From Candidatus Latescibacterota bacterium (GTDB lineage Bacteria > Latescibacterota > UBA2968), in the NCBI GenBank assembly GCA_022823725.1, contig JAJEHL010000039.1, positions 7,632-71,631 of the forward strand: a stretch of DNA of 64,000 nucleotides. The letters are read 5' to 3'. The position numbers and the translations under genes were made by a program. Positions within the stretch are counted from its first letter, which is position 1; every line of letters starts with the position of its first letter. Positions 1 to 64,000 of this stretch are shown piece by piece. The notes beneath the pieces are model-generated. The model made no database searches, was not told where the DNA came from, and saw nothing but the letters and a program-made list of their open reading frames with translations.

Positions 1-61
1 ACTGCTGGGCTAGTCTGATAACCTGCGGTTTTGGCATGTCGTTCTCGACACTTTTGGGTGA

Positions 62-301
62 TTCCTGTCTTTCCTTAGCCATTTCTACCTCCTGTCCAAA
101 TTTGGTCCCGGATCTACTCTATCGGAATATTACTGCCAGACGGGTCTTATCGCTAAAAATAAAAGAATGTCAGCGGCTTATGTCAACGCTCTTTCGGCAG
201 ACACTGCGCTTCGGTTGGTGCGTTACTTTGGAACCACAGATCAATTCTGGCTCAATCTGCATACGCGCTATAATTTAGATTTGGAGAAATCGCCTCGGTG
301 A
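62..301 (+). pseudogene. HigA-like XRE-family antitoxin, C-terminal region (remnant or start-less copy at window edge)
   Basis: Frame-2 translation ...KFGPGSTLSEYY...LSADTALRLVRYFGTTDQFWLNLHTRYNLDLEK ends at TGA 299-301. It matches the conserved HigA C-terminal motif (ALRL..FGTs.eFWLNLQ..YDL). The frame opens only after an in-frame TGA at 59-61 and has no ATG/GTG/TTG before the HTH region, so the gene is truncated, frameshifted or uses an unusual start. Confidence 0.35.
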
Positions 302-623
302 GCGATTGGAGGCAGAGGTGTGGGTTTTAGCGTGATGTGTTGACAGACATCCAATGACAGCAAATTGAGAACAACCTGCTCGAGCGGATGCGGGTGCCCC
401 AGACCTTTGGGAGCGCGTCAGAAAGATCCAGCGAGAGATCAACCCGTAATTCTCGAGCTGCTTACTCATCAGCCTCAGACTGCTCTCGACCACCTCATTC
501 ACATCCATCGCTTGGCGCGGCTCCTCGGACACATCACGGGAGAATACGCGCAAGTGATCGACCGTACCCGCCATCCTATCGGCCCACCCCGAACATCCTC
601 CATCAACTGTCTGTAAATCCCAT

Positions 624-2216
624 TCATACACCCGGACCTTTGACAAACATCCCTGGAGTCGCACCTGTGTGTTCGCCATTTTTGAGGACGTGGATGCCAT
701 TGACGAAGACGTCGCGGATGCCGGTAGAGAGTTGGTGGGAGTCGTCGAATGTCGAGCGGTCGGCGACGGTGTCGGGGGCAAAGACGACGACATCGGCCCA
801 GCAGTTGGGCTGGAGTCGCCCGCGGTCCCACAGTGAGAGGCGATTGGCGACCGAGGAGGTCATTTTGCGGATGGCTTCTTCGAGTGGCATGAGCTTTTCG
901 TCGCGGACATAGCGACCGAGGACGCGGGGATAGGTTCCGTACGACCGGGGGTGGAGCGGTCCCTCAGCAGCCGCCCATTCTGGATCGACGCCGCCCGCAT
1001 CTGTGGAGACTTTGATCCAGGGGAGTTGGAGTTGGAGACGGACGTTGTCTTCGGATATGGTGTGGTAGATGGTGAAGATGCGCTGGTTTTCCGATAGCAG
1101 GAGGTCGATGGTGGCTTCTATCCAGTCCTGGCCGCGCATCTCGGCAATTTCAGAAAGGCGCTTGCCGATGTACTGCTGATTTTCGGATTTTTTAAATCCG
1201 ACCGGAGCGATTCGGTCGGGGCGACGGGGAATCTCGCCCTGGCGGTTTCTGACTTCGGAGACGATTTTCGCGCGGGTGTCGGGATCGCGCAGGTTGGCGA
1301 AGAATTTGCCGTCTGCGGCCACCCAGGTGGGCAGGACAGTAGATAGGCCAGTGCCGCTGGCGGTGTAGGGGTACATATCGGCGGTGATGTCGAGGCCCTC
1401 GGCGCGTACTTGATTTATGCGCGCAATGACCTGGTGCATCTTGGGATAGTTGCGCTCGGGGACGGCTTTGAGGTGGTAGATTTCGACCGGGATGTTGGCG
1501 CGCTGTCCGATTTCGATGGCTTCGTCCAGGGCTTCGAGAAGTTTGTCGGCTTCGGACCGGATGTGGGTGATGTAGATGCCGCCAAATCTCGCCACTGTTT
1601 TGCAGATTTCGACGATTTCGTCTGTAGTGGTATATGTATCCGGTGGATAGATGAGGGCGTAGGAGGGACCGAAGGCGCCATCTTCCATGGATTCGGCCAT
1701 GATGCGGTGCATGGTTTTCATTTCGTCGGGGGTTGGCTCACCCATCCGCATGCCCATTGCGTGCGCGCGCAGGGTGCCCGCACCCAGGAAGGAGCCGACG
1801 TTGGGCGAGACACCGGCTTCGATCATGGCGTCGAGCCAGTTGCCAAAGCGATGCCAGCCCTGCGCCCGTTCCCGCCAGTTTTTGGGGAGAGATCGCGAGA
1901 GGTTATTGGAGCCGCCGACAGGTGCGGGGGTCCACGCTTCGCCCATGATTTCGGTCGTGATGCCCTGTGTGATTTTGGAGAGGCATCGGCCATCGCGCAT
2001 GAGTGGGACGATGGAGTGGCTCTGGATGTCGATGAAGCCGGGACAGACGATGTGACCGGAGGCATTGACGATTTCACCGATGTTATCGCGGGGGATGGTT
2101 CCCGGTGGCTCGATGGCGGATATTTTGCCGTTTTGTAGAGCGACATCGCCGTAGTGCCAGGGGTTGCCAGTGCCGTCAATGATCCTGCCTGAGTGAATAA
2201 GGGTAGTGATTGGCAT
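624..2216 (-). CDS. N-acyl-D-amino-acid deacylase (D-aminoacylase) family amidohydrolase
   Basis: The ORF reads MPITTLIHSGRIIDGTGNPWHYGDVALQNGKISAI...CPGFIDIQSHS..., typical of the D-aminoacylase/metal-dependent amidohydrolase family. The start is set at the internal ATG (2216) preceded by AAGGGA; the track ORF extends to 2366 and overlaps the upstream gene. Confidence 0.75.
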   Translation of the reverse strand: MPITTLIHSGRIIDGTGNPWHYGDVALQNGKISAIEPPGTIPRDNIGEIVNASGHIVCPGFIDIQSHSIVPLMRDGRCLSKITQGITTEIMGEAWTPAPVGGSNNLSRSLPKNWRERAQGWHRFGNWLDAMIEAGVSPNVGSFLGAGTLRAHAMGMRMGEPTPDEMKTMHRIMAESMEDGAFGPSYALIYPPDTYTTTDEIVEICKTVARFGGIYITHIRSEADKLLEALDEAIEIGQRANIPVEIYHLKAVPERNYPKMHQVIARINQVRAEGLDITADMYPYTASGTGLSTVLPTWVAADGKFFANLRDPDTRAKIVSEVRNRQGEIPRRPDRIAPVGFKKSENQQYIGKRLSEIAEMRGQDWIEATIDLLLSENQRIFTIYHTISEDNVRLQLQLPWIKVSTDAGGVDPEWAAAEGPLHPRSYGTYPRVLGRYVRDEKLMPLEEAIRKMTSSVANRLSLWDRGRLQPNCWADVVVFAPDTVADRSTFDDSHQLSTGIRDVFVNGIHVLKNGEHTGATPGMFVKGPGV

Positions 2217-2238
2217 GGGAGTCCCTTTCGTTTTTTTA

Positions 2239-3795
2239 TTAAAAGTCTGCGCCGAAGTTTTGGACAAAGATGAGGAAATCAGAGAAGGTAACGCGCAGGT
2301 CACCGTCGAGGTCAAAGGTGGGGTCAAAGCCAACGTCGCCTGCGGTTTTGCCAAAGCCCGAGACAAAGGCGAGGAAGTCTGAGAAGCCTATTTCACTGTC
2401 GCCATCAAAGTCTGATGTTGCGGGACCAGAAGCGAGTTCAGATACGGAGAGGGTGTAACCGATTGCTGTGCCAGATGTGGAGGTGATGGCGAGGCTTCGG
2501 GCAATATTGCCCGATGTGTGTATGCGTTTTGTCTGTGAGGCTGGGATGGGAATTGGCGCGGCAAAGGGTTGATTCCCTTCGGCAATGAGTGTGACGAGAA
2601 GGTCGTTGTCACCTGTGGATTGAATTGTGAAGGCGAGGTCGGGTGTTTTGCCCAGACCGAGATAGTCTATGCCCCAGCGCGTGGCGCGTCGCGTGAGATT
2701 GTTGGTCGGGACGGTGAGGATTTCGCGCTTTACCGGGGGCAGGTCAATGGCGCGATAGCCGAGGTCTCCCTCACCGTCGAGGTACATGGCTGCGGCCCAT
2801 TGCCCAAAGAGGTGATCAAAGCGTTCGGGCATGTTGAGCGATTGGAGAATATTGTCGATGCTCGCTATGCTGCTGTCTGGATCTGCGACGAGTTTGCGGA
2901 GTGCGCTGTCGCCATAGCGCTGTGCGAAATACGTCATATATAGATATGTCTGGTCAAAATCAAAAAACTGATCTTCCCAATAGGTGAGGTCTGTATTGGC
3001 CGCGAGCGAGAGAAAATTTTCAGTAGCGGCTGCTGTAGTGTCTTTGTATCCACAGGCGAGTTCGGCGTATTCCGAGCACCCTTCGTCGAGCCATTTGGCT
3101 TCGTCGGAATCGGCTTTCCAGTGGATCAGGTGCTGAAATTCGTGGGCGAGTGTGGCGCGTGCGAGGTTGCTGTCAATGTCAAGGGGACGGGCGTCGATAT
3201 AAATGATTTCGCGCGAGACGGGCGGGGCTTCGTTGTCGGTATCGATATAACCGATAAATGTGATGCCCGTGATTGGACTGTCGAGCACGTCGAGTACGAG
3301 GATGAGTATGCGGGGATCGGCATCGACATCTGGGGGATCGCCAAAGAGGTTGGTGACAGTCTCGTAAATGCCGAGGTCGGGATGACGTGCGGTGGATTGA
3401 TCAAACGCGCGTGCCAGGGATTCAATACCCGCTTGTGTTACGCGCGGGGTGTTCCACATGTCATCTTCTACAAAAATATAACAGTGGTCGCCCACATAGC
3501 GACAGGTTGTTGTGGTGTGGTATTTTCCGCCGCCAACGAGTTGGAAACTGTATGCGGGCAGCGTGAGTGTATCGCCAACGCGGAATGGCGTGGAGAAGGG
3601 AATTTTGGTCGCGGGGCGATAGGGTGTGGTTTGGCGTGGAATCAGGTGGGTTCCGCTTTGGGGGATGGGTTGGGCGTGGACGGAAAACCATCCGCAGAGG
3701 AACGCAGATGAGCACAGATAAATGCAAAAAGATCGCAATCCGGCTGTTATATTCGCGAAGAGGAGATCGCATTTGCGAATTGTTGGCGGAGACAT
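2239..3795 (-). CDS. secreted HExxH zinc metallopeptidase with C-terminal dockerin-like (EF-hand) repeat pair
   Basis: There is an N-terminal signal peptide (LRSFCIYLCSSAFLCGWFSVHAQP) and a LAHEFQHLIHW zincin motif. The C-terminus carries two repeats, DFDGDSEIGFSDFLAFVSGFG and DLDGDLRVTFSDFLIFVQNFG, with a DxDGDxxIxFxDF calcium-binding dockerin type-I-like pattern. Confidence 0.6.
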   Translation of the reverse strand: MSPPTIRKCDLLFANITAGLRSFCIYLCSSAFLCGWFSVHAQPIPQSGTHLIPRQTTPYRPATKIPFSTPFRVGDTLTLPAYSFQLVGGGKYHTTTTCRYVGDHCYIFVEDDMWNTPRVTQAGIESLARAFDQSTARHPDLGIYETVTNLFGDPPDVDADPRILILVLDVLDSPITGITFIGYIDTDNEAPPVSREIIYIDARPLDIDSNLARATLAHEFQHLIHWKADSDEAKWLDEGCSEYAELACGYKDTTAAATENFLSLAANTDLTYWEDQFFDFDQTYLYMTYFAQRYGDSALRKLVADPDSSIASIDNILQSLNMPERFDHLFGQWAAAMYLDGEGDLGYRAIDLPPVKREILTVPTNNLTRRATRWGIDYLGLGKTPDLAFTIQSTGDNDLLVTLIAEGNQPFAAPIPIPASQTKRIHTSGNIARSLAITSTSGTAIGYTLSVSELASGPATSDFDGDSEIGFSDFLAFVSGFGKTAGDVGFDPTFDLDGDLRVTFSDFLIFVQNFGADF

Positions 3796-3797
3796 TG

Positions 3798-4421
3798 TTA
3801 AAATCGGACTGAGAGTCGCACCTGTAAGTCCCCAGAGGTATTGGGGGAAACAGTTGCAATGGGACGGGTTTTGGCGGCGATGTTGGCGGCATTTAACGCG
3901 CTGGCAAAGCGATTGAAGATGAGTGCGCCCACAAAGAGAAAGCTGCGTGTGCGTGCCCAGGTGGCTTTGCTTCGCAGTTCTCGGAAGTGTTCACGGGAAG
4001 CCGGTGAGTCCCACTCCCAAAAGTTTTCGGGTGTTTCTGGTAGTGGGTTGCCCGATGAGCCTTCGACATATATCAATCGGGCGTTGTAGTCGTAGATGCT
4101 GTTGTAACTGGATAGGCGGTCGTAATGGGAGTTGGGTTTTTTGACGTTGGTTGCGCCAGCGCGTGCCGCGGCATAAGCGCGGAAGGTATTTTCTCGCGTG
4201 GTGTTGAGTTTTTGAAATGCAAATAATCCCGTCCAGAACATGCCTTCGGTAAATAGGAAAAATTTCGCAGATTTTCGCCCGCCCGCATATCGCTCGCCCA
4301 GGCCGGGTAAGAGGATCGATAAAAAGGCAGCTTTTTTTGGTGATTTCGCTTCTTGTGCAAATGCGGCAGACGGAGCGAGCAAACAGGCACAGACGATCAG
4401 GATTTGGGATGGTGTTTTCAT
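3798..4421 (-). CDS. secreted hypothetical protein (paralog A of tandem pair; conserved LLPGLGE-YAG motif)
   Basis: Signal peptide ILIVCACLLAPSAAFAQ. Shares AAFLSILLPGLGERYAGG / AFFLSLLVPGLGELYAGA, a FRAYA..R.. block and a C-terminal ...R.SV(E)L..RF with the neighbouring gene. Sits in the operon 3 nt from the upstream gene. Confidence 0.5.
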   Translation of the reverse strand: MKTPSQILIVCACLLAPSAAFAQEAKSPKKAAFLSILLPGLGERYAGGRKSAKFFLFTEGMFWTGLFAFQKLNTTRENTFRAYAAARAGATNVKKPNSHYDRLSSYNSIYDYNARLIYVEGSSGNPLPETPENFWEWDSPASREHFRELRSKATWARTRSFLFVGALIFNRFASALNAANIAAKTRPIATVSPNTSGDLQVRLSVRF

Positions 4422-4425
4422 GATG

Positions 4426-5097
4426 CTAAAATCTCGTTTTCAATTCAACCATGGACCGTCCATGACTATCGACAGGCGTGATGTCGATCCACAAGCTCGG
4501 ACCGGTCTTTTTTTGGCGTGTGCGCGTATAGGCCGAGGCGTGTATGGCACTGGCAATGTGGTTGAGTACTGCCAGACCTGTGACAACAGACGCGCGTTTG
4601 AGGTATTTGTTGCTGTCGTTGCGACGGGTTTCATAGTCCAGTCTGCGTGACGATGGCACGTTCTTATTGTCGGTGGAAAAGTCAGCCGTCACATCGTCCC
4701 AGCCATAGACAAATTGATGATATTTGCCAATGAGTTCGTAATACTGTTGCGTGTCGTTGCTTTTGGAAGGCAGGTCGTGGGTTTCGTAATACGGCTCGGG
4801 CTGAGTTTTGTTCCATTCCCGCCAGGCGGTGTACTGTGCTTCCTGCCAATGCCGATCGGCATATGCCCGAAATTCTTCCTTAATGTCATTGCCTTTGCTC
4901 CGCCATGAAACATAAGCGGTCCATGTGAGGGCTTCTGCACCTATAAATCCGACTGCGCGCATTTTGGCTCCGGCATATAATTCACCCAGACCCGGTACAA
5001 GTAGTGAGAGAAAGAAGGCCGTTTTAGGCGATTTTTCCGCAGCGACCTGTCCGCACATGAGCGCGAAAGCAAGCGTGCAGAGTGTGAATGTTCGCAT
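4426..5097 (-). CDS. secreted hypothetical protein (paralog B of tandem pair)
   Basis: Signal peptide TLCTLAFALMCGQVAAE. Same conserved blocks as 3798-4421 and the same C-terminal ...ELKTRF end, giving an aromatic terminus like outer-membrane proteins. Confidence 0.5.
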   Translation of the reverse strand: MRTFTLCTLAFALMCGQVAAEKSPKTAFFLSLLVPGLGELYAGAKMRAVGFIGAEALTWTAYVSWRSKGNDIKEEFRAYADRHWQEAQYTAWREWNKTQPEPYYETHDLPSKSNDTQQYYELIGKYHQFVYGWDDVTADFSTDNKNVPSSRRLDYETRRNDSNKYLKRASVVTGLAVLNHIASAIHASAYTRTRQKKTGPSLWIDITPVDSHGRSMVELKTRF

Positions 5098-5111
5098 GGG
5101 AATTCCTTTGG

Positions 5112-8100
5112 CTAAAAGTTGACTTTCCCAACATCCGTAACAAATCCAAATAATAATGTAAAATATACTTTAAAACCACTTTGTTCAAGTGGATCGCCAG
5201 CCCGTTGCAAAGGCACATGGTCGAAACCGTAGGCCACGTCGAGGCTGGCACGTGTGGGAAAAAGATAAAACGAGGTGGCGTCGTAGCGCAATTGCGTGCC
5301 CAGTTCGCGTTTCCATCCGCGTTTGAGTATCGCGTCGTCGGGTGTGCCATCCCAGGCGCGGGCGATTCCGGCAAAGAACGCGCCGTAGAGTTGATCGGAG
5401 TAGATTGGGCCTGTTTGTCGATCGATGCGCGACCATAAGGGAAAGCGATAAGCCGACCGCAACATCAGGGCGCGGCGACCTTCCAGGCTATAAAACGTAT
5501 ATCCTTTCATACCGGGCAAGCCCCCGAGAAAGAAGTCAAAGGTGTCGTCAACTTCGCTGTCGATCACGCCGCCAAAAAAGCGGAAACTCAGGGCACTGCG
5601 GCCGGGAGCGACCGGGATAAATTCGTTCCAGTCGAGGGAGAGTTGGTTGTAGAAATAGCGGTCGTAGGTTTCGACGATTAGCGAGGAATTTTCCTCAAAG
5701 CCGCTGATGAACCAGTTGAAATAGCGATCGTATCGCAGCGCGAGATGGCGTCCGGATCGGGGATTGATTTCCGAGTCTCGGGATCGACCTATGGCATTGA
5801 GGCGATAGGTGAGGGCGAGGTCAAATCCGTTGAGGGTGGTGGCGGCCACTATGTCGCGATTGAGGCCGTTGAATCGCGCTTGATCCAGGACTGCACCCGT
5901 GCGATTGTACACGAGGCGCGCGTCGATCGTACCGCCGCGTCTCAGGGTGTATTTGCCGCCTATTTCAATGCCCGTGAGCGCAAAGGTGCGGTTGTAGATG
6001 CGAAAGTCTTCGTCACGGCTGATTACATCTTCTTCAACGTGGCGCGATAGACGATAGGCTTCGAGAAAAAAGGTGGGGCGTTTTTTGCGGTATTCGTAAA
6101 GCGCGTACAGGTCCATATCCAGATCGTGGGCAAGCAGACCACTGATAAAAAAGGTTTGTTTTCGCAAGACGTCGTCGGATCCCGCTATGGCGCCGAGTTT
6201 GATTTTGCCGCTGTCAATTGCCAGACGCGGAAGTATGGTGGTGGATGAAAATTCGTTTTTGTATGGGCGGCTCGATATCGCGGGTTTGGGCGGTGTGGGG
6301 ACGAAGGGTTCGACTCGAAAAATGCTGGTCTCTACGGACTCTTTTAATGGCTGAGAGATAACGCGAATTTCGTAGGCGTTTTTGCCGTAGTGGCTATATG
6401 CGATGCGATGGCCATCTGGATGCACCTGGGGTTGAAATGCGCCGCCGTACACGCGGGTGAGGCGGTCTATTGCGCCGTTGGATAGATTGGCGCGATAGAG
6501 GTTGAAGATGCCGTCGTGGTCAGAGGCAAATACGAGGGATGAGCCATCGGGTGTCCAGCACGGATCGCGGTCGGTTTCGCGGGAGGCGATGCGCACTGTG
6601 TAGTCACCGCCTGTTGCGGGAATGGTGGCGATGTCCCGCGAGGTGCCGCTTTGGTAGAGCGAGAATGCGATTTGCGATCCATCGGGAGACCAACGCGGAG
6701 TGGCGACCTGTGAGCCATCGTCGAAAGATGTGAGATATCGAATAGTGTCTGCCGCGATGTCGAGGATACAAAGATTGGTGCTGCCCCCGCCGTTTTTGAT
6801 AAACGCTATTTGCGCTCCGTCTGGCGAATAGGCCGGGTGGATGCCGCGCAAGCCAGTGCTGAGGCGCGTTTCGCCCGGGAAAGTGGCTTGTGCGAGACCA
6901 ATTTTAGTTTTGACATTTTGAAATAGGCTCGATTTGACGGCTTTGGTTTCCATGGCGTAGAGGTCCCATTGCCGCGCACCGTATTTATTGGGCTGGCTGT
7001 GGCGCGCGTAGAGGAGTTGCTCGCCATCAGTTGACCAGTCAAAGGCCGTGACCGCGCTGGGAGCGGCGATTTCTACGCTGCTGTCGGCGAGGGTATAGAC
7101 CATCAAACTCGTGCGCCCATAATCGCTACCTTTATTGGAGAGGTAGGCGAGTTTTGTTCCATCGGGAGACCAGCGAGGGTGTAGATTGAGGTAGCCGTCT
7201 TCGCGGATGAGGTCGCCCTGTGCGGGACTGATTTCGATCTGTGCGATTTGATCCGCATAGCGTTTTTTGAGCGATGCGACCCAGCGCTCGTGCAATTCGC
7301 TTGCAGAGATGCCCAGGGTGGCGCGGATTGCGCCGCCAAAATCCGTGCGCCACCAGACTTTCATTTGCCGATACAATTCGGGGAGTTTGTCGCGCCCAAA
7401 AGTATCGACAATAAAGAGGGAGAGCGAGTAGCCGTGGTCGTACACTTTTTCAAATCCGAGACCTGTTTTGGCGCCAAAGACGGACATTTCGTCGCGGGTG
7501 AGTAAGCTTCCATTGCGCGTGGCCTGGCGCAAAACCATATCGCGGTGTGAGTCCCAGCGGTCGTGTTGTGCGCCCGGTGCCATGTATTGCGCCGTGCCTT
7601 CGGCAAACCAGGGCGGGATGATGGTGGCGGGAATGGCATAAGCGGCAAGGACATTGGGATAGCCAGCGAGGATGTCGTCGCGTTTGCCTTCGCCCTGATA
7701 TTGCAGGTAGTTGAGGAAGATGGCGGGGATGCGCCGCGAGGATTTTCGAGCGATTTGGAGCGAGATGATGTGCGTCAATTCGTGCGTTATCACGTTTGGA
7801 AGCCAATCTGTACTGCCGCGCAGTGCAAAGTCGAGGTTGGAGACCCAGATTTCGATGGTGTTGTGGTAATAATACGCTGCGCCATTGGCATAGTCTTCGG
7901 TGTCTTTGAGAATGATGCGGACTTTGCTATCGGGTTCAAAATTGTAAAAGGACGCGATCGGGCTGTACGCGTCTTCGGCGATTTGGGCAGCACGCGGAGC
8001 CAGCTTTTCCAGTCCCTGATGGTAATAGACTTTGAAGTGCTCGGTTTCAATGACGCGCCAGTTCAGTTCGGGGTGATTGGCGTCAAATTGCGCGAGGGCC

Positions 8101-8153
8101 TGTGTACTCAGGGTCAGGAGGATGAGGATCGTTTGTGTGAATTTGTAAGACAT
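5112..8153 (-). CDS. outer-membrane Omp85/BamA-type beta-barrel protein with N-terminal HExxH peptidase-like domain and TolB-like PD40 beta-propeller (no recognisable POTRA)
   Basis: Signal peptide (ILILLTLSTQALAQ), followed by the motif VITHELTHIIS. At least five PD40-type repeats are present (PRWSPDGTKLAYLS, PAYSPDGAQIAFIK, PRWSPDGSQIAFSL, PCWTPDGSSLVFAS, PQVHPDGHRIAYSH). The C-terminal roughly 350 aa carry Omp85 motifs (FLGGLPGMKGYTFYSLEGRRALMLRSAYRFPL) and the protein ends ...GKVNF with a terminal Phe. Confidence 0.65.
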   Translation of the reverse strand: MSYKFTQTILILLTLSTQALAQFDANHPELNWRVIETEHFKVYYHQGLEKLAPRAAQIAEDAYSPIASFYNFEPDSKVRIILKDTEDYANGAAYYYHNTIEIWVSNLDFALRGSTDWLPNVITHELTHIISLQIARKSSRRIPAIFLNYLQYQGEGKRDDILAGYPNVLAAYAIPATIIPPWFAEGTAQYMAPGAQHDRWDSHRDMVLRQATRNGSLLTRDEMSVFGAKTGLGFEKVYDHGYSLSLFIVDTFGRDKLPELYRQMKVWWRTDFGGAIRATLGISASELHERWVASLKKRYADQIAQIEISPAQGDLIREDGYLNLHPRWSPDGTKLAYLSNKGSDYGRTSLMVYTLADSSVEIAAPSAVTAFDWSTDGEQLLYARHSQPNKYGARQWDLYAMETKAVKSSLFQNVKTKIGLAQATFPGETRLSTGLRGIHPAYSPDGAQIAFIKNGGGSTNLCILDIAADTIRYLTSFDDGSQVATPRWSPDGSQIAFSLYQSGTSRDIATIPATGGDYTVRIASRETDRDPCWTPDGSSLVFASDHDGIFNLYRANLSNGAIDRLTRVYGGAFQPQVHPDGHRIAYSHYGKNAYEIRVISQPLKESVETSIFRVEPFVPTPPKPAISSRPYKNEFSSTTILPRLAIDSGKIKLGAIAGSDDVLRKQTFFISGLLAHDLDMDLYALYEYRKKRPTFFLEAYRLSRHVEEDVISRDEDFRIYNRTFALTGIEIGGKYTLRRGGTIDARLVYNRTGAVLDQARFNGLNRDIVAATTLNGFDLALTYRLNAIGRSRDSEINPRSGRHLALRYDRYFNWFISGFEENSSLIVETYDRYFYNQLSLDWNEFIPVAPGRSALSFRFFGGVIDSEVDDTFDFFLGGLPGMKGYTFYSLEGRRALMLRSAYRFPLWSRIDRQTGPIYSDQLYGAFFAGIARAWDGTPDDAILKRGWKRELGTQLRYDATSFYLFPTRASLDVAYGFDHVPLQRAGDPLEQSGFKVYFTLLFGFVTDVGKVNF

Positions 8154-8165
8154 AGTGTTAATGGT

Positions 8166-11156
8166 TTACTTAATTACTGCGGCTTTGATAAATCGCACCT
8201 CTGTGCGCGTGCTATTGCTGGCTTGCAGGCGACAGATATAGAGGCCGCTGGCATAATCGGATATATCCCAGGCGATTTCGTTGTCAGTATTGGGCATGGG
8301 ATTGTTGTGAGTGAGGTCGGCGACTCTTTCACCGAGGGGATTGTAAATGGTCATAGTGATTTCGGCGGGTTCTAACAAAAAAAAGCGAATGCGCGCCCTG
8401 TCGCCATTGCGGATCGGGTTGGGGTAGAGATATGCTCGTGCCGCAGGTAAAAGCGAGGTTTCTGTTGGGGTTGCGATTTCGCCCGGCTGTTGGAGCAATT
8501 TGCCCGTGTTGCCCGGTCCGCCGCCGAGTTGTCCCCAGATAATTTTGTTACCGGTATAAGATGGGTCAATTGTTTCCAGGTGGAAGAGTTGCGCGCTGCC
8601 GTCGGCGGTATAGATAATGAGTTCCAGGGTGCCGTCGTTGTCAAGGTCGTCGATAAGTGGTGATGAGAGAATGGGGCCGGGTACTAACAGAGGGAAGCCC
8701 GGTAGGGAATGTCCTTCGGCGGTCAGACCGTAGAGGAAGCCACCGCGTGTACCCGCGAAAATATCGGGGGTTGTGTCGTTATTGATGTCGGCGAGAATAG
8801 GCGGTGCTTCAATGGGGCCGGCGTCGTCTTTTATCGGGAGGGCGAGTGCGCCTTCGGTTTGCAAGATGGCGTTGAAGCGATAAAGCCAGAGTTTGCCGTT
8901 GCCGCCAAAGAGGACTTCGACAAATCCGTCGCGATCGACGTCGGCTACAACAGGGGGTGAATGCGCGCCGCCGGGTACGGGATCGCTTGTGAAGGCGAGG
9001 CCGTTGGCGTCGAGGATGGAGAGGATACCGTCTGTTGAGATGACTGCAATGTCGTCATTGCCATCGCGGTCGAGGTCGCCTATTGCCGGGCCGCCGATGA
9101 TGGGAGACGCGAATGTGGCGAGTGGATTGGATTGGTTGGTTCTGTGAATGAGGTGGAGCTGAGCACTGCTGGTAATGGCGATGAGTTCATTGTCCGAGTC
9201 GCCGTCGATATTTCCCACGGCGAGCGATTGGATGGCATCGCTCAGGGCGATGCTGCCCGTGGTTTCAGATAGAAGATTACCCCATTCGATTTTTCCATCG
9301 CTCCTTCCCCAGATATCGACATATGTTGTGGGGAATTTTGCAATGACGGGTGTTGAAGAGAAAAATGGATTGATATCGATGGTTTCGTGGACTGTACCAC
9401 TGGGACGCCAGTGCGTTCGGGTTGTTTCTCCGCGATGATAGATGAATCCGGCTATTTCCGGGTCGCCAATTGCAGGGGTTGTCGCAAATGACTCGTCCAG
9501 GCTGTGCTGTGTGCCCGCGATTTTCCACGCGCCAGCACTGTGAAGGATTTCTTTGCTTCCATCTCCGTCGAGGTCGATGACGCGGGGCGACTCCCGTGTG
9601 GGATTCAAGTTTGTAATCGGCCAGTTATCTATCCGATTGGCAAAACGGATAGCAACTGACATTACTTCGCCGTGTGGGCTGAGTACTTCGATAGTTATGC
9701 CGCTTTCATAGCCTGAGTTGCTGCGGGTGTTCGGCGAGGTGTTGGGATCAAATACGGCGTTGTTGCCCACGTAAAAGGCGTCTTCTGGCGCGCCTTCGAT
9801 ACTGCTTAATGAGATGATACCAGCTTGAATGATGCGGCTGGCCGATACATTGCCGATGTCTTGAAGGCCATCGGCTTCCTCGAGGGCAATGCCGCGGCGA
9901 TATTGGGCGGGTGCAATTTTGTAATCGGGATGGCTATTGATGTGTTTTTCTGCATTGCTGGCCCGAATAATCGCATCGTCAATGTGGTAGATGAGAATGC
10001 CCGAGCCGGGTATGAATGCGTCGTAGTCATCTGTGGAAAGCCAGACATTATGAGGGGTAGAAAATTCGATTTGCGGGATGCGATTTTCAATATTGAGGCG
10101 CGAGTAGCGATTTTCAATTAAAAAATATTCTGTGGCGCTGATAGGTACGCGAATAGCCTGCGGAAGATCGGACGCGCTACCGGATGCAGCGATTTCTACG
10201 GTGTCGTTGTGGGTGATCACGAGTGGTTCGAGCCAGCCGAGTTGCATGCGGCACCAGGCGATCATGCGACTGGGCAAGAATCCAATCAAATTTGTGCTGG
10301 CGGGGTCGTTTCTGAGGGGTTGGAGTCCCAGGCGCGCGGCGTCAATTTGATTGTTGGCACCCGTGTCCATCAAACTCCAGTCGCCAATTGCAGGCAGATC
10401 GTTTTCAAAGTCCGAAAGACCGGGCAAGCCGAGTTGCGAGGCAAAAAATCGAGCGATCGTACCGTTGAGACCACCCTGACCATTTGTGCTGATGGCTTCG
10501 GGCAATAGCATGCCCGATGTGACCTGAAAAGCACCGTTGTTGACGGAAATCGCGCCGTCGGCGAGTTCGATGAGGTCGCGTTCAAAAATAAAGGCCGAGG
10601 GTATATCATTGAGTTTTTGACCTGCTTCTCCGCCGAGTCCCGCATGAAATACTGCAAAGGCGCGGTATTTTGAGAAATCTATATTTGCGCCATCTGTGTT
10701 ATCCGCAGCGCGAATACCATCCCGAAAAAGCCGCGTGACGCGCTCATTTATTTCGCGCCTTGTGCGCCCATTGCCGTATTCGATCAAGGGGGTGTCGAGG
10801 ACGTAACTCGCGGTGGAGTCTTGTGGATAGACATCGTATTCGATGGTTAGTTGACCTCGGGATATGTCGCGGTAATAATTGGACAGTGCCTGCAGGTGGG
10901 CTTCAAAATAGGCGCGGTCATGGGGGGGGGCATCAAAGGGGTAGATGCGATCGGGACTTTCGACTGTACTGAGATTGAACGTGCCGTTTCCACTGGTGGT
11001 TTCGTTGTCGGGATCTTCGGGGGGAAAAGAGACGCGCACGGCTAAGACGCGATAGGTTGGGTCAGCTATAATAGGCTGTACAAAAAGGGCTATAAGACAC
11101 AGGAGGATTCCGCATCTGGACAGAAGGGTCATAGTTAAGCGTGTATTCGGTTTCAT
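8166..11156 (-). CDS. large secreted M6 (immune-inhibitor-A)-like domain protein with FG-GAP repeats and T9SS C-terminal sorting domain
   Basis: Signal peptide is present. The segment ...TIARFFASQLGLPGLSDFENDLPAIGDWSLMDTG resembles the M6 HEYGHNLGLPDEY...WSLM region, but with the His/Glu positions substituted. There are at least six FG-GAP-like Ca-binding repeats (IDLDGDGSKEIL, GNIDGDSDNELIAI, GDLDRDGNDDIAVI, ADVDRDGFVEVLF, ADINNDTTPDIFAG, DDLDNDGTLELIIY). The C-terminus LYPNPIRNGDRARIRFFL...TMTIYNPLGERVADL...GLYICRLQA...VRFIKAAVIK fits the T9SS CTD (Por secretion tail). Confidence 0.7.
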   Translation of the reverse strand: MKPNTRLTMTLLSRCGILLCLIALFVQPIIADPTYRVLAVRVSFPPEDPDNETTSGNGTFNLSTVESPDRIYPFDAPPHDRAYFEAHLQALSNYYRDISRGQLTIEYDVYPQDSTASYVLDTPLIEYGNGRTRREINERVTRLFRDGIRAADNTDGANIDFSKYRAFAVFHAGLGGEAGQKLNDIPSAFIFERDLIELADGAISVNNGAFQVTSGMLLPEAISTNGQGGLNGTIARFFASQLGLPGLSDFENDLPAIGDWSLMDTGANNQIDAARLGLQPLRNDPASTNLIGFLPSRMIAWCRMQLGWLEPLVITHNDTVEIAASGSASDLPQAIRVPISATEYFLIENRYSRLNIENRIPQIEFSTPHNVWLSTDDYDAFIPGSGILIYHIDDAIIRASNAEKHINSHPDYKIAPAQYRRGIALEEADGLQDIGNVSASRIIQAGIISLSSIEGAPEDAFYVGNNAVFDPNTSPNTRSNSGYESGITIEVLSPHGEVMSVAIRFANRIDNWPITNLNPTRESPRVIDLDGDGSKEILHSAGAWKIAGTQHSLDESFATTPAIGDPEIAGFIYHRGETTRTHWRPSGTVHETIDINPFFSSTPVIAKFPTTYVDIWGRSDGKIEWGNLLSETTGSIALSDAIQSLAVGNIDGDSDNELIAITSSAQLHLIHRTNQSNPLATFASPIIGGPAIGDLDRDGNDDIAVISTDGILSILDANGLAFTSDPVPGGAHSPPVVADVDRDGFVEVLFGGNGKLWLYRFNAILQTEGALALPIKDDAGPIEAPPILADINNDTTPDIFAGTRGGFLYGLTAEGHSLPGFPLLVPGPILSSPLIDDLDNDGTLELIIYTADGSAQLFHLETIDPSYTGNKIIWGQLGGGPGNTGKLLQQPGEIATPTETSLLPAARAYLYPNPIRNGDRARIRFFLLEPAEITMTIYNPLGERVADLTHNNPMPNTDNEIAWDISDYASGLYICRLQASNSTRTEVRFIKAAVIK

Positions 11157-11165
11157 AATGCGAGA

Positions 11166-12512
11166 TCAGTGAGAATAGCTGATGCGATAGATCAGGCCGG
11201 CCTGGTCGTCCGATACGAGCAGGGAACCGTCGGGCATGACGAGTACATCGACTGGCCTGCCCCAGTTCGATTCGCCCTGCAGCCAGCCTTTTGCGAATGG
11301 CTCATAGCTGACTGCCTCGTTGCCATTCAGGCGCACCAGGGTGACGCGGTAGCCGATCTTGCTGCTGCGATTCCAGGATCCGTGTTCGGCGATAAAGATC
11401 TGATTGCGGTACTCCTCTGGAAACATGTCGCCAGTGTAGAAGCGCATTCCCAGAGCCGCTACGTGTGGGCCGAGTTCCTGGACCGGCGCGACGAACTCGC
11501 CGCAGCTACGCTGATCGCCGAATACAGGATCGGCGATGTTGGTGCCGTGGCAGTAGGGATAGCCGAAGTGCTGTCCATTGACGGTTATTCTGTTCAGTTC
11601 GTCCGGTGGCACATCGTCGCCCATTCTGTCTCTTCCGTTGTCCGTGAACCACAGTTCGCCCGTTTCCGGATGCCAATCGAAACCGACGGTGTTGCGAATG
11701 CCTCGCGCTATGATGCCGAAGTTGCCATTGGTGTCCAATCTTCCGATTGAGGCGTACGGATCGCCGCGATTGCAGATGTTGCACGGCGCGCCGACGGGTA
11801 CGTACAGCAAACCGTCGGGGCCAAAGCGGATGAACTTCCAGCCGTGCGATCGATTCGTGGGAAAAGTGTCGTTGACGATTTCCGGCTGTGGCGGGTTGTC
11901 GAGTTGTGCTTCGATGTTGCGATAGCGCAGGATGCGGTTGATTTCGGCTACGTACAGGTCGCCGTTCTTGAAGGCGACGCCGTTGGGGTTGTTCATGCCG
12001 CGGGCGAGGATGATGACTCGTTCTGCTTTGTGGTCGCCATCTTCGTCGCGTAGTGCGTACACGCGGCCACTGGGGCGAGTGCCGACAAAGAGGGTGCCGT
12101 GTGGACTGAGGCTCATTGAGCGAGCACCCGTTATCCCTTCGGCGTATATGTGAATGTGGAATCCTTCAGGTAGTTCAATTCGCGTCAGGCGTGGATCGCT
12201 GGGTGGTTGTGGTGCCGTTGATGATGCCGCAAAGCTATTGACAAATAGCAGAAAATCGTCAAATGCAATCTCGCCATTCCCATCCAGGTCGTATTTCGCA
12301 TCGTACCGCTCTTGGCCGGCTTGAGATCCGAATGCGGTGACAAATAGCAAAAAGTCGGGAAAATCGACAACACCATTGCCATTAAAGTCCGAAGAAGGGG
12401 GACTGCTATTTTGAGAAAAAAGAGGCGAAAGCAAGAGTGTGAAGTTCAGCAAACTGGCGGTGCCGAGCGCGAGAAGGCGAGGTCTGGCATTGTATCTCAA
12501 GAGATTTAGCAT
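11166..12512 (-). CDS. PQQ-dependent soluble aldose/sorbosone dehydrogenase (GSDH family) with N-terminal dockerin-like repeat pair
   Basis: A signal peptide is followed by DFNGNGVVDFPDFLLFVTAFG and DLDGNGEIAFDDFLLFVNSFAA (dockerin/EF-hand pattern). The body matches GSDH/YliI-type beta-propeller dehydrogenases (...RNTVGFDWHPETGELWFTDNGRDRMGDDVPPDELNRITVNGQHFGYPYCHG...). Confidence 0.7.
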   Translation of the reverse strand: MLNLLRYNARPRLLALGTASLLNFTLLLSPLFSQNSSPPSSDFNGNGVVDFPDFLLFVTAFGSQAGQERYDAKYDLDGNGEIAFDDFLLFVNSFAASSTAPQPPSDPRLTRIELPEGFHIHIYAEGITGARSMSLSPHGTLFVGTRPSGRVYALRDEDGDHKAERVIILARGMNNPNGVAFKNGDLYVAEINRILRYRNIEAQLDNPPQPEIVNDTFPTNRSHGWKFIRFGPDGLLYVPVGAPCNICNRGDPYASIGRLDTNGNFGIIARGIRNTVGFDWHPETGELWFTDNGRDRMGDDVPPDELNRITVNGQHFGYPYCHGTNIADPVFGDQRSCGEFVAPVQELGPHVAALGMRFYTGDMFPEEYRNQIFIAEHGSWNRSSKIGYRVTLVRLNGNEAVSYEPFAKGWLQGESNWGRPVDVLVMPDGSLLVSDDQAGLIYRISYSH

Positions 12513-12569
12513 TGTATTTCAACTGATGTCTTCGTCGCAAGGAGAATCAGTTTGCTGAACTTGCGAGGA

Positions 12570-13634
12570 TTAAAATATAAATCCACCCGTAAAGCGGAAT
12601 GTATTGCTGGCAGGCGTATCTTCCGTCGGCACAAAATACGAGATATCGAAATTTGCCCAGTTGTATTTTAAACCCAGCCCAAAGGTGGGAAAGTTGCGTT
12701 TGCCATCCTTGTCGTAGGAATAGCCACTGCGCAGGGCAAAAGACGAATCTTCAGATAGCTGGTACATCCATTCGGCACCTACGCGGTAATCTATATCGTC
12801 AAATTCCGTAAAACCGTTTCCGCCCGGATTGGGCTTCCAGCCAAAGGTGTCGTCGTGCCAGCCAGAAATAAAGGAAAAGAAATTATCAGAGGCGAGAGGT
12901 TTGTAAATATCTGTGGTGAGCATCAGGGAAGACGAGTTGTTTTTCATCACTTTGTATGCGATGCCAAAAACGAAATTTTGCGGCAGCGGATCTGCCTGGT
13001 CGGCATCGATAAAGGTCATGTTTGGGCCAACATTGCGCAATACGCTACCGAAGCTAAGCCGATCTGTGGCGGCCCACATGAGACCTATGTCTCCGGCAAA
13101 AGAAGTCGCAGTGCCTTTGCCTTGCTCAATGCCCGCACCTGCGTCGGAGAGGTTTTCATGGATAAACTTAACCGTGATGCCCAGTGCCAGATTTTTGAAG
13201 AGATGCGTGCCATAAGATACACCCAGGGCCATGCCGTAGCTTTTAAATGTACCTAAAAGATTTCCCTCTTCATCGGTGCGTTGTTGTTCGCCCAAAGAAC
13301 TATAAATGAGGCTATATCCCAAATTGCCAATGCCACTAAAGGGATGTGTATAAGCACCGAATGACGAAAAGATGTCGCCGGCCAGTCGGGGAACAGGTTT
13401 GTACAGAGTGGTGCTGAGACTGTGAATTTGTAATGAAGCCAGTGCGGCGGGGTTGTAGTACGTGGCATTTGCGTCATTGGCAATAGCGACATAAGCATTG
13501 CCCATGCCCGCTGCACGGGCCGATGGCGCGAACAACAGAAAATTGGCTGCGGCATGGCTTTCGGGCGTTGCATAAACTGGCGTGCTGAGCAGGCCAATGC
13601 CAAGCGCAAATAGGGTGAGAAGACGGTATTTCAT
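12570..13634 (-). CDS. FadL-like outer-membrane beta-barrel, PorV/PorQ-family candidate (T9SS-associated)
   Basis: Signal peptide LFALGIGLLSTPVYA. The N-terminal hatch motif SARAAGMGNAYVAIANDANATYYNPAALA is typical of PorV/PorQ/FadL-like proteins. It is beta-strand-rich throughout, ends ...FTGGFIF with a terminal Phe, and is the first gene of the operon containing a T9SS cargo. Confidence 0.5.
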   Translation of the reverse strand: MKYRLLTLFALGIGLLSTPVYATPESHAAANFLLFAPSARAAGMGNAYVAIANDANATYYNPAALASLQIHSLSTTLYKPVPRLAGDIFSSFGAYTHPFSGIGNLGYSLIYSSLGEQQRTDEEGNLLGTFKSYGMALGVSYGTHLFKNLALGITVKFIHENLSDAGAGIEQGKGTATSFAGDIGLMWAATDRLSFGSVLRNVGPNMTFIDADQADPLPQNFVFGIAYKVMKNNSSSLMLTTDIYKPLASDNFFSFISGWHDDTFGWKPNPGGNGFTEFDDIDYRVGAEWMYQLSEDSSFALRSGYSYDKDGKRNFPTFGLGLKYNWANFDISYFVPTEDTPASNTFRFTGGFIF

Positions 13635-13929
13635 TGGGGCTCTCCTTTATGGAATTGGCCGGGAAGCTTGCAAAACATAAAAAAACCCGGCCGTGAGCGC
13701 GTGTGAACGCGCCACCAACCGGGGGGCATTCTAACATCGCGCGCTAAAGCAAGCACATCTCGAATATCGGACAAGATTTTACTGATGCAAAAAAACAGCG
13801 CTTTAGCGGTGATGCGATAGATAAATTTCCTGATTAATGGTGAGATAAGATCAAAAAAACCGCTTGTTTGAGACTCGCGTGTTGCCTATTTTCAGATCAC
13901 GAATTTTTGATTGATGAAAGGGAAGAACC

Positions 13930-14193
13930 GTGATTGACCGAGACTTACTCGATATTTTGGCCTGTCCAGAGAACAAAATGCCCGTAAAATTGGCCGATCA
14001 ACCGCTGATAGACGCCATCAACAGTGCGATTGCAAAAGGCGAGGTTAAAAACCGAGGCGGACAAAAAATTGAACAGCCAATTGATGGAGGCCTGGTGCGG
14101 GAAGATTACATCTGTTTATATCCCATTCAGGACGCGATTCCCATTATGTTGATCGACGAATCCATCCCAATAGAAAAATTCGCGGCTCAATAG
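13930..14193 (+). CDS. Trm112-family small protein (UPF0434/DUF343)
   Basis: MIDRDLLDILACPENKMPVKL... carries the LLDILACP...C-less Trm112-like motif. It is small (87 aa) and stand-alone. Confidence 0.6.
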   Translation: MIDRDLLDILACPENKMPVKLADQPLIDAINSAIAKGEVKNRGGQKIEQPIDGGLVREDYICLYPIQDAIPIMLIDESIPIEKFAAQ

Positions 14194-14346
14194 CTTTTTC
14201 CTCATTTTTAAAGTATTTTAAAACTTCAGCAAATCCTTCCCATGTGTCAAGCCTTTTTTGTTCGGTTTAGACGTTTCCACATGCAGCGGGTTCCGTATTT
14301 TTTAAAATTTATATAATATATAATATTTGGTCACACGTGGGTCGTT

Positions 14347-15807
14347 ATGCGGCAAAATATCTGGATCGCGTTCGTGTTTGGGGTTTTGGCCTGTGGTGGA
14401 GGAGATGAGGCGACAAAATTAGATGTAACGGCGTTGGATGGCGGAAGAATAAGCTGGCGGACATGGAGCCAAAGGGATTCCGCCCGAATCCTCGGGCGCC
14501 CCATCTTGTTGTTTTTGTACACGCAGCGGTCGGTTTGGTGCCGAGATCTCGTAGTGCGGTGTTTTGAAGATCCAGAAATTGCGCGAGCGATTACCCGTTA
14601 CACTTTGCCGATATGGATTGATGCCGATCAACGGCCCGATTTGTTTGAGCGTTTTGGTCTGGGCGGGGTCCCATCGCTCGCTTTTTTGACACCTGATGGA
14701 CAGTGGATTACAGGCAGCACCTATCTCGACCCCGGGGATATGACGGATCTGTTGCGGTGGGTGCAAATTTTGTACGACAATCCCGATAGACTCGTCAGGC
14801 TCGAGGTGCAGCGGGCAGAATTGATGCGGCGAGCAGAACGCGATAAAAAGAAAAATCCGCGCCCTCGTATCAATCCCAGTGCAGCGCTTTTGCACCGGGT
14901 GCGCGATAGTTTGAAATCGGTGGTAAAAAGCGGTTTTGATCCAGGTCCCGAAGGTCTTCTCGCGCTTGCAGAAGCGGGTATTGACTCGCCTTTGATCAAT
15001 TTTGTACACAGCGCAGGGCGCGATACAGATGGCGTTTATGTGTTGGGGGTATTAACACATCGCGGGCCTGTGATTGATGCAGAAAAACACATGGCGGTCA
15101 ATGCTCAATTATTGCGGGCATTTGCACAGGTAAATTTGTCCCGCGATCTGGCCGATGCAATGCTCGAACAATTTGCCGTATCTGGCGATGGTTTGTTGTG
15201 TGCCGGGCTGACGGGTTTTCGAGATCAGGCGGGAAATATATTGCGGGATGCAGAGGTTTATTCGGGCTGGAATGCACTGGCAGTTTCGGGTTTATGCGCG
15301 GCGTTTCTCGAAACTCGAGAGGCGCGTTTTTTAGATGCTGGGCGGCAAATTTTTGAAGCGATTAAGACGCATTTTGTGCAGGAAGATAGCCTGTTTGCCC
15401 ACGCGCGATCTCTGAGTACACCCCATTTTTTGATAGATCAGGTTTTAATCATTCGCGCTGCTCTCGATTTGTTTGAGGTGCAAGAACTCGAGGCCGATTT
15501 GTTATTTGCGCGAGCGCATGCAGATCGGGTTATGACAGCTTTTGCCGATTCTTCGGGCGCTTTGAGAGACCGAACGCCGGAGGCAGAGGTCTCGAACTCA
15601 TCCGCTATTGATCGGTGGTTGCCTTCGGGAAATGGTGTGGCGGCGCAGGTTTTAATACGGCTTTTTGCGCATACGAAAATGCCGCGCTATCGAGATCGCG
15701 CAGAGATAATTTTGACAGTTCTGGTTGGACCCAATATAGATCGTATCGGATATGCTGGCGCGCTGAATCGCGCATTGGCATTATTTGTTCGAGAAAGCGA
15801 AAACTAA
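14347..15807 (+). CDS. thioredoxin-domain lipoprotein, DUF255/YyaL-like (thioredoxin fold + six-hairpin glycosidase-like domain)
   Basis: Lipobox VFGVLACGG. The N-terminal thioredoxin-like region (...LLFLYTQRSVWCRDL...IWIDADQRPDLFERFGLGGVPSLAFLTPDG...) is followed by an alpha-helical domain typical of DUF255 proteins. Confidence 0.5.
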   Translation: MRQNIWIAFVFGVLACGGGDEATKLDVTALDGGRISWRTWSQRDSARILGRPILLFLYTQRSVWCRDLVVRCFEDPEIARAITRYTLPIWIDADQRPDLFERFGLGGVPSLAFLTPDGQWITGSTYLDPGDMTDLLRWVQILYDNPDRLVRLEVQRAELMRRAERDKKKNPRPRINPSAALLHRVRDSLKSVVKSGFDPGPEGLLALAEAGIDSPLINFVHSAGRDTDGVYVLGVLTHRGPVIDAEKHMAVNAQLLRAFAQVNLSRDLADAMLEQFAVSGDGLLCAGLTGFRDQAGNILRDAEVYSGWNALAVSGLCAAFLETREARFLDAGRQIFEAIKTHFVQEDSLFAHARSLSTPHFLIDQVLIIRAALDLFEVQELEADLLFARAHADRVMTAFADSSGALRDRTPEAEVSNSSAIDRWLPSGNGVAAQVLIRLFAHTKMPRYRDRAEIILTVLVGPNIDRIGYAGALNRALALFVRESEN

Positions 15808-16703
15808 TGGCTAATAATCGGTTGCTCATTGTCGGTGCATCGGGCTTTTTGGGGCACGCACTTTGCGATGTATCCGGTGGTGACTGGGAGCGAGTACCTG
15901 TGTCGCGTAGTGGCTCAAGGGGTCATCTTGTCGTAGATTTAACACGGCCCGATTTGGTGCACGAGGTGGTAGCGCAGGTGCGCCCTCAGTGGGTGATCAA
16001 TTCAGCAGCTATGACAAGCGTTGATGGATGTGAGCGAAATCCCGCGCTTGCGCGTGCGATACACGTTGATGGAACGCACAATTTGGTTCAAGCGTGTGAA
16101 CGGGTTGGATGCGGTCTGGTGAACTTATCGACCAATTATGTGTTTGATGGAAAGAAAGGGCCTTTTGCCGAGGCTGATGAAGCACATCCAGTGAATGTGT
16201 ATGGACAGACCAAGTTAGAAAGCGAAGTTGTTGTGTTGAATGCACTTTGTCCCGGCATTGTAGTGCGAACGGCGGTGTTGTACGGTTTTCGCCCGTCTTG
16301 TCGGCCCAATTTTGTGACCTGGGCCATTTCATCGCTGGCGGGGCGCGAGGCGATTCGCGTGGTGACAGACGAGTGGACAAATCCGACTTTTGTCGATGAA
16401 CTCGCCGCATTTATATTAAAATTGTGCCGCACGGACTTTCGCGGTGTGGTGCATTTTGGTGGGGCGGATTTTTTGACGCGCTTTGAAATGGTCGAGCGGA
16501 TTTGTACGGTGATGGGGCTTGACCTTTCGCTGGTGTCTGCCGCAACATCTGCAGAATTTGGACGGGCCGCACAGCGGCCGCCGCGAGCCGGGTTGACAAC
16601 CGCACTTGCCAGGACATTATGTGATATTGCGCCTGCCTCTTTTGAACATAACTTGAGGCAATTAAAGAACGTCTTTCACAGGATTGTTAATACCCATGTC
16701 TGA
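15807..16703 (+). CDS. rmlD: dTDP-4-dehydrorhamnose reductase (RmlD-like NAD(P)-dependent epimerase/reductase)
   Basis: MANNRLLIVGASGFLGHAL... matches the Rossmann GxxGxxG, and ...VINSAAMTSVDGCERNPALARAIHVDGTHNLV...NYVFDGKKGPFAEADEAHPVNVYGQTKLESE matches the RmlD substrate-binding domain. The ATG at 15807 overlaps the upstream TAA. Confidence 0.7.
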   Translation: MANNRLLIVGASGFLGHALCDVSGGDWERVPVSRSGSRGHLVVDLTRPDLVHEVVAQVRPQWVINSAAMTSVDGCERNPALARAIHVDGTHNLVQACERVGCGLVNLSTNYVFDGKKGPFAEADEAHPVNVYGQTKLESEVVVLNALCPGIVVRTAVLYGFRPSCRPNFVTWAISSLAGREAIRVVTDEWTNPTFVDELAAFILKLCRTDFRGVVHFGGADFLTRFEMVERICTVMGLDLSLVSAATSAEFGRAAQRPPRAGLTTALARTLCDIAPASFEHNLRQLKNVFHRIVNTHV

Positions 16704-17415
16704 TAATACACTCCGCATTTCTCTGATTACGCCCACCTATAACGAGCGCGAGAATATTTCCTTATTGGTCGAAGAAATATTTGACGTTCTGAAAGACTAT
16801 TCCGACATTGATCTCGAATTGATTGTGGTTGATGACAATTCGCCCGACGGTACGGGAGAGGTTGCCGAATCACTCGTGGATCGCTATCCGGTGCAGGTGG
16901 TTCACCGCGCCGGGAAATTGGGATTGGGCAGTGCTGTGATGGCCGGGTTTGAGCGGGCAGAGCGGGATCTGTTGGGGGTGATTGATGCCGATTTGAGCCA
17001 CGATCCCATTGTTTTGCCTCAGCTCATTTACGGGTTGCGGGATCACGATCTGGCTATTGGTAGTCGATTTGATTCGGATAGTCGCGTCGAAAAATGGGCC
17101 TGGTACCGCAAGTTTATTTCTCAATTGGGGGTGTTTCTCGCACGGCAGTTAACCGGCGTACAAGACCCACTGGCGGGCTATTTTTTCTTGCATCGGCGCG
17201 TTATTAAAGATATGGTATTGACTTCACCGGGGTATAAAATTTTGCTGGAGATTCTGGTCAAGGGGCATTATAAGTCTTTTATAGAGGTCCCCTTCGTGTT
17301 TCGCAACCGGCAACACAGCAGCAGCAAATTGAACTGGACTGAGTATTATTTGTTTCTCAAGCAATTGTTGACATTCTATTTTTTGCGAAAAAAGACCAAC
17401 GCCGATAATAAATAA
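16696..17415 (+). CDS. GT2 polyprenol-phosphate mannosyl/glycosyltransferase (Dpm1-like)
   Basis: ISLITPTYNERENI...ELIVVDDNSPDGTGEVAESL...GSRF... matches the dolichol-phosphate mannosyltransferase-like GT2 family. The start overlaps the rmlD stop by 8 nt. Confidence 0.75.
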   Translation: MSDNTLRISLITPTYNERENISLLVEEIFDVLKDYSDIDLELIVVDDNSPDGTGEVAESLVDRYPVQVVHRAGKLGLGSAVMAGFERAERDLLGVIDADLSHDPIVLPQLIYGLRDHDLAIGSRFDSDSRVEKWAWYRKFISQLGVFLARQLTGVQDPLAGYFFLHRRVIKDMVLTSPGYKILLEILVKGHYKSFIEVPFVFRNRQHSSSKLNWTEYYLFLKQLLTFYFLRKKTNADNK

Positions 17416-17500
17416 GTCTGGTATTTTGGCTTGACAGAGGGGCAATAGGCTTTTATGTTGAGCATTGATTTGTGCAATTTTTTTGTAACTGGAGGCGTTT

Positions 17501-18172
17501 ATGGCAGAGCAGCACGAACTCAACACCCAGATATCTCTTCCGCTTTCCAAAGCAGTTGAGATCAGCTTTAATAGCGTTAAGATCCGATTTGGTCGGTCTT
17601 TGATTACGGTGAGTGGCATTGTGCTTGCCATCGCTTTTTTAATGTCGATTTGGGCAGGCAATGCCATTATTGACGGTTTGATGGCTGCCAGCGATCCTAA
17701 AATTAACCTGATCTTGCAGCAAAAGGGCGTTGAAATTGATCCCGATAGTGCCGCAGCGATCCAGCAACGGTCAAAAGATGCCTGGCTGGTGGTGTTGTCG
17801 CTGCTCGTGTGTTTGGTGGGTATTGCCAATGCCATGCTTATGTCTGTTACCGAGCGGTTCCGCGAGATTGGTACCATGAAGTGTATGGGCGCATTGGACG
17901 GATTTATTATTAAGCTATTTATTCTCGAATCGACGTTTATGGGTGCAGCGGGCACGGTTATTGGCGTGGTCGTTGGGTTTTTGTTGACAGCATTGCTCAA
18001 TATGTCGAGTTTTGGCACGGTGATTTTCGATCATCTTCCCATGGTTCAAATCCTTCAAGATGGTGTTAAAGCTATTGTCATTGGTTCTTTTTTGTCGCTG
18101 ATTGGTGGCATTTTGCCGGCCTATCGCGCTGCCAAGATGGAGCCGGTTGATGCGATGTCTTTGGAAGTGTAA
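17501..18172 (+). CDS. ABC transporter permease, short FtsX-like (4 TM, no large periplasmic domain)
   Basis: There is an N-terminal TM helix, and the C-terminal ...MSVTERFREIGTMKCMGALDGFIIKLFILES...ILPAYRAAKMEPVDAM is the FtsX/MacB/LolCE signature region. Confidence 0.8.
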   Translation: MAEQHELNTQISLPLSKAVEISFNSVKIRFGRSLITVSGIVLAIAFLMSIWAGNAIIDGLMAASDPKINLILQQKGVEIDPDSAAAIQQRSKDAWLVVLSLLVCLVGIANAMLMSVTERFREIGTMKCMGALDGFIIKLFILESTFMGAAGTVIGVVVGFLLTALLNMSSFGTVIFDHLPMVQILQDGVKAIVIGSFLSLIGGILPAYRAAKMEPVDAMSLEV

Positions 18173-18198
18173 ATGACAAACCGATTGTGAGGTGTTTT

Positions 18199-18969
18199 AT
18201 GGCTGCCGAAGAAAAAACAGAAACAAATGCAGAGGCCGAAGAAGCGACAGTTGTACGCACACAAGATGTGAAAAAGGTGTACATAATGGGCGAGGAGCAG
18301 ATTCACGCACTCAAAGGTGTGGATCTGGAAGTGACGCAGGGCGAATACCTGTCCATCATGGGACCTTCTGGTTCGGGAAAGAGTACTTTGTTTAATATGG
18401 TGGGGGGATTGGATAAGCCGACAGAGGGCAAGGTTTATATCGATGACGTAGATGTCGCCCAACTCGACGCTTATGAACTCGCGTGGTTGCGCTGCCGAAA
18501 GATCGGTTATATTTTTCAATCTTATAATTTGATTCCGGTGATGACAGCGCTTGAGAATGTGACCTTGCCGATGGTGTTTGCCGGGCTGACGAGCGACGAG
18601 GCGCGCGACAAGGGTGTAGACTTGTTGACGCAGGTCGGTCTGGGCGAGCGCGTGATGCACAAGCCTTTTGAGCTTTCGGGCGGTCAGCAGCAGCGCGTGG
18701 CTGTTGCGCGGGCTTTTGCCAACGATCCGGCGATCATTTTGGCTGACGAGCCGACTGGGAATCTCGATTTGAATACGGGGCGGGAGATTATTGAGTTGTT
18801 GCGCCAGATGAACGAAGAGTCGGGTGTGACTGTGATTTCAGCGACGCACGATCACAAGATGCTGTCGGTGTCCGACCGCGTGGTGTGGGTGCGCGATGGT
18901 CGCGTAGATCGCATTATTGATCGCGACGAGTTGAAGATTGAGGTGGGCACGATTGACGGCCATGAATAA
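18199..18969 (+). CDS. ABC transporter ATP-binding protein (MacB/LolD-type)
   Basis: Walker A GPSGSGKST, Q-loop, ABC signature LSGGQQQRVAVARA and Walker B IILADEPTGNLD are all present. Confidence 0.9.
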   Translation: MAAEEKTETNAEAEEATVVRTQDVKKVYIMGEEQIHALKGVDLEVTQGEYLSIMGPSGSGKSTLFNMVGGLDKPTEGKVYIDDVDVAQLDAYELAWLRCRKIGYIFQSYNLIPVMTALENVTLPMVFAGLTSDEARDKGVDLLTQVGLGERVMHKPFELSGGQQQRVAVARAFANDPAIILADEPTGNLDLNTGREIIELLRQMNEESGVTVISATHDHKMLSVSDRVVWVRDGRVDRIIDRDELKIEVGTIDGHE

Positions 18970-18995
18970 CTTCCTTCTTGACACTGTTTTAGAAT

Positions 18996-19025
18996 TTGTT
19001 ATCTTTGGCGCGTCTGATATATAAC
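18996..19025 (+). promoter_or_regulatory. candidate sigma70-type promoter for trp leader/operon (-35 TTGTTA, -10 TATAAC, 18-nt spacer)
   Basis: Hexamers read from the sequence about 8-25 nt upstream of the leader RBS AAGGAA (19034-19039). The match is weak and has not been checked against any model. Confidence 0.25.
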
Positions 19026-19048
19026 TCTCGTTTAAGGAATTTGGTGTG

Positions 19049-19153
19049 ATGAACGCTTTTGCAACCTACTTCTGGTATTTTTGGCGTCGATTTGACGGCC
19101 GATATTATTATTATCGCCGCCTGTCCAAGAGTGTGGTTTGTCCTGCGTTTTAA
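19049..19153 (+). CDS. candidate trp-operon leader peptide, 34 aa, aromatic-rich (MNAFATYFWYFWRRFDGRYYYYRRLSKSVVCPAF)
   Basis: An ATG with RBS AAGGAA 9 nt upstream opens a 34-codon ORF containing 2 Trp, 4 consecutive Tyr (TAT x4) and 4 Phe codons. It lies about 25 nt upstream of a terminator hairpin and about 110 nt upstream of trpE. Confidence 0.5.
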   Translation: MNAFATYFWYFWRRFDGRYYYYRRLSKSVVCPAF

Positions 19154-19178
19154 GTGTGATGTAAGTGAATGAAAGTAC

Positions 19179-19215
19179 GAGGTCGTGGGCAAACTGCTCA
19201 CGACCTTTTTTTTTC
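19179..19215 (+). terminator. intrinsic terminator / attenuator hairpin (GAGGTCGTG-loop-CACGACCT followed by T9)
   Basis: The inverted repeat aggtcgtg...cacgacct with an 11-nt loop is followed by ttttttttt. It lies between the leader peptide stop and the trpE RBS. Confidence 0.6.
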
Positions 19216-19262
19216 TGCCTTTCATCTGCGTCCATCTGCGGATTTGACTTAAGGATTTTTTA

Positions 19263-20738
19263 GTGATTCAACCCGATCTCAAAACTGTCGAGAAGCTGAG
19301 CGAAGGCTGTGGTCTCGTTCCCATCTCAAGAGAACTGCTCGCGGATACAGAGACGCCCGTTTCGGCTTATTTGAAAATTCGCGCAAAGTCGTCTCATGCG
19401 TTTTTATTTGAAAGCGTGGTGGGCGGCGAGCAGATTGGGCGGTATTCGTTTTTGGGCGTGGATCCGTTTTTGGTTTTTCGTTCGCGCGGAACAAAAATTT
19501 CGATTGAACAGGCGACAACGGGTGAGTTGAGAATATTTGATGGGGAGCCTGTTGAGGTATTGCGAGGGTTGTTAAAAAAATACCACTCGCAACACATGGA
19601 AGGGTTTCCTCGATTTACGGGCGGTGCTGTGGGCTACGTGAGTTATGATGCCGTGCGTTTGATTGAGCGCATCCCCGAGACGGTTGAAGACGATCTCGAT
19701 ATAGACGATATATTTTTCTCATTTTACGATTCGGTGCTGGCATTTGACAATGTGACGCACAAAGTGCATGTGATGGCCAATGTGCATACAGAGGGCGATT
19801 TGAAGGCGAATTACGCAGATGCAGTCAAACGAATTGATGGACTGATTGAGCTACTGGCGCAACCTGCGGATACATCCTTAAAGCCAGGGACGAGTTCGTG
19901 CGCGGTGACCTCAAATACGAGCAAAGAAGCGTATATGGATGTGGTGGCGCGTTGCAGGGAGTACATCGTGGCGGGTGATATTTTTCAGGTGGTACCTTCG
20001 CAGCGTTTTGCAATGGATGTGACGGTTGATGCGCTGGATATTTATCGGGCGTTGCGGACGGTGAATCCGTCGCCTTATATGTTTCACGTCGATTTGATAG
20101 ACCATCAACTCGTGGGCGCGTCGCCCGAGTTGCTCGTCCGGGTAGAAGATGGGGTGGTGCAGGTGCGCCCCATTGCGGGAACGCGGTGGCGGGGTAAAAC
20201 AGAGGCAGAGGATCAGGTGCTGGCACAGGAGTTGTTGGCAGATGAAAAAGAATGTGCCGAGCATATTATGCTGGTGGATTTGGGACGCAATGATGTGGGG
20301 CGCGTCTCAAGGTTTGATACGGTGCGCGTGACCGAGCAGATGACGATTGAACGCTATTCGCATGTGATGCATATCGTTTCGAATGTGCGCGGTGAATTGC
20401 ACGAGGATGTCGATGCGCTGGACGCGCTTTTTGCCTGTTATCCGGCTGGTACGGTGTCGGGCGCGCCAAAAATTCGGGCAATGGAGATTATCGACGAGAT
20501 GGAGCCAACGCGTCGCGGGCCTTATGCCGGTGCGGTGGGTTATATCGATTTTGCGGGCAATATGGATACGTGTATTGCCATTCGCACGATGGTGATTAAG
20601 GAAGGCAAAGCGTATGTGCAGGCAGGGGGGGGCGTGGTGTTTGATTCAGAGCCGGGATACGAATATCAGGAGACCGTGAACAAAGCACGGGCACTGTTTC
20701 GGGCGGTAGAAATGGCTGAAGGAGGAGAGTTGTTGTGA
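19263..20738 (+). CDS. trpE: anthranilate synthase component I
   Basis: 491 aa with a chorismate-binding enzyme fold and conserved TrpE blocks (...[16 protein letters not shown]..., ...[12 protein letters not shown]..., ...[20 protein letters not shown]...). GTG start with AAGGA RBS. Confidence 0.9.
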
Positions 20739-21298
20739 TTCTCGTCATTGATAATTACGATTCTTTTACTTATAACCTCGTTCAATATCTCGGGGAACTG
20801 GGTGCGGATTTGGTGGTCTATCGCAATGATCAAATTTCACTTGAAGAGATTGATGATATGGCACCTGAGAAGATCGTGATTTCCCCGGGGCCATGCACGC
20901 CAAATGAGGCGGGAATTTCCGTGGCTCTGGTGCAGCATTTTGCGGGAAAGATTCCTATTTTAGGGGTTTGTCTGGGGCATCAGTCCATTGGGCAGGCATT
21001 TGGCGGGAAAATTGTGGGCGCGCCGACGATTATGCACGGGAAGGTGTCGGAGATTCATCATAGAGGGGAGTCTATTTTTGAGGGATTACCCGAGCCGTTT
21101 ATTGCTACGCGCTATCACTCTTTGATAGTGGAGAGAGATAGCCTTCCCGATTGTCTGGAGATTACGGCTGAGACCGATGATGGCGTGATTATGGGGTTGC
21201 GCCATCGAGATATGGCGGTGGATGGCGTACAGTTTCATCCCGAATCGATTTTGACAGGTGAAGGCAAGAATTTGTTGCAAAACTTTCTCGATACATGA
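20735..21298 (+). CDS. trpG: anthranilate synthase component II (glutamine amidotransferase)
   Basis: [23 protein letters not shown]...[11 protein letters not shown]...HPESIL is a class I GATase with the Cys-His-Glu triad. It overlaps trpE by 4 nt. Confidence 0.9.
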
Positions 21299-21314
21299 TT
21301 TGTGAGCTGAGGAG

Positions 21315-22334
21315 ATGAGTATGAACATACAAGAGGCAATTGCAAAAGTGATTGAAGGTGCAGATTTGAGCCGGGATGAGATGGCGGATGCGATGACTCA
21401 GATTATGTCGGGCGAGGCGACGGACGCGCAGATCGGCGCGTTTTTGATTGCGTTGCGCGTGAAGGGCGAGTGTGTTGATGAGATTGCCGGGGCCGCGTCT
21501 GTGATGCGCGAGAAGGCGACGCCGATTGTGACAAAGCACGATGTGATTGTCGATACCTGTGGCACGGGGGGCGATCATTCGGGCACGTTTAATATTTCGA
21601 CAACGGCGGCATTTGTCGCGGCTGGGGCGGGTTTGTGTGTGGCAAAACACGGCAATCGCGCGGCGACGAGCCAAAGTGGTAGCGCGGATGTGCTGGGTGC
21701 ATTGGGTGTGAATATTGAGGCATCGCCCGAGACGGTGAGCAGGTGTCTGGACGATGTGGGTATCGGGTTTTTGTTTGCCATTTCGTTGCATGGGGCGATG
21801 AAATACGCGATTGGGCCGCGTCGGGAAATTGGTGCGCGGACAATTTTCAATGCGCTGGGGCCACTGAGCAATCCGGCGGGTGCAACGCGGCAGGTGGTCG
21901 GTGTGTACAGCGCGGCATTGATCGAGACACTTGCAGGTGTTTTGGGGAATCTGGGGGCGGAGCGCGCGTTTGTCGTTCACGGTTCGGATGGTTTGGATGA
22001 GATGACGTTGACGGGACTGACGAGGGTGAGCGAATTGAAGAATGGCTCAGTTTCGACGTATGACGTATCACCCGGGGACTTTGGGTTGGCGCAGGCTTCA
22101 GCCGATGCGTTAAAAGGTGGAGATGCCGATTATAATGCAGAGATTACGCGGTCGATTTTGAATGGCGAAGAAGGTCCTCGGCGCGATATTGTGTTGTTGA
22201 ATGCGGCGGCGGCGATTGTGGCGGGCGATAAGGCGCGTGATCTAAATGAAGGCGTGCAGGTCGCGGCTGAAGTGATTGATTCGGGTAAGGCGTTGGAGAA
22301 GTTGGAGGGGTTGGTCGCGGCGAGTCGGGAATGA
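21315..22334 (+). CDS. trpD: anthranilate phosphoribosyltransferase
   Basis: ...DTCGTGGDHSGTFNISTTAAFVAAGAGLCVAKHGNRAATSQSGSADVLGALG... is the TrpD signature. Confidence 0.9.
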   Translation: MSMNIQEAIAKVIEGADLSRDEMADAMTQIMSGEATDAQIGAFLIALRVKGECVDEIAGAASVMREKATPIVTKHDVIVDTCGTGGDHSGTFNISTTAAFVAAGAGLCVAKHGNRAATSQSGSADVLGALGVNIEASPETVSRCLDDVGIGFLFAISLHGAMKYAIGPRREIGARTIFNALGPLSNPAGATRQVVGVYSAALIETLAGVLGNLGAERAFVVHGSDGLDEMTLTGLTRVSELKNGSVSTYDVSPGDFGLAQASADALKGGDADYNAEITRSILNGEEGPRRDIVLLNAAAAIVAGDKARDLNEGVQVAAEVIDSGKALEKLEGLVAASRE

Positions 22335-22357
22335 TTTTGGAGATGGAGTGACGTAAA

Positions 22358-23422
22358 ATGTCTCTTTCGGTAGGTGTTGCTGGTTTGCGATTTGGCATGT
22401 CCTGGGCGCAGGTGTTTGATGCGTATGCCGAGACTGAGTTGGTCGCTGTTTGTGATGTTCAGGAGGAGAGCCTTAGCCAGGCAAAAGAGCGGTTGGGTGT
22501 CGATGCCTGTTATACAGCTTTTGACGATCTGGTCGCTGATGAACGGATTGATGCGGTGGCTATTTTTACTCCCGCACCGCTTCATGCAGAACAGGTGATT
22601 CGAGCGATTCGGGCCGGTAAGCACGTTTTGTGTGCTGTCCCCGCTGCGCTGACTATGGATGAGGCAAAGGCATTGGTCGAGGCCGTTTCAAATAGTGACC
22701 GCATTTATATGATGGCTGAGAATTGGGTCTATGAACCCAGTGTGGTGCGTGCGAAGTCGCTTTATGAAGCGCAAAAATTGGGGCGTATTTACTATGCCGA
22801 GGCCGAGTATATTCACGGTCTAAAAGCGTTGAGACGACATCCCGATGGGCGTCCTACCTGGCGGAATAGTTTGCAACCCCTTCTTTATCCGACACATGGG
22901 ACGTCGCCGTATTTGAATATGACGGGCGATCGTTTGGTTGAGGTCATGGCTGTTTCGGCATCAGGGCGAGATGAATTTTTAGGGGGGTATGAAGCAGATT
23001 GGGTGCAGACGGCTTTGTTCCGAACGGAAGCAGGCGCGGTGTTCAGGTTGACCAATTCGTTTCAGAATGTGCATGGGATGAGCCATTTCTTGAGCTTTTA
23101 TGGCGATGAGGGGTCTTTTGAGACGGGGCGATTTCGCGAAGCAAGAACGGTGTGTTATTATTCGGTGGGAAATAAAGAGCAGGTGACGCGCGAAGAATGC
23201 CACCACCCCGAATTATCCCAGTTTTCGGACGCACTCGGTGCAGGGCATGGCAAAACGAGTATGCTCATTGTTCTGGATTTTGTGCGGGCGATTGTGAATG
23301 GGTCGCCATCGCCGATAGATTTGATGCAGGCGCTGGATATGACACTGCCCGGTATTGCGGGATTGCAGGCGGTGCGCGAAAATGGATGGGTGTCTGTTCC
23401 CGATCCGCGGTCTTGGCTTTAG
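22358..23422 (+). CDS. Gfo/Idh/MocA-family NAD(P)-dependent oxidoreductase
   Basis: The N-terminal Rossmann region (LSVGVAGLRFGMSWAQVF...VAVCDVQEESLSQAKERLG...) and ...AIRAGKHVLCAVP... are typical of Gfo/Idh/MocA. It is inserted between trpD and trpC. Confidence 0.75.
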   Translation: MSLSVGVAGLRFGMSWAQVFDAYAETELVAVCDVQEESLSQAKERLGVDACYTAFDDLVADERIDAVAIFTPAPLHAEQVIRAIRAGKHVLCAVPAALTMDEAKALVEAVSNSDRIYMMAENWVYEPSVVRAKSLYEAQKLGRIYYAEAEYIHGLKALRRHPDGRPTWRNSLQPLLYPTHGTSPYLNMTGDRLVEVMAVSASGRDEFLGGYEADWVQTALFRTEAGAVFRLTNSFQNVHGMSHFLSFYGDEGSFETGRFREARTVCYYSVGNKEQVTREECHHPELSQFSDALGAGHGKTSMLIVLDFVRAIVNGSPSPIDLMQALDMTLPGIAGLQAVRENGWVSVPDPRSWL

Positions 23423-23447
23423 CTCTGTCTGAGGATGGTGGGATTTT

Positions 23448-24242
23448 ATGGCCGGTAATATTCTCGACAAAATTGTGGCGTATAAACGCGAGTTTCTCGC
23501 CAGGTGTATGGCGCAGATGCCGTTTGAAGAGATGGCGCGATTGGCAGAAGATGCGCGAGAACCGCCTTCATTTTTTGATGGGCTGATAGATGGGGACGAT
23601 ATTGCTGTGATCGCCGAGGTCAAAAAGGCATCGCCGTCTAAGGGCGTGATCCGCGGGGATTTTGATGCGGTGGATATTGCGAAGGTTTATGTGGAAAATG
23701 GGGCTTCGGCGCTTTCGGTATTGACGGATGAGAAATTTTTTCAGGGGTCGGCAGATTATTTGACTCAGATTTCAACCGTTGTTGATCGGCCCATTTTGCG
23801 CAAGGATTTTACTATTGATCCCTATCAAATTTATGAAGCGCGCGCGATTGGAGCTTCGGCTGTGTTGTTGATTGTGTCGATTTTGACGCCTGGAGAATTG
23901 TCCTCATTTATAGCGACGAGTCGGGCATTGGGGCTGGATGCGCTGGTAGAGGTACACGAGAGAGAGGAACTGATGGTCGCGCTCGATGCGGGTGCGGAGA
24001 TTGTGGGGATTAACAATCGGAATTTGAAAACTTTTGATACGTCTCTGGATACGACTTATGGGTTGATAGATCACATCCCTGATGACGTGTTGACGGTGAG
24101 TGAGAGCGGTATTTATACGCGCGAGGATGTTGTCGCGCTTCGAGATGCGGGTGCAGATGCCGTGCTGGTGGGCGAGAGTTTGATGCGCGAATCGGATATT
24201 GCCGCCAAGTTGCAGGAGCTGATGGGATATGGTGCGAGCTAA
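23448..24242 (+). CDS. trpC: indole-3-glycerol phosphate synthase
   Basis: ...IAEVKKASPSKGVIRGDFDAVDIAKVY...GASALSVLTDEKFFQGS... is the IGPS signature. Confidence 0.9.
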   Translation: MAGNILDKIVAYKREFLARCMAQMPFEEMARLAEDAREPPSFFDGLIDGDDIAVIAEVKKASPSKGVIRGDFDAVDIAKVYVENGASALSVLTDEKFFQGSADYLTQISTVVDRPILRKDFTIDPYQIYEARAIGASAVLLIVSILTPGELSSFIATSRALGLDALVEVHEREELMVALDAGAEIVGINNRNLKTFDTSLDTTYGLIDHIPDDVLTVSESGIYTREDVVALRDAGADAVLVGESLMRESDIAAKLQELMGYGAS

Positions 24243-24837
24243 AATTTGCGGTGTTACAAATCGGGATGATGCGCTGTGCGCGATTGATAATGGCGCAGAT
24301 GCTCTGGGGTTTAATTTTTACGAGAAGAGTCTTCGCTATATCGCACCCGAGAAAGCTGGAGAAATTGTTTTTGATTTGCCGCCGTTTGTGACGCCCGTAG
24401 GGATATTCGTGAATGCATCGGAGCGAGAAATTGATATTGCCGTGAAGTTGGCGGGGCTGCGGGCGATTCAATTGCACGGGGATGAACCTCCCGAAGCATG
24501 TCTGAGGCATGCGGTTCCTGTGATTCGCGCGCTTCGCGTGGGACGCGATTTTGATGTGCATACCATGGGATCGTATCTGGTCAATACCTTCTTATTGGAT
24601 GCAGAGAAAGCGGGGTCTTACGGCGGTACGGGAGAGACATTTGACTGGACAAAGGCGATGGAAGCAAAAAGGTATGGGCGCATTATTCTTGCCGGTGGTT
24701 TAAATCCGGATAATGTTCAGGAGGCGATTGAGCAAGTTGGCCCCTATGCGGTGGATACGAGTAGTGGTGTGGAAGCCGAGCCAGGGAAGAAGGATCACAA
24801 AAAAGTACGAGATTTTTTGGCGCGTGTAAAGGCGTAA
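24229..24837 (+). CDS. trpF: phosphoribosylanthranilate isomerase
   Basis: MVRAKICGVTNRDDALCAIDNGADALGFNFYEKSLRYI... is the PRAI fold. It overlaps trpC by 14 nt. Confidence 0.88.
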   Translation: MVRAKICGVTNRDDALCAIDNGADALGFNFYEKSLRYIAPEKAGEIVFDLPPFVTPVGIFVNASEREIDIAVKLAGLRAIQLHGDEPPEACLRHAVPVIRALRVGRDFDVHTMGSYLVNTFLLDAEKAGSYGGTGETFDWTKAMEAKRYGRIILAGGLNPDNVQEAIEQVGPYAVDTSSGVEAEPGKKDHKKVRDFLARVKA

Positions 24838-24853
24838 ATATGGAGATAAAAAC

Positions 24854-26116
24854 GTGGATGTATTAGACGATTTGGCATTTCGTGGCTATATTTTTCAGAT
24901 GACAGATGAAGATAAGCTCCGCAGGCGTTTGGCAGAGGGACGGATGACACTGTATTGCGGATTTGACCCCACTGCCGATAGTCTGCATGCGGGCAGCCTG
25001 GTTCCCCTTATGGGATTGCGTCGCTTTCAAGATGCGGGGCACAAGCCCATTGCACTTGTGGGCGGGGGCACGGGGTTGATTGGCGATCCGAGTGGGAAAG
25101 CAGAAGAGCGACAGTTGAATTCACTGGAGGTGGTGCAGGCATATACAGAGCGTCAGCGCGCGCAATTGGAAAAGTATCTGGATTTTGAGACCGGGCACAA
25201 TCAGGCTCTGATGGTGAGCAATTATACCTGGCTTTCAGAGTTGCGTACGATTGAATTTTTACGCGATGTGGGCAAACACTTTTCAATGGGGTATATGCTG
25301 GGCAAAGAGTCGGTGTCGTCGCGTCTTTCGACCGGGATTTCGTTTACCGAATTTAGTTATATGGTTTTGCAGGCTTATGACTTTATGGAGTTGAATCGGG
25401 AGTATGGTTGTGAGCTTCAGATCGGAGGTAGCGATCAGTGGGGCAATATTACGGCAGGGATAGAGTTGTGTCGGCGCATGCTCAATAAGACTGTCTATGG
25501 GTTGACTTTTCCGTTGTTGGAAAAGTCTGATGGGACAAAGTTTGGCAAGACAGAGACGGGAACGTTATGGCTCGATCCCGAAAAGACATCGCCCTATCAA
25601 TTTTATCAGTTTTGGGTGAATGCAGCAGATCGCGATGTGGTGAAATTTTTAAAGTTGTTCACTTTTTTGAGCCGCGAACGCATAGAGGAGTTGGAACGAG
25701 AGGTGGAGGCACGGCCCGAGAAGCGCGAGGCGCAGCGCGTGCTGGCCGAAGAGGTGACGACTTTTATCCACGGTGTGGCCGCAAAGAATCGCGCCGTGCA
25801 TATTTCCGAGGCGTTGTTTTATGGCAATTTGCAGGATTTGAATGAACAGGAGGTCGCAGAGGGATTTAGCGATGTGCCATCTTACGCGCTCAATGGTGGC
25901 GATGAAGTGGGGTTGATCGATTTGCTCGTGGATGCACAAATTTCATCGTCCAGACGACAGGCGCGCGAAGATATCAGGACCGGTGCCATTTATATTAATG
26001 GTCAAAGGTGTACAGATATGGGCCATATTTTAGAGCCATCTGAAAGACTGGCTGGAAAATATCTGGTGATGCGCCGCGGTAAACGCCGCTACTTTTTGGT
26101 GAGTTGGTCGGTGTGA
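24854..26116 (+). CDS. tyrS: tyrosyl-tRNA synthetase
   Basis: The HIGH-type region ...LYCGFDPTADSLHAGSLVPLMGL... and the KMSKS-type KFGKTETG are present, with a C-terminal S4-like domain. GTG start. Confidence 0.88.
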   Translation: MDVLDDLAFRGYIFQMTDEDKLRRRLAEGRMTLYCGFDPTADSLHAGSLVPLMGLRRFQDAGHKPIALVGGGTGLIGDPSGKAEERQLNSLEVVQAYTERQRAQLEKYLDFETGHNQALMVSNYTWLSELRTIEFLRDVGKHFSMGYMLGKESVSSRLSTGISFTEFSYMVLQAYDFMELNREYGCELQIGGSDQWGNITAGIELCRRMLNKTVYGLTFPLLEKSDGTKFGKTETGTLWLDPEKTSPYQFYQFWVNAADRDVVKFLKLFTFLSRERIEELEREVEARPEKREAQRVLAEEVTTFIHGVAAKNRAVHISEALFYGNLQDLNEQEVAEGFSDVPSYALNGGDEVGLIDLLVDAQISSSRRQAREDIRTGAIYINGQRCTDMGHILEPSERLAGKYLVMRRGKRRYFLVSWSV

Positions 26117-26174
26117 CTGGGCAGGTGCATGTAGATTTTTTACTAACTACTTAATTCCAAAGAAAGGATTTTTT

Positions 26175-27152
26175 ATGAAAGCACCCTGGATTACCTACCG
26201 CCCGGAACTCAAGGTACTCGATTGTACGATCCGAGACGGCGGTTTGATGAATGACCATCATTTTGATGATGATTTTGTGAAAGCCGTGTATGAAACATGT
26301 GTCGCGGCGGGTGTTGACTATATGGAAATTGGGTACCGAAACTCCAAGGAGATGTTCCCCAAAGAAGATTTTGGTGCATTCCGCCACAGCGATGAAGAGG
26401 ATATTCGCAAAATTACCGGGGATCACGATCCCGAAGCAACGGGGATGAAACTCGCTATTATGGCCGATGCTGGCAAGAGCGATTGGGCCAAAGATATTTT
26501 GCCATCCGGCGAGAGCGTGGTCGATATGGTGCGCGTGGCGTGTTACGTCGATCAGATTCCCGAGACCGTTGAAATGTTGCTCGATGCCCATGAAAAGGGA
26601 TATGAAACGAGTTGTAATATTATGGCGATTTCGACTGTGCAAGATGTCGAGATTGATCAGGCATTAGAAGTGTTGATGCAAACTCCTGTGGGTACGATTT
26701 GCGTTGTGGATAGTTTCGGCGCCCTGTACCGCGAGCAGGTTGATATGCTTGTGCGAAAATACATGGACGCGACCAAAGGCTCGGGCAAAGAGGTGGGCAT
26801 TCACGCGCACAACAATCAGCAACTGGCATTTGCCAATACCATTGAGGCCATTATTCTGGGGGCCAACCGAATCGATGCCACTGTGGATGGATTGGGTCGC
26901 GGTGCGGGCAATTGTCCCATGGAATTGTTGCTCGGTTTTTTGCGGAATCCCAAGTTTAAGATCCGCCCTGTCTATAAGTTGCTGGAAGAGCATTTTGTCA
27001 AGTTGCGCCGCGAAATGGCGTGGGGGCCTCTGGTGCCCTATAACATCACGGGCCAGCACAACCAGCATCCCCGCGAGGCTATGGCATTGCTCGATGGTGA
27101 TGACCGCGAGCAGTATCTGGCGTTTTACGACCGCGTGGTTGGAGATGTTTAA
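26175..27152 (+). CDS. DRE-TIM metallolyase, DmpG/BphI-like (4-hydroxy-2-oxovalerate aldolase family) without adjacent DmpF-type dehydrogenase
   Basis: ...[12 protein letters not shown]..., ...[10 protein letters not shown]..., ...[45 protein letters not shown]... match the metal-binding DRE-TIM motifs of DmpG-like aldolases. It lies between tyrS and trpB. Confidence 0.65.
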
Positions 27153-27165
27153 GGGGATATACAAT

Positions 27166-28371
27166 ATGGCTGTAGATGCGAGTGATTTGCCCGATGCGCG
27201 CGGGCATTTTGGACCTTATGGTGGGCAGTATGTGCCCGAGACACTTATGGCGCTGTTGGAAGACCTGGAGGCGGCTTATCGGGAGGCAAAGCGCGATCCC
27301 GAGTTTTGGGCTGAACTGGATCGGTATTTGCGCGATTATGTCGGGCGGCCCACGCCGCTTTATTTTGCCGAGCGGTTGACAGAAGAACTCGGCGGCCCTA
27401 AAATTTATCTCAAGCGCGAAGACCTCGCCCATACGGGAGCGCATAAAATCAATCATGCCATGGGGCAGATTTTGCTCGCCAACCGAATGGGCAAGACGCG
27501 GATTATTGCCGAGACCGGCGCTGGGCAACACGGCGTGGCAACGGCAACTGTGGCGGCGATGTTCGGTCTCAAATGCGAAATTTACATGGGTGTTGAAGAT
27601 ATGGAACGGCAAGCGCTCAATGTGTTTCGCATGCGGCTCCTGGGTGCAAAAGTTACGGGTGTCCATTCGGGTAGCAAAACGCTGAAAGATGCGATTAATG
27701 AGGCTATCCGAGACTGGGTGACCAATGTAGAGGATACGTTTTATATTTTCGGTTCGGTTTTGGGACCGCATCCATATCCGATGATTGTGCGCGATTTCCA
27801 GCGGGTTATTGGCGTTGAAGCTCGTGCTCAAATTTTGGAGAGAGAAGGCCGATTGCCCGATGTGCTCGTCGCCTGTGTGGGCGGGGGAAGCAATTCTATC
27901 GGGTTGTTTCACGCTTTTTTGGATGATGCCAATGTGCAAATGATCGGCGTGGAGGCCGGGGGGCACGGTATTGCGTCTGGCGAGCACGCTGCGCGATTTA
28001 ATGGTGGCGATTTGGGGGTTTTGCACGGTGCGCGCATTTATGTGTTGCAAGATGATGACGGGCAAATCGCATTGACGCATTCGGTATCGGCTGGTCTCGA
28101 TTATTCGGGTGTGGGGCCAGAGCATTGCTATTTGCGAGATATGGCGCGTACGGCTTATACGTATGCGACGGATGAGGAAGCTCTCAGTGCTTTTGAGTTG
28201 CTCAGTCATACCGAAGGGATTATTCCCGCTTTGGAGAGTGCACACGCGATTGCCCATGTTTGCAAGTTGGCCCCCGAGATGAGTCGAGAGCAGATTGTGG
28301 TGGTCAATTTATCGGGACGCGGGGACAAAGATGTGCAGCAGGCGGCGCGGTTTATAGAAGGAGTGAGATGA
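27166..28371 (+). CDS. trpB: tryptophan synthase beta chain
   Basis: ...[16 protein letters not shown]..., ...[24 protein letters not shown]..., ...[10 protein letters not shown]... The start is set at ATG 27166 with RBS AAGGGG; the track ORF extends upstream into the preceding gene. Confidence 0.9.
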
Positions 28372-29171
28372 CGCGGATTAGACAGCGGTTTGAAGACTTG
28401 AGAAAAGCGGGCAGGACCGGGTTCGTCGCGTATATTACGGCGGGTGATCCGGATTTAAATACCACCCATCAGGTGGTGTTGGAATTGGATCGGCAGGGTG
28501 TGGATGTCCTGGAATTGGGTGTTCCCTTTTCAGATCCTCTGGCGGATGGGCCTGTGATTCAGGAGGCGTCACAACGCGCTTTGGCCGCTGGTGCAACGCT
28601 CGAGGGCGTGTTGTCTATGGTTGCAGATGTGCGCGCTGAGACCGAAATCCCCATTGTGCTGTTTACGTATTACAATCCGATTCATCGCTACGGTGTGGAG
28701 CGCTTTGTAAAACGCGCTGCAGATGTGGGCGTAGATGGTGTTCTGATGCTGGATCTGCCTCCGGAAGAGGGCGGTGATTACATAGCGCGGATGAATGAGT
28801 ACGGGCTGGATACAATTTTTCTCATGACACCTACCACGCGCGATGATCGGATGAAGCTGATTGCATCGCATACCAGGGGTTTTGTCTATTATGTGTCGCG
28901 CACCGGGGTGACGGGCGAGCGCGATTCTCTGGCTGATGAAATTCAAAGTAAGGTGTCTGCGATATGCCAGTACACAGATATGCCGATTGCCGTTGGATTT
29001 GGGATTTCAACGCCCGAGCATGTATCGGAAATTGCGCGGTATGCCGATGCGGTTGTGGTTGGTAGCGCGATTGTGCGTCGTGTGGGTGAGTACCAAAACG
29101 ATGTGGATCTGGTTTCAAAGGTCGGTGCTTTTGTCGGGTCTTTGATTGACCCTTTGAGAGAAGGTGTGTAG
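28368..29171 (+). CDS. trpA: tryptophan synthase alpha chain
   Basis: [33 protein letters not shown]...[18 protein letters not shown]... with an ATGA start/stop overlap with trpB. Confidence 0.88.
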
Positions 29172-29174
29172 GTT

Positions 29175-29459
29175 ATGGAGAAGGATCTGGATTTCTGGCG
29201 CGAGAAAATTGATGTCTTAGATGATCAAATTCTCGAGTTGCTCAATGAGCGTGCTCGATGTGCGCTGTCTGTGGGAAAAATTAAGTGTGCCGAGGGTTTG
29301 CCCTATCATGTCCCTGAACGAGAAACCCTGATTCTCAACCGCATTCGCGAATTGAATGGCGGTCCTTTGAGTCACGAAGCAGCACAACGCATTTTTAGAC
29401 AGATTATCGATGAGTCACTGCGGTTGGAAGAAGATCACGCAGAGTTTAAAAAAAGGTAA
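29175..29459 (+). CDS. chorismate mutase (AroQ class, monofunctional)
   Basis: 94 aa; ...REKIDVLDDQILELLNERARCALSVGKIK... is the AroQ helical CM signature. Confidence 0.8.
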   Translation: MEKDLDFWREKIDVLDDQILELLNERARCALSVGKIKCAEGLPYHVPERETLILNRIRELNGGPLSHEAAQRIFRQIIDESLRLEEDHAEFKKR

Positions 29460-29464
29460 TTATT

Positions 29465-30490
29465 ATGAGTTTCAAACGGATTCAGCCCATTCCCAGTGCA
29501 GAAGAAATTCAAGATGTTTTGCCTCTGCCCGATGATTTGAAGGCTAAGAAGGATGAACGCGATGCCGAGATTCGGGCTGTTTTTGAGCGTAAGAGCGATA
29601 AGTTTTTGTTGATTATTGGTCCTTGCTCGGCTCACAATGTCGATGCGGTGTGCGAATATGTGAATCGCCTATCGCGACTTCAAGAGCAGGTGAAAGACAA
29701 GTTGGTGCTCGTGCCGCGGATTTATACCAATAAGCCGCGCACGACTGGCGAAGGGTATAAGGGCATGGCCCATCAACCCGATCCCGAGGGTATGCCCGAT
29801 ATGGTTGTTGGGATTAAGACTATTCGGCAGATGCAGATTCGCGCTTTTCGCGAGTCGCATTTGACGGCTGCCGATGAGATGCTCTATCCTTCGAATTTGC
29901 CTTATGTGGAGGATTTGCTGAGTTATATTGCCGTGGGGGCGCGGTCTGTTGAGAATCAGAATCATCGCCTGACCATTAGCGGTGTCGATGTGCCTGCGGG
30001 CATGAAAAATCCAACGGGTGGCGATCTGGATGTGATGTTCAATGCCATTTATGCAGCGCAAATTCCGCATGTATTTTTTCACAACGGTTGGGAAGTCAGC
30101 ACGTCGGGCAATCCGCTGACGCATGCGGTGTTGCGCGGAATGTCGTATAATGGGCGGAGCATCCCCAATTATCACTACGAAGATTTGATGCATGTTGCCG
30201 AGCAATACCTGACGCGCAAGTTGAGCAATCCGACGATTATTGTGGATACGAATCACAACAATTCAGATAAAACGTTTTCCGAACAGCCGCGCATTGGTCT
30301 GGAGGTGATGCGCAGCCGCCGCCATTCTGCGCTTCTTCACAATGTGGTGCGCGGGTTGATGGTGGAGAGCTATCTGGTGGAAGGCGCGCAAAAACCCGAA
30401 GAGGGGATATTTGGGAAGTCGATTACCGATCCATGCCTGGGGTGGGAAGATACGGAAGTGTTTGTGAAAGACCTGGCGGGTCTGGTTTAG
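29465..30490 (+). CDS. 3-deoxy-7-phosphoheptulonate (DAHP) synthase, class I alpha
   Basis: ...FLLIIGPCSAHNVDAVCEYVNRL... and ...KNPTGGDL... are class I DAHP synthase blocks. Confidence 0.85.
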   Translation: MSFKRIQPIPSAEEIQDVLPLPDDLKAKKDERDAEIRAVFERKSDKFLLIIGPCSAHNVDAVCEYVNRLSRLQEQVKDKLVLVPRIYTNKPRTTGEGYKGMAHQPDPEGMPDMVVGIKTIRQMQIRAFRESHLTAADEMLYPSNLPYVEDLLSYIAVGARSVENQNHRLTISGVDVPAGMKNPTGGDLDVMFNAIYAAQIPHVFFHNGWEVSTSGNPLTHAVLRGMSYNGRSIPNYHYEDLMHVAEQYLTRKLSNPTIIVDTNHNNSDKTFSEQPRIGLEVMRSRRHSALLHNVVRGLMVESYLVEGAQKPEEGIFGKSITDPCLGWEDTEVFVKDLAGLV

Positions 30491-30511
30491 GGGTGTGAAA
30501 CCCCCAGATAA

Positions 30512-30604
30512 TACGAAGCGAAGTACGATCTGGATGGCGATGGCACAATTGGATTTGGTGATTTTCTCATTTTTGCCAACGACTTCGGTAAAGAAGCGTC
30601 ATAA
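30512..30604 (+). pseudogene. relic 3' end of a dockerin-bearing gene (single dockerin repeat, no start codon)
   Basis: The frame between TAA (30509-30511) and TAA (30602-30604) encodes YEAKYDLDGDGTIGFGDFLIFANDFGKEAS. This matches the second dockerin-like repeat of the proteins at 2239-3795 and 11166-12512 but lacks any upstream coding body or start. Confidence 0.55.
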
Positions 30605-30670
30605 AGCTAAAGAAGCGGGTACGATTCATGTCGTTCTTGTTTTTTATGCCAAATTGGGTATATTAGTTTT

Positions 30671-31003
30671 ATGTTGAATAAATCTATTTCTTGGATCTCG
30701 TCTTCAAGAGAAGATCTACGCAACTTTCCCAAATCGGTACGCCGCAAAGCAGGTCTTGAATTGAGAGCCTTACAACGGGGGGAAATGCCAACCGATTTTA
30801 AACCCATGTCTTCAATTGGCCCGGGCGTCATGGAGATTCGTATCAATGTGGGCAATACCTATCGGATTTTCTACGTGGCTAAATTTGAAGAAAGTATCTA
30901 TGTCTTACATGCTTTTCAGAAAAAAGCACGGCGCACATCGAAAAAAGATATTCAACTTGCCCAGCAACGGTACAGAATGATGATAAAATATAGGCAAGGA
31001 TGA
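30671..31003 (+). CDS. type II toxin, HigB/Gp49-like (RelE/ParE superfamily)
   Basis: ...GPGVMEIRINVGNTYRIFYVAKFEESIYVLHAFQKKARRTSKKDIQLAQQRY... matches the Gp49-like toxin family. It is followed 15 nt later by an HTH antitoxin. Confidence 0.7.
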   Translation: MLNKSISWISSSREDLRNFPKSVRRKAGLELRALQRGEMPTDFKPMSSIGPGVMEIRINVGNTYRIFYVAKFEESIYVLHAFQKKARRTSKKDIQLAQQRYRMMIKYRQG

Positions 31004-31018
31004 GAAGGAGGCTAAGTT

Positions 31019-31306
31019 ATGAAAGTGACTCAAAGTAGCGATAATGTATTCGAAGATATCGGTTTTGATCGAGAAGAAGCAGCGAGCTTAAAAGTTCGGG
31101 CTGATTTAATGCTTGACTTGAGAAAGTACATTGAAACGCAAGGGTGGACCCAGAGTCAAGCCGCTACATTTTTTGGCGAATCCCAGCCGCGTATTAGTAA
31201 TTTAATGCAGGGAGATATTCGTCGGTTTAGCGTGGATAAGTTGATCAATATGTTGACGGTAGCTGGGATGCAAGTCGAAGTTTACGTCAAACCACAAGCA
31301 GCCTGA
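31019..31306 (+). CDS. type II antitoxin, HigA-like XRE-family HTH protein
   Basis: ...DLRKYIETQGWTQSQAATFFGESQPRISNLMQGDIRRFSVDKLINMLTVAGMQVEVYV is an XRE-type HTH, with the Q-x-x-A...ISNL pattern. Confidence 0.7.
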   Translation: MKVTQSSDNVFEDIGFDREEAASLKVRADLMLDLRKYIETQGWTQSQAATFFGESQPRISNLMQGDIRRFSVDKLINMLTVAGMQVEVYVKPQAA

Positions 31307-31326
31307 TTGAGAGCAATGAAAGCGAT

Positions 31327-32436
31327 ATGAACGATCCTCCGTTTAGAGATGCCGCGATTGCCATTGTGGGTGTGGGGTTGATTGGTGGGTCGCTGGGGCT
31401 GGCGTTTAAGCGATTGGGTATTGGGCGCGAGATTATTGGTATTAGCCGCGCGGAGACCCTGCGAGAGGCCCGTGCGCTTGATGTGATCGATAGCGGTTAT
31501 GAATACGACGCGATGGACAGTGGCGTAAAACGGTCAGATCTGGTATTTTTGTGCTCGCCCATTGTGCGTATTCTGGAGCAGTTGCCCGCGGTCTTGCAAG
31601 CGGCCTCGCCGGGTTGTATTATCACAGATGTGGGCAGTACCAAGGGGGCAATTGTCGCATGTGCGGAGCGGGTCGCGCGTGAAGGTGTGCATTTTGTGGG
31701 CGGGCATCCCATGGCGGGGTCGGAAAAGAGCGGGGTGGGTGCTGCCGATCCCTTTTTGTTTGAAAACGCGCTTTATGTGCTCACGCCCGCAAGCGGTGTT
31801 CCCGATCAAATTGTAGATGCGCTTGCAGCGCTGGTGCAATGTATTGGTGCGCGTTCTATGCGTATGGAAGCCGAGACGCATGATCGGGTCGCGGCAACGG
31901 TGAGTCATTTGCCGCAGATGATGGCTACCACACTCGTGGGATTGGTGGGCAGGCTCAATGAGGCCGATGGCCTTCCCCTGCAAATGGCCGCGGGTGGGTT
32001 CCGCGATTTGACGCGCATTGCCTCCAGTCCGTTTGCGATGTGGCGAGATATTTGCCAGACCAATGCCGGTCCTATTCGAGAGATGATCGATGCATATCTC
32101 GACGCGCTTGTAGAGATACGAGAGAAAGTGGATCAGGAAGTGTTATCAGATGATTTTGACTATGCCAATCGCATTCGAGGGGAGATTCCCAAGGATTCTA
32201 AGGGGTTTTTGCATCTGCTCCATGAAATTCTTCTGGTGGTGGAGGACAAACCCGGTGTGATTGCAGATGTTGCATCGCGTTTATCTGCCGAAGGAATTAA
32301 TATTGAAGACATTGAAGTGCTGAAGGTGCGCGAAGGCGAAGGGGGGACGATTCGGATGGGGTTTGGGCAGCGGGAGGAAGCCGAGCGGTCTGTCGATATT
32401 TTGCGAGATGCGGGTTATCAAGTGCGGTTGCGTTAG
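31327..32436 (+). CDS. tyrA: prephenate dehydrogenase with C-terminal ACT domain
   Basis: ...IAIVGVGLIGGSLGLAFKRLG... is the NAD site, and ...HPMAGSEKSGV... The C-terminal ...VVEDKPGVIADVASRLSAEGINIEDIEVLKV... is an ACT domain. Confidence 0.85.
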   Translation: MNDPPFRDAAIAIVGVGLIGGSLGLAFKRLGIGREIIGISRAETLREARALDVIDSGYEYDAMDSGVKRSDLVFLCSPIVRILEQLPAVLQAASPGCIITDVGSTKGAIVACAERVAREGVHFVGGHPMAGSEKSGVGAADPFLFENALYVLTPASGVPDQIVDALAALVQCIGARSMRMEAETHDRVAATVSHLPQMMATTLVGLVGRLNEADGLPLQMAAGGFRDLTRIASSPFAMWRDICQTNAGPIREMIDAYLDALVEIREKVDQEVLSDDFDYANRIRGEIPKDSKGFLHLLHEILLVVEDKPGVIADVASRLSAEGINIEDIEVLKVREGEGGTIRMGFGQREEAERSVDILRDAGYQVRLR

Positions 32437-32446
32437 AGGGGTAAGT

Positions 32447-33106
32447 ATGTATGAAGTAAAAGAAGCGCGTGGGCTTATTGGGGAATGCAATGTGTCGGGA
32501 GATCCTGAGACTACGCTGTATTTGCTCGGCGCTGCGGCGATGTTACCTCAGTCGGATCTGACCCTTCACTGCGTTGGTGATGATTGGAAGACCCGACGCG
32601 TATTGGATTTGTTACGGCGATTGAATGCACAATTGGACATTCAGGTGACGCGATCAAAATCTAAGGTGATGCGTACGATTAAAGTCCAGGGGTCTGAATT
32701 GCGGCGCACGCGCATAGGGGGCGAGCAGACGGATCTATTTATGCAAGAAGTGCCTTTTCTCGCTGTGCTGGGCACACAGGCCGCGGGCGAAACGGTTATT
32801 CGGGATGCAGATGGTTTGCGACGGGGAGAGACCGACCGCCTATCACTGGTGATTCAAAATTTGCGTCAAATGGGTGCTAAGGTAGGCGAAATGCCCGATG
32901 GCCTGGTGGTGCAGGGACCTGTGCGTCTTCAGGGAATGGAGGTCGATGCCGGCGGCGATGCCCGTACGGGATTGACCTTTGCACTGGCGGGATTGGCAGC
33001 CGAGGGAGAAACCCGGGTGTCAAGTACGGGTGATATGTGCCGAGATTTTGATGAGTTATTCATGTGTTTATCGACCATTGTTCAACCAAAAGAGGTGAAA
33101 ATATGA
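32447..33106 (+). CDS. aroA: EPSP synthase (3-phosphoshikimate 1-carboxyvinyltransferase) C-terminal half only
   Basis: The 219-aa protein aligns with roughly residues 225-427 of E. coli AroA (...GDPETTLYLLGAAAM..., ...RRGETDRLSLVIQNLRQMGAKV..., ...DARTGLTFALAGLA...DFDELF). There is no N-terminal half: tyrA stops 10 nt upstream and RBS AGAGGG precedes the ATG. Confidence 0.6.
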   Translation: MYEVKEARGLIGECNVSGDPETTLYLLGAAAMLPQSDLTLHCVGDDWKTRRVLDLLRRLNAQLDIQVTRSKSKVMRTIKVQGSELRRTRIGGEQTDLFMQEVPFLAVLGTQAAGETVIRDADGLRRGETDRLSLVIQNLRQMGAKVGEMPDGLVVQGPVRLQGMEVDAGGDARTGLTFALAGLAAEGETRVSSTGDMCRDFDELFMCLSTIVQPKEVKI

Positions 33107-33258
33107 AGATACTTTTTAAGCTCGCGCTCTTTGCGATTTTGACGATTCTGGGCGGTGTGGCATTTATACGCTATACATACAACTGCTCGTGGAAGGAAAG
33201 TTTTGATATTGCCGATGAGTTTGTAAATGATTTGCTGGATGGCAATCGGCGGTCTTGA
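33103..33258 (+). CDS. small single-TM hypothetical protein (51 aa)
   Basis: MKILFKLALFAILTILGGVAFIRY... has one hydrophobic helix. It is translationally coupled (ATGA/TGATG overlaps) between aroA-fragment and aroE. Confidence 0.35.
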   Translation: MKILFKLALFAILTILGGVAFIRYTYNCSWKESFDIADEFVNDLLDGNRRS

Positions 33259-34136
33259 TGAGTATTCGCGCGACAAGTCAGGTGCTGGGCGTTATTGGTG
33301 ACCCGGTGGCTCATTCGTTTTCTCCCGATATGCACAATGCGGCAATTGCCGCATTAGATGTGGATTATTGTTATGTGGCTTTTCATGTGTTGCCCGACCG
33401 CGTGGGCGAGGCACTGAAAGGGTTGCGCGGGTTGAATATTCGCGGATTAAATGTGACTATTCCGCACAAGCTGGCGGTGATGGAACACCTGGACCGCATT
33501 TCAGAAGAAGCGCTGGCTGTGGGTGCGGTTAATACTATTTCGCGCGAAGAAGATGAGTTGGTCGGATACAATACGGATGTCTATGGCGTCTTGAGGGCAT
33601 TGCGCGATATTGCGGAGATTGAGACATTTCCCGCGCATTGCGTGGTGCTCGGTGCCGGTGGAGCTGCCCGCGCTGTGACGTACGCGCTGGGGACACAAGA
33701 CGGTGTGCAGCGGGTGACGATTTTAAATCGCACGGTCAAGCGCGCTGAGGCGCTGGCAGTGGATATGGAAAAAATAACAGGTACAAAAATGGATGTGGGC
33801 GCGCTGGATGCCGATGTGCAATGCAGGGCGTTTACCGATGCGGGCGTGGTTGTGAATACCACTTCGCTGGGGATGTATCCCGAGGTCAATTCCTCGCCCC
33901 TTGCCGATGTGAGTGCTGTCCATTCAGATTTGGTGCTCTACGATACGGTGTTCAATCCGCTGGAAACACAGTTGATGCGCGCGTTTCAGTCGGTTGGCGC
34001 ACTGGCCTTTGGCGGGCTGGATATGCTGGTTTTTCAAGGGGCGCGTTCTTTTGCGATCTGGACGGGTGTTGAGCCACCGACTGATGTGATGAAAAATGTT
34101 GTTGTCAAACGGGTCGGCACAAAAAATGAGAAGTGA
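33258..34136 (+). CDS. aroE: shikimate dehydrogenase
   Basis: ...VLGVIGDPVAHSFSPDMHNAA..., ...NVTIPHKLAVMEHLD..., ...VLGAGGAARAV... are AroE blocks. Confidence 0.88.
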   Translation: MSIRATSQVLGVIGDPVAHSFSPDMHNAAIAALDVDYCYVAFHVLPDRVGEALKGLRGLNIRGLNVTIPHKLAVMEHLDRISEEALAVGAVNTISREEDELVGYNTDVYGVLRALRDIAEIETFPAHCVVLGAGGAARAVTYALGTQDGVQRVTILNRTVKRAEALAVDMEKITGTKMDVGALDADVQCRAFTDAGVVVNTTSLGMYPEVNSSPLADVSAVHSDLVLYDTVFNPLETQLMRAFQSVGALAFGGLDMLVFQGARSFAIWTGVEPPTDVMKNVVVKRVGTKNEK

Positions 34137-34884
34137 GCACAGGCATAACCCACGACCGACAGATATCGCGCACGATGTGTTGCTCAAACCAGAAGCCAAG
34201 CGCGCTTTTGTGCGACAGATGTTTGACGGGATTGCCCGCAGATACGATTTGCTCAATCACCTGTTGAGCATGGGCGTTGATATTGTTTGGCGAAAAAAGA
34301 CTATTGACCGATTGCGACCCGGGCCGAACTGGCGCGTCTTAGATCTGGCTACGGGCACGGGCGATTTGGGGTTTGAATGCGGCAAGCGCGCTGGCGATAT
34401 TCAGGTGATTGGTGTCGATCCTTCGGTGCCGATGTTGCGCGAGGGCGCAAAAAAAAATGAGTCGCGAGCAAATCCGGTCGCGTTTTTGTGTGGTGATGGG
34501 GAGTGTCTCCCTTTTGGAGAAGGGACATTTGACGGCGTGACAATCGGATTTGGCATTCGCAATGTGGCCGGGTTGGAAACGGCCCTGAGCGAGATGTGCC
34601 GCGTGCTCAAGGTGGGTGGGCGCGTGGCTGTGCTGGAGTTTTCAAGGCCGCGAGCTCCTGTGTTCCGCGGCCTTTACAATTTTTATTTTCAGCGTATTTT
34701 GCCTCGTATTGGACATATGGTCTCCCGCGATCCGAATGCCTATCGATATTTGTATGAATCTGTGATGCTTTTTCCCGAAGGTGATGCTTTTTGCCAGCGA
34801 TTGTCCGATGCGGGGTTTGTCGATATACAGACAGTTCGGTTGAGCTTTGGGATTGCAACCATTTATCTGGCTTCGAAATCGTAA
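34126..34884 (+). CDS. ubiE: demethylmenaquinone/ubiquinone biosynthesis C-methyltransferase
   Basis: ...VRQMFDGIARRYDLLNHLLSMGVDIVWRKK...VLDLATGTGDL... is the UbiE/MenG signature. The start at 34126 overlaps aroE by 11 nt; the alternative start is 34096. Confidence 0.8.
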   Translation: MRSEHRHNPRPTDIAHDVLLKPEAKRAFVRQMFDGIARRYDLLNHLLSMGVDIVWRKKTIDRLRPGPNWRVLDLATGTGDLGFECGKRAGDIQVIGVDPSVPMLREGAKKNESRANPVAFLCGDGECLPFGEGTFDGVTIGFGIRNVAGLETALSEMCRVLKVGGRVAVLEFSRPRAPVFRGLYNFYFQRILPRIGHMVSRDPNAYRYLYESVMLFPEGDAFCQRLSDAGFVDIQTVRLSFGIATIYLASKS

Positions 34885-34885
34885 T

Positions 34886-35350
34886 ATGTCTTTGACGCTC
34901 ATACAAATCGTGTTGATTCTCGCTCCCATTTTATTGGGCGCGTCTATTGTGGCCTATTGGCGATTGCGGCGTCATGTGTCCAATGCACAAGAGCCTGTGG
35001 TGGTTTTTTTGCAGAAGCGATGGGATGTGTTTTTGATAGTGATGGGGGGTATTGTGCTGTTTCGGGGAGCTGCGATCTCAGATGGCGTGGGATTTGTGCC
35101 GCAATTATTCGGTTTTTTGCTTTCTCTCGAATTTTTTTATATCGCGTATGCTACTATTCGCGTAACTATGAGTGAGCGCGGATTGCTGATGGGTATGCGC
35201 TATATGCCCTGGCAGCGTTTTTCGAGATATGTGTGGCGTACAGAGCGCGATTTGGAACTCATTTCTCAACGAAAAAACTATCGATTTCGCGTACCCGCGC
35301 AGATGAAGGTCGATGTACAGAAAATTTTGGATTTGGATATTTTGAAATAA
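34886..35350 (+). CDS. hypothetical membrane protein (2-3 TM) of unknown function
   Basis: MSLTLIQIVLILAPILLGASIVAYW... and ...VFLIVMGGIVLF... are hydrophobic helices. The function is not recognised. Confidence 0.4.
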   Translation: MSLTLIQIVLILAPILLGASIVAYWRLRRHVSNAQEPVVVFLQKRWDVFLIVMGGIVLFRGAAISDGVGFVPQLFGFLLSLEFFYIAYATIRVTMSERGLLMGMRYMPWQRFSRYVWRTERDLELISQRKNYRFRVPAQMKVDVQKILDLDILK

Positions 35351-35372
35351 GGGAGGGCTGGGAAAGAAGTCC

Positions 35373-37100
35373 TTGAGATATTGGAGGTATTTTGTGGTAA
35401 ATCCCTTTGTCGATGAAATTGTATTGCAGGTGTCAAAAGCAACTGAGATGTCTTGTGGCGATGTGAGGGCGCTGATCGAAACGCCGCCAAAACCCGAGAT
35501 GGGCGATTATGCATTGCCGTGTTTTACACTGGCTAAAATTTTTCGCAGAGCACCCCATCTTATTGCCGAAGATCTATGTGCACAAATTGCGACGGGTGAT
35601 CGAATTTCAGAGGTGCGTCCCGCGGGTCCGTATCTAAATTTTTTTGTGCCAAAGACCAATCTGGTGGAGGAGACACTCTCGGCGGTCCTCGAACAGGGCG
35701 CGGATTACGGGCGCGGAGATCACGGTGCTGGAAAGACGATTGTGATCGATTTTTCGCATCCCAATATTGCCAAACCATTTGGCATTCACCATCTGCGGTC
35801 AACGGTGATTGGCAATGCCCTGCGAAATATTTATCGGGCGTTGGGCTACGAAGTGATTGGAGTGAATCATCTGGGCGATTGGGGATCCCAGTTTGCGAAA
35901 TTGATTCTGGCGTGGAATTACTGGGGTGAGGGCGAATTGACAGCGGATATTACCATTCAGAAGTTGCTGGAACTCTATGTTCGCATTAACGAAGAAATTG
36001 AAGACAATCCCGAACTCGAACAAGAAGCCCGCGATTGGTTTCGCCGCCTCGAAGACGGCGATGAAGAAGCCGTGCGGATGTGGCAGGTATGCGTGGATGT
36101 GAGTTTTAAGGAGTTTGACCGCGTTTACGATATGCTGGGCATTGGGTTTGAGTCGATTGCTGGCGAGAGTTTTTATCAGGATAAGATGCCGGCGACATTG
36201 GATCGATTGCGGTCAAAGGGGTTGCTGACCGAGAGTGACGGCGCAACCATTGTGGATTTAGAAAAATGGGATATGCCGCCTTTGATCGCATTGCGCAGCG
36301 ACGATGCGACATTGTACGGTACACGCGATTTGGCCGCGCTGGAGTACCGGTGGGCAACATATCGCTTTGAAAAGTTGCTCTATGTGGTGGATGTGGCGCA
36401 ATCGCTGTATTTTCGCCAGTTGTTTCAGGTGTTGGAATTGATGGAATACGACTGGCGAGAAAAATGCGCGCATGTGCAATTTGGGCGGTTGCGTTTCAAA
36501 GATGGCAGTGGGGCCTCAACGCGCAGGGGCAATGTGGTTTTTTTAGAAGATGTGCTGAATCGAGCGATTGAGTTGACGCAAAAAATTATTGCCGATAAGA
36601 ATCCCGATTTGCCCAATAGTGATCAGATTGCACGAGATGTGGGTATTGGTGCGATTATTTTTGCGGATCTGGATTCCAAACGGACGCGCGATATTGTGTT
36701 TGATTGGGACGAGGTTCTAAATTTTAACGGCGAAACCGGTCCCTATCTGCAATATACTCACGCGCGATATTGCAGTGTGTTGCGACGTTATGACGGCACT
36801 TTGCCGCCGCGAGATATCGACTTCGCGTTGTTAAATGAGCCAGAAGCTATTGAGGTCGTCAAATGTCTTGCGCGTTTCCCCGGGCAGATTCAAAAGGCTG
36901 CGGACGAATACGAACCCTCTGCTGTGACAACGCTTATGATTGAATTGTGTACGGTCGCCAATCGATTTTACAATGCCCATCAGGTTATTTCTGAACAAGC
37001 GGATTTGACGGCTGCCCGCGTTGCACTGGTTTATGCGATTAAGACGGTGCTGGCGTCGGGCCTGACTTTGCTGGGGATGAAAGCGCCAGAACAGATGTGA
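35373..37100 (+). CDS. argS: arginyl-tRNA synthetase
   Basis: ...IVIDFSHPNIAKPFGIHHLRSTVIGNAL... is the HIGH-type region, followed by the C-terminal DALR anticodon-binding region. 575 aa. Confidence 0.88.
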   Translation: MRYWRYFVVNPFVDEIVLQVSKATEMSCGDVRALIETPPKPEMGDYALPCFTLAKIFRRAPHLIAEDLCAQIATGDRISEVRPAGPYLNFFVPKTNLVEETLSAVLEQGADYGRGDHGAGKTIVIDFSHPNIAKPFGIHHLRSTVIGNALRNIYRALGYEVIGVNHLGDWGSQFAKLILAWNYWGEGELTADITIQKLLELYVRINEEIEDNPELEQEARDWFRRLEDGDEEAVRMWQVCVDVSFKEFDRVYDMLGIGFESIAGESFYQDKMPATLDRLRSKGLLTESDGATIVDLEKWDMPPLIALRSDDATLYGTRDLAALEYRWATYRFEKLLYVVDVAQSLYFRQLFQVLELMEYDWREKCAHVQFGRLRFKDGSGASTRRGNVVFLEDVLNRAIELTQKIIADKNPDLPNSDQIARDVGIGAIIFADLDSKRTRDIVFDWDEVLNFNGETGPYLQYTHARYCSVLRRYDGTLPPRDIDFALLNEPEAIEVVKCLARFPGQIQKAADEYEPSAVTTLMIELCTVANRFYNAHQVISEQADLTAARVALVYAIKTVLASGLTLLGMKAPEQM

Positions 37101-37122
37101 TACCGTATCGTGGAAGAGCACT

Positions 37123-37683
37123 GTGTTTAATCTACCTGATAAACCCATATTTCTCACTGGTTTTATGGCTACTGGGAAAACCAGAGTCGGGCGCATTTTG
37201 TCCGGATGGTTGAATCGGACCTTCGTTGATACAGATGAATTGGTGGTCGATGCCGCTGGGAAAACAATTCCGGAAATTTTTGAGGAATGTGGTGAAACCG
37301 CATTTCGCCAGTTGGAACACCAGGCGGTTATCGTGGCATCGAAGATGGGCAATGTGATCGTTTCTCTCGGTGGTGGTGCCATTACTCAGGAGCGGAATTG
37401 GGCGGTCATTCGCAAAACCGGCGTGTGTTTGTGTTTTCGCGCTTCTGTCGATACGATTTTTGAACGGGTCAGTCGCAAGCGCGATGAGAGACCCTTGCTG
37501 GCCGGGCTGGATGATGAGGGTTTGAAGAACAAAATTGAGGTGATGATGGCGGAGCGAGAGCCATTCTATGCGCGTGCAGATGCGTTTGCAACTTCGACAA
37601 ATGATCACACGCCCGAAGATACGGCAGAGACAGCATTGATTGAATTACAGAGTGTTTTTGAAACCACCGATAAACAGGGATGA
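37123..37683 (+). CDS. aroK: shikimate kinase
   Basis: ...IFLTGFMATGKTRVGRILS... is the P-loop, and ...VSLGGGAI... is a further match. Confidence 0.85.
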   Translation: MFNLPDKPIFLTGFMATGKTRVGRILSGWLNRTFVDTDELVVDAAGKTIPEIFEECGETAFRQLEHQAVIVASKMGNVIVSLGGGAITQERNWAVIRKTGVCLCFRASVDTIFERVSRKRDERPLLAGLDDEGLKNKIEVMMAEREPFYARADAFATSTNDHTPEDTAETALIELQSVFETTDKQG

Positions 37684-37700
37684 ACAATGAGGAGGTAAAA

Positions 37701-37910
37701 ATGTTGGAAATACACAAAAATTACGTTCTCGACGAAAACCAAAATCCAATCGCTGTGCAGATTCCGCTTGCGGAATTTGAACGCATCGAAGAGATCATTG
37801 AAAATTATGGTCTCGCACGCCTGATGGATGAAGTTCAAGATGAGCCGTGTCTCACAGGAGAAGAAGCATACCAACACTATCGGTCACTGAAAAATGAACT
37901 GGAGGGTTGA
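37701..37910 (+). CDS. type II antitoxin (Phd/YefM-like), cognate to downstream RelE/ParE toxin
   Basis: MLEIHKNYVLDENQNPIAVQIPLAEFERIEEIIENYGLARLMDE... resembles the Phd/YefM core (..AVVISAEEYERL..). GAGGAGG RBS upstream; the alternative in-frame start is 37680. Confidence 0.55.
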   Translation: MLEIHKNYVLDENQNPIAVQIPLAEFERIEEIIENYGLARLMDEVQDEPCLTGEEAYQHYRSLKNELEG

Positions 37911-38169
37911 TTATACGGAGAGATTTTTGAGGGAACTGGCCCGCCTCCCCAAACATATTCAAAAACGAGCAGAAGCCATTGTATTTCATCAATTTTCTTC
38001 AACTAACCCCTTTCAATCAGGATATATCGAAAGCATGAAGGGATACCGAGATAAATATAAGATCCGCATTGGTAATTATCGTATAGGGATCGCGGTTGAT
38101 CGAGAGAACAGGGTGATTATATGTCAGCGTATTGCTCATCGACGAGATATTTACAGAATATTTCCGTAG
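37894..38169 (+). CDS. type II toxin, RelE/ParE family
   Basis: ...YRDKYKIRIGNYRIGIAVDRENRVIICQRIAHRRDIYR is the RelE/ParE C-terminal signature. It overlaps the antitoxin by 17 nt. Confidence 0.7.
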   Translation: MNWRVDYTERFLRELARLPKHIQKRAEAIVFHQFSSTNPFQSGYIESMKGYRDKYKIRIGNYRIGIAVDRENRVIICQRIAHRRDIYRIFP

Positions 38170-38183
38170 TCAAGGATGGTGTG

Positions 38184-39287
38184 ATGGAAACGGTGACGGT
38201 TGATTTAGGTGATCGAAGTTATGATATTTTGATCGGTCGCGATTGCTTGCGCGGTTTGGGCGATTTGTATGCAGAGCGCGGTTTGGGAGAAACAGCGGTA
38301 ATTGTGACCAATCCGACGGTTGCCGCGCTCTATCTCAATACGGTTCGGCAGAGTCTCGCCCGCGCCGGTGTGAAGGTTGTGGTCGTAACTGTGCCCGATG
38401 GCGAGCAATACAAGACGCTTGAGACAGCGGGGCAGATCTATGGCGATTTGATCGCGGCGGGATTGGATCGCAAGTCCTGTGTCGTGACATTGGGCGGCGG
38501 TGTGGTTGGCGATATGGCTGGTTTTGTCGCTGCGACGTATTTGAGGGGTGTTGATTTTGTGCAGGTGCCCACGACGCTGGAAGCGCAGGTCGATGCGAGT
38601 GTGGGGGGAAAAACAGCTGTGGATCATGTTTTGGGAAAGAACATGATCGGTGCTTTTCACCAGCCAAAGTTGGTGTTGATCGATACGGCTACACTCGATA
38701 CTTTACCCAAACGCGAAGTGCGGGCGGGTATGGCCGAGGTGATCAAGCACGGGATTATACGCGATCCCGGTCTGGTGTCGTTTTTGGAAGATCACATTGA
38801 AGATGCTGCAAATTTAAGCCTGCCTTCGGATCAGATCAATTGGCTCGTTGCCCAACAGTGTCGCATCAAGGCGGGGGTTGTGGCTGCCGATGAAACCGAG
38901 AAAGGCGTACGCGAAATTTTAAATTACGGTCATACGGTGGGACACGCGCTGGAAGTGGTGACGCATTACGATTATTACAAACACGGTGAGGCGGTGTGTT
39001 TGGGGATGTTGGCCGCAGGGTATATCGCAGTGCAAAAGGGGATGTGGTCAGGGGATGCGTTCGAGCGGCAAAATGCTCTTATTGCCCGTCTGGGCATTCC
39101 CAAAGGCGTGCCTGATTTGAAGGTCGATGAGGTGTTGGAGCGGATGATGAGTGATAAGAAAGCGCGGGATGGTATCATCCGCTTTGTATTGCCCGAGCGG
39201 ATCGGAAAAATTGTGCCGCGAGATGATGTGGCACACGCAGAAATCGTTGCGGGGATTCAGTATATGCAGCATCAAGCGTTGGGATAG
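38184..39287 (+). CDS. aroB: 3-dehydroquinate synthase
   Basis: ...VVTLGGGVVGDMAGFVAATYLRGVDFVQVPTTLEAQVDASVGGKTAVDH... is the AroB signature. The start is set at ATG 38184 with AAGGA RBS. Confidence 0.88.
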   Translation: METVTVDLGDRSYDILIGRDCLRGLGDLYAERGLGETAVIVTNPTVAALYLNTVRQSLARAGVKVVVVTVPDGEQYKTLETAGQIYGDLIAAGLDRKSCVVTLGGGVVGDMAGFVAATYLRGVDFVQVPTTLEAQVDASVGGKTAVDHVLGKNMIGAFHQPKLVLIDTATLDTLPKREVRAGMAEVIKHGIIRDPGLVSFLEDHIEDAANLSLPSDQINWLVAQQCRIKAGVVAADETEKGVREILNYGHTVGHALEVVTHYDYYKHGEAVCLGMLAAGYIAVQKGMWSGDAFERQNALIARLGIPKGVPDLKVDEVLERMMSDKKARDGIIRFVLPERIGKIVPRDDVAHAEIVAGIQYMQHQALG

Positions 39288-39296
39288 GAGATTTTT

Positions 39297-40847
39297 ATGA
39301 GCGAAGATATTGGTCACGAATGCGGCGTGGCAGCCCTCTACTGGCTCGGGGAAAACGGCGATGCCGGCGATACCGATGATTTTGAAAATGTTGCAGCACT
39401 AATGCCGAGTATGTTGCTCGACCTTCAAAATAGGGGACAACTCGCCGCGGGATATTGCTCCTATCACCCCAACCGCGATCATCTTTTACGCACATTTAGA
39501 GATCTGGGCGGTGTTACCGAAGCCTTCCGCATGTCGCATCCCGGTAAATACCAGTCCATTATTGACCAATATGCAGGGATAGCTGCGATTGGACATACGC
39601 GCTATGCCACCAGTGGCGAAGACGATGTGCGCTACGCACAGCCCTTTGAACGGCAGCACGGGCGTATTTGGAAATGGTTTAGCCTGGCTTTTAACGGCAA
39701 TCTGGCCAATTACACGCTGTTGCGCGAACGCTTGTTGTCCAAGCAGGGGTATCACTTTACCCTAAATATCGATACCGAAATTATCATGCATACCCTGGCG
39801 TATCGATTGAAGGGTGAAAATGCGCCCGATCTGGCCGATGTGATGCGTTCGCTTTCCCGCGATTTTGACGGCGCTTATAATATCGCATTTCTCGATGCCT
39901 CGGGGCGTATGTTCGTCTCGCGCGATCCGCTCGGTTTGCATCCCATGTGCTGGGGGGTGAAAGGTCGTCTTTTTGCCGCAGCCAATGAATCAACGGCTCT
40001 TTCCAATCTCGGTTTTAGCGATATAAAATGGCTCAAACCCGGGGAAATGATAATTATTGAAGATGGTAATCTGCGCGTTGCGCACTATACGAAATCAAAA
40101 AAAACAGCCCGTTGTTTTTTTGAATGGGTCTATTTTTCTAATGTTGCCAGTGAAATTGACGGCCTCAGCGTTTATACTTCTCGCGCTGAGGCCGGTCGTA
40201 TTTTGGCTGAAAAAGAAAGCCAGAAAATTGACGATTCATGTGTGGTTGTGCCCGTTCCCGATACGGCCAAAGCTGCAGCCGATGCTTATGCTCATCACCT
40301 GAAAATGCCCTGTATGGAAGGTGTGATCCGCAATCGCTATGTGGGGCGCACTTTTATCCAGCCCAAAACCACCCGCTCGCAGAGTGCTAAAAGCAAGTAC
40401 ACGTCATTGGCCTCTGTTTTATCGGGCAAGCGCGTTTTTCTGGTAGAAGATTCTATTGTGCGCTCCCTCACGCTTCGCACCCTTGCCCATCAGGTACGCG
40501 ACAGCGGCGCGACCGAGGTACATGTGCGCGTGGCCTGTCCGCCCATTGTTGCGCCGTGTTTTTACGGGATTGATATGACGACCCTGGACGAACTCTTTGC
40601 CCCCGAACACGTTCCGGTGCGATACCGCGGTATGCCCAGCGTACAGACGCTAAAAAAAATGGCTATCGATCTCGATGTCGATAGCCTGAGATACCTCGAT
40701 GTTCCCGATCTGGGTTCCAGCATTGGGTGTGAAACAGATACCCTGTGTCTGGGATGTGTCACGGGCAAATATCCCACTACATGGGGCAATCGCCTCATGC
40801 GAGAGGCTCGCAAAAACCCCGAGACCGTTGGTCGCCTCTATGGGTGA
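39297..40847 (+). CDS. purF: amidophosphoribosyltransferase (glutamine PRPP amidotransferase), propeptide-containing type
   Basis: The propeptide MSEDIGHE is followed by the nucleophile Cys (CGVAAL). The C-terminal PRTase block ...FLVEDSIVRSLTLRTLAHQVRDSGATEVHVRVACPPIVAPCFYGIDM... is present. Confidence 0.8.
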   Translation: MSEDIGHECGVAALYWLGENGDAGDTDDFENVAALMPSMLLDLQNRGQLAAGYCSYHPNRDHLLRTFRDLGGVTEAFRMSHPGKYQSIIDQYAGIAAIGHTRYATSGEDDVRYAQPFERQHGRIWKWFSLAFNGNLANYTLLRERLLSKQGYHFTLNIDTEIIMHTLAYRLKGENAPDLADVMRSLSRDFDGAYNIAFLDASGRMFVSRDPLGLHPMCWGVKGRLFAAANESTALSNLGFSDIKWLKPGEMIIIEDGNLRVAHYTKSKKTARCFFEWVYFSNVASEIDGLSVYTSRAEAGRILAEKESQKIDDSCVVVPVPDTAKAAADAYAHHLKMPCMEGVIRNRYVGRTFIQPKTTRSQSAKSKYTSLASVLSGKRVFLVEDSIVRSLTLRTLAHQVRDSGATEVHVRVACPPIVAPCFYGIDMTTLDELFAPEHVPVRYRGMPSVQTLKKMAIDLDVDSLRYLDVPDLGSSIGCETDTLCLGCVTGKYPTTWGNRLMREARKNPETVGRLYG

Positions 40848-42925
40848 TCATCTATTCGTCTATATCGCGCTTCGAGATCGCGCAATCCTTTATTGTTTCC
40901 CAAAATTGTCAATCGATCATTTTCTTGCAGTACGGTATTGCCGCGGGGAATGACCATGCGCCCGCCACGGCGCAACATCGCCACGAGACAGCTTTTTGGA
41001 AAATCCGTCTCGATCAGGGCACGGCCAATGAGGTCGGCGGTCGCGTGATTGTGGCGCAGTGTTAATAATAAAAAGGCTTCGTCGCGCAACAGGGCTTCTT
41101 TTAACTCGACTTCATCGCTGGCGGAGTGCCATTCGCGCAAGAAGTTTTCATCGTCTGCACGCCGCGCAATTTGTGCCAGAATACGCAGGTGCTGTGAGGG
41201 GTCGTGCTCTGGGCTGAATAAGAAAAAGAGCGCGGTTAGCTGCGTTTCTACCTCGTGCCCGGTCAGTGAATCTGTAAACTGGATGTGAATGCCCGGCAGT
41301 GATCGCACGAGGACCATTTCGCAGTGTTCGATCCCATCAATCCGAAGATGTGGCAATCCCACGCCGTGTGTCACGGGGGTGGAGCCAATATGCGTGCGGT
41401 CCAGCAATTGTTTTTCGATTTCATCGATGGTATGCGGCACCCGACCCGCGAGCCAGTCCGCTACCTGCCGCACGACCTCCTCGAATTCAGCTGGGCGGTC
41501 CAGATCGATGACCAGACTTCGCGCCGCGATCTCTTCAAAGGGGTCTTCATCGCGCAATCCCTTTTCCTTCAGGATGCCCCGGAGTTCGACATCCAGCCCA
41601 GTGTACCGTCTTTGCCCCCAGCGTTCAAACATGTGGTAAATCGCACCATCGCGGTTTACCTTGTCTCGAGCAAATTTGAAGTACCAGATTGTTCCTATCA
41701 GGATCAGTCCGAGGGAGAATAGAGACGATAACCAGCCCATCTCAATGATTAACACACACGAAGAAATTATGCCGAATAATTGCATATAGGGGTATAGCGG
41801 TGAATGATATCCCGAGTCGTAGGAATCCAATCCGCTTTCGCGCATGACAATTACGGCCAGGCATACCAGCGCGAACATCAATAATTGAAATGCACTGGCC
41901 AATTTGGCAATTTTGGTTGGGTCGAGAAAGATGAGGATCAAGACAATTACGCCCATGGTGGCCAGTACCCCATGAACAGGGGCGCCTTTTGCATTCAAAT
42001 GCTGGAAAAATCTCGGCATCATGTAGTCTCGGCTCATTGCCAGGGGATAGCGCGAAGCCGAGAGCATTCCGGCATTGGCGACTGATATAAAGGCGAGGAA
42101 GGCAGCCACAGAGATGACCATCACGCCCCAATCGCCAAATACGGCTTTGGCTGCTGAGGCGGCGGGTGTTAAATCACCTACGAGTTGATCGAGTGGCAAT
42201 ACACCGACCATGACGCCCGTGCCCAATGCATAGACCAGAACTGCCGTGATCAATGAAAAGATGACGCCCAGGGGTAAATTGCGCTCGGGATGTTTTATTT
42301 CTTCAGACAAACTCGCAACTTTTGTCACGCCCACATAGCTGATATAGACCAGTCCCGCTGTGGATAATATCGTGTGGGTCTCTACCTCGAATACTGCGGT
42401 CAATCGCGCGTGTTCAATAGTGGGTATGCCTCCTCCGATAAATATTCCCAGGATCGCCAATAGGCCCAACACCAGTGCTATTTGAAATCCACCGCTTTTT
42501 TGCGTGTCCAATAGATTCAGGACGCCCAATCCAATCGCAATTGTGACGGCCACGGGTGTTATCGGCAATTCGGGCACATAAAGCGCGATGTACGCTCCCA
42601 TACCCACGAGTGCGAATGCCACTTTTAATACCATTGCCAGCCATGTGCCAATGCCTCCAAGCGTGCCCATCCACGGTCCGAGCGATCGATCCAAAAAATA
42701 ATACACGCCACCCGCGCGGGGCATTGCGGTTGCCAGTTCAATAATGCTGAACATCGCGGGTACGAGCGGAACAGCGGCAATGATATACGCCAGTACAATG
42801 GCAGCACCGGCCTGTTCGGCAGCCAGTCCCGGCAATAAAAAGAATCCCGCACTCAGAGTAGCACCTGTTGAGATTGCATAAACACCGAATAAGCCGAGTT
42901 CTTTTTTTAATTTTGTCGTTTTCAT
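40838..42925 (-). CDS. APC-family amino-acid permease fused to C-terminal PTS-EIIA(Ntr)-like and TrkA-C (RCK_C) regulatory domains
   Basis: The N-terminal roughly 430 aa have 12 TM helices (...GLFGVYAISTGATLSAGFFLLPG...). The C-terminus carries ...HGVGLPHLRIDGIEHCEMVLVRS..., an EIIA type-2-like region, and ...CLVAMLRRGGRMVIPRGNTVLQENDRLTILG..., a TrkA-C-like region. Confidence 0.65.
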   Translation of the reverse strand: MKTTKLKKELGLFGVYAISTGATLSAGFFLLPGLAAEQAGAAIVLAYIIAAVPLVPAMFSIIELATAMPRAGGVYYFLDRSLGPWMGTLGGIGTWLAMVLKVAFALVGMGAYIALYVPELPITPVAVTIAIGLGVLNLLDTQKSGGFQIALVLGLLAILGIFIGGGIPTIEHARLTAVFEVETHTILSTAGLVYISYVGVTKVASLSEEIKHPERNLPLGVIFSLITAVLVYALGTGVMVGVLPLDQLVGDLTPAASAAKAVFGDWGVMVISVAAFLAFISVANAGMLSASRYPLAMSRDYMMPRFFQHLNAKGAPVHGVLATMGVIVLILIFLDPTKIAKLASAFQLLMFALVCLAVIVMRESGLDSYDSGYHSPLYPYMQLFGIISSCVLIIEMGWLSSLFSLGLILIGTIWYFKFARDKVNRDGAIYHMFERWGQRRYTGLDVELRGILKEKGLRDEDPFEEIAARSLVIDLDRPAEFEEVVRQVADWLAGRVPHTIDEIEKQLLDRTHIGSTPVTHGVGLPHLRIDGIEHCEMVLVRSLPGIHIQFTDSLTGHEVETQLTALFFLFSPEHDPSQHLRILAQIARRADDENFLREWHSASDEVELKEALLRDEAFLLLTLRHNHATADLIGRALIETDFPKSCLVAMLRRGGRMVIPRGNTVLQENDRLTILGNNKGLRDLEARYRRIDDHP

Positions 42926-42930
42926 CTTTT

Positions 42931-44175
42931 TTATGTGCTTTCTATCTCGACTCTAACATTTTGGGCTTCAGGCGTAAAGGCCACCAGTGTTACATCGCCT
43001 TCTCGATAATATGTGCCATCCCGAAAGGTCGCTTTTGTCAACGCGGGTGTCAGGGGTTTGCCGTTTATTTTTACGCCTGCAACTGTTATTTCACGCAATC
43101 GCAATGTGAATTCGGGCACCTGTACGGGCAAATCGAGTGTTATTATTTGTTCTTCTACCTTTACATCGGCCATTTCGCGCGCGATTGCATAGTTGGTAAT
43201 TTCACTGCATTTGCGCCACTGAGATTTCTCGCCATTGGGATCGCGTTCTTTTAACCTTCGCACAATGGTCTGAAATGCCCGAAATCCGCGGCGATCTTCA
43301 TTGTGAATCCCGTAAAATCCCTGCCAGTGGCTGATCATCACGGCAGGGTCGCCCGCGTCGATGACTTCGGGCAAACGCCCACCCTGGAGGTCCGATGTGA
43401 TGTAATAATCTACATCTACCTCGCCATATCCTGTCCACGATCCCGTGCGATCACCCGTCGCGGCGATCACTTCACCCATTGCCTCGCCACGCTCGGGTTT
43501 GGGATACCACACCGGACAATCTACCGCACCGCTGGACGATACGCGCTTAAATAGATACGGTGTTGGATTGCCCGTTATCCTGCGCACGGCGTTTTCCGCA
43601 CATCTGGCATAAAAGTCTATTGGATTGCCAAATCCCCCCGGGCTTGTCACTCCTGCAGGTGTTAATCCCACATTGTGCAAAATTTCACATGCCAGTGCGA
43701 TATAATTTGTTACCAACTCTTCTTCGTCGGTTGGCAAATTGTTCCATCCCCATTGTTCCCACAAGTTTGGATCAACAGGTTGCAATGTTTCAAGGTCAAC
43801 CACAAAGGTGTGTGTGATCATTTCCGGCGTGATGTCGTAATTGGGCATAATCAGTTCCCGACACATCGCCAACCAGCTTTCCTGCTGCGCTTTGGAGAAC
43901 AAGGGGAGTCCATGGTCTATTCGCCCAAGTGCGGCGGGACACGGTACCACGCTGAATTTGCCCTTTACATCGTGTTCCAAACAGAATTCGGCAAATTCGC
44001 GCGTGAACGATTCCGGATGTACCACGGGCACATCTTCCCAGCGATAATCCGTTCCATCTACGGCCTGGCGGTCTCGCATAAAAAAATAATTCAGATTTAC
44101 CAGTACGGTGGAATCATCAAAAATGATCGATATCGGCACGCGGTCTAAGGCGTGTTTGTTGATTTCGACTTGCAT
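42931..44175 (-). CDS. hypothetical protein (possible polysaccharide-deacetylase-like fold)
   Basis: 414 aa with no signal peptide. ...PISIIFDDSTV... resembles deacetylase motif 1, but no confident family assignment can be made. Confidence 0.3.
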   Translation of the reverse strand: MQVEINKHALDRVPISIIFDDSTVLVNLNYFFMRDRQAVDGTDYRWEDVPVVHPESFTREFAEFCLEHDVKGKFSVVPCPAALGRIDHGLPLFSKAQQESWLAMCRELIMPNYDITPEMITHTFVVDLETLQPVDPNLWEQWGWNNLPTDEEELVTNYIALACEILHNVGLTPAGVTSPGGFGNPIDFYARCAENAVRRITGNPTPYLFKRVSSSGAVDCPVWYPKPERGEAMGEVIAATGDRTGSWTGYGEVDVDYYITSDLQGGRLPEVIDAGDPAVMISHWQGFYGIHNEDRRGFRAFQTIVRRLKERDPNGEKSQWRKCSEITNYAIAREMADVKVEEQIITLDLPVQVPEFTLRLREITVAGVKINGKPLTPALTKATFRDGTYYREGDVTLVAFTPEAQNVRVEIEST

Positions 44176-44345
44176 AAAACACTCCTGATTTATAGGGGTG
44201 GGCTTGAGGAGTGAGAAGATACCACAATTTTATACCCTCCACAATCCCCAATCATGTTGCTATCCAGAAATTCTTGCATTATCATGACGGATTGTGTACA
44301 ACTGGTCGCAGTTCATTTAAATTAAAAAATTACAGGAGAATTACC

Positions 44346-45401
44346 ATGGCAGCCGAAATGTATGCAGGCGCAGAATGGGATCCGGAAAACCCGCGCATGC
44401 ATATTGGTACACAGCGGTTTTCCACGTCGGATGAGCATCTCGAGTTTCTCGCGCGGTGTGGTGTTACGAATATGGCGCTCAACGATGCCAGAGAAATTAC
44501 GCCAGATCCAAGTAGCGGTTGGACAGTGGAAGAGATCGTGGAGAAAAAAGAAAAAGCAGCAAAACACGGCATTACCGTGGAAATGGTGGCATTGCCGGTG
44601 CAACATCTCAATGTCAATGGCAGTTTTGTGCCCGAGTTTATGCGCGGGAATATGAAGGATGGCGAGAAAGAAATTGAGATTGCCTGTGATATGGTGCGCG
44701 CTGCCGCAGATGCGGGTATTCCCGCGCTGAAGTATTTTCTTTGCGAAATGGAAAATCAACGCACGGAAGGCGTTCCGCTGGGGCGGGGAGGTGTGCGCTA
44801 TTCCACGTGGGATTTGTCTGTGGCCGATGTGGATACGCCGCGGTATGATGAACCGGTTACAGCAGAACAGAATTGGGAAAATATTACTTTCTTTTTGGAG
44901 CGCGTTATTCCCGTTGCTACCGAATGCAAAGTGCGTATGGCCTGTCACCCGTGCGATCCTTGGTTGCCGCCCGGTTACAAAGGTGTTGATCGCGTGCTGG
45001 GTGGATACGATGGATTCAAGAGTTTTATCGATATTTGCCCAAGTCCTTACCACGGTCTCAATCTTTGCCTCGGTTGCATGGCGGAGAGCGTTGTGGATCC
45101 TCGCAATGAGGTGGCCGATATTATTCGCTATTTTGGGGAAAGAAAAAAAATTCATCTTATCCACTTTCGCAATATTACGGGGGGACGCAACAAGTTTCAG
45201 GAGGTTTATCCCGATGAAGGCGATATGAATATGTTTGTGCTGATGAAAGCGCTCAAGGAAGTGGGCTATCCGCACATGATTGTTCCCGATCACGCGCCTG
45301 GCCACGAGGCGCAAGGGCATTTCGAACAGGCATTCGCTTTCCAGTTTGGTTTTATCAAAGCTCTGCTTCAGGCGGTGGAGATAGAAACAGGGGAGGAGTG
45401 A
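44346..45401 (+). CDS. uxuA: mannonate dehydratase
   Basis: ...VRMACHPCDPW..., ...IHLIHFRN..., ...IVPDHAPGH... align with the UxuA blocks (VRMAVHPDDPP, IYFTHLR, RPDHGH). Start at ATG 44346 with AGGAGA RBS. Confidence 0.75.
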   Translation: MAAEMYAGAEWDPENPRMHIGTQRFSTSDEHLEFLARCGVTNMALNDAREITPDPSSGWTVEEIVEKKEKAAKHGITVEMVALPVQHLNVNGSFVPEFMRGNMKDGEKEIEIACDMVRAAADAGIPALKYFLCEMENQRTEGVPLGRGGVRYSTWDLSVADVDTPRYDEPVTAEQNWENITFFLERVIPVATECKVRMACHPCDPWLPPGYKGVDRVLGGYDGFKSFIDICPSPYHGLNLCLGCMAESVVDPRNEVADIIRYFGERKKIHLIHFRNITGGRNKFQEVYPDEGDMNMFVLMKALKEVGYPHMIVPDHAPGHEAQGHFEQAFAFQFGFIKALLQAVEIETGEE

Positions 45402-46405
45402 TATCCTTGAGTTATTCAATTCGAGAGATTCGAGAGGCGTTGGGAATGTGTAGCCGATTGTCGCTTGCCGATTTGCCCACGCCGTTGATGGATTGCCCGA
45501 GGTTGGCAGAGAAGTTGGGTGGACCGCGTATCTTGGTCAAGCGTGAGGATCAGACGGGGTTGGCATTTGGGGGGAATAAGGTGCGCGAGTTTGAATATTC
45601 CGTAGCTCCTGCTGTGGATGAGGGGTATGATGTGTTGCTTCACGGCGCGGCATCGCAGTCGAATCAATCGCGGTTGACCGCAGCGGTTGCGGCGAGGTTG
45701 GGTCTGAAGGCTGTGATGGTGGGGCGCAAGGATGACCATGCAGATCCCGTGAATGGCAATTTGTTGCTCACGCATCTGTTTGGCGCAGAGGTGCATTTGA
45801 TTGAGGGCGAGCAGGAAAAGCAAGCTGTTATTGAAAAGTTAAAGGCCGATGGACACAGGGTCTATAACACGAGTTCGGATGGGTATTATTATCGCAGCGT
45901 GTCTTATGTGGATGGGTTTTTGGAATTGTGGGAGCAGATGCAGGCAATGGATGTGATACCCGATGCCATCTATGTGTGCGCGGGCGTGCATACGCATACC
46001 GGGCTTGTCGTTGGTGCAAAAGCACTGGGTGTTGATGTGCGGATTATTGGCATAAGTCCGAGTCCACAGGACGATGAGAAAAAGAATGTGCAACTCGCCG
46101 AGGTTGCAAATGAGGTGTGTAATATTCTGAATTTGGATCTGAATTTTACGGCAGATGATTTTGAGAGTTATGGCAAATACGCTGGACCGGCTTATGGGGT
46201 GCTGACGCCCGGCGCGCGAGAGGCCGTGTTGTTGGCCGCGCAAACCGAAGGGTTGCTGCTGGATCCCGTTTATGCGGGCAAAACGTATGGTGCAATGATT
46301 GAGCATATCCGCGAGGGATGGTATCGCAAAGATCAAACGGTTGTGTTTGTGCATACGGGTGGGACCCCTGCGCTATTTGCTTATGGCGATGAGTTGTTGG
46401 CATAA
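45398..46405 (+). CDS. PLP-dependent ACC deaminase / D-cysteine desulfhydrase family enzyme
   Basis: ...LADLPTPLMDCPRLAEKLGGPRILVKREDQTGLAFGGNKVREFEY... is the fold-type II PLP signature. The start is uncertain (GTG 45398 or ATG 45446). Confidence 0.7.
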   Translation: MISLSYSIREIREALGMCSRLSLADLPTPLMDCPRLAEKLGGPRILVKREDQTGLAFGGNKVREFEYSVAPAVDEGYDVLLHGAASQSNQSRLTAAVAARLGLKAVMVGRKDDHADPVNGNLLLTHLFGAEVHLIEGEQEKQAVIEKLKADGHRVYNTSSDGYYYRSVSYVDGFLELWEQMQAMDVIPDAIYVCAGVHTHTGLVVGAKALGVDVRIIGISPSPQDDEKKNVQLAEVANEVCNILNLDLNFTADDFESYGKYAGPAYGVLTPGAREAVLLAAQTEGLLLDPVYAGKTYGAMIEHIREGWYRKDQTVVFVHTGGTPALFAYGDELLA

Positions 46406-46425
46406 ATATTGAAAGGATTTGAACG

Positions 46426-48201
46426 ATGCAATCCGAATCTGACCGCCGCGACCAGAGTGTGCTTTACGAACCCAATGAGCGGCCCCCAAATACCATTGCT
46501 TTCGCGCTTGGATTTCAGGCGGCTATGCTCTGTATTGCGGGCATTGTGATCACGCCGGTCATCGTGGTGAGGGCTGCGGGTGGGGGGGAGCCTTATCTGT
46601 CGTGGGCGGTTTTTGGTGCGCTTTTGGTCAGTGGGTTGACCACGGTGTTGCAGGCTGTGCGCGTTGGACGCATTGGCGCTGGCTATGTTCTCCTCATGGG
46701 CACTTCTGGCGCGTTTATCGCGGTTTGTGTGACAGCACTTGCCAAGGGCGGTCCGGCGATGCTCGCGACTCTGGTCGTCATCTCGTCGTTGTTCCAATTC
46801 GCGCTCTCGACGCGGCTTTCGCTGTTGCGACGAATCATTACGCCAACCGTGGCTGGAACGGTGATTATGTTGATCGCGGTGACCGTTATGCCGATCGTCT
46901 TTGATATGTTGGCCGATGTGCCCGAAGGTACGCCCTCGGCTGCCGCGCCCGCGTGTGCTATCGCAACCTTGTTCGTCATCGTGGTGCTCGCGTTGCGGGT
47001 TTCGGGTGTATGGCGCCTTTGGGTGCCAATCATCGGGATCGTTGTAGGATGCATTGTCGCTTCGTTTTTTGGGCTGTACGACATCCAGCGCGTTATTGAA
47101 GCTCCCTGGATAGGGTTTCCCGCAGGTGGCGGTTGGCCGGGTTTTGATTTCAGCTTTGGCCCTGTTTTCTGGTCGCTTCTTCCCGCTTTCATATTTGTGA
47201 CCCTGGTCGGTGCGATCGAAACAATAGGCGATTCTATCGCCATCCAGAAGGTTTCGTGGCGCACGCCCCGCGCGCCCGATTTTCGGGCGGTGCAGGGCGC
47301 TGTCACCGCAGATGGCGTGGGCAACTTGCTTTCTGGCATTGCGGGAACAGTTCCAAACACGACCTACTCGTCAAGTGTTTCAATCACGGAACTCACCGGC
47401 GTTGCCGCGCGCGGTGTCGGCGTGTGTATTGGTATTGTATTTGTGACGGCGTCCTTTCTGCCCAAAGTGTCGGCCCTCCTTCTGGCAATTCCCAATCCCG
47501 TGGTCGGGGCCTATGTGACGGTGCTGCTGGCACTTCTCTTTGTCGTGGGTATGCGGATCATCGTGCAGGATGGGGTAGATTATCGCAAGGCGATGATCGC
47601 GGGAACCGCATTCTGGATTGGCGCGGGATTTCAGGATCAGGCCATTTTTGCGGAATATCTCGGCGAGTGGTGGGGGGCACTGCTCGGCAATGGGATGACG
47701 GCTGGCGGCCTCACGGCGATTTTCCTGACGCTGTTTATGGAGTTGACAGCACCGCGCCGGCAGCGCGTGGAGACCGCGCTCACTGTCGAGGCTTTGCCAG
47801 AGATTATGGCTTTCCTCGAAAAATTCGCTTCGCGCAGGGGTTGGGACGCCGGGATGACGAATCGTCTCTGTCTATCTGCCGAAGAAACCCTCCTGATTCT
47901 CATTCAGCAAGGGGAGGACGAACAGGCGGAGAAACGCTTGCTTCTAATTGTGCGCAGCGATGGCGGTAATGGCGCGGAACTCGAGTTTATCGCTTCGACG
48001 GGTGAGGGGAATATTGAGGACCGCATGGCCTATCTTAGAGAACAGACGGAAGAGATGCCGGTAGAGCATGAAATCTCGCTGCGATTGCTTCAGCATTTCA
48101 CATCGTCTGTGCGTCACCAGCAATATCACGATGCGGATATTGTAACGGTTCGCGTTGAGGCTCCGGTGGGAGAGAAAAAGTCAAAAGAAGAAGGCGAATA
48201 A
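46426..48201 (+). CDS. NCS2-family nucleobase (xanthine/uracil) permease with ~150-aa C-terminal cytoplasmic extension
   Basis: There are multiple TM helices, and ...SVSITELTGVAARGVGVCIG... is an NCS2-like motif. The C-terminal soluble region (...RLCLSAEETLLILIQ...ELEFIAS...) is not part of canonical NCS2 transporters. Confidence 0.6.
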   Translation: MQSESDRRDQSVLYEPNERPPNTIAFALGFQAAMLCIAGIVITPVIVVRAAGGGEPYLSWAVFGALLVSGLTTVLQAVRVGRIGAGYVLLMGTSGAFIAVCVTALAKGGPAMLATLVVISSLFQFALSTRLSLLRRIITPTVAGTVIMLIAVTVMPIVFDMLADVPEGTPSAAAPACAIATLFVIVVLALRVSGVWRLWVPIIGIVVGCIVASFFGLYDIQRVIEAPWIGFPAGGGWPGFDFSFGPVFWSLLPAFIFVTLVGAIETIGDSIAIQKVSWRTPRAPDFRAVQGAVTADGVGNLLSGIAGTVPNTTYSSSVSITELTGVAARGVGVCIGIVFVTASFLPKVSALLLAIPNPVVGAYVTVLLALLFVVGMRIIVQDGVDYRKAMIAGTAFWIGAGFQDQAIFAEYLGEWWGALLGNGMTAGGLTAIFLTLFMELTAPRRQRVETALTVEALPEIMAFLEKFASRRGWDAGMTNRLCLSAEETLLILIQQGEDEQAEKRLLLIVRSDGGNGAELEFIASTGEGNIEDRMAYLREQTEEMPVEHEISLRLLQHFTSSVRHQQYHDADIVTVRVEAPVGEKKSKEEGE

Positions 48202-48226
48202 TTACCCAAAAATGTAGAGGTTTAAT

Positions 48227-48715
48227 ATGGTGGATTTTAAGACAATGGCCGCAGATGTGGGTGCGTTGCTAAAAGAAAAAGGACAGACCGTGTCGGTGGC
48301 AGAGTCTTCGGCGGGTGGAATTATTTCAGCAGCACTTTTGGCTGTGCCGGGGGCTTCGGCTTATTTCAAGGGTGGTGGGGTGTGTTATACGGGTGATTCA
48401 AAGCAGACATTGATGGCTGTTTCAGATGCGGCAATGGGCGAGGCGCGGGCTGCGACAAAGACGCACGCACTGCATCTGGCTCGCGCTGCGCGCGAACGTT
48501 TGGGGGCGGATTGGGGCATCGGCGAGACGGGCGCGGCTGGTCCGACGGGAAATCGGTACGGCGATCCGCCCGGTCATACGTGTATCGGCGTTGTGGGGCC
48601 AGATACCGAGCGTGCGATTGCGAGCGCAACGGGCAGCGAGAACCGGGGCGAGAATATGGAAGTGTTTGCCCGCGAAGCATTAGATCTGCTGGTTGAATGC
48701 TTGCAGCGGGATTGA
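48227..48715 (+). CDS. CinA C-terminal domain protein (nicotinamide-nucleotide amidohydrolase PncC-like)
   Basis: ...TVSVAESSAGGIISAALLAVPGASAYFKGGGVCY... is the CinA-C signature. Confidence 0.75.
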   Translation: MVDFKTMAADVGALLKEKGQTVSVAESSAGGIISAALLAVPGASAYFKGGGVCYTGDSKQTLMAVSDAAMGEARAATKTHALHLARAARERLGADWGIGETGAAGPTGNRYGDPPGHTCIGVVGPDTERAIASATGSENRGENMEVFAREALDLLVECLQRD

Positions 48716-48733
48716 TTGTCCAAGGAGGGAGAT

Positions 48734-49981
48734 ATGGCAGAGTTAGCACTGTTGGGAGGCGAGCGTGAGGTAAAAGAGAAGGATGATATTTTATGGCCGA
48801 TGTATGATGCGGCCGAAAGAGATGCTCTTATTGAGGTGCTGGAGAGCCGGGCGTGGTACAATTCCTCGAAGTGCCAGGAGTTTGAAGAGACGTTTGCGGC
48901 GTTTCAAGATGCGAAATACGGGATCGCGTGTACTGGCGGCACGGTGGCTCTGGAGATGATTTGTCGCGGGGCGGGCATTGGCGTAGGCGATGAGGTGATT
49001 ACGAGTGCATATACGTTTATCGGTACGTGTTCGGGGATTCTGAAAGCAGGTGCTACGGTTGTTTTTTGCGATATAGACCCGGATACCAATAATCTCGATG
49101 TGGCGGAGGTCGAAAATCTCATCACAGAGCGCACGAAGGGGATTATGCCGGTGCATTTTGGTGGGTTGGCGTGTGATCTCCAGCGGTTGTTGGATATTGC
49201 CGAGCGACACAATCTCGCGATTTTAGAAGATGCGGCGCACGGGTGGGGATCTACTTATCGGGATCGCGGGCTGGGCAGTTGGGGACTGGCTTCGGGATTT
49301 TCTTTTCAGCAGAGCAAAAATATGACGGGTGGAGATGGGGGCATTGCCCTGACCAATGACGAGGCAGTTGCCGATGCGATTGGCTGTGCGACTAATGTCG
49401 GGCGGTCGCGGTATGGTCGTACGGAGGAATCTCGACAATGGGGTGGGAACCATCGGATGACGGAGTTTGTCGCTGCGGTCTTATTGTGCCAGTTGAAGCG
49501 CATTCCCGAGCATACGGAGATCCGCGAACAAAATGGGGCGATGTTGACGCGCACGTTGTCGGAGGTTGAGGGTATTGAGCCGATTCACCGGTTGGAAGAT
49601 GCAACCCGCGTCAACTGGCATGTGTATGGTGCGCGGTATTTATCCGAGGCGTTTGATGGCGTTTCACGCGATGCATTTGTCAGGGCGATACGCGCTGAAG
49701 GTGTGCCGGTGAGTACGGGATACGAGACGCCGGTTTACAAACATCCGGTTTTTCAAGAGGATTGGAAAGCACGCGATTACACGCCTTTTGCGTGGACAGA
49801 TGCGGCGCAGGATTATCGCTCGTTGCACTTGCCAAAGGTCGAGCAGTATTGCAGGGAACGGCTGTCGATAAGCCAGAGGGCTTTGCTGGCTTCTGAAACG
49901 CGGATGCGGGATATGGCGCGCGCATTTGTCAAGGTGCGCGAAAATGCAGATAAGCTTCGGGAATGGGAGAGAAGTAACTAA
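48734..49981 (+). CDS. DegT/DnrJ/EryC1/StrS-family PLP aminotransferase (sugar aminotransferase/dehydratase)
   Basis: ...CTGGTVALEMICRGAGIGVGDEVITSAYTFIGTCSGILKAGATVVFCDID... is the DegT family fold. AGGAGG RBS. Confidence 0.75.
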   Translation: MAELALLGGEREVKEKDDILWPMYDAAERDALIEVLESRAWYNSSKCQEFEETFAAFQDAKYGIACTGGTVALEMICRGAGIGVGDEVITSAYTFIGTCSGILKAGATVVFCDIDPDTNNLDVAEVENLITERTKGIMPVHFGGLACDLQRLLDIAERHNLAILEDAAHGWGSTYRDRGLGSWGLASGFSFQQSKNMTGGDGGIALTNDEAVADAIGCATNVGRSRYGRTEESRQWGGNHRMTEFVAAVLLCQLKRIPEHTEIREQNGAMLTRTLSEVEGIEPIHRLEDATRVNWHVYGARYLSEAFDGVSRDAFVRAIRAEGVPVSTGYETPVYKHPVFQEDWKARDYTPFAWTDAAQDYRSLHLPKVEQYCRERLSISQRALLASETRMRDMARAFVKVRENADKLREWERSN

Positions 49982-50000
49982 ACGAATAGAGGAGACGATC

Positions 50001-50720
50001 ATGTTTGAAAATGCAATTGGACTAAAGCAGAAATACCGCAATGGCGAACGCATTATTGGCGTGTCTATGGCACCGAATACACCGCCGGATCGGTTTGATC
50101 AGATTATGGATAAAGATGATTACGATTTCGTGTCTATTGATAGCCAGCATACGCCGTTGAGCGAAGAGCGCATTGCGGCGTTTTGCGATATGGCTGCCGA
50201 GCGCGATGTGTTCGTGCAGTTTCGGATTAAACACACGCGCAATGCCTATTTGATTGGCAATTATCTCGATTTGGGTCCGTGTGGGATCGAGATTCCGCAG
50301 ACCGAGTTGGAAGAGACGGTTGATGATGCGTTGCACTATTTTTATTATCCGCCAGATGGAGGGCGCAGTTTTGGCGGGGGACATCGGCGAGGCGCGGAAG
50401 GTAAAGAGGCAGAGGAGTACGCGGATTGGTGGAATAGCTTTGGGATTTTGTGGTTGCAGATTGAGTCGGTAGAGGCTGCAACGCGCGGGCATTTGCTCGC
50501 GAAGGCGGGTGTGGATTGTTTGTCGATGGGTCCGACGGATTTGTCTATGAGCATTAAGGCACATCCGCAACACTGGTTGAAATCTGTGGATGATACGATT
50601 GCGTATTTGTGCAGGTCTTTGGAAGGGACTGGCGTGGCGGTCTGTCATCGCAATCGCACACCGGATACGCGCGAGAAATACGCCGATATGGGGGTGACGG
50701 TGTTTTTGGAGAGTGCGTAA
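50001..50720 (+). CDS. HpcH/HpaI-family aldolase (2-keto-3-deoxy-acid aldolase / citrate-lyase-beta-like)
   Basis: ...VSIDSQHTPLSEERIAAFCDMA... and ...LQIESVEAATRGHLLAKAGVDCLSMGPTDLSMS... match the HpcH/HpaI aldolase. GAGGAG RBS. Confidence 0.65.
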   Translation: MFENAIGLKQKYRNGERIIGVSMAPNTPPDRFDQIMDKDDYDFVSIDSQHTPLSEERIAAFCDMAAERDVFVQFRIKHTRNAYLIGNYLDLGPCGIEIPQTELEETVDDALHYFYYPPDGGRSFGGGHRRGAEGKEAEEYADWWNSFGILWLQIESVEAATRGHLLAKAGVDCLSMGPTDLSMSIKAHPQHWLKSVDDTIAYLCRSLEGTGVAVCHRNRTPDTREKYADMGVTVFLESA

Positions 50721-50852
50721 AGACATGTCATCCGCAGATGAACGCAGATAGACACAGATAAAAGGCGGATACGACGGTCTTTTTGGAGAATGTGTAGGTG
50801 CGGGTTTGAAACCCGCACCTGCGGCCCACCCAAATTTCAGGAGGTTAATACC

Positions 50853-52085
50853 ATGCCTGCTATGCCAGCGAGAGAGATTCCATTGTCCGATGCGCCGCGA
50901 GATGAGGTGAATGCTGCGGATTTTTTTGATCGGGAATCTATGACATGTGGTCTGGAAGATGCGGTTGCATCGTTGCCAGAGAGCGGTGGTCGGGTGCGTA
51001 TTCCAGCGGGTACATATCTTTTGCGCAAGACGCTGTACGTGCCCAGTCGGGTGAGTTTGATCGGAGATGGGCCAGCGACGGTGTTGAGGATTCGGCCTTT
51101 GCAGGTGGCTTATCTGTCAAAAGATATTCGCAAAGGTGGTCGGGTGTTGACCTGTAAGACTGAGCCGCCTTTTCGCGTGGGTGAGGGGATTGGGGTTTGC
51201 GACGATAAGCACAGGGGATGGTGGGGTACGCATGGGGAGGTCGAACGGGTTGTGGGCAATCGCGTGTGGATGAATGTGCCGTTTAATCGGCGATTGTTGG
51301 CGTGTGACAATGCTCGGGTGGTGAATTTGTTTCCCTGTATATGGGCAGAGGGTGAGACGGATATTGAGATACGGGATTTGACGATTAAGGGACCTGAAGA
51401 TTACGAGGGTGATTGGTGGGATTTTACGTATTCGGCGGTGCATATTGTGGGCTGTGAGCGCGTACGCGTTCTGAATTGTTCGGTGTTTGGATGGCCCAGC
51501 GATGGGTTTGGGATTCAGCGCGGTTGCGATGCCCAGGTAGCGCATTGTCAGGCTCATGAATGTCGCGGGCATGGATTTCATCCCGGAACGGGGTTGGCGC
51601 GAAGTGTGTGGTCGCACAATATTGGGAAGGGAAATGGGGGCGATGGGTATTATTTTTGTGCGCGGGTGCATCATTCGGTGTGTAGCGATAGCGTGTTTTC
51701 CGAAAATGGACAACACGGGATTGGCGGTGTGGCAAATGGTGGGGATCACCACAATATTGTGAGTAATAATGTGTGTTCGTACAATGGGATGTGTGGGATA
51801 GATGCCAATAGAGGGGATGAGCAGGTGATTACGGGGAATTTGTTGCTGAGCAATTCCCGGGCGGAAAAGGGAGAATATCCCGGTATCCGCGTACACGATT
51901 TGACTCATTCGATCATGCAGGGCAATCGGTGTGCAGACGATCAGGAAAAGCCGACGCAGTTGAAGGGTATTGAGGAGAGCGGTGAGAGCGACTATAATTT
52001 GATTAGCGGTAATTTGTGTGTGGGGATGGATAAGGCTGTTGCTGTTGTGGGGAGAAATAGCCGGGCAGAGGGAAATTTGGTGTGA
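50853..52085 (+). CDS. right-handed parallel beta-helix (pectin-lyase-fold) protein
   Basis: Repetitive NxxxxN/G beta-helix rungs (...HNIVSNNVCSYNGMCGIDANRGDEQVITGNLLLSN...). The function is not assignable. Confidence 0.5.
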   Translation: MPAMPAREIPLSDAPRDEVNAADFFDRESMTCGLEDAVASLPESGGRVRIPAGTYLLRKTLYVPSRVSLIGDGPATVLRIRPLQVAYLSKDIRKGGRVLTCKTEPPFRVGEGIGVCDDKHRGWWGTHGEVERVVGNRVWMNVPFNRRLLACDNARVVNLFPCIWAEGETDIEIRDLTIKGPEDYEGDWWDFTYSAVHIVGCERVRVLNCSVFGWPSDGFGIQRGCDAQVAHCQAHECRGHGFHPGTGLARSVWSHNIGKGNGGDGYYFCARVHHSVCSDSVFSENGQHGIGGVANGGDHHNIVSNNVCSYNGMCGIDANRGDEQVITGNLLLSNSRAEKGEYPGIRVHDLTHSIMQGNRCADDQEKPTQLKGIEESGESDYNLISGNLCVGMDKAVAVVGRNSRAEGNLV

Positions 52086-52090
52086 TATGT

Positions 52091-52120
52091 AGGGGCGACC
52101 CCCTGTGGTCGCCCGCTTTT
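52091..52120 (+). terminator. intrinsic terminator (GGGCGACC-loop-GGTCGCCC + GCTTTTT)
   Basis: A perfect 8-bp GC-rich inverted repeat with a 6-nt loop and T-run lies immediately after the beta-helix gene stop. Confidence 0.6.
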
Positions 52121-52134
52121 TCAGGAGATGAATC

Positions 52135-52923
52135 ATGCTGACAGAAAAGCAAGTGGCGGAGTTTCACGAGAATGGGTTTTTGAATGGGGGACCGGTGCTG
52201 GACGACGCGCAGGTCGAGGTGTTGCGCGAGGAATTGTACCGTGTGATTGAGAATAAAGATCGCGATGATGTATCGCAGCCGGTTTTGTTGCGCAATTTGG
52301 GCGGTAATGATTCGGCGCCGGTCTGGCAGATTGTGAATATCTGGGAAGCGAGTGAGGCGTTTAGGAATTTGATGTATTCAGAGAAGATTGTAGAGGAGGT
52401 GGCGCAGTTGACCGGGGCGACGGAGTTGCGTATCTGGCATGATCAGATTCAGTACAAGCCCGCTGAAATTGGAGGGACGACCGGATGGCATCAGGACGCG
52501 CCGCTGTGGCCGATTATTCGACCGATGACAGAGGTGAGCGCGTGGGTGGCATTGGACGATGTGGATGTGGAAAATGGATGTATGAGTATGGTGCCAGGGT
52601 CGCACAAGTGGGGCAATCAGATTGCGTTTGTGCGACAGGTAAAGGATTTTGACGCCATGCCCTCAGAGTTTGAAGGTCAATCCATATCGGTGGTGCGCCG
52701 ACCGGTGAAAAAGGGAGAGGTGCATTATCACCACGCTCTGACCTGGCACGGTTCCCACGATAATCGCAGCAAGCGACCCCGACGCGCGATTGCGATTCAC
52801 TATATGACGCAGGATACGTATTACGATGCGAGCGGCGATCACGCGATGAAGGAATTTGTAACCGTGGAAGATGGCGAGATTTTGCGGGGGGAACATTTTC
52901 CAACGGTGTGGAGGGCTGAGTAG
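52135..52923 (+). CDS. phytanoyl-CoA dioxygenase (PhyH) family Fe(II)/2OG oxygenase
   Basis: MLTEKQVAEFHENGFL..., ...WHQDAPLWP... and ...HYHHALTWHGSHDN... are PhyH family motifs. Confidence 0.75.
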   Translation: MLTEKQVAEFHENGFLNGGPVLDDAQVEVLREELYRVIENKDRDDVSQPVLLRNLGGNDSAPVWQIVNIWEASEAFRNLMYSEKIVEEVAQLTGATELRIWHDQIQYKPAEIGGTTGWHQDAPLWPIIRPMTEVSAWVALDDVDVENGCMSMVPGSHKWGNQIAFVRQVKDFDAMPSEFEGQSISVVRRPVKKGEVHYHHALTWHGSHDNRSKRPRRAIAIHYMTQDTYYDASGDHAMKEFVTVEDGEILRGEHFPTVWRAE

Positions 52924-52927
52924 ATAA

Positions 52928-53407
52928 CTACACTTTGCGGTCTTTCAACGGCATTGCGTAGTGGATTTGTCGGGCGACTGCGGTAAAGCCCGAGCGCGGA
53001 TAAAAGTTCTGTCCAACGGGATTCTGGTCGAGGGTTTCGATTTTTGCCACGGCCATTTCCTGTTCTTCAAAATAGTCAAAGGCGGCTGTCATCAATGCTT
53101 TGCCGATTCCCTGGCCCTGGTATTCGGGCAAGACGGCGAGGTTGGGTATGCCGCCTATTTTGCTTTCATGGTCGATGCGCGTGGTGATGTAGGCCGCGAC
53201 TTTGCCGTTGTCTTCCCAAACGAAGATACCATCGGCATTGGCCGCGACGTCCGCGTCTATGTGTTTGGCTTTGCGGGTTTTCCAATCTGTGTCGGCAAAT
53301 TGACCGAAGTTTTTTTCGATATTCTGATCAATCGATACCCCATCAAAACAAATGACGGTGATTTCTTTGAGGGCGTCGAGGTCTTTGGGGCGGTATTTTC
53401 GGATCAT
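52928..53407 (-). CDS. GNAT-family N-acetyltransferase
   Basis: ...AVLPEYQGQGIGKALMTAAFDYFEE... is the acetyl-CoA-binding motif A. Confidence 0.8.
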   Translation of the reverse strand: MIRKYRPKDLDALKEITVICFDGVSIDQNIEKNFGQFADTDWKTRKAKHIDADVAANADGIFVWEDNGKVAAYITTRIDHESKIGGIPNLAVLPEYQGQGIGKALMTAAFDYFEEQEMAVAKIETLDQNPVGQNFYPRSGFTAVARQIHYAMPLKDRKV

Positions 53408-53420
53408 TGGGATAGTCCTT

Positions 53421-53539
53421 TATGCACCGATGCGGACGAGGGCCAGTGTGAGAAAGATAATGCCGATCACACAGATCCATGTGACGATGAAGCCTATGAC
53501 TGTTTCTTTGGATGGTTTTCGAATTTCAAGGCCAAACAT
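53421..53539 (-). CDS. small membrane protein, 39 aa (MFGLEIRKPSKETVIGFIVTWICVIGIIFLTLALVRIGA)
   Basis: Not in the ORF track (<60 aa). A strong AGGAGG RBS lies 5 nt upstream of the ATG. It is a single hydrophobic helix, between the GH gene and the GNAT gene on the same strand. Confidence 0.3.
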
Positions 53540-53555
53540 AATAGCCTCCTCGGAA

Positions 53556-55097
53556 TTAGTTGCGCGATAATTCTAAGATGCCAAAACTGTTTTTGGGAAT
53601 CAAGAGATTATTGCAAGCACCAGACCATTCGCGGATCGCGACTTCTATTTTGCCCGCGCCTTCCATTTCCGCATTGCCTCCGTTTGATGCATTGAGCCTT
53701 TCATGGGCTACGTAGCGGTATGTGAGCGCGCCTTCAAATTTTTTGCCGTCGATGGTGAGGCTCGGCGACAGGTCGTCTGCTGTGCGGTTGCTGATGAGAA
53801 CAAAAAGGTGCGAGGTGCTTCCGACTGCTTGTGCTTGAATGCCCGGTATTTGTTTTCCCTCGTATTCGAGTTGTCCATTGAGGATGGGTGGATTTTGGAC
53901 GGAGAGGGCGAATTTCGCGTCCGATTGCGCGAATGCTTCTCCAATTAATTGAAGGGGATAGTAGGTCGCGCGCCGAATTGTTTTTCCAAAATCCGCCTCT
54001 GGTTCGCCTCCGTATTTCCAATTGGTTCTCGGCGATGGGGGTGTGATTGGGGAGAATGCGGGAAATCCTTTGCCGGGACCAGCTATTACGTGAAAGTTTG
54101 CATGGGTAATGCGCGGTTGCGTGAGCATTTTTAAGAAGAAGTCGCCCGCGTACATGGCGTGCAGTTGTGTATTGGCGACCCGGTTTGCGGGGTTGGCGAT
54201 ATTCCACTCGGTTATCCACATTTCTTTGTTGGGGAATAATTTTTTATAGTAGTCCATGGCGTCGTCGAAGTCGCAGTGGATCCAACCAAAGAGATAGCCC
54301 CGATATTCCTCAATTTCTTTTTTTCGAGCGGTTCGATACGCATAGACGTGAACGGTATAGGCGTCGTAAAATTGATCCGCAGCCGCCAATGCACTATCCC
54401 ATTTGCGTTGATCCACGTTTTTTTCAAAGCCGTTTTTGTGGAAGGCTACCGGGCTTGCACAGACCGAGACTTTTATCGTTGGGTCAATCGCTTTCATCGC
54501 CTGTGCGTGTTTTTGAGCTTGTGCGATATAGGTTTCGGCAGAGGGATATTTTTCCGCGTACCAAGGTAGGTAGTACTCATTTCCGAGTTCCCAATACGCG
54601 ATTTCGTATCCCTTGTTTTTTGCGTATTGAACCCATCCAGCACTTTCTTTTGGGCTCCCCGTCCAAAGATTGACGACTGCGATGGGCGTTATTTTTAGCG
54701 CGTTGCACATCTGCATGAAGTCGTCAAATGCAAGTCTCCCATTTCTCCTTTTTCTCAGTCTGACAAAATTGCCTCTGTTTCGTCTGTTGAGTTGCTCGCT
54801 GGTGGTTGAACTCATTTCACTCTGGATAAATCCAGCTATTTTCCAGTGGTAAAAATTGCCGATTGTGCCTCCGGGAAAACGCAGTGTTTGGGGTTGCAGG
54901 TCTTTTGTGAGCGCGACGAAGTTAGAGTCGAGATAACCGTAGTCACCGCTCATCATGTTCGTGTTGAAGCCGTAGAGGCTTTTGGGGAGGGGTTGCGTCT
55001 GGTCAGTTTTTAGATGTAGTACAGGATCGGCGGCTTGAGAGGAATACCCCAAACTCGTGTAAAATACCGCGATAAGCAATATGGACCTGAGACGCAT
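53556..55097 (-). CDS. secreted clan GH-A glycoside hydrolase (GH5/GH51/GH79-like)
   Basis: A signal peptide is present, ...YWELGNEYY... supplies the acid/base NEP-type motif, and ...MWITEWNIA... the nucleophile. ...LRFPGGTIGNFYHW... is a GH-A (beta/alpha)8 barrel block. Confidence 0.65.
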   Translation of the reverse strand: MRLRSILLIAVFYTSLGYSSQAADPVLHLKTDQTQPLPKSLYGFNTNMMSGDYGYLDSNFVALTKDLQPQTLRFPGGTIGNFYHWKIAGFIQSEMSSTTSEQLNRRNRGNFVRLRKRRNGRLAFDDFMQMCNALKITPIAVVNLWTGSPKESAGWVQYAKNKGYEIAYWELGNEYYLPWYAEKYPSAETYIAQAQKHAQAMKAIDPTIKVSVCASPVAFHKNGFEKNVDQRKWDSALAAADQFYDAYTVHVYAYRTARKKEIEEYRGYLFGWIHCDFDDAMDYYKKLFPNKEMWITEWNIANPANRVANTQLHAMYAGDFFLKMLTQPRITHANFHVIAGPGKGFPAFSPITPPSPRTNWKYGGEPEADFGKTIRRATYYPLQLIGEAFAQSDAKFALSVQNPPILNGQLEYEGKQIPGIQAQAVGSTSHLFVLISNRTADDLSPSLTIDGKKFEGALTYRYVAHERLNASNGGNAEMEGAGKIEVAIREWSGACNNLLIPKNSFGILELSRN

Positions 55098-55106
55098 GGC
55101 GCTTCC

Positions 55107-56648
55107 CTACTCCATAACAACTTTTATACCTGCTTCGCGCAATTTGTGCTCTTGTCCAACGGGTGTGTGGAGCAAGGTGTAAAAGCGGTCGAGTCGTTCT
55201 TTGTCTTGCGGTTTGGTGAGTTTGCTGACGATGATGAGTGCGGCAAAGCCACCGGCGATGTAGAGCACATAGCGATAGGGCAATTCCCAGCCGAGGCCGC
55301 CAATGTAGATGCCCAGGCTTTCCAAATTGATGATTGTTTGACCGGATATGGCGAATAAGAATGCCGAGACGATCAGGCCCGCCCAGGCGCCGGGTGCATT
55401 GCACCTGCGCCAGAGAATACCTCCCCAAAATGCAATCCCAAAGAATGCCACGAGCGACCAGGAGAGGCGAATAATCGCGACGACAGAGGTGAAATAGAGC
55501 GCGATGATGATGCCGAATATGACCAGTATGAGGGCGACGATGCGACCTGTGGTGAGGTAGTGTTTGTCGTCGGCTTCGGGTTTGAAGAGGGGTTTGTAAA
55601 AGTTTTCGACAAAGAGGGCGGCGCCATCGACCATAAATGAGTCGCAGGTGGACATGACCGCGGCGATCATTGAGGCGAGCATGATGCCGATGAGACCGAT
55701 GGGCAAGAGGTCGCGCGAGGCGAGTCCAAAAGCGTGTTCAGGATCGTCGATGTTGGGGTAAAGGGCAATGCAGGCTACGCCGGTAAATGCCCAGGCTACG
55801 GTGCAGAGGCGTTTGATCATGTTGCCGTATGTGAATCCCACGCGGGCTTCGCGTTCGGTTTTGCCCGCACCGCCAATTTCCATGTGGTGGGGTTGGGCAA
55901 TGATGCCGACGAGGGCGTTGATGACGACCATGACGATGAAGAAGGGCGTGATGCGGTCGTATCCGGGCGGGGGATCGCCGGGTGCTGCAAGGCTAAATTT
56001 TTCAATGGGGACTTGCTGGTGAAGGCCGGTGAAGCCGCCGACGCCGTCGATGACAAAGGGGATGAGGAGAAAAGAGAGGACGATGATAAAGATGCCCTGG
56101 ATAAAGTCGGTGATGATGGCTGCGGGCAGGCCGCCTAACAGACCGTAGGAGAGGAAGAGGACGGTCATCACACCGATGGCGATTTCGGGGGAAATCGCAC
56201 CGCCGGTCATGGCACTGGCTGTTTTGCCCGTGCCCAGGAGCATGATGCCTATTTGTATGGCAAAGTAGAGCAGGCCATAGAGGGCGTAGAAATAACCGAG
56301 CGAGTTGCTGAACCGGTCTTCAAAGAAGTCCGCGATGGTGAGATAGCGCAGTCTTCGCCATATTGGCGCGATGAGCCAATAGAAGGGGGTGGCAAATAAA
56401 TAGAGCCATTGATACCATATTCCCGCCATGCCCAATTTGTAGGAGGCTCCTGCAACGGTGACGGCCTGATCTGTGTGGGTGCCGGTGCCAAAGGCGTGCA
56501 TGATCATAAATGCTTTGCCAAAGCTGCGTCCACCCATAAAATAGTCGCCCGTATTTTTGATTTTGCGGGCGACCCATAAGCCGGCAATCATGATGCCAAT
56601 TAAATAGATGGCGAGGGTGGCAAAGTCCAGCGCGTGTAGTCCAAGCAT
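55107..56648 (-). CDS. sodium:solute symporter (SSF family)
   Basis: 513 aa with about 13 TM helices and an SSS-like N-terminus (...DYFMGGRSFGK...). Confidence 0.8.
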   Translation of the reverse strand: MLGLHALDFATLAIYLIGIMIAGLWVARKIKNTGDYFMGGRSFGKAFMIMHAFGTGTHTDQAVTVAGASYKLGMAGIWYQWLYLFATPFYWLIAPIWRRLRYLTIADFFEDRFSNSLGYFYALYGLLYFAIQIGIMLLGTGKTASAMTGGAISPEIAIGVMTVLFLSYGLLGGLPAAIITDFIQGIFIIVLSFLLIPFVIDGVGGFTGLHQQVPIEKFSLAAPGDPPPGYDRITPFFIVMVVINALVGIIAQPHHMEIGGAGKTEREARVGFTYGNMIKRLCTVAWAFTGVACIALYPNIDDPEHAFGLASRDLLPIGLIGIMLASMIAAVMSTCDSFMVDGAALFVENFYKPLFKPEADDKHYLTTGRIVALILVIFGIIIALYFTSVVAIIRLSWSLVAFFGIAFWGGILWRRCNAPGAWAGLIVSAFLFAISGQTIINLESLGIYIGGLGWELPYRYVLYIAGGFAALIIVSKLTKPQDKERLDRFYTLLHTPVGQEHKLREAGIKVVME

Positions 56649-56660
56649 ATATCTCCTCTC

Positions 56661-57905
56661 TCAGAATGTATCTTTTTGCGGTGTTGCACCATCGGCCACG
56701 TCGCGTTTCCAGGCGTCGATTGCATGGCACATTTGTTGGACGCGATGGGATTGTTGCGATGCGAGGTCGTTACTTTCCGATATGTCACGGGATAGGTCGA
56801 ATAGATGCGGCGTGCCTTTTTCGATTACGAGTTTGTACTTGTCGTCGCGCATGGCAAGGCCATTCCAGAACAGTTGTCGGGCACCGGGTTCGCTCTCGTT
56901 CAGGAGGGTGGATTTGAGGCTGATGCCGTCAAAGTGATTGTCTGGCGCAGGTGCTCCTGTGAGGTCGCACATGGTGGGAAAGAGGTCGATGCTGATGGCG
57001 AGTTGGTCGGTGACGCTGTTGGGAGCAATTGTTCCGGGCCACCATGCAATGGCGGGGACGCGGTGGCCGCCTTCCCATACGGTGCCTTTGTTCCCGCGCA
57101 ACGGTGCATTGGATTCGGGATTTTGACGGGTGCCGCCGTTGTCGGAAAAAAAGAAGACGAGGGTGTTTTTCTCAATGCCGAGTTCTCTCACTGTGCCCAT
57201 AATTTCGGCCAGGCTGTCGTCCATGGCTTTCATCATCTGGCAATAGGTTTCTCGGGGGTCGTCGGGATGAAAGTTTGCTTTTTCCGGACCGCGAATGGCG
57301 GGATCATCTGGTCCCTGCAAGGGGGTGTGTACGGCTTCGTGTGCAACGTAGAGGCAAAAGGGCGTGTCTTTGTGGTCTTTGATGAATTGTACCGAATGCT
57401 GGGTGATGAGATGCGTGGTATATCCCTCTTCTTCGATGTGTTCGAGGCCCTCCCACCAGTCGTACACTTCCATACGGTCGTAGTGCGAGATGTAGTCGAT
57501 GTTGCCGCTTACATATCCGCGAAAGCGGTCAAAGTCGTGGTGCATGGGATTGAATTTTTTGTCGTATCCGAGGTGCCATTTGCCAAATATGGCAGAGGTG
57601 TAGCCAGCTTTTTTGAGCAGTTTGGGAAAGGTGATTTCAGAGGGGTACAATCCCACATAGTGGTCGGCGCTTTGGGGATTGGCACCGATCACTTTGGGCA
57701 CGCCAGCGCGCTGTTGATAGCGTCCGGTGAGCAGTCCGGCGCGCGTGGGGCTGCAAACCACACCGCTGGAATGAAAATCGGTGAATTTAAGCCCTTCGCG
57801 GGCCATTTGTTCCATTGCGGGCGTGTCGATCCAGCCCCCGTACGCACTGGAATCCCCATAGCCCATGTCGTCGGCGAGTACGATGATGATGTTGGGTTTG
57901 TTCAT
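56661..57905 (-). CDS. sulfatase (formylglycine-dependent, Cys-type)
   Basis: ...IIIVLADDMGYGDSSAYGG... and the CSPTRAGLLTGRY sulfatase signature 1 are present, along with a downstream GKWHLG motif. Confidence 0.85.
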   Translation of the reverse strand: MNKPNIIIVLADDMGYGDSSAYGGWIDTPAMEQMAREGLKFTDFHSSGVVCSPTRAGLLTGRYQQRAGVPKVIGANPQSADHYVGLYPSEITFPKLLKKAGYTSAIFGKWHLGYDKKFNPMHHDFDRFRGYVSGNIDYISHYDRMEVYDWWEGLEHIEEEGYTTHLITQHSVQFIKDHKDTPFCLYVAHEAVHTPLQGPDDPAIRGPEKANFHPDDPRETYCQMMKAMDDSLAEIMGTVRELGIEKNTLVFFFSDNGGTRQNPESNAPLRGNKGTVWEGGHRVPAIAWWPGTIAPNSVTDQLAISIDLFPTMCDLTGAPAPDNHFDGISLKSTLLNESEPGARQLFWNGLAMRDDKYKLVIEKGTPHLFDLSRDISESNDLASQQSHRVQQMCHAIDAWKRDVADGATPQKDTF

Positions 57906-57909
57906 ACGT

Positions 57910-58710
57910 TCAATTCACTTCATTCATTCTAAAGCCGGACACAATGGTGCTGTCTTTGCGTTCCAAGATGTTGTTGGGATCAATGCGGTAGGGGTCGTCT
58001 TCTGCGCGGCCCACGGGTTGCATCTGGGTGCTGTGGTAGCCGAAGCGCACGGATTTTCGCCATTCGTTGGTGCGGTTACAATCGGACCAGTGAATGATCT
58101 GATAGCTAAAGAAGATGACGTCTCCGGCGTTTGCCGGGATTAAGATGGAGTCGATTTTGTCGGGGTGGTACTCATCTGGGGGCAGATGAGGAGAGGTGTC
58201 TGGACCCAGGACGTGAACGAGCGGGCCCTTTTTGTGGCTGCCGGGTACCACGCGCAAGCACCCGCTTTCTATTGGGGTGTCGTCCAGGTGGAGCAGGCAA
58301 TCGACAAAGTCGGGACCGTCGTGCGGATAAAAGGGATAGTCCTGGTGCATGGGAAAAGGCGTGCCGAGTTCTGGTGGTTTGGCATGGAGTACGGTGTGGT
58401 GCCACTGAACGGTGTCGCGGATCAGGTCTTCTACACAGCCGACGAGTCGTTCGTTGAAGATGGCACGCCCCCAGGTTGCGGAGTAGAATTGGGGATTGTG
58501 CATGAAGACGGCTTTGGTGTTGAGACGTTCGTCTTTGGGCAGGTATCGATCGCGCCAGGGGCCCCGCCAGCCAATGGTCTCATTGCCCCAGTTTTCGATG
58601 ATGCGCACCATTTCCGAGCCGAGTTCGGCGGTTTCTTCAGGTGTAAAGAGCGCTTCGCATTTGAGATATCCATTTTCGTGGTAGAAGTCGATTTGTTCTT
58701 GTGTCAACAT
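57910..58710 (-). CDS. phytanoyl-CoA dioxygenase (PhyH) family Fe(II)/2OG oxygenase, second paralog
   Basis: MLTQEQIDFYHENGYL... parallels 52135-52923, and ...HQDYPFYPHDGPDFVDCLLHLDD...VPGSHKKG... The start is set at the internal ATG matching the paralog N-terminus; the track ORF extends to 58806. Confidence 0.7.
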   Translation of the reverse strand: MLTQEQIDFYHENGYLKCEALFTPEETAELGSEMVRIIENWGNETIGWRGPWRDRYLPKDERLNTKAVFMHNPQFYSATWGRAIFNERLVGCVEDLIRDTVQWHHTVLHAKPPELGTPFPMHQDYPFYPHDGPDFVDCLLHLDDTPIESGCLRVVPGSHKKGPLVHVLGPDTSPHLPPDEYHPDKIDSILIPANAGDVIFFSYQIIHWSDCNRTNEWRKSVRFGYHSTQMQPVGRAEDDPYRIDPNNILERKDSTIVSGFRMNEVN

Positions 58711-58873
58711 GGCGTCCTCCAAATATAATAACGCAAGAGAACAAGGGATTTGCAAGGATCTCCCCCAGTCCCTACGTCTCCCCGTTCTCTTGCGTGATTT
58801 TTTCAATTATTGCATTGGCCCAATATAGCATGATAGATGCGTTAAAAAAAGTAAAATTCTGCGTTTTAGACCC

Positions 58874-60118
58874 TCATTTTTTGGGAATTTGAATGGCCGC
58901 ATTGGGAAAAACGGCAACGCGGGCATTATCGGGCAATTTTACAATGAGTTGGTTGAAGAGCGTGTCCCAGTCGCGGAAGAGGACACCGTCGGGGTTGCGT
59001 TTGTAAAATTCGTCAACCGGAAAGTTTTCAGACCACATCAGGGTCTGGTGCGGACCTTCGATTTTGGGTTCGGGGAGTTCTTGCTGGGGCTGTTCAGATT
59101 TTAGTTTGCAAAATCGCGCGTAGTCTATTTCGTCGTATAATCCGTGGTGACATATTCCATCGGTGGCGGGATTGATGGCGACTTTGTAGGCGTTTTTGAA
59201 CAGCCGAAGCGGCCAGAGTGCTTTGCCAGCTTGAACGGGGTCGTAGTCGAGTGGATAGCAGTTGGCAATGACGAGGTCAGGCTCTGTTTCTGGTGCCTGG
59301 GTTGCGTAGGTTTTTAGTGCGAATCGGGCACCGGTACGCTGCGCCTGGATGAAGTCGCCCACAAATACACCGGTGATCTCGCGTTTGTGGTTGAGTGTTA
59401 CATTGACGACGGCATCGAGGCCCAGGACTTTTGCGACTGCTTCGGCGGCGTCTCGGTGGTCGGGTTCGTCGCCCTGTCGTTCAATATTGGCGTGTCCTCG
59501 GCTTGCGTAAAAGGTGTGGAAGTAGAACATGGTGGCAAAGCCCGATACGCCCGGTAAAATGAGTTTGGCACCGCCGCCAAAACCCACGTTGCCGTGGGGA
59601 TAGATGCCGCCTACGCAGAGCTTGAGGTCGGCATCTGCGACAACTCTGTCTATGTAAATGGGGAGGCCGCTGTCCAGGCTGCCCAGTGCGCGGAGGTCGC
59701 CGCTCATGAAGTTGTGGTTCGTGACTTGATATGCGCGGGCGATGTTAGCCCCTACTTTTTTGTCGATTTCCTCCGCGTCGATTGGACGATGAGAGCCTCC
59801 ACCTACGACAATGCGGATTTGGTTTTTTGGTATGCCGGCTGTGTCGAGTTCTTTGAGGACATAGGGGATGAGTTCGGCAGCGGGTGTGGGACGGCTCAGG
59901 TCATCGACGATGATTGCGGCGCTGTTTTTCCCTTTGGCGAGTTCTGAAATCCGCGGTGTGCCGATGGGGTTGTCAAAGGCGGTTTGGATCTGGTCTGCGG
60001 TGACTTGAGGACATTCCTGTGGACCAAAGGTTTCAACTATCCAGCCTTTGGGAAAGGTGATGGTGAGGGCTTCATCACCCGCCCATGCGCGGGTGTGTAT
60101 TGTGGCGGTGTTGGTCAT
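58874..60118 (-). CDS. LarA-family nickel-pincer-nucleotide-dependent racemase/epimerase homolog
   Basis: ...AAIIVDDLSRPTPAAELIPYVLKEL...IRIVVGGGSHRP... matches the LarA N-terminal (DUF2088) signature. 414 aa, typical LarA size. Confidence 0.6.
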   Translation of the reverse strand: MTNTATIHTRAWAGDEALTITFPKGWIVETFGPQECPQVTADQIQTAFDNPIGTPRISELAKGKNSAAIIVDDLSRPTPAAELIPYVLKELDTAGIPKNQIRIVVGGGSHRPIDAEEIDKKVGANIARAYQVTNHNFMSGDLRALGSLDSGLPIYIDRVVADADLKLCVGGIYPHGNVGFGGGAKLILPGVSGFATMFYFHTFYASRGHANIERQGDEPDHRDAAEAVAKVLGLDAVVNVTLNHKREITGVFVGDFIQAQRTGARFALKTYATQAPETEPDLVIANCYPLDYDPVQAGKALWPLRLFKNAYKVAINPATDGICHHGLYDEIDYARFCKLKSEQPQQELPEPKIEGPHQTLMWSENFPVDEFYKRNPDGVLFRDWDTLFNQLIVKLPDNARVAVFPNAAIQIPKK

Positions 60119-60347
60119 TGTTTCCTCTTTTGTTTTTGTCCGATCAGATTGGATTTTTGCGTGGTAGTTTCAGGTTGCAGCACATTATAAAACACTGTCG
60201 TTGAGTACACAAGAACTTTGCGGTGAAAAAAGTTGGATTTCCAGCCCGATATTGGTCTGGATGTGAAGATTTTTTGGAAACTTAAGAAAAAGCATCTTGT
60301 CTAAATCTGTGCTGGGGAAGCTGATTCAATTTAAAAAAGGGGAGGCC

Positions 60348-62774
60348 ATGTTAAGAAATTATCTGACAGTCGCTTTTCGCAATCTGTTTCGGCAAAAGGT
60401 TTATTCATTTGTCAATATAGCGGGATTGGCGATTGGCATAGCGACTTGTGTCTTGATTTTGAGTTTTGTTCGCTTTGAACTCAGTTATGATACGTATCAT
60501 GAAAAGGCGGACCGGATTTACAGGGTTGCACATGACCGTATAGCTGTAGATGGACAGGTTGTGCCAACGGCGACTTCCCCACCGCCATTGGCTCCTGCCT
60601 TACGAGCCGAATTCCCCGAGGTTGCTCAGGCCGCCAGATTCGTGCGCGGGTCATCTGTGATCTTTCATGAGAATAACCGCTTCCAAGAGCAGATCCTTTT
60701 TGGGGATGCATCGGTTTTGGAGGTTTTTGATTTTCCCATGATTGAGGGAGACCGACATACGGCGCTTCAGGCACCCTATTCTGTCGTGCTTACCGAGAAG
60801 GCAGCACGCAAGTATTTCGGTACAAAAAATCCTGTGGGGCAGGTTCTCACATTTGTAACGCCTGTCTTGCAAAACCATTACACAGTGACGGGGATTATAC
60901 GGGAAGTTCCGCGCAATTCTCATTTTAGATTCGATATTTTGGCTTCGTATGCGAGTTTACATGAGAGAGGCGCGACAAGTGCTATTCTGAAGAATTGGCT
61001 GTCCAATCCGTTGCTTTATACCTATGTGGTTCTTCCGAAGGGATATTCGCCCGATGAGCTTGAGGATAAATTTCCCGCGTTTGTGAAAAAATACATGGGG
61101 GAGGCGCTGGCAGAGCGTGGATTGGGTGTGAGATTTTTCTTGCAGCCCCTTACGAGAATCCATCTCTACTCGCATTTAAGTCACGAGATCGAGCCGAATA
61201 GCGATATTGTTCACGTCTATGTCTTCACCGCTCTCGCCTGTTTCGTGCTTTTGATCGCGTGTATCAATTTTATGAATCTTTCGACGGCGCGCTCTGCTGC
61301 GCGTGCGAAGGAGGTGGGTATAAGAAAGGTCGTAGGAGCTTATCGCTTGCAATTGATCCGACAATTTATAGGTGAATCTGCACTGCTGGCATTTATTGCG
61401 CTTTTGTTTGCGGTCTCCCTTGTCGAACTTTCACTGCCTTTTTTCAATAGTTTGATCAATCAACAATTGGTCGTTGAATACACCAGTATCTCTGCGATAT
61501 TGGGTTTGGCCAGCGTCGCGCTTATTACGGGTATTGTCGCGGGAAGTTATCCGGCGTTTTTTCTTTCGGCATTTCAACCTGTGGCGGTGTTAAAGGGAGG
61601 GCGGCATGCAGGTTTTCAAACTTCGCGCATCAGACAATTGCTCGTGGTTGTCCAATTTGCCATTTCAATCGCGTTGATTACAGGTACGAGCGTTATTTAC
61701 TCGCAAATGGCGTATGTGAAAGACAAGGACCTGGGGTTTGAAAGGGCGAACGTTATTTCTTTGCCGCTTTTCAGACAGCGGGATCTCCGCGCAAAATACG
61801 AATCAATCAAGGCAGACTTTTTACAGAGTCCCGATCTCCTGAGTTGCGCGCTTTCATCTCGTGTACCTGTGCCAACGCGATCAACGGGATTTCCACTTAT
61901 CAGACGGCCGGTGCATCCGGAAGGCGTGCAGGGTGAAATGCAGGTGCCAGGCTATGCGGTTGATCACGATTTTATAAAGACGCTTGGGATTGAGATACTT
62001 GAGGGGAGGGATTTTTCTAAGGCTTTCACAACCGATGAATCCGAGGCTGTTATTGTAAACGAAACAGCGGTTGAGTACTTTGGCTGGGGTTCGCCCAAAG
62101 AAGCTCTTGGTAAGGAATTGATTTTGGTATTTCGGGATAGCCGACCGCGTACTGTCATAGGCGTGGTGAAGGATTTTCACGTTCAATCTCTCTATCAGCA
62201 GATTGAACCGATGTTCTTGCATATTTCGCCGAGTGGCGGTCATTATCTTTTGGTACGAGTTCGTCCCAATCGGAGTTCGGATGCGCTGAATTTTTTGAAG
62301 GAGAAGTGGGCGTCCTATGTTCCCTATTCTCCATTTGAATACGCATTTTTGGACGATTATTTCGAACGCCAGTATCGCGCAGATGAACAGCGCGGCAAGA
62401 TGCTCGGCGGTCTGACGGCGCTGGCTATTTGTATCGCGTGCCTCGGTTTGTTTGGTCTGGCTTCTTATATAGCGGAACAGCGCACGAAAGAGGTTGGGAT
62501 TCGGAAGGTGTTGGGTGCATCAGTCGCGAATATCGTGCTGCTGTTTACAAAGGATTTTGTAAAGCCCGTTATTCTGGCAAATCTCCTCGCCTGGCCAGTC
62601 GCCTATTACGCGATGAGCGGCTGGCTCCACAATTTCGCCTATCGCATTGATCTGAGTATTGGGTTTTTCATTTTGAGCGGGGTGCTGACGCTGATCATTG
62701 CGCTGCTGACGGTGGGCTGGCAAGCAGTTAGAACTGCGGGCGCCAATCCTGTGGATTCTTTGCGGAGTGAGTGA
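60348..62774 (+). CDS. ABC transporter permease, MacB-like double-FtsX (large periplasmic domains), no adjacent ATPase
   Basis: MLRNYLTVAFRNLFRQKVYSFVNIAGLAIGIA... opens the protein, which has two FtsX signature regions (...LSTARSAARAKEVGIRKVVGA... and ...AEQRTKEVGIRKVLGAS...) and about 8 TM helices. Confidence 0.8.
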   Translation: MLRNYLTVAFRNLFRQKVYSFVNIAGLAIGIATCVLILSFVRFELSYDTYHEKADRIYRVAHDRIAVDGQVVPTATSPPPLAPALRAEFPEVAQAARFVRGSSVIFHENNRFQEQILFGDASVLEVFDFPMIEGDRHTALQAPYSVVLTEKAARKYFGTKNPVGQVLTFVTPVLQNHYTVTGIIREVPRNSHFRFDILASYASLHERGATSAILKNWLSNPLLYTYVVLPKGYSPDELEDKFPAFVKKYMGEALAERGLGVRFFLQPLTRIHLYSHLSHEIEPNSDIVHVYVFTALACFVLLIACINFMNLSTARSAARAKEVGIRKVVGAYRLQLIRQFIGESALLAFIALLFAVSLVELSLPFFNSLINQQLVVEYTSISAILGLASVALITGIVAGSYPAFFLSAFQPVAVLKGGRHAGFQTSRIRQLLVVVQFAISIALITGTSVIYSQMAYVKDKDLGFERANVISLPLFRQRDLRAKYESIKADFLQSPDLLSCALSSRVPVPTRSTGFPLIRRPVHPEGVQGEMQVPGYAVDHDFIKTLGIEILEGRDFSKAFTTDESEAVIVNETAVEYFGWGSPKEALGKELILVFRDSRPRTVIGVVKDFHVQSLYQQIEPMFLHISPSGGHYLLVRVRPNRSSDALNFLKEKWASYVPYSPFEYAFLDDYFERQYRADEQRGKMLGGLTALAICIACLGLFGLASYIAEQRTKEVGIRKVLGASVANIVLLFTKDFVKPVILANLLAWPVAYYAMSGWLHNFAYRIDLSIGFFILSGVLTLIIALLTVGWQAVRTAGANPVDSLRSE

Positions 62775-63237
62775 ATTTATTGATACCAGTGGGCGTACAG
62801 GATTTTGAGCTTTTCCATTCAGATTTTGAGCAATCTGTCGATCACCAGAGCCGTTATCGCGACATGGTATTGAGTAGTCTCCAGCTCTCGTCATCGCGGC
62901 AGGTCCCCTGCTTAAATCATACAGGGGCATGCGTTAGCCGCGATCCAGTGATTTTCGCCTGTCATCGTGGCATGATAAGAAGTACATATCTTTCACCATA
63001 TCACTCATTTATTGCTCAAAATTTACACTTTTGTTGCCAATGCTTGAGCTTCGCTTCAACAGACGATCCACAAATTCGAGTTGTAAATAAGAGCGCAATA
63101 CTGCATATTGAAAGCATAATGAGGTGTCTGCATTTCTGACAAGCCTCCTTTTATCGCTCAATTTTATGATCTTGGCCTGATATTTGCTACTGAGTGAACT
63201 GGATAGTCAAGTTATCCTCGATTCATGGAGGTAGAAG

Positions 63238-63648
63238 ATGAATATTTCTACAATTGATATGCTGCAGGTCCTGGACGAGCCAGCATTAGTGGAAGGACGA
63301 TTGATGGAGGTGAACTGGGCTTGTGGCACGGCGGAGTTGCACGACATGCCGCAACGGGTCGTACCGTTGTGTTTCGATTCAGCGCTGAACGACGACATGC
63401 GTCGGCTGGCGACACAGTATGTCGAGATCAGAGGCCGCGGCCGTTTTAACGACAATGACGAATGGGATGTTATTTATGTGGAGCAGGTAAACAGCACGCG
63501 GTCGTGGTCAGAGCCGTTTGACCTCGAAGCGTTTCGCAACGACCCCAATCCGAAGATTTTTGACCCTGATAAAATGGTCACCATTGACTTGACACAAGAA
63601 GAGTGGGAGGCTTTCAACCGCACGCTATGTGAAGGTCGGAATACCTGA
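63238..63648 (+). CDS. hypothetical protein, candidate cognate antitoxin of downstream VapC (atypically long, 136 aa)
   Basis: The stop TGA overlaps the ATG of the PIN-domain gene (cTGAtg). It has an acidic C-terminal half and no recognised DNA-binding motif. Confidence 0.35.
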   Translation: MNISTIDMLQVLDEPALVEGRLMEVNWACGTAELHDMPQRVVPLCFDSALNDDMRRLATQYVEIRGRGRFNDNDEWDVIYVEQVNSTRSWSEPFDLEAFRNDPNPKIFDPDKMVTIDLTQEEWEAFNRTLCEGRNT

Positions 63649-64000
63649 TGCTTTCAAGTCCTTTGCCCATAGTTCTCGATACCAGTGTTGTCTCAATACT
63701 CATACGCCGAGCAGAATCGGCTACCTACTACCAGGAGCGCATCGCGGGACGACGTGCAGTCATTTCATTTCAGACACTGGAAGAGTTGTGGTTTGGTGCC
63801 TACAAAGGGAACTGGGGCGACAGGCGGAAGAATGCTCTACGGCAGATCCTTAACCTGTATGAGGTTGTATGGCCAAATTCTGGTCTGGTTCGTATCTCTG
63901 CACAACTACGTAGCGAACGAGAGCGTGTGGGGCGCAGGCTAAACACGGGAGATGCCTGGATTGCCGCGACCGCACTATTCCTGGCGTGTCCGCTTGCTTC
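63648..64000 (+). CDS. PIN-domain toxin (VapC family), 3'-partial at window edge
   Basis: MLSSPLPIVLDTSVVSILI... and ...TGDAWIAATALF... give the PIN acidic residues (D11, D~104). The frame stays open to the end of the window. Confidence 0.65.
   Translation, partial: MLSSPLPIVLDTSVVSILIRRAESATYYQERIAGRRAVISFQTLEELWFGAYKGNWGDRRKNALRQILNLYEVVWPNSGLVRISAQLRSERERVGRRLNTGDAWIAATALFLACPLA

Follow-up and report, generated by a model that had tools for sequence, protein, structure and literature searches.

The locus between the genes for DAHP synthase (DAHPS) and prephenate dehydrogenase (tyrA) of this Candidatus Latescibacterota bacterium raises the question of how a start-less, dockerin-like frame and a HigB/HigA toxin–antitoxin pair came to lie inside a biosynthetic operon. 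The window (the whole 64,000-nt stretch of contig JAJEHL010000039.1 that was analysed) contains at this point a trp/aro superoperon comprising trpB, trpA, the chorismate mutase and DAHP synthase genes, tyrA, an aroA of 219 aa, a 51-aa ORF, aroE, and onward. A previous sequence-only reading of the window had placed a start-less frame, a toxin gene and an antitoxin gene between the DAHPS stop and tyrA; when the sequence was re-read, all of these coordinates were confirmed and the reported peptide proved correct. The interval from the DAHPS stop to the tyrA start spans 836 nt (30491-31326; Table 1). The DAHPS stop codon is TAG (30488-30490); continuing in the same frame, the sequence encodes GCETPR, a TAA stop (30509-30511), 30 sense codons (YEAKYDLDGDGTIGFGDFLIFANDFGKEAS) and a further stop (30512-30604). 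Read-through of the DAHPS stop into this frame was considered and discarded: although the two share a frame in the window, they are separated by two stops, and in a related genome (L009) they are out of frame. The GC content of the interval is 0.41-0.44, versus 0.50-0.58 in its flanks; the composition of this islet is foreign. The same arrangement was present in three independent assemblies (L189, L190 and L198), and is therefore not an assembly artefact.

Table 1. Features of the DAHPS-tyrA interval and its surroundings (window positions)
Feature	Coordinates	Strand	Support
Chorismate mutase	29175-29459		trp/aro superoperon
DAHP synthase, 341 aa, conserved left flank	29465-30490	+	Pfam DAHP_synth_1 3e-42
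24-nt remnant of the ORF122 leader (L191-type alleles), ending at the deletion junction TAC/GA	30491-30514	+	Alignment with L191, L199
3′ stump, 29 codons and stop codon, left from a metallopeptidase-Big_1-WD40 gene of 1152 aa; non-coding here	30515-30604	+	Match to L182 gene end; no start codon
Stump-higB spacer, 66 nt, with the presumed higBA promoter	30605-30670	+	Promoter read by eye
higB, Gp49 / RelE-ParE superfamily toxin, 110 aa	30671-31003	+	Pfam Gp49 4e-26
higA, XRE-type helix-turn-helix antitoxin, 95 aa	31019-31306	+	Pfam HTH_37 3e-22, HTH_3 5e-6
Right junction, higA stop to tyrA start, 20 nt; stands in for the 27-nt spacer of empty-site alleles	31307-31326	+	Same gap in L182, L181
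tyrA, prephenate dehydrogenase plus ACT domain, conserved right flank	31327-32436	+	Pfam PDH_N, PDH_C, ACT

The toxin gene precedes the antitoxin gene on the same strand, the two being separated by 15 nt, as in a small, closely spaced operon. HigB scored 91.3 bits with Pfam Gp49 (cutoff 23.9), which places it in the RelE/ParE superfamily; its match to the NCBIfam RelE/ParE model TIGR02683 (2e-8) lay below the cutoff of that model. A profile built from 27 HigB homologues gave a weak match to PDB entry 6AF3, a ‘HigB toxin’ (E 9e-4 over 38 residues), and a phmmer search of HigB against the PDB gave no match. All 24 of the 24 family-invariant residues are kept. HigA scored 78.6 bits with HTH_37 (cutoff 27) and 26.8 bits with HTH_3 (cutoff 23), as an XRE-type helix-turn-helix protein, and matched the solved proteins 2a6c (7e-14) and 2o38 of the PDB. 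The assignment of a Gp49/HigB-type toxin followed by an XRE-type antitoxin, already made in the sequence-only reading, was thus borne out. The dN/dS values were ∼0.13-0.18 for HigB and 0.02-0.06 for HigA, with dS values similar to those of the flanking genes; these comparisons indicate that both proteins are intact and under purifying selection. HigB is presumed to be a ribosome-dependent mRNA nuclease of the Gp49/RelE fold, and HigA to neutralise it and to repress their promoter; the toxicity, neutralisation and autoregulation of the pair would follow from family membership.

A presumed promoter for higBA was noted, formed by TTGTTT (30637-30642) and TATATT (30659-30664) separated by 16 nt and ending 6 nt before the higB start codon, with a 9-bp palindrome (CCAAATTGG) at 30649-30657. 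A consensus scanner called neither a sigma-70 promoter nor a terminator. The last ∼35 nt before the higB ATG are near-invariant in all alleles, and are kept in HigB homologues of 76-93% identity found elsewhere. Read by eye, this stretch may contain the promoter, the operator and possibly a leaderless start of higBA. The HigBA homologues of 76-80% identity located elsewhere sit in toxin-antitoxin arrays, where the promoter is kept and the dockerin-like frame is absent. A search of metagenome contigs with HigB recovered relatives of no more than 63% identity, none of them with the relic upstream.

The frame at 30512-30604 contains no ATG, GTG or TTG. Its first codon, TAC (30512-30514), derives from a different lost segment, the leader of an ORF of 122 aa (ORF122, see below), so that the true remnant is the 29-codon stump listed in Table 1. 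The peptide alone scored below the Pfam thresholds (19.4 bits, E 7e-4, for EF-hand_1; 12.8 bits, E 0.14, for Dockerin_1), and ‘dockerin-like’ is hence a safer term than the ‘perfect’ single dockerin repeat initially proposed, although the repeat itself is a real dockerin-like, calcium-binding one. It matched the second repeat of the dockerin-like pairs present in two proteins of the window (12305-12231; 68% over 25 aa; tblastn E 7e-10).

The origin of the stump became apparent when HigB homologues with at least 90% identity were traced to their contigs. A 96-kb long-read contig from a related Latescibacterota genome, L182, carries DAHPS, 26 nt, an ORF of 1152 aa, 67 nt, HigB, HigA, 20 nt and tyrA. 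The large ORF contains Metallopep (4.5e-10), Big_1 (3e-9) and WD40 (4e-96) domains, with at least ten WD40 repeats, a metallopeptidase/zincin region including HELGH and, read by eye, a signal-peptide-like N-terminus. Its C-terminus (...DFDRDGTVIGFGDFLLFVEQFGLSRGDEGYDARFDLDGDGTIGFGDFLIFANDFGKEAS*) is formed by two tandem segments of ∼22 residues, each an EF-hand-like calcium loop plus a helix (DFDRDGTVIGFGDFLLFVEQFG ... DLDGDGTIGFGDFLIFANDFG); of these two segments of the parent gene, the stump in the window keeps only the second. The Dockerin_1 scores were 14.2 bits for the intact L182 C-terminus and 21.2 bits for the window protein encoded at 11166-12512; as for the relic itself, both are below the Pfam cutoff for type I dockerins (22.9 bits). 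The stump peptide is identical to the end of the L182 protein (25/25 aa), with 70 of 75 nt identical (93%); the five differences all fall on synonymous third positions. Homology between the window and L182 runs on through the spacer and HigBA (93% over 873 nt): the intact gene shares its stop codon with the stump, and the 66-67 nt spacer and the pair come next in both. By this alignment, the frame is a genuine 3′ remnant of a gene bearing a dockerin-like end, as had been suspected. Further, since the intact gene and HigBA coexist in L182 with the same stop and spacer, the pair is positioned beyond the 3′ end of the gene, which it did not break. The fully intact large gene was recovered in one copy only, that of L182, and in two short contigs (L178 and L200) HigBA is immediately preceded by a version of the gene end that has diverged but remains open. 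Another genome, L183, resembles L182 but is frameshifted; it comes from a 5x long-read contig, its frameshifts may be errors, and it was not relied upon.

The relatives used to determine the occupancy of the site were gathered by a DAHPS search of genome contigs, which returned many Latescibacterota MAG chromosomes; DAHPS identity among the close ones was 94-97%. Comparison of the junction across these genomes, which the sequence-only reading had proposed, showed the toxin-antitoxin pair to be present in some and absent in others. Seven close relatives (L002-L006, L008 and L039; 95-97% DAHPS identity) have an empty site, in which a 27-nt spacer (GATTTTATGTCGTATCAGGTTATTTGT or variants) is followed by tyrA; they contain neither the relic nor the pair. 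The spacers of the more distant L014-L018 (68-81% DAHPS identity) are also free of cargo and measure ∼20-140 nt. Judging from these alignments, the block is accessory DNA that varies among strains within a biosynthetic operon, as initially proposed, and is not ancestral; the ancestral state of the DAHPS-tyrA site would be the empty one. The large gene, which had been taken to be ancestral at this site, is missing from all these genomes.

Other relatives contain different cargo. In L007 and L011 the site is occupied by a HicA toxin gene (Pfam 4e-11) and a HicB-like gene; in L007 this insert begins immediately behind the DAHPS stop and still has the complete 27-nt spacer on its right side, which shows that it entered cleanly at this point, into a site that was empty beforehand. 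L009 contains the relic and HigBA together with a second pair that includes a PemK/MazF toxin (Pfam 5e-15), while only the antitoxin of a PemK-type second pair is left in L011 and L191. The site of L012 is occupied by ORFs that, like ORF122, the HicB-like protein and the antitoxin of the PemK pair, have no Pfam or NCBIfam match at E<=0.01. The existence of empty and variously filled alleles suggests that the DAHPS-tyrA spacer is a hot spot for toxin-antitoxin modules. A RelB/ParE pair was also seen in a second spacer of the same operon. In L010 the operon is rearranged.

Breakpoints were mapped relative to L182 with blastn and MAFFT. In a first group of alleles, named here the ORF122 type (L191 and L193-L196, plus the partial contigs L162, L163 and L192), DAHPS is followed by a 436-nt segment of low GC content (0.37) containing ORF122, and homology to L182 resumes at position 3812, which leaves a stump of 41 codons (FGLSQDDKGYEAKYDLDG...). 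The leader of L191 reads TAG GGGTGTGAACCCCCCAGATAATAC/GAGTTG...ORF122; the window has the same sequence up to ATAATAC, and then GAAGCG. The window type (the window, L189, L190 and L198) therefore corresponds to the L191/L193 type minus 440 nt, with the junction ATAATAC/GAAGCG at a TAY-GA microhomology. Apart from this deletion, the window and L191 differ by one mismatch in the 790 nt from the stump to higA. A second lineage is represented by L199, in which the deletion of 65 nt at an AAT microhomology has left a stump of 18 codons. An 18-codon stump is also found in L181, L184-188, L201 and L009, in which a further deletion, at a GTTKKGAAA microhomology, has taken away most of ORF122. The stumps thus measure 18, 30 or 41 codons, that of the window consisting of its 29 true remnant codons plus the TAC. 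In L162 and L009, the DNA that precedes the stump was considered as a possible decayed first dockerin repeat; it aligned no better than shuffled sequences and corresponds to the 3′ end of ORF122. Its similarity to the empty-site spacer or to the start of tyrA was not significant. Taken together, the alignments indicate that the large gene was truncated from its 5′ side by replacement, followed by microhomology deletions. The distance from higB to the three known breakpoints is 124-191 nt, all on its upstream side, and no deletion came nearer to it than 124 nt; these three distinct breakpoints suggest a barrier to deletion near higB.

These results allow the different explanations for the locus to be weighed. 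The sequence-only reading supposes that DAHPS and tyrA were once separated by an ancestral dockerin gene, into which a mobile HigBA module inserted, cutting off the 5′ part of that gene. The position of the relic directly upstream of the pair, the foreign GC content of the islet and the presence of at least a stump in every HigBA allele would all agree with this. It is contradicted, however, by L182, where the pair follows the intact gene after the same stop and spacer; moreover, the truncation on the 5′ side coincides with ORF122 and the later deletions, and distant relatives and many close ones lack the gene at this site. This course of events is accordingly considered highly improbable. That the stump might be an EF-hand-like frame arisen by chance, or might have been copied locally from the dockerin-like gene at 2239-3795 or that at 11166-12512, is suggested by the sub-threshold Pfam scores of the 30-aa peptide and by its 46-68% similarity to the repeats encoded by those two genes. 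Alignment to these genes showed no similarity at the DNA level, so that the stump is not a copy of them, and the identity to the L182 gene end (93% nt, 100% aa), colinear through the spacer and HigBA, refutes both options, to which practically no credence can be given. The DAHPS-tyrA junction could also be the dedicated landing site of a site-specific capture system, integron-like or other, with the modules being cassettes and not products of illegitimate recombination. At least three unrelated toxin-antitoxin families have entered the same spacer in different strains, the HicAB insert of L007 starts at the very end of the DAHPS gene and leaves the spacer whole on its right, and HigBA homologues elsewhere occur in arrays with upstream flanks ending in GTTAGTGGC, one of which folds like an attC site. 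Against this, the modules are packed 13-28 nt apart without hairpins of attC length, two of the three putative attC sequences fold no better than shuffled ones, and the loci contain no shared border motif, duplication, integrase or transposase. Searches for mobile-element hallmarks were negative: short direct repeats, sought at the flanks as the sequence-only reading had advised, were missing from the borders, and no inverted or direct repeat spanning them was found in a repeat search of 30400-31400. Neither a hairpin nor an attC-like site or repeat is present in the 20-nt right junction; the loci examined lack target-site duplications, inverted repeats, attC sites, integrases and transposases; and there was no Rfam match within 29000-33500 or in the toxin-antitoxin arrays. 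The islet does not resemble an insertion sequence, MITE or transposon, as it lacks terminal inverted repeats with a target-site duplication and replaces the empty-site spacer instead of duplicating it; nor does it resemble an integron cassette, having no attC in the right junction and no integrase among the called genes of L001 and L189. A capture system of this kind is thus very unlikely. A broader proposal would make the spacer after the DAHPS stop a preferred site for toxin-antitoxin capture in this Latescibacterota lineage (HigBA, HicAB, the PemK pair and one further cargo, with RelB/ParE at the second spacer), served by an unrecognised targeting mechanism, or would have the modules co-opted to couple the expression of tyrA, the aroA half and aroE to the activity of the toxin-antitoxin promoter; this is regarded as unlikely.

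The pattern of divergence of the stump deserves separate consideration. Changes among the relics are ∼6 synonymous to 1 non-synonymous, and 5 to 0 relative to L182; at the same time, the first ∼30 nt of the spacer beside the stump vary freely between alleles. All stumps share the 3812 breakpoint or its derivatives, so this synonymous-only pattern is unexpected under neutral decay in place. One explanation is that the stump is functional, either as an upstream regulatory part of the higBA promoter providing extra HigA half-sites (e.g. TTGCCAA, AATTGG) or as a translated micro-peptide. At least the last 18 codons are retained in every HigBA allele, the differences are nearly all in third positions while the next 30 nt diverge freely, and the repeat search paired TTTTTGCCAA of the stump with the similar TTTATGCCAA of the promoter. 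Nonetheless, no allele provides a start codon, the length varies (18, 30 or 41 codons), the L009 type has a stop immediately before the stump, and the HigBA homologues of 76-80% identity keep the promoter without any stump; a third-position pattern would moreover not be expected of a DNA-binding site. A function of the stump therefore appears unlikely, although the pattern could alternatively reflect some, weak, selection on the stump itself. Homologous recombination with intact alleles present in the same populations is the likely explanation for its coding-like divergence. L181, which shares its sample of origin with L182, matches it at 100% of the 127 nt that lead from the stump up to the higB start, and L184, L187 and L199, from other samples or contigs, do so as well; L009, with the same junctions as L181, is yet only 89% identical to L182 over this stretch.

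The sequence-only reading had also suggested a link between the islet and the truncation of aroA downstream of tyrA. The aroA product of the window (219 aa) covers only positions 225-410 of Pfam EPSP_synthase. A half-size aroA of 216-219 aa follows tyrA in every close relative, whether the islet is present or absent, and its dN/dS of 0.10-0.20, even at dS above 1, is that of a gene under purifying selection. Full-length aroA genes (432-449 aa) are found in L014 and L016-L018. From these comparisons, the truncation of aroA is old, conserved and unrelated to the islet, and the proposed link is not upheld.

The account that we favour is that of an 836-nt accessory islet that replaces a 27-nt spacer, in which HigBA would be the sole functional part and the stump is what remains of an eroded gene for a probably secreted protein of 1152 aa; as a whole, it is considered very probable. 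The site would have been empty originally, and would then have been occupied by the large gene and HigBA (the gene first, the pair first, or both together). The body of the gene would later have been replaced by the low-GC segment carrying ORF122, leaving a stump of 41 codons, from which the 440-nt deletion at the TAY-GA microhomology would have removed ORF122 and 11 more codons to generate the allele of the window. Independent deletions in other strains would have given rise to the 18-codon stumps. The toxin-antitoxin pair and its promoter would resist deletion while the neighbouring DNA erodes, presumably because the loss of antitoxin expression is lethal. The stump would be inert DNA, kept through its recency and its nearness to the promoter, and recombination among co-occurring strains would keep it similar to the intact alleles. 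A start-less ‘domain relic’ beside a toxin-antitoxin pair is in such a case best taken as erosion debris. For annotation, this means that the stump should not be called a gene, that the pair should not be held responsible for the truncation, and that neither should be tied to the conserved half-size aroA. The locus is of modest interest and opens no long-standing question; its value lies mainly in the completeness of the decay series that metagenomes preserve: a single species-level group includes the empty site, the large gene still whole beside the pair, and three or four deletion stages in succession.

The locus adds to the known toxin-antitoxin genomic islets, with a gene stump as its hitchhiker. 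Chromosomal toxin-antitoxin systems have been proposed to be addictive and ‘refractory to gene efflux’ (PMC7167474, PMC2654758). The decay series, in which a toxin-antitoxin pair outlives its neighbour gene, illustrates this behaviour. The closest parallel is ccdO157 of E. coli, a chromosomal toxin-antitoxin ‘genomic islet’ (PMC2654758) whose decay has been discussed (PMC7167474). Each is a lone type II pair that belongs to the flexible genome and is flanked by conserved housekeeping genes; only some strains have it, and degenerating variants are found in the population. In contrast to ccdO157, the islet described here is of the Gp49-HigB/HTH_37 type and not CcdAB, lies inside a biosynthetic operon, and is accompanied by the stump of a neighbour gene in a spacer that has also hosted HicAB and PemK modules. 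The toxin-antitoxin cassettes of the Vibrio cholerae superintegron are described as stabilising neighbouring DNA (Szekeres et al. 2007, cited in PMC7167474; PMC13108822). The present islet would resemble them in being an addictive module refractory to deletion, with the adjacent DNA lost up to but not through it, and in that the 76-80% homologues of its HigBA lie in toxin-antitoxin arrays. It differs in having neither attC sites nor an integrase; furthermore, the stabilisation of the neighbour failed here, since the large gene was lost and only the pair and ∼190 nt upstream of it survive. Compared with the HigBA family, for which 6AF3/6AF4 represent the nearest solved toxin, the pair shares the toxin-first order, a RelE/ParE toxin of ∼110 aa and an XRE-type HTH antitoxin of ∼95 aa; unlike the reference, its toxin belongs to Pfam Gp49 (PF05973) and not to HigB-like_toxin (PF05015), and the match to 6AF3 is weak. 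Finally, as in type I dockerins, the L182 parent protein ends in two segments of ∼22 residues, each with a 12-residue EF-hand-type loop (DxDxDGxIxxxD) and a helix, but its Dockerin_1 scores lie below the gathering cutoff and these segments belong to a metallopeptidase-WD40 protein instead of a glycoside hydrolase.

The HigB/HigA toxin-antitoxin pair of the window lies in the spacer between the DAHP synthase (DAHPS) and tyrA genes; other strains have, at this spacer, HicA/HicB-like genes, a PemK/MazF pair, or decay products of these. When these modules decay, the toxin goes first; in ORF69 of contig L191, the final ~10 codons of PemK are fused to the antitoxin of the PemK pair. In some strains the body of the large metallopeptidase-Big_1-WD40 gene, the 3′ remnant of which (the stump) lies upstream of higB in the window, is replaced by a small ORF of 122-123 aa and low GC (0.37), named ORF122, for which no match was found in Pfam or NCBIfam. 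Two independent short-read contigs, L162 (nt 1-20) and L163 (nt 1-16), break off at one point within ORF122, immediately left of the stump, a shared break consistent with co-occurring haplotypes confusing the assembly at this variable site. The stop codon of the stump is flanked by a perfect 10-nt direct repeat, TAAAGAAGCG; both copies are altered jointly (AAAGAAGCA twice) in L182, the contig in which the large gene is intact.

Homologues of HigBA with 76-80% identity sit in toxin-antitoxin arrays accompanied by IS110 transposases (L164-L177; e.g. L164 4755-5000 and L173 150-400), and their upstream flanks diverge as far as a common GTTAGTGGC. Integron attC-like folding was seen in one of three such flanks (z -2.96), the other two being without it. 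The trp/aro superoperon that includes DAHPS and tyrA contains a second toxin-antitoxin pair, RelB-like and RelE/ParE, located between aroK and aroB and overlapping the aroK stop.

Coordinates of the features discussed
Feature	Sequence	Position	Remark
ORF122	L191	3924-4292	
ORF122 counterpart	L199	4027-4398	
DAHPS-tyrA spacer cargo	L007	7085-7559	
DAHPS-tyrA spacer cargo	L009	7891-8392	
DAHPS-tyrA spacer cargo	L011	7132-7786	
DAHPS-tyrA spacer cargo	L191	5150-5359	
Direct repeat, stump	window	30589-30598, 30608-30617	
aroA	window	32447-33106	219 aa
aroA-aroE ORF	window	33103-33258	51 aa
Second toxin-antitoxin pair	window	37680-38169	aroK-aroB spacer
RelB-like antitoxin	window	37680-37910	
RelE/ParE toxin	window	37927-38169	

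The aroA gene of the window codes for a half-size EPSP synthase covering Pfam positions 225-410 only. This form is kept in all close relatives, with dN/dS values of 0.10-0.20, and more distant Latescibacterota have a full-length aroA (432-449 aa). Because the first ~15 residues of the short protein resemble the N-terminus of the full-length one, an origin by in-frame internal deletion is suggested. Between aroA and aroE lies a small ORF (MKILFKLALFAILTILGGVAF..., hydrophobic N-terminus) that is present in every Latescibacterota locus examined (66-98% identity) and showed no match to any known family.

For window 24854-27152, in the trp operon, the gene table lists genes for a tyrosyl-tRNA synthetase and an HMGL-like protein between trpF and trpB, and one for a GFO/IDH/MocA oxidoreductase between trpD and trpC, an unusual make-up for such an operon.

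Follow-up and report, generated by a model that had tools for sequence, protein, structure and literature searches.

Facing gene strings for the probable catabolism of sulfated acidic sugars in a sponge-associated Latescibacterota genome

Among known loci for polysaccharide use, those for carrageenan, ulvan and fucoidan carry signature enzymes, and sulfated matrix polysaccharides are the presumed food of sponge symbionts (PMC5649159, PMC8163846). The LarA enzymes, which racemise 2-hydroxy acids, belong to a superfamily that includes D-gluconate 2-epimerases yielding D-mannonate (PMC11770544). The locus described here occupies positions 44346-60118 of a 64,000-nucleotide window (the whole stretch of DNA analysed), and its host is a sponge-associated Latescibacterota genome. 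Its genes form two tightly packed, convergent strings, one on each strand, and both borders are gene starts, those of the UxuA-like gene (a Met start) and of the LarA homologue. The original prediction saw in it a polysaccharide-utilisation module for sulfated uronic-acid glycans, and Pfam and NCBIfam return significant matches for all 14 families that it named, each at the expected position; its sole error in the gene list was to place the GNAT gene (52928-53407) in the plus-strand block, whereas it lies on the minus strand. The names mannonate dehydratase and ACC deaminase hold at the family level, but all NCBIfam equivalog cut-offs are missed, and since no enzyme of the locus has an equivalog-level NCBIfam match, no substrate is fixed. 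The window contains no detectable regulator, FGly-generating enzyme or larBCE genes.

We read the locus, at a little better than even odds (about 0.55), as a lineage-specific mosaic of at least three catabolic modules joined in one sponge-associated Latescibacterota clade, and not as a single polysaccharide-utilisation locus. The patchwork is read as recent and its modules as separately inherited. They probably act on acidic sugars that are sulfated and probably also aminated, and the facing operons probably import, desulfate and degrade acidic sugars. The gene content favours catabolism over biosynthesis: according to Pfam and NCBIfam, the region encodes three importers and one secreted hydrolase, but no glycosyltransferase or nucleotidyltransferase.

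The modularity is most apparent in a tblastn matrix over 85 loci. Only one close clade, represented by approximately 14 MAGs at 88-100% protein identity, has the full arrangement; outside it the genes of the single block in the original prediction are no longer all co-localised. Where the beta-helix homologues are 84-87% identical, the loci keep only NCS2-CinA-DegT-HpcH-beta-helix; at 60-70% identity about 20 loci keep PALP, DegT, HpcH and the beta-helix gene, with purB-like and NUDIX genes between PALP and DegT; and below 55% identity the beta-helix gene stands alone. This conservation could partly reflect vertical synteny and not functional coupling. Of 58 more distant loci, 27 have sulfatase-family genes within 10 kb of the beta-helix homologue. 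These fall into several independent arrangements, one of which (L047/L069) also has a PhyH gene, a TIM-barrel protein, a GFO/IDH/MocA oxidoreductase and a PfkB kinase; the genomes appear to be sulfatase-rich, however, and some of this adjacency could therefore be due to chance. The UxuA-like gene, the NCS2 gene and the glycosidase gene have a weaker GC3 skew than their neighbours (0.19 for the UxuA-like gene and 0.14 for NCS2), which fits later arrival as judged from composition. In the close clade two flanking minus-strand genes, possible members of the functional unit, accompany the locus: one (40838-42925) encodes an APC amino-acid-type permease with fused PTS-EIIA-2 and TrkA-C domains, the other (42931-44175) a 414-residue protein of no detectable family.

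The plus-strand string begins with a putative sugar-acid dehydratase of the UxuA family (44346-45401; a xylose-isomerase-like TIM barrel). The Pfam UxuA match (130.6 bits) spans only profile positions 174-320, AP_endonuc_2 is also matched, and the NCBIfam score of 108 bits against a cut-off of 191 marks a divergent protein and not a UxuA equivalog; among solved structures, mannonate dehydratases come nearest, matching its C-terminal half alone (E = 1e-23), and it adjoins the module in the close clade only. Next is a fold-type II PLP enzyme of the D-cysteine desulfhydrase, ACC deaminase and cysteate sulfo-lyase family (45398-46405; PALP, 148 bits), a putative alpha,beta-eliminating deaminase or lyase, which in NCBIfam scores highest with CuyA (254 bits, cut-off 450), followed by XcbE and D-cysteine desulfhydrase; the latter is also the nearest solved structure (E = 8e-54). 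Its orthologues (72-78% identity) lie near DegT, HpcH and beta-helix genes in about 18 distant loci. The NCS2-family permease (46426-48201; Xan_ur_permease, 173 bits) scores under the TIGR00801 cut-off and has an extra cytoplasmic C-terminal domain of about 150 residues, with a weak HATPase_c_2 match at residues 452-564 (E = 0.005); the close clade has it together with the module, and so do the three loci of the 84-87% beta-helix tier, with orthologues of 78-79% identity. It is a point against the acidic-sugar reading that NCS2 permeases are mostly known for nucleobases; mammalian members also move ascorbate. The CinA C-terminal (PncC-type) domain protein (48227-48715; Pfam CinA, 146 bits; TIGR00199 PncC_domain, 92 bits against a cut-off of 68.9) is a putative amidohydrolase or deamidase, with orthologues (73-85% identity) adjoining DegT, HpcH and beta-helix genes in L003, L019, L020, L022 and L069.

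The DegT/DnrJ/EryC1-family PLP aminotransferase (48734-49981; Pfam, 304 bits), whose start codon lies somewhere from 48716 to 48734, has no NCBIfam equivalog, the best model being PseC (209 bits against a cut-off of 423), and its full-length PDB matches include glutamine:(2-deoxy-)scyllo-inosose aminotransferases and perosamine synthase; in 21 distant loci an orthologue (59-85% identity) precedes the beta-helix gene. Between the two genes, here and in its orthologues (60-91% identity), is an HpcH/HpaI class II pyruvate aldolase gene (50001-50720; Pfam, 35.6 bits against a cut-off of 25). Among solved structures the protein comes closest to 2-dehydro-3-deoxyglucarate aldolase 4tv5 (E = 2e-13) and YfaU, with which the D-x-x-H, R, IE and GPxDL motifs align, and by these motifs it is predicted to be an intact aldolase for 2-keto-3-deoxy sugar acids.

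The right-handed beta-helix protein that anchors the conserved module (50853-52085, plus strand; Beta_helix, 55 bits) begins MPAMPAREIPL, without a signal-peptide-like hydrophobic stretch at its N-terminus, and is thus placed in the cytoplasm. Its AF2 model has a mean pLDDT of 93.7, and the top Foldseek matches are AlgE4 and AlgE6, capsule depolymerases and lyases, GH28 and GH110. The family, with 385 representatives at E <= 1e-30, has a profile that matches the mannuronan C5-epimerase AlgE4 (E = 8e-12), with GHGFHPG aligned to GYGFDPH; G241, H243, P244 and G245 are invariant and D264 is present in 25 of 26 sequences. The protein thus appears to be a detectable, if distant, homologue of AlgE-type mannuronan C5-epimerases and lyases. 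Eight nucleotides past its stop codon is an intrinsic-terminator-like hairpin (52093-52114, plus strand; an 8 bp stem followed by GCTTTTT), which with seven G-C pairs, more than any other, tops the terminator-like sites between 42.8 and 60.5 kb; it coincides with the endpoint of synteny with distant relatives, and the plus-strand operon probably ends here.

On the minus strand, the Cys-type (formylglycine) sulfatase of the original prediction is well supported: the S1 enzyme at 56661-57905 (Pfam Sulfatase, 210 bits) contains C51-S-P-T-R55, and the solved structures closest to it are an S1 sulfatase for exo-4S-kappa-carrageenan (6prm, 236 bits), the S1_16 and S1_19 sulfatases 9fo1 and 9hh3, and human GALNS. 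It is nearest to galactose-4-sulfate and GalNAc-6-sulfate sulfatases, which score well above arylsulfatase and choline sulfatase. Because the domain begins at residue 4 and no longer ORF is possible upstream, there is no signal peptide and the enzyme is predicted to be cytoplasmic; this location suggests that it desulfates a small molecule after import, and not a polymer. Its gene is 12 bp from that of a sodium:solute symporter (SSS family; 55107-56648, minus strand; Pfam SSF, 142 bits), the likely importer of the sulfatase substrate, and the pair is retained in L093 (sulfatase 83% identical). The best NCBIfam models for the symporter are PutP and PanF, then the solute:sodium symporter PRK10484, all under their cut-offs, such that the proline and pantothenate symporters outscore the sugar-type models.

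Nine base pairs from the symporter gene is that of a retaining glycosidase (53556-55097, minus strand), which had been called secreted and of clan GH-A; its N-terminal signal peptide (MRLRSILLIAVFYTSLGYSSQA), a GH51-like fold and an invariant pair of glutamates bear this out. A (beta/alpha)8 barrel is followed by a C-terminal beta-sandwich; sequence matches are weak (GH79n, ArfA; phmmer aligns the N-terminal half alone with GH51, E = 4e-11), but the fold clearly resembles GH51 (Foldseek TM ~0.64 at ~16% identity, then GH79, GH86, GH44 and GH30). The enzyme is left without an assigned family, GH51 and GH79 being the nearest. N173-E174 and E297 are invariant in 26 homologues, and homologues of 63-69% identity occur in Poribacteria, in sulfotransferase-rich clusters for sulfated exopolysaccharide biosynthesis.

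The remaining genes encode two PhyH-family Fe(II)/2-oxoglutarate dioxygenases, a GNAT N-acetyltransferase and the LarA homologue. PhyH1 (52135-52923, plus strand; Pfam PhyH, 125 bits) has the H-Q-D motif and a distal histidine, and its orthologue adjoins the module in the close clade only. Convergent with it is the GNAT gene (Acetyltransf_1, 67 bits; no NCBIfam equivalog reached), the last of the minus-strand string, 148 bp from the glycosidase gene. PhyH2 (57910-58710, minus strand; Pfam PhyH, 102 bits) also has the H-Q-D motif, just 4 bp separate the end of its gene from the start of the sulfatase gene that follows, and it is missing from that position in L093; matches to the PhyH proteins include ectoine and amino-acid hydroxylases. 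The dioxygenases and the LarA homologue had been called atypical additions. Genes of the PhyH2 type are common across related MAGs (58-78% identity), and the genes around them differ from case to case without ever including the sulfatase, SSS or glycosidase genes. The LarA homologue (58874-60118, minus strand; Lar_N, the LarA N-domain, 168 bits), whose RP, HRP, PH...GGxK and H motifs align with solved LarA 9eid, is less atypical than claimed because its superfamily includes D-gluconate 2-epimerases making D-mannonate (PMC11770544); yet this copy scores nearest to malate and lactate racemases, all under their NCBIfam cut-offs (best LarAH6 malate racemase, 221 bits against 500).

From the family memberships, the intact catalytic motifs, the predicted locations of the glycosidase and sulfatase, and the pattern of modular inheritance, we infer substrates, an order of steps and any link between modules as follows. 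The first module would be the plus-strand string from ~44.3 to 52.1 kb, closed by the hairpin, with an old, phylum-wide core of PALP lyase, CinA-C, DegT, HpcH and the cytoplasmic beta-helix protein, to which the UxuA-like dehydratase and NCS2 permease would have been added in the close clade. Its substrate may be an imported acidic sugar or short oligomer of the uronate or aldonate type, probably with amino or amide groups, which the beta-helix enzyme would epimerise or cleave, the DegT, PALP and CinA enzymes would strip of nitrogen, the UxuA-like enzyme would dehydrate, and the class II aldolase would split, as a 2-keto-3-deoxy acid, to pyruvate and an aldehyde. The second module (53.5-58.7 kb, minus strand) would have the sulfatase and Na+ symporter as its core, and the GH51/GH79-like glycosidase and a PhyH dioxygenase as additions; the glycosidase would release sulfated sugars outside the cell, the symporter would import them and the sulfatase would desulfate them in the cytoplasm. 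The LarA-type epimerase, PhyH1 and GNAT may be accessory tailoring enzymes.

It is quite unlikely that the locus is one dedicated polysaccharide-utilisation locus with all 14 genes devoted to one sulfated uronic glycan of the ulvan, fucoidan, carrageenan or GAG type. Such a unit would account for the tight packing of the two convergent strings, their retention intact in ~14 related MAGs and the co-occurrence of the sulfatase, glycosidase, AlgE-like protein, UxuA-like enzyme and aldolase, and it would suit the sulfated matrix polysaccharides that sponge symbionts are thought to consume (PMC5649159, PMC8163846). However, co-localisation is gone beyond the close clade, the sulfatase is predicted to be cytoplasmic, and the hairpin stands between the core module on one side and PhyH1 with the minus-strand string on the other; the glycosidase is the only GH in the region, in which Pfam and NCBIfam detect no SusC/D, TonB-dependent receptor, polysaccharide lyase (PL family), GH88/GH105 or canonical uronate-pathway gene (KduI/KduD/KdgK/UxaC-type), nor any signature enzyme of the known carrageenan, ulvan or fucoidan loci. 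What does survive is the theme of sulfated and acidic sugars (uronate or aldonate type), to which the carbohydrate-type sulfatase, the Poribacteria relatives of the glycosidase, the AlgE4 match, the HpcH motifs and the sulfatases near distant beta-helix homologues all point.

That theme would be coincidental if the modules were functionally unrelated, with the sulfatase, SSS, PhyH2, LarA and GNAT acting on a small non-carbohydrate sulfate ester or a hydroxy or amino acid, and PALP, DegT, CinA and HpcH on a D-amino-acid-like or aminocyclitol compound. The nearest models of the symporter and LarA homologue, the hydroxylases among the PhyH matches, the D-cysteine desulfhydrase affinity of PALP, the inosose aminotransferase matches of DegT, the flanking APC permease, and module neighbours in other genomes that include ornithine cyclodeaminase, MR_MLE, CN_hydrolase and D-Ser dehydratase-type genes are all consistent with this; we nonetheless consider it unlikely, given the carbohydrate sulfatases nearest to the sulfatase, the secreted glycosidase gene beside the symporter gene, the homology of the beta-helix protein to uronan epimerases and lyases, and the sugar-acid aldolases nearest to HpcH. 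Organosulfonate catabolism of the cysteate or sulfolactate type, with PALP as cysteate sulfo-lyase, LarA as sulfolactate racemase and DegT as sulfopyruvate/cysteate transaminase, draws on the CuyA match (with XcbE, a CoM-synthesis enzyme, next) and on the 2-hydroxy acid chemistry of LarA enzymes (PMC11770544), but is very improbable: the CuyA score is far under its cut-off, PALP and LarA are in different, separately inherited modules, Pfam and NCBIfam detect no sulfite exporter or dehydrogenase, sulfoacetaldehyde acetyltransferase or sulfolactate dehydrogenase in the region, and the glycosidase, beta-helix protein and aldolase are left unexplained. An ADOP/MacB-type permease gene is adjacent to the locus (60297-62774), with the darobactin exporter DarB as second-best NCBIfam match, far under its cut-off. 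It could serve as the exporter if the locus were biosynthetic, its product being a modified amino sugar, an aminocyclitol or a small natural product made by DegT, GNAT, the two PhyH enzymes, CinA and the aldolase, and DegT, GNAT and PhyH are frequent in natural-product and glycan tailoring; the importers, secreted hydrolase and sulfatase make this equally hard to credit, as Pfam and NCBIfam also find no PKS/NRPS, cyclase or sugar-activating enzyme in the region, and aroB, which lies nearby in a trp/aro supercluster, encodes a genuine 3-dehydroquinate synthase (388 bits, cut-off 305).

We therefore return to the mosaic of catabolic modules, in which the main interest is the uncharacterised DegT–HpcH–AlgE-like beta-helix module. 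Relative to AlgE, the catalytic motif of the beta-helix family (HGFHPGT) is altered from Y to H, D to H and H to G, and therefore its chemistry may differ, or the protein may not be an AlgE-type enzyme. The core pair of the second module has an analogue in yidK-yidJ of E. coli, likewise an SSS transporter with a leaderless sulfatase; the symporter described here is 25% identical to YidK.

The genes of this region form two oppositely oriented strings. The plus-strand string (44346 to 52923) encodes a UxuA-family TIM barrel, a PLP enzyme, an NCS2 permease, a CinA-C protein, a DegT aminotransferase, an HpcH aldolase, a beta-helix protein and a PhyH oxygenase (PhyH1), with spacing that is mostly 0–50 bp, the exception being a 132-bp gap 5′ of the beta-helix gene. 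The minus-strand string (60118 down to 52928) encodes a LarA-like protein, a second PhyH oxygenase (PhyH2), a sulfatase, an SSS symporter, a glycosidase and a GNAT protein, and the gaps between the PhyH2, sulfatase, symporter and glycosidase genes are only 4, 12 and 9 bp. ORF listing together with Pfam and NCBIfam scans recovers all of the families named in the original prediction at the coordinates given for them, although the GNAT gene, which had been placed in the plus-strand block, lies on the minus strand. Names of the type 'mannonate dehydratase' are sound at the family level and do not stand as equivalogs; because no enzyme of the locus reaches an NCBIfam equivalog cut-off, the enzyme names used here are family-level only. 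We note that no regulator, FGE/anSME, larB, larC or larE is encoded in the 64-kb window, that there are zero Rfam matches at the gathering score across the whole window, with no riboswitch or RNA leader hinting at a ligand, and that a sigma-70 promoter scan gives 20 sites, which is not above the shuffled expectation of 15.8 ± 5.1.

To ask how this arrangement is inherited, 80 genome loci around beta-helix homologs were gathered and every window protein was scored against them. The full arrangement, including the flanking APC permease and hyp414 (a 414-aa protein), occurs in about 14 MAGs only, all from one close clade, in which protein identities are mostly 93–99% and never below 88%. Three loci with beta-helix homologs at 84–87% identity keep only NCS2-CinA-DegT-HpcH-beta-helix, with different genes (ornithine cyclodeaminase, MazG) 3′ of the beta-helix gene. 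About 20 loci at 60–70% identity, hosted by Latescibacterota and by MAGs labelled Gemmatimonadota, keep the PLP enzyme, DegT, HpcH and the beta-helix protein, and sometimes CinA, beside differing neighbours (a second HpcH, a Thr-type sulfatase-like protein, an MR_MLE enzyme, ornithine cyclodeaminase); below 55% identity the beta-helix gene is found alone. A terminator-like hairpin (8 bp, with 7 G-C pairs, the most in the region, followed by a T-run) is located 8 nt past the beta-helix stop, and its position coincides exactly with the end of synteny.

The minus-strand string was tested from three anchors: PhyH2, the glycosidase and the sulfatase. PhyH2 has many homologs at 58–78% identity with variable neighbours, among which the sulfatase, symporter and glycosidase never appear. 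The relatives of the glycosidase are one at 91% and then more than 100 clusters at 63–69%, all of the named ones being Poribacteria. A sulfatase search of metagenome contigs gave one informative relative only (L093, a locus on a 3-kb contig); its sulfatase, 83% identical, keeps the downstream SSS gene without PhyH2 upstream. The single polysaccharide-utilisation unit that had been proposed is not supported by these comparisons, since full co-localisation is gone outside the close clade both among the 80 loci and from the three minus-strand anchors.

Composition adds a further line of evidence. The GC3 skew of this genome is extremely strand-dependent, at about +0.3 to +0.5 in plus-strand genes and −0.35 to −0.6 in minus-strand genes, and because its sign follows the strand, G is enriched on the plus strand in either gene orientation. 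The skew is weaker in the UxuA-like gene, NCS2 and the glycosidase gene, the last of which also has the lowest GC among the locus genes, and this is consistent with these three being later arrivals. From the synteny tiers, the minus-strand anchors and the GC3 skew, we therefore conclude that the 'island' is a recent mosaic.

The strand bias has a practical consequence. In the public records of this contig, antisense ORFs (375, 85 and 180–187 aa, with no Pfam match; for example 56805–57932, plus strand) are called over the sulfatase and PhyH2 genes (56661–58710, minus strand), and because these were annotated instead, the sulfatase (Pfam E = 8e-62) and PhyH2 (E = 9e-29) are absent from the contig's public protein set. 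It is probably this strong bias that leaves long antisense ORFs open and leads gene callers astray, and it is a likely cause of the loss of real genes, these two among them, from public gene calls.

Upstream of the locus, 19–40 kb (19263–39287) is occupied by a housekeeping supercluster that makes tryptophan and aromatic amino acids (trpE, trpG, trpD, trpC, trpF, trpB, trpA, DAHP synthase, prephenate dehydrogenase, EPSP synthase, shikimate dehydrogenase, shikimate kinase and aroB), interspersed with tyrS, argS, a ubiE-type methyltransferase and a GFO/IDH/MocA oxidoreductase, and with purF in the same upstream block. The EPSP synthase ORF (32363–33106) matches profile positions 225–410 of 417 only and overlaps the prephenate dehydrogenase ORF at the latter's end; truncation, a frameshift or fusion may explain this. 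An aminocyclitol pathway, suggested by a DHQ-synthase-like gene together with DegT, was rejected because aroB at 38121 is a bona fide 3-dehydroquinate synthase (388 bits; cut-off 305) and lies inside this supercluster. Between purF and the UxuA-like gene there is an APC-family amino acid permease fused to PTS EIIA-2 and TrkA-C domains (40838–42925), an unusual regulatory architecture, followed by hyp414 (42931–44175, minus strand), which has no Pfam, NCBIfam or PDB sequence match and is kept at 94–97% identity beside the locus in every close-clade MAG with flank reaching so far. The purF, APC permease and hyp414 genes (39297–44175) have GC3 skews near zero (−0.16, −0.08 and −0.02), unlike their surroundings, which suggests that this segment was recently inverted or acquired. 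Downstream of the locus is an ADOP/MacB-type permease. Elsewhere in the window, 8166–13634 encodes a PorV homolog and an FG-GAP protein of 996 aa bearing a C-terminal sorting domain for type IX secretion, which shows that this Latescibacterota bacterium has type IX cargo. The secretion signal of the locus glycosidase is Sec only.

The plus-strand enzymes are clear in their families and imprecise below that level. The UxuA-like protein scores 108 bits against NF003027 (cut-off 191) and 75 bits against TIGR00695 (cut-off 199.6), and its alignment to UxuA is confined to the C-terminal half. The PLP enzyme clearly belongs to the D-cysteine desulfhydrase/ACC deaminase/CuyA family, with 254 bits to CuyA (cut-off 450), 199 to D-cysteine desulfhydrase (429) and 188 to ACC deaminase (392). 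DegT matches inosose and sugar aminotransferases. The HpcH protein belongs to the HpcH/HpaI class II aldolases (Pfam 35.6 bits against a cut-off of 25) and aligns end to end, with motifs intact, with 2-dehydro-3-deoxyglucarate aldolase and YfaU; its D-S-Q-H, F-R-I, Q-I-E-S and G-P-T-D-L segments align with 4tv5. The NCBIfam label of '2-oxo-tetronate isomerase' for the CinA protein (PRK03657) was dropped as a weak match (43 bits, cut-off 201); OtnI as characterised is b2739, mislabelled as hydroxypyruvate isomerase by DeepEC (PMC12506659), which also counts against the isomerase label. The NCS2 permease (46426–48201) has an extra C-terminal cytoplasmic domain (residues ~450–591) with weak similarity (E = 0.005) to HATPase_c_2, an anti-sigma-factor-kinase-like fold, and the extension is also present in a representative 615-aa homolog at L019.

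The beta-helix protein, whose AF2 model has a pLDDT of 93.7, belongs to a family with 385 representatives at E ≤ 1e-30. The Foldseek neighbours of the model are AlgE4/AlgE6 mannuronan C5-epimerase modules (TM ~0.6), capsule depolymerases and lyases, GH28 and GH110, and the family profile matches AlgE4 at E = 8e-12, AlgE6 at 1e-8 and 8ja4 at 8e-8, so that both a right-handed beta-helix and detectable sequence homology place it with AlgE/AlgG. In the profile alignment GHGFHPG lies over the epimerase GYGFDPH, and N-G-G-D-G over N-G-L-D-G. The catalytic residues of AlgE4, which we take to be Tyr149, Asp152 and His154, lie within YG(F/I)DPH(D/E), and the aligned segment here, H240-G-F-H243-P-G245-T, departs from that motif; H243, P244 and G245 are invariant among 26 family members. 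Because the three AlgE catalytic residues (Tyr, Asp, His) are replaced, we have not filed it as an epimerase, and its sequence marks it as a relative of uronan epimerases and lyases without the canonical epimerase active site.

In 27 of the 58 loci outside the close clade, genes of the sulfatase family are found no more than 10 kb from the beta-helix homolog, in several arrangements. Taken as a raw count, part of which may be due to chance, this recurrent adjacency supports a link of the plus-strand module to sulfated sugars. In two of these loci (L047 and L069) a set encoding PhyH, a xylose-isomerase-like TIM barrel, a GFO/IDH/MocA oxidoreductase, a PfkB kinase and a leaderless Cys-type sulfatase lies directly upstream of PALP-CinA-HpcH-beta-helix, PALP being the PLP enzyme. 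A group of loci (L028–L038, L044, L052 and L068; cluster c5, for example L037 12212–13582) has a conserved 456-aa sulfatase-family protein beside the beta-helix module in which Thr replaces the formylglycine Cys/Ser (T-I-P-I-R-C-Q-L-M-T-G); because of this Thr, it is probably not a sulfatase but, within the alkaline-phosphatase superfamily, a hydrolase or transferase of the phospho type.

On the minus strand, the glycosidase (53556–55097) has a typical Sec signal peptide and, in a model of moderate quality (pLDDT 73), the (beta/alpha)8 fold, acid/base N-E and nucleophile E of a clan GH-A retaining glycosidase; N173-E174 and T296-E297-W298 are invariant in 26 homologs. Foldseek places GH51 closest, then GH79, GH86, GH44 and GH30, at 14–18% identity and with TM 0.6–0.65 to GH51/GH79. 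By phmmer the match to GH51 (E = 4e-11) covers residues 34–216 only, the NCBIfam ArfA model gives 51 bits (cut-off 625), and the only Pfam match is GH79n, below its cut-off. It may represent a separate GH family or subfamily.

The sulfatase is an S1 member by its C51-S-P-T-R55 formylglycine motif and its D12-D13 metal-binding DD motif, and matches the Pfam Sulfatase model over the full domain (210 bits). It has no signal peptide, since the domain begins at residue 4 and the ORF is not extendable. Its best solved relatives are 6prm, an exo-4S-kappa-carrageenan S1 enzyme (236 bits), and 9fo1 of S1_16 (224 bits), followed by human GALNS, a GalNAc-6-sulfatase (196 bits), and 9hh3 of S1_19 (195 bits).

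Among the accessory proteins, the LarA-like protein shares the superfamily residues, its SRPTP, GSHRP, YPHGNVGFGGGAK and FYFHT segments aligning with the motifs of solved LarA 9eid; the NPN-binding and catalytic positions are presumably the equivalents of Arg75, His108, His174, Lys184 and His200. It falls below the cut-offs of the specific subfamilies, LarAH6 (221 bits, cut-off 500), LarA (188, 460) and the hexonate epimerase model (21, 500), and scores nearest to malate/lactate racemases rather than to GntE; the superfamily takes in gluconate 2-epimerases that make mannonate (PMC11770544). Both PhyH copies have, by inspection, the H-x-D...H triad: WHQDAP and a distal HG in PhyH1 (52135–52923, plus strand; Pfam 125 bits), and MHQDYP and a distal HW in PhyH2 (57910–58710, minus strand; Pfam 102 bits). 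On contigs from MAGs labelled Gemmatimonadota (L088 and L089) there are four or five PhyH genes within 17 kb, together with MR_MLE, GFO/IDH/MocA and amidohydrolase genes, and PhyH paralogs are strongly expanded in these lineages.

The most likely reading, to which we assign a probability of about 0.55, is that these are two catabolic operons of separate origin. Family memberships, motifs, predicted locations and modular inheritance are observed; the substrates, the step order and any cross-talk between the modules are what we infer. In the minus-strand operon the glycosidase would free a sulfated sugar extracellularly, the symporter would take it up and the sulfatase would desulfate it in the cytoplasm. 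In the plus-strand operon an imported acidic sugar, probably aminated, would pass through the AlgE-like enzyme and then be transaminated or deaminated, dehydrated and finally split by the aldolase to give pyruvate. A single dedicated PUL is doubtful: the short gaps within each string and the constancy of the arrangement in the close clade are as it would have them, the synteny beyond that clade is not, and no TonB-dependent receptor/SusC or SusD is present among the long ORFs of 38–63 kb in Pfam and NCBIfam scans, so the locus falls outside the definition of a Bacteroidota PUL. That the modules are unrelated and act on non-carbohydrate substrates is in keeping with some of the family-level scores; the carbohydrate-type sulfatase relatives and the sugar-acid aldolase alignment point the other way, and we consider this unlikely. 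Organosulfonate catabolism, with CuyA as the highest but sub-threshold score of the PLP enzyme, is very improbable.

A biosynthetic cluster also seems highly improbable for this locus. Homologs of the glycosidase in three other genomes do sit within a cluster that is clearly biosynthetic, its product being a sulfated exopolysaccharide or capsule. This conserved Poribacteria-type cluster (L090, L091 and L092, ~3000–19000) has a GH-A glycosidase 63–68% identical to ours, together with a Wzx/MurJ flippase, a Wzy-like protein, four sulfotransferases, glycosyltransferases, an initiating transferase, Wzi and an epimerase, and dockerin-tagged sulfatases are present in two of the three (L090 and L091). 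A more speculative joint reading, which we hold only tentatively, is that CinA–DegT–HpcH–beta-helix and the PLP lyase constitute an undescribed cytoplasmic pathway, coupled in this clade to the sulfatase/symporter pair and the glycosidase. A new AlgE-related enzyme family (HGFHPG for YGFDPH) would then have as substrates amino- or amido-uronic acids, or short oligomers, taken up from outside, with transamination and aldol cleavage following, and the nearest relatives of the glycosidase would serve sulfated-exopolysaccharide biosynthesis in co-resident Poribacteria; given those relatives, one symbiont may feed on another's sulfated exopolymer.

The window is an exact match to part of a metagenome scaffold of 121 kb (ENA ERZ23491381, KELL22-1). 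The beta-helix protein is 94–98% identical to counterparts in about 12 Candidatus Latescibacterota MAGs, including jk18x7bins.9, of a series that originates from the sponge Ircinia cf. reteplana (PMC9531527), which makes a sponge-associated member of the Latescibacterota the most likely source organism. Published work on Latescibacterota from sponges (PMC12993501, PMC8163846, PMC5649159, PMC9531527) provides ecological context and no account of this locus, and the expectation that sulfated matrix glycans serve as food is already published (PMC5649159, PMC8163846). Sponge Latescibacterota and Poribacteria are uncultured and assumed to live on such glycans, and almost none of the enzymes involved are characterised. 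The value of the region lies in the handles it offers: a cytoplasmic carbohydrate-type sulfatase with its symporter, a combination that recurs in the unexplained yidKJ operon of E. coli; a GH-A glycosidase family that is well conserved and linked to clusters for sulfated exopolysaccharide; and an uncharacterised DegT–HpcH–AlgE-like module whose beta-helix family has a rewired active-site motif. It also cautions that a neat-looking 'island' in these genomes can result from modules having come together recently.

A likeness to known ulvan, fucoidan and carrageenan loci was not borne out, as their signature CAZymes (e.g. GH16, GH82, GH150, PL24/25/28, GH29 and GH107, and also GH167) and monosaccharide pathways (Dau, Kdu/Kdg) were not detected: Pfam and NCBIfam scans gave no match to PL, GH88/GH105, KduI/KduD, KdgK or DauA-D-like proteins, the sole GH having a GH51/GH79-like fold, nor to the 3,6-anhydrogalactose (Dau) pathway, GH16, GH82, GH150 or GH167. 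With marine carrageenan and sulfated-galactan loci containing S1_19/S1_16 sulfatases, the locus shares the general logic of glycosidase, sulfatase and downstream sugar catabolism, and the closest solved relatives of its sulfatase are found there (224–236 bits, full length); typical carbohydrate sulfatases are exported, whereas this one has no signal peptide. The glycosidase resembles GH51 alpha-L-arabinofuranosidases and GH79 beta-glucuronidases/heparanases in its barrel, C-terminal beta-sandwich and catalytic Glu residues in the expected motifs, but is similar in sequence over the N-terminal half only. With AlgE4 (2pyg), AlgE6 (5lw3) and 8ja4, which are C5-epimerases or bifunctional epimerase-lyases, the beta-helix protein shares the right-handed beta-helix, the N-terminal cap motif and, in the catalytic-loop region, G-x-G-F-x-P and N-G-x-D-G; it differs in having neither a signal peptide nor a Ca-binding R-module, in an overall identity of ~15%, and in its genomic partners, where DegT and an HpcH aldolase stand in place of genes for making alginate. 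Non-phosphorylative sugar-acid pathways (UxuA-type dehydratases, the HpcH/HpaI aldolases GarL and YfaU, and LarA-type D-gluconate 2-epimerases feeding UxuA) have the same kinds of genes, and here too a dehydratase, a class II 2-keto-3-deoxy-acid aldolase and a LarA-superfamily epimerase are in one neighbourhood (PMC11770544), although these score below equivalog level and are not co-inherited. By analogy, the symporter/sulfatase pairing resembles E. coli yidK-yidJ, where a Na+/solute symporter and a leaderless sulfatase with a C-x-P-x-R motif are likewise adjacent and co-directional; identity is only 25–29%, the gene order is reversed, and the E. coli pair adjoins an AraC-type regulator and no GH, PhyH or LarA, and because it is itself uncharacterised it explains little. 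Unusual in composition and without a characterised counterpart, the locus is of the general kind of sulfated-glycan and sugar-acid catabolic cluster found in marine and sponge bacteria.
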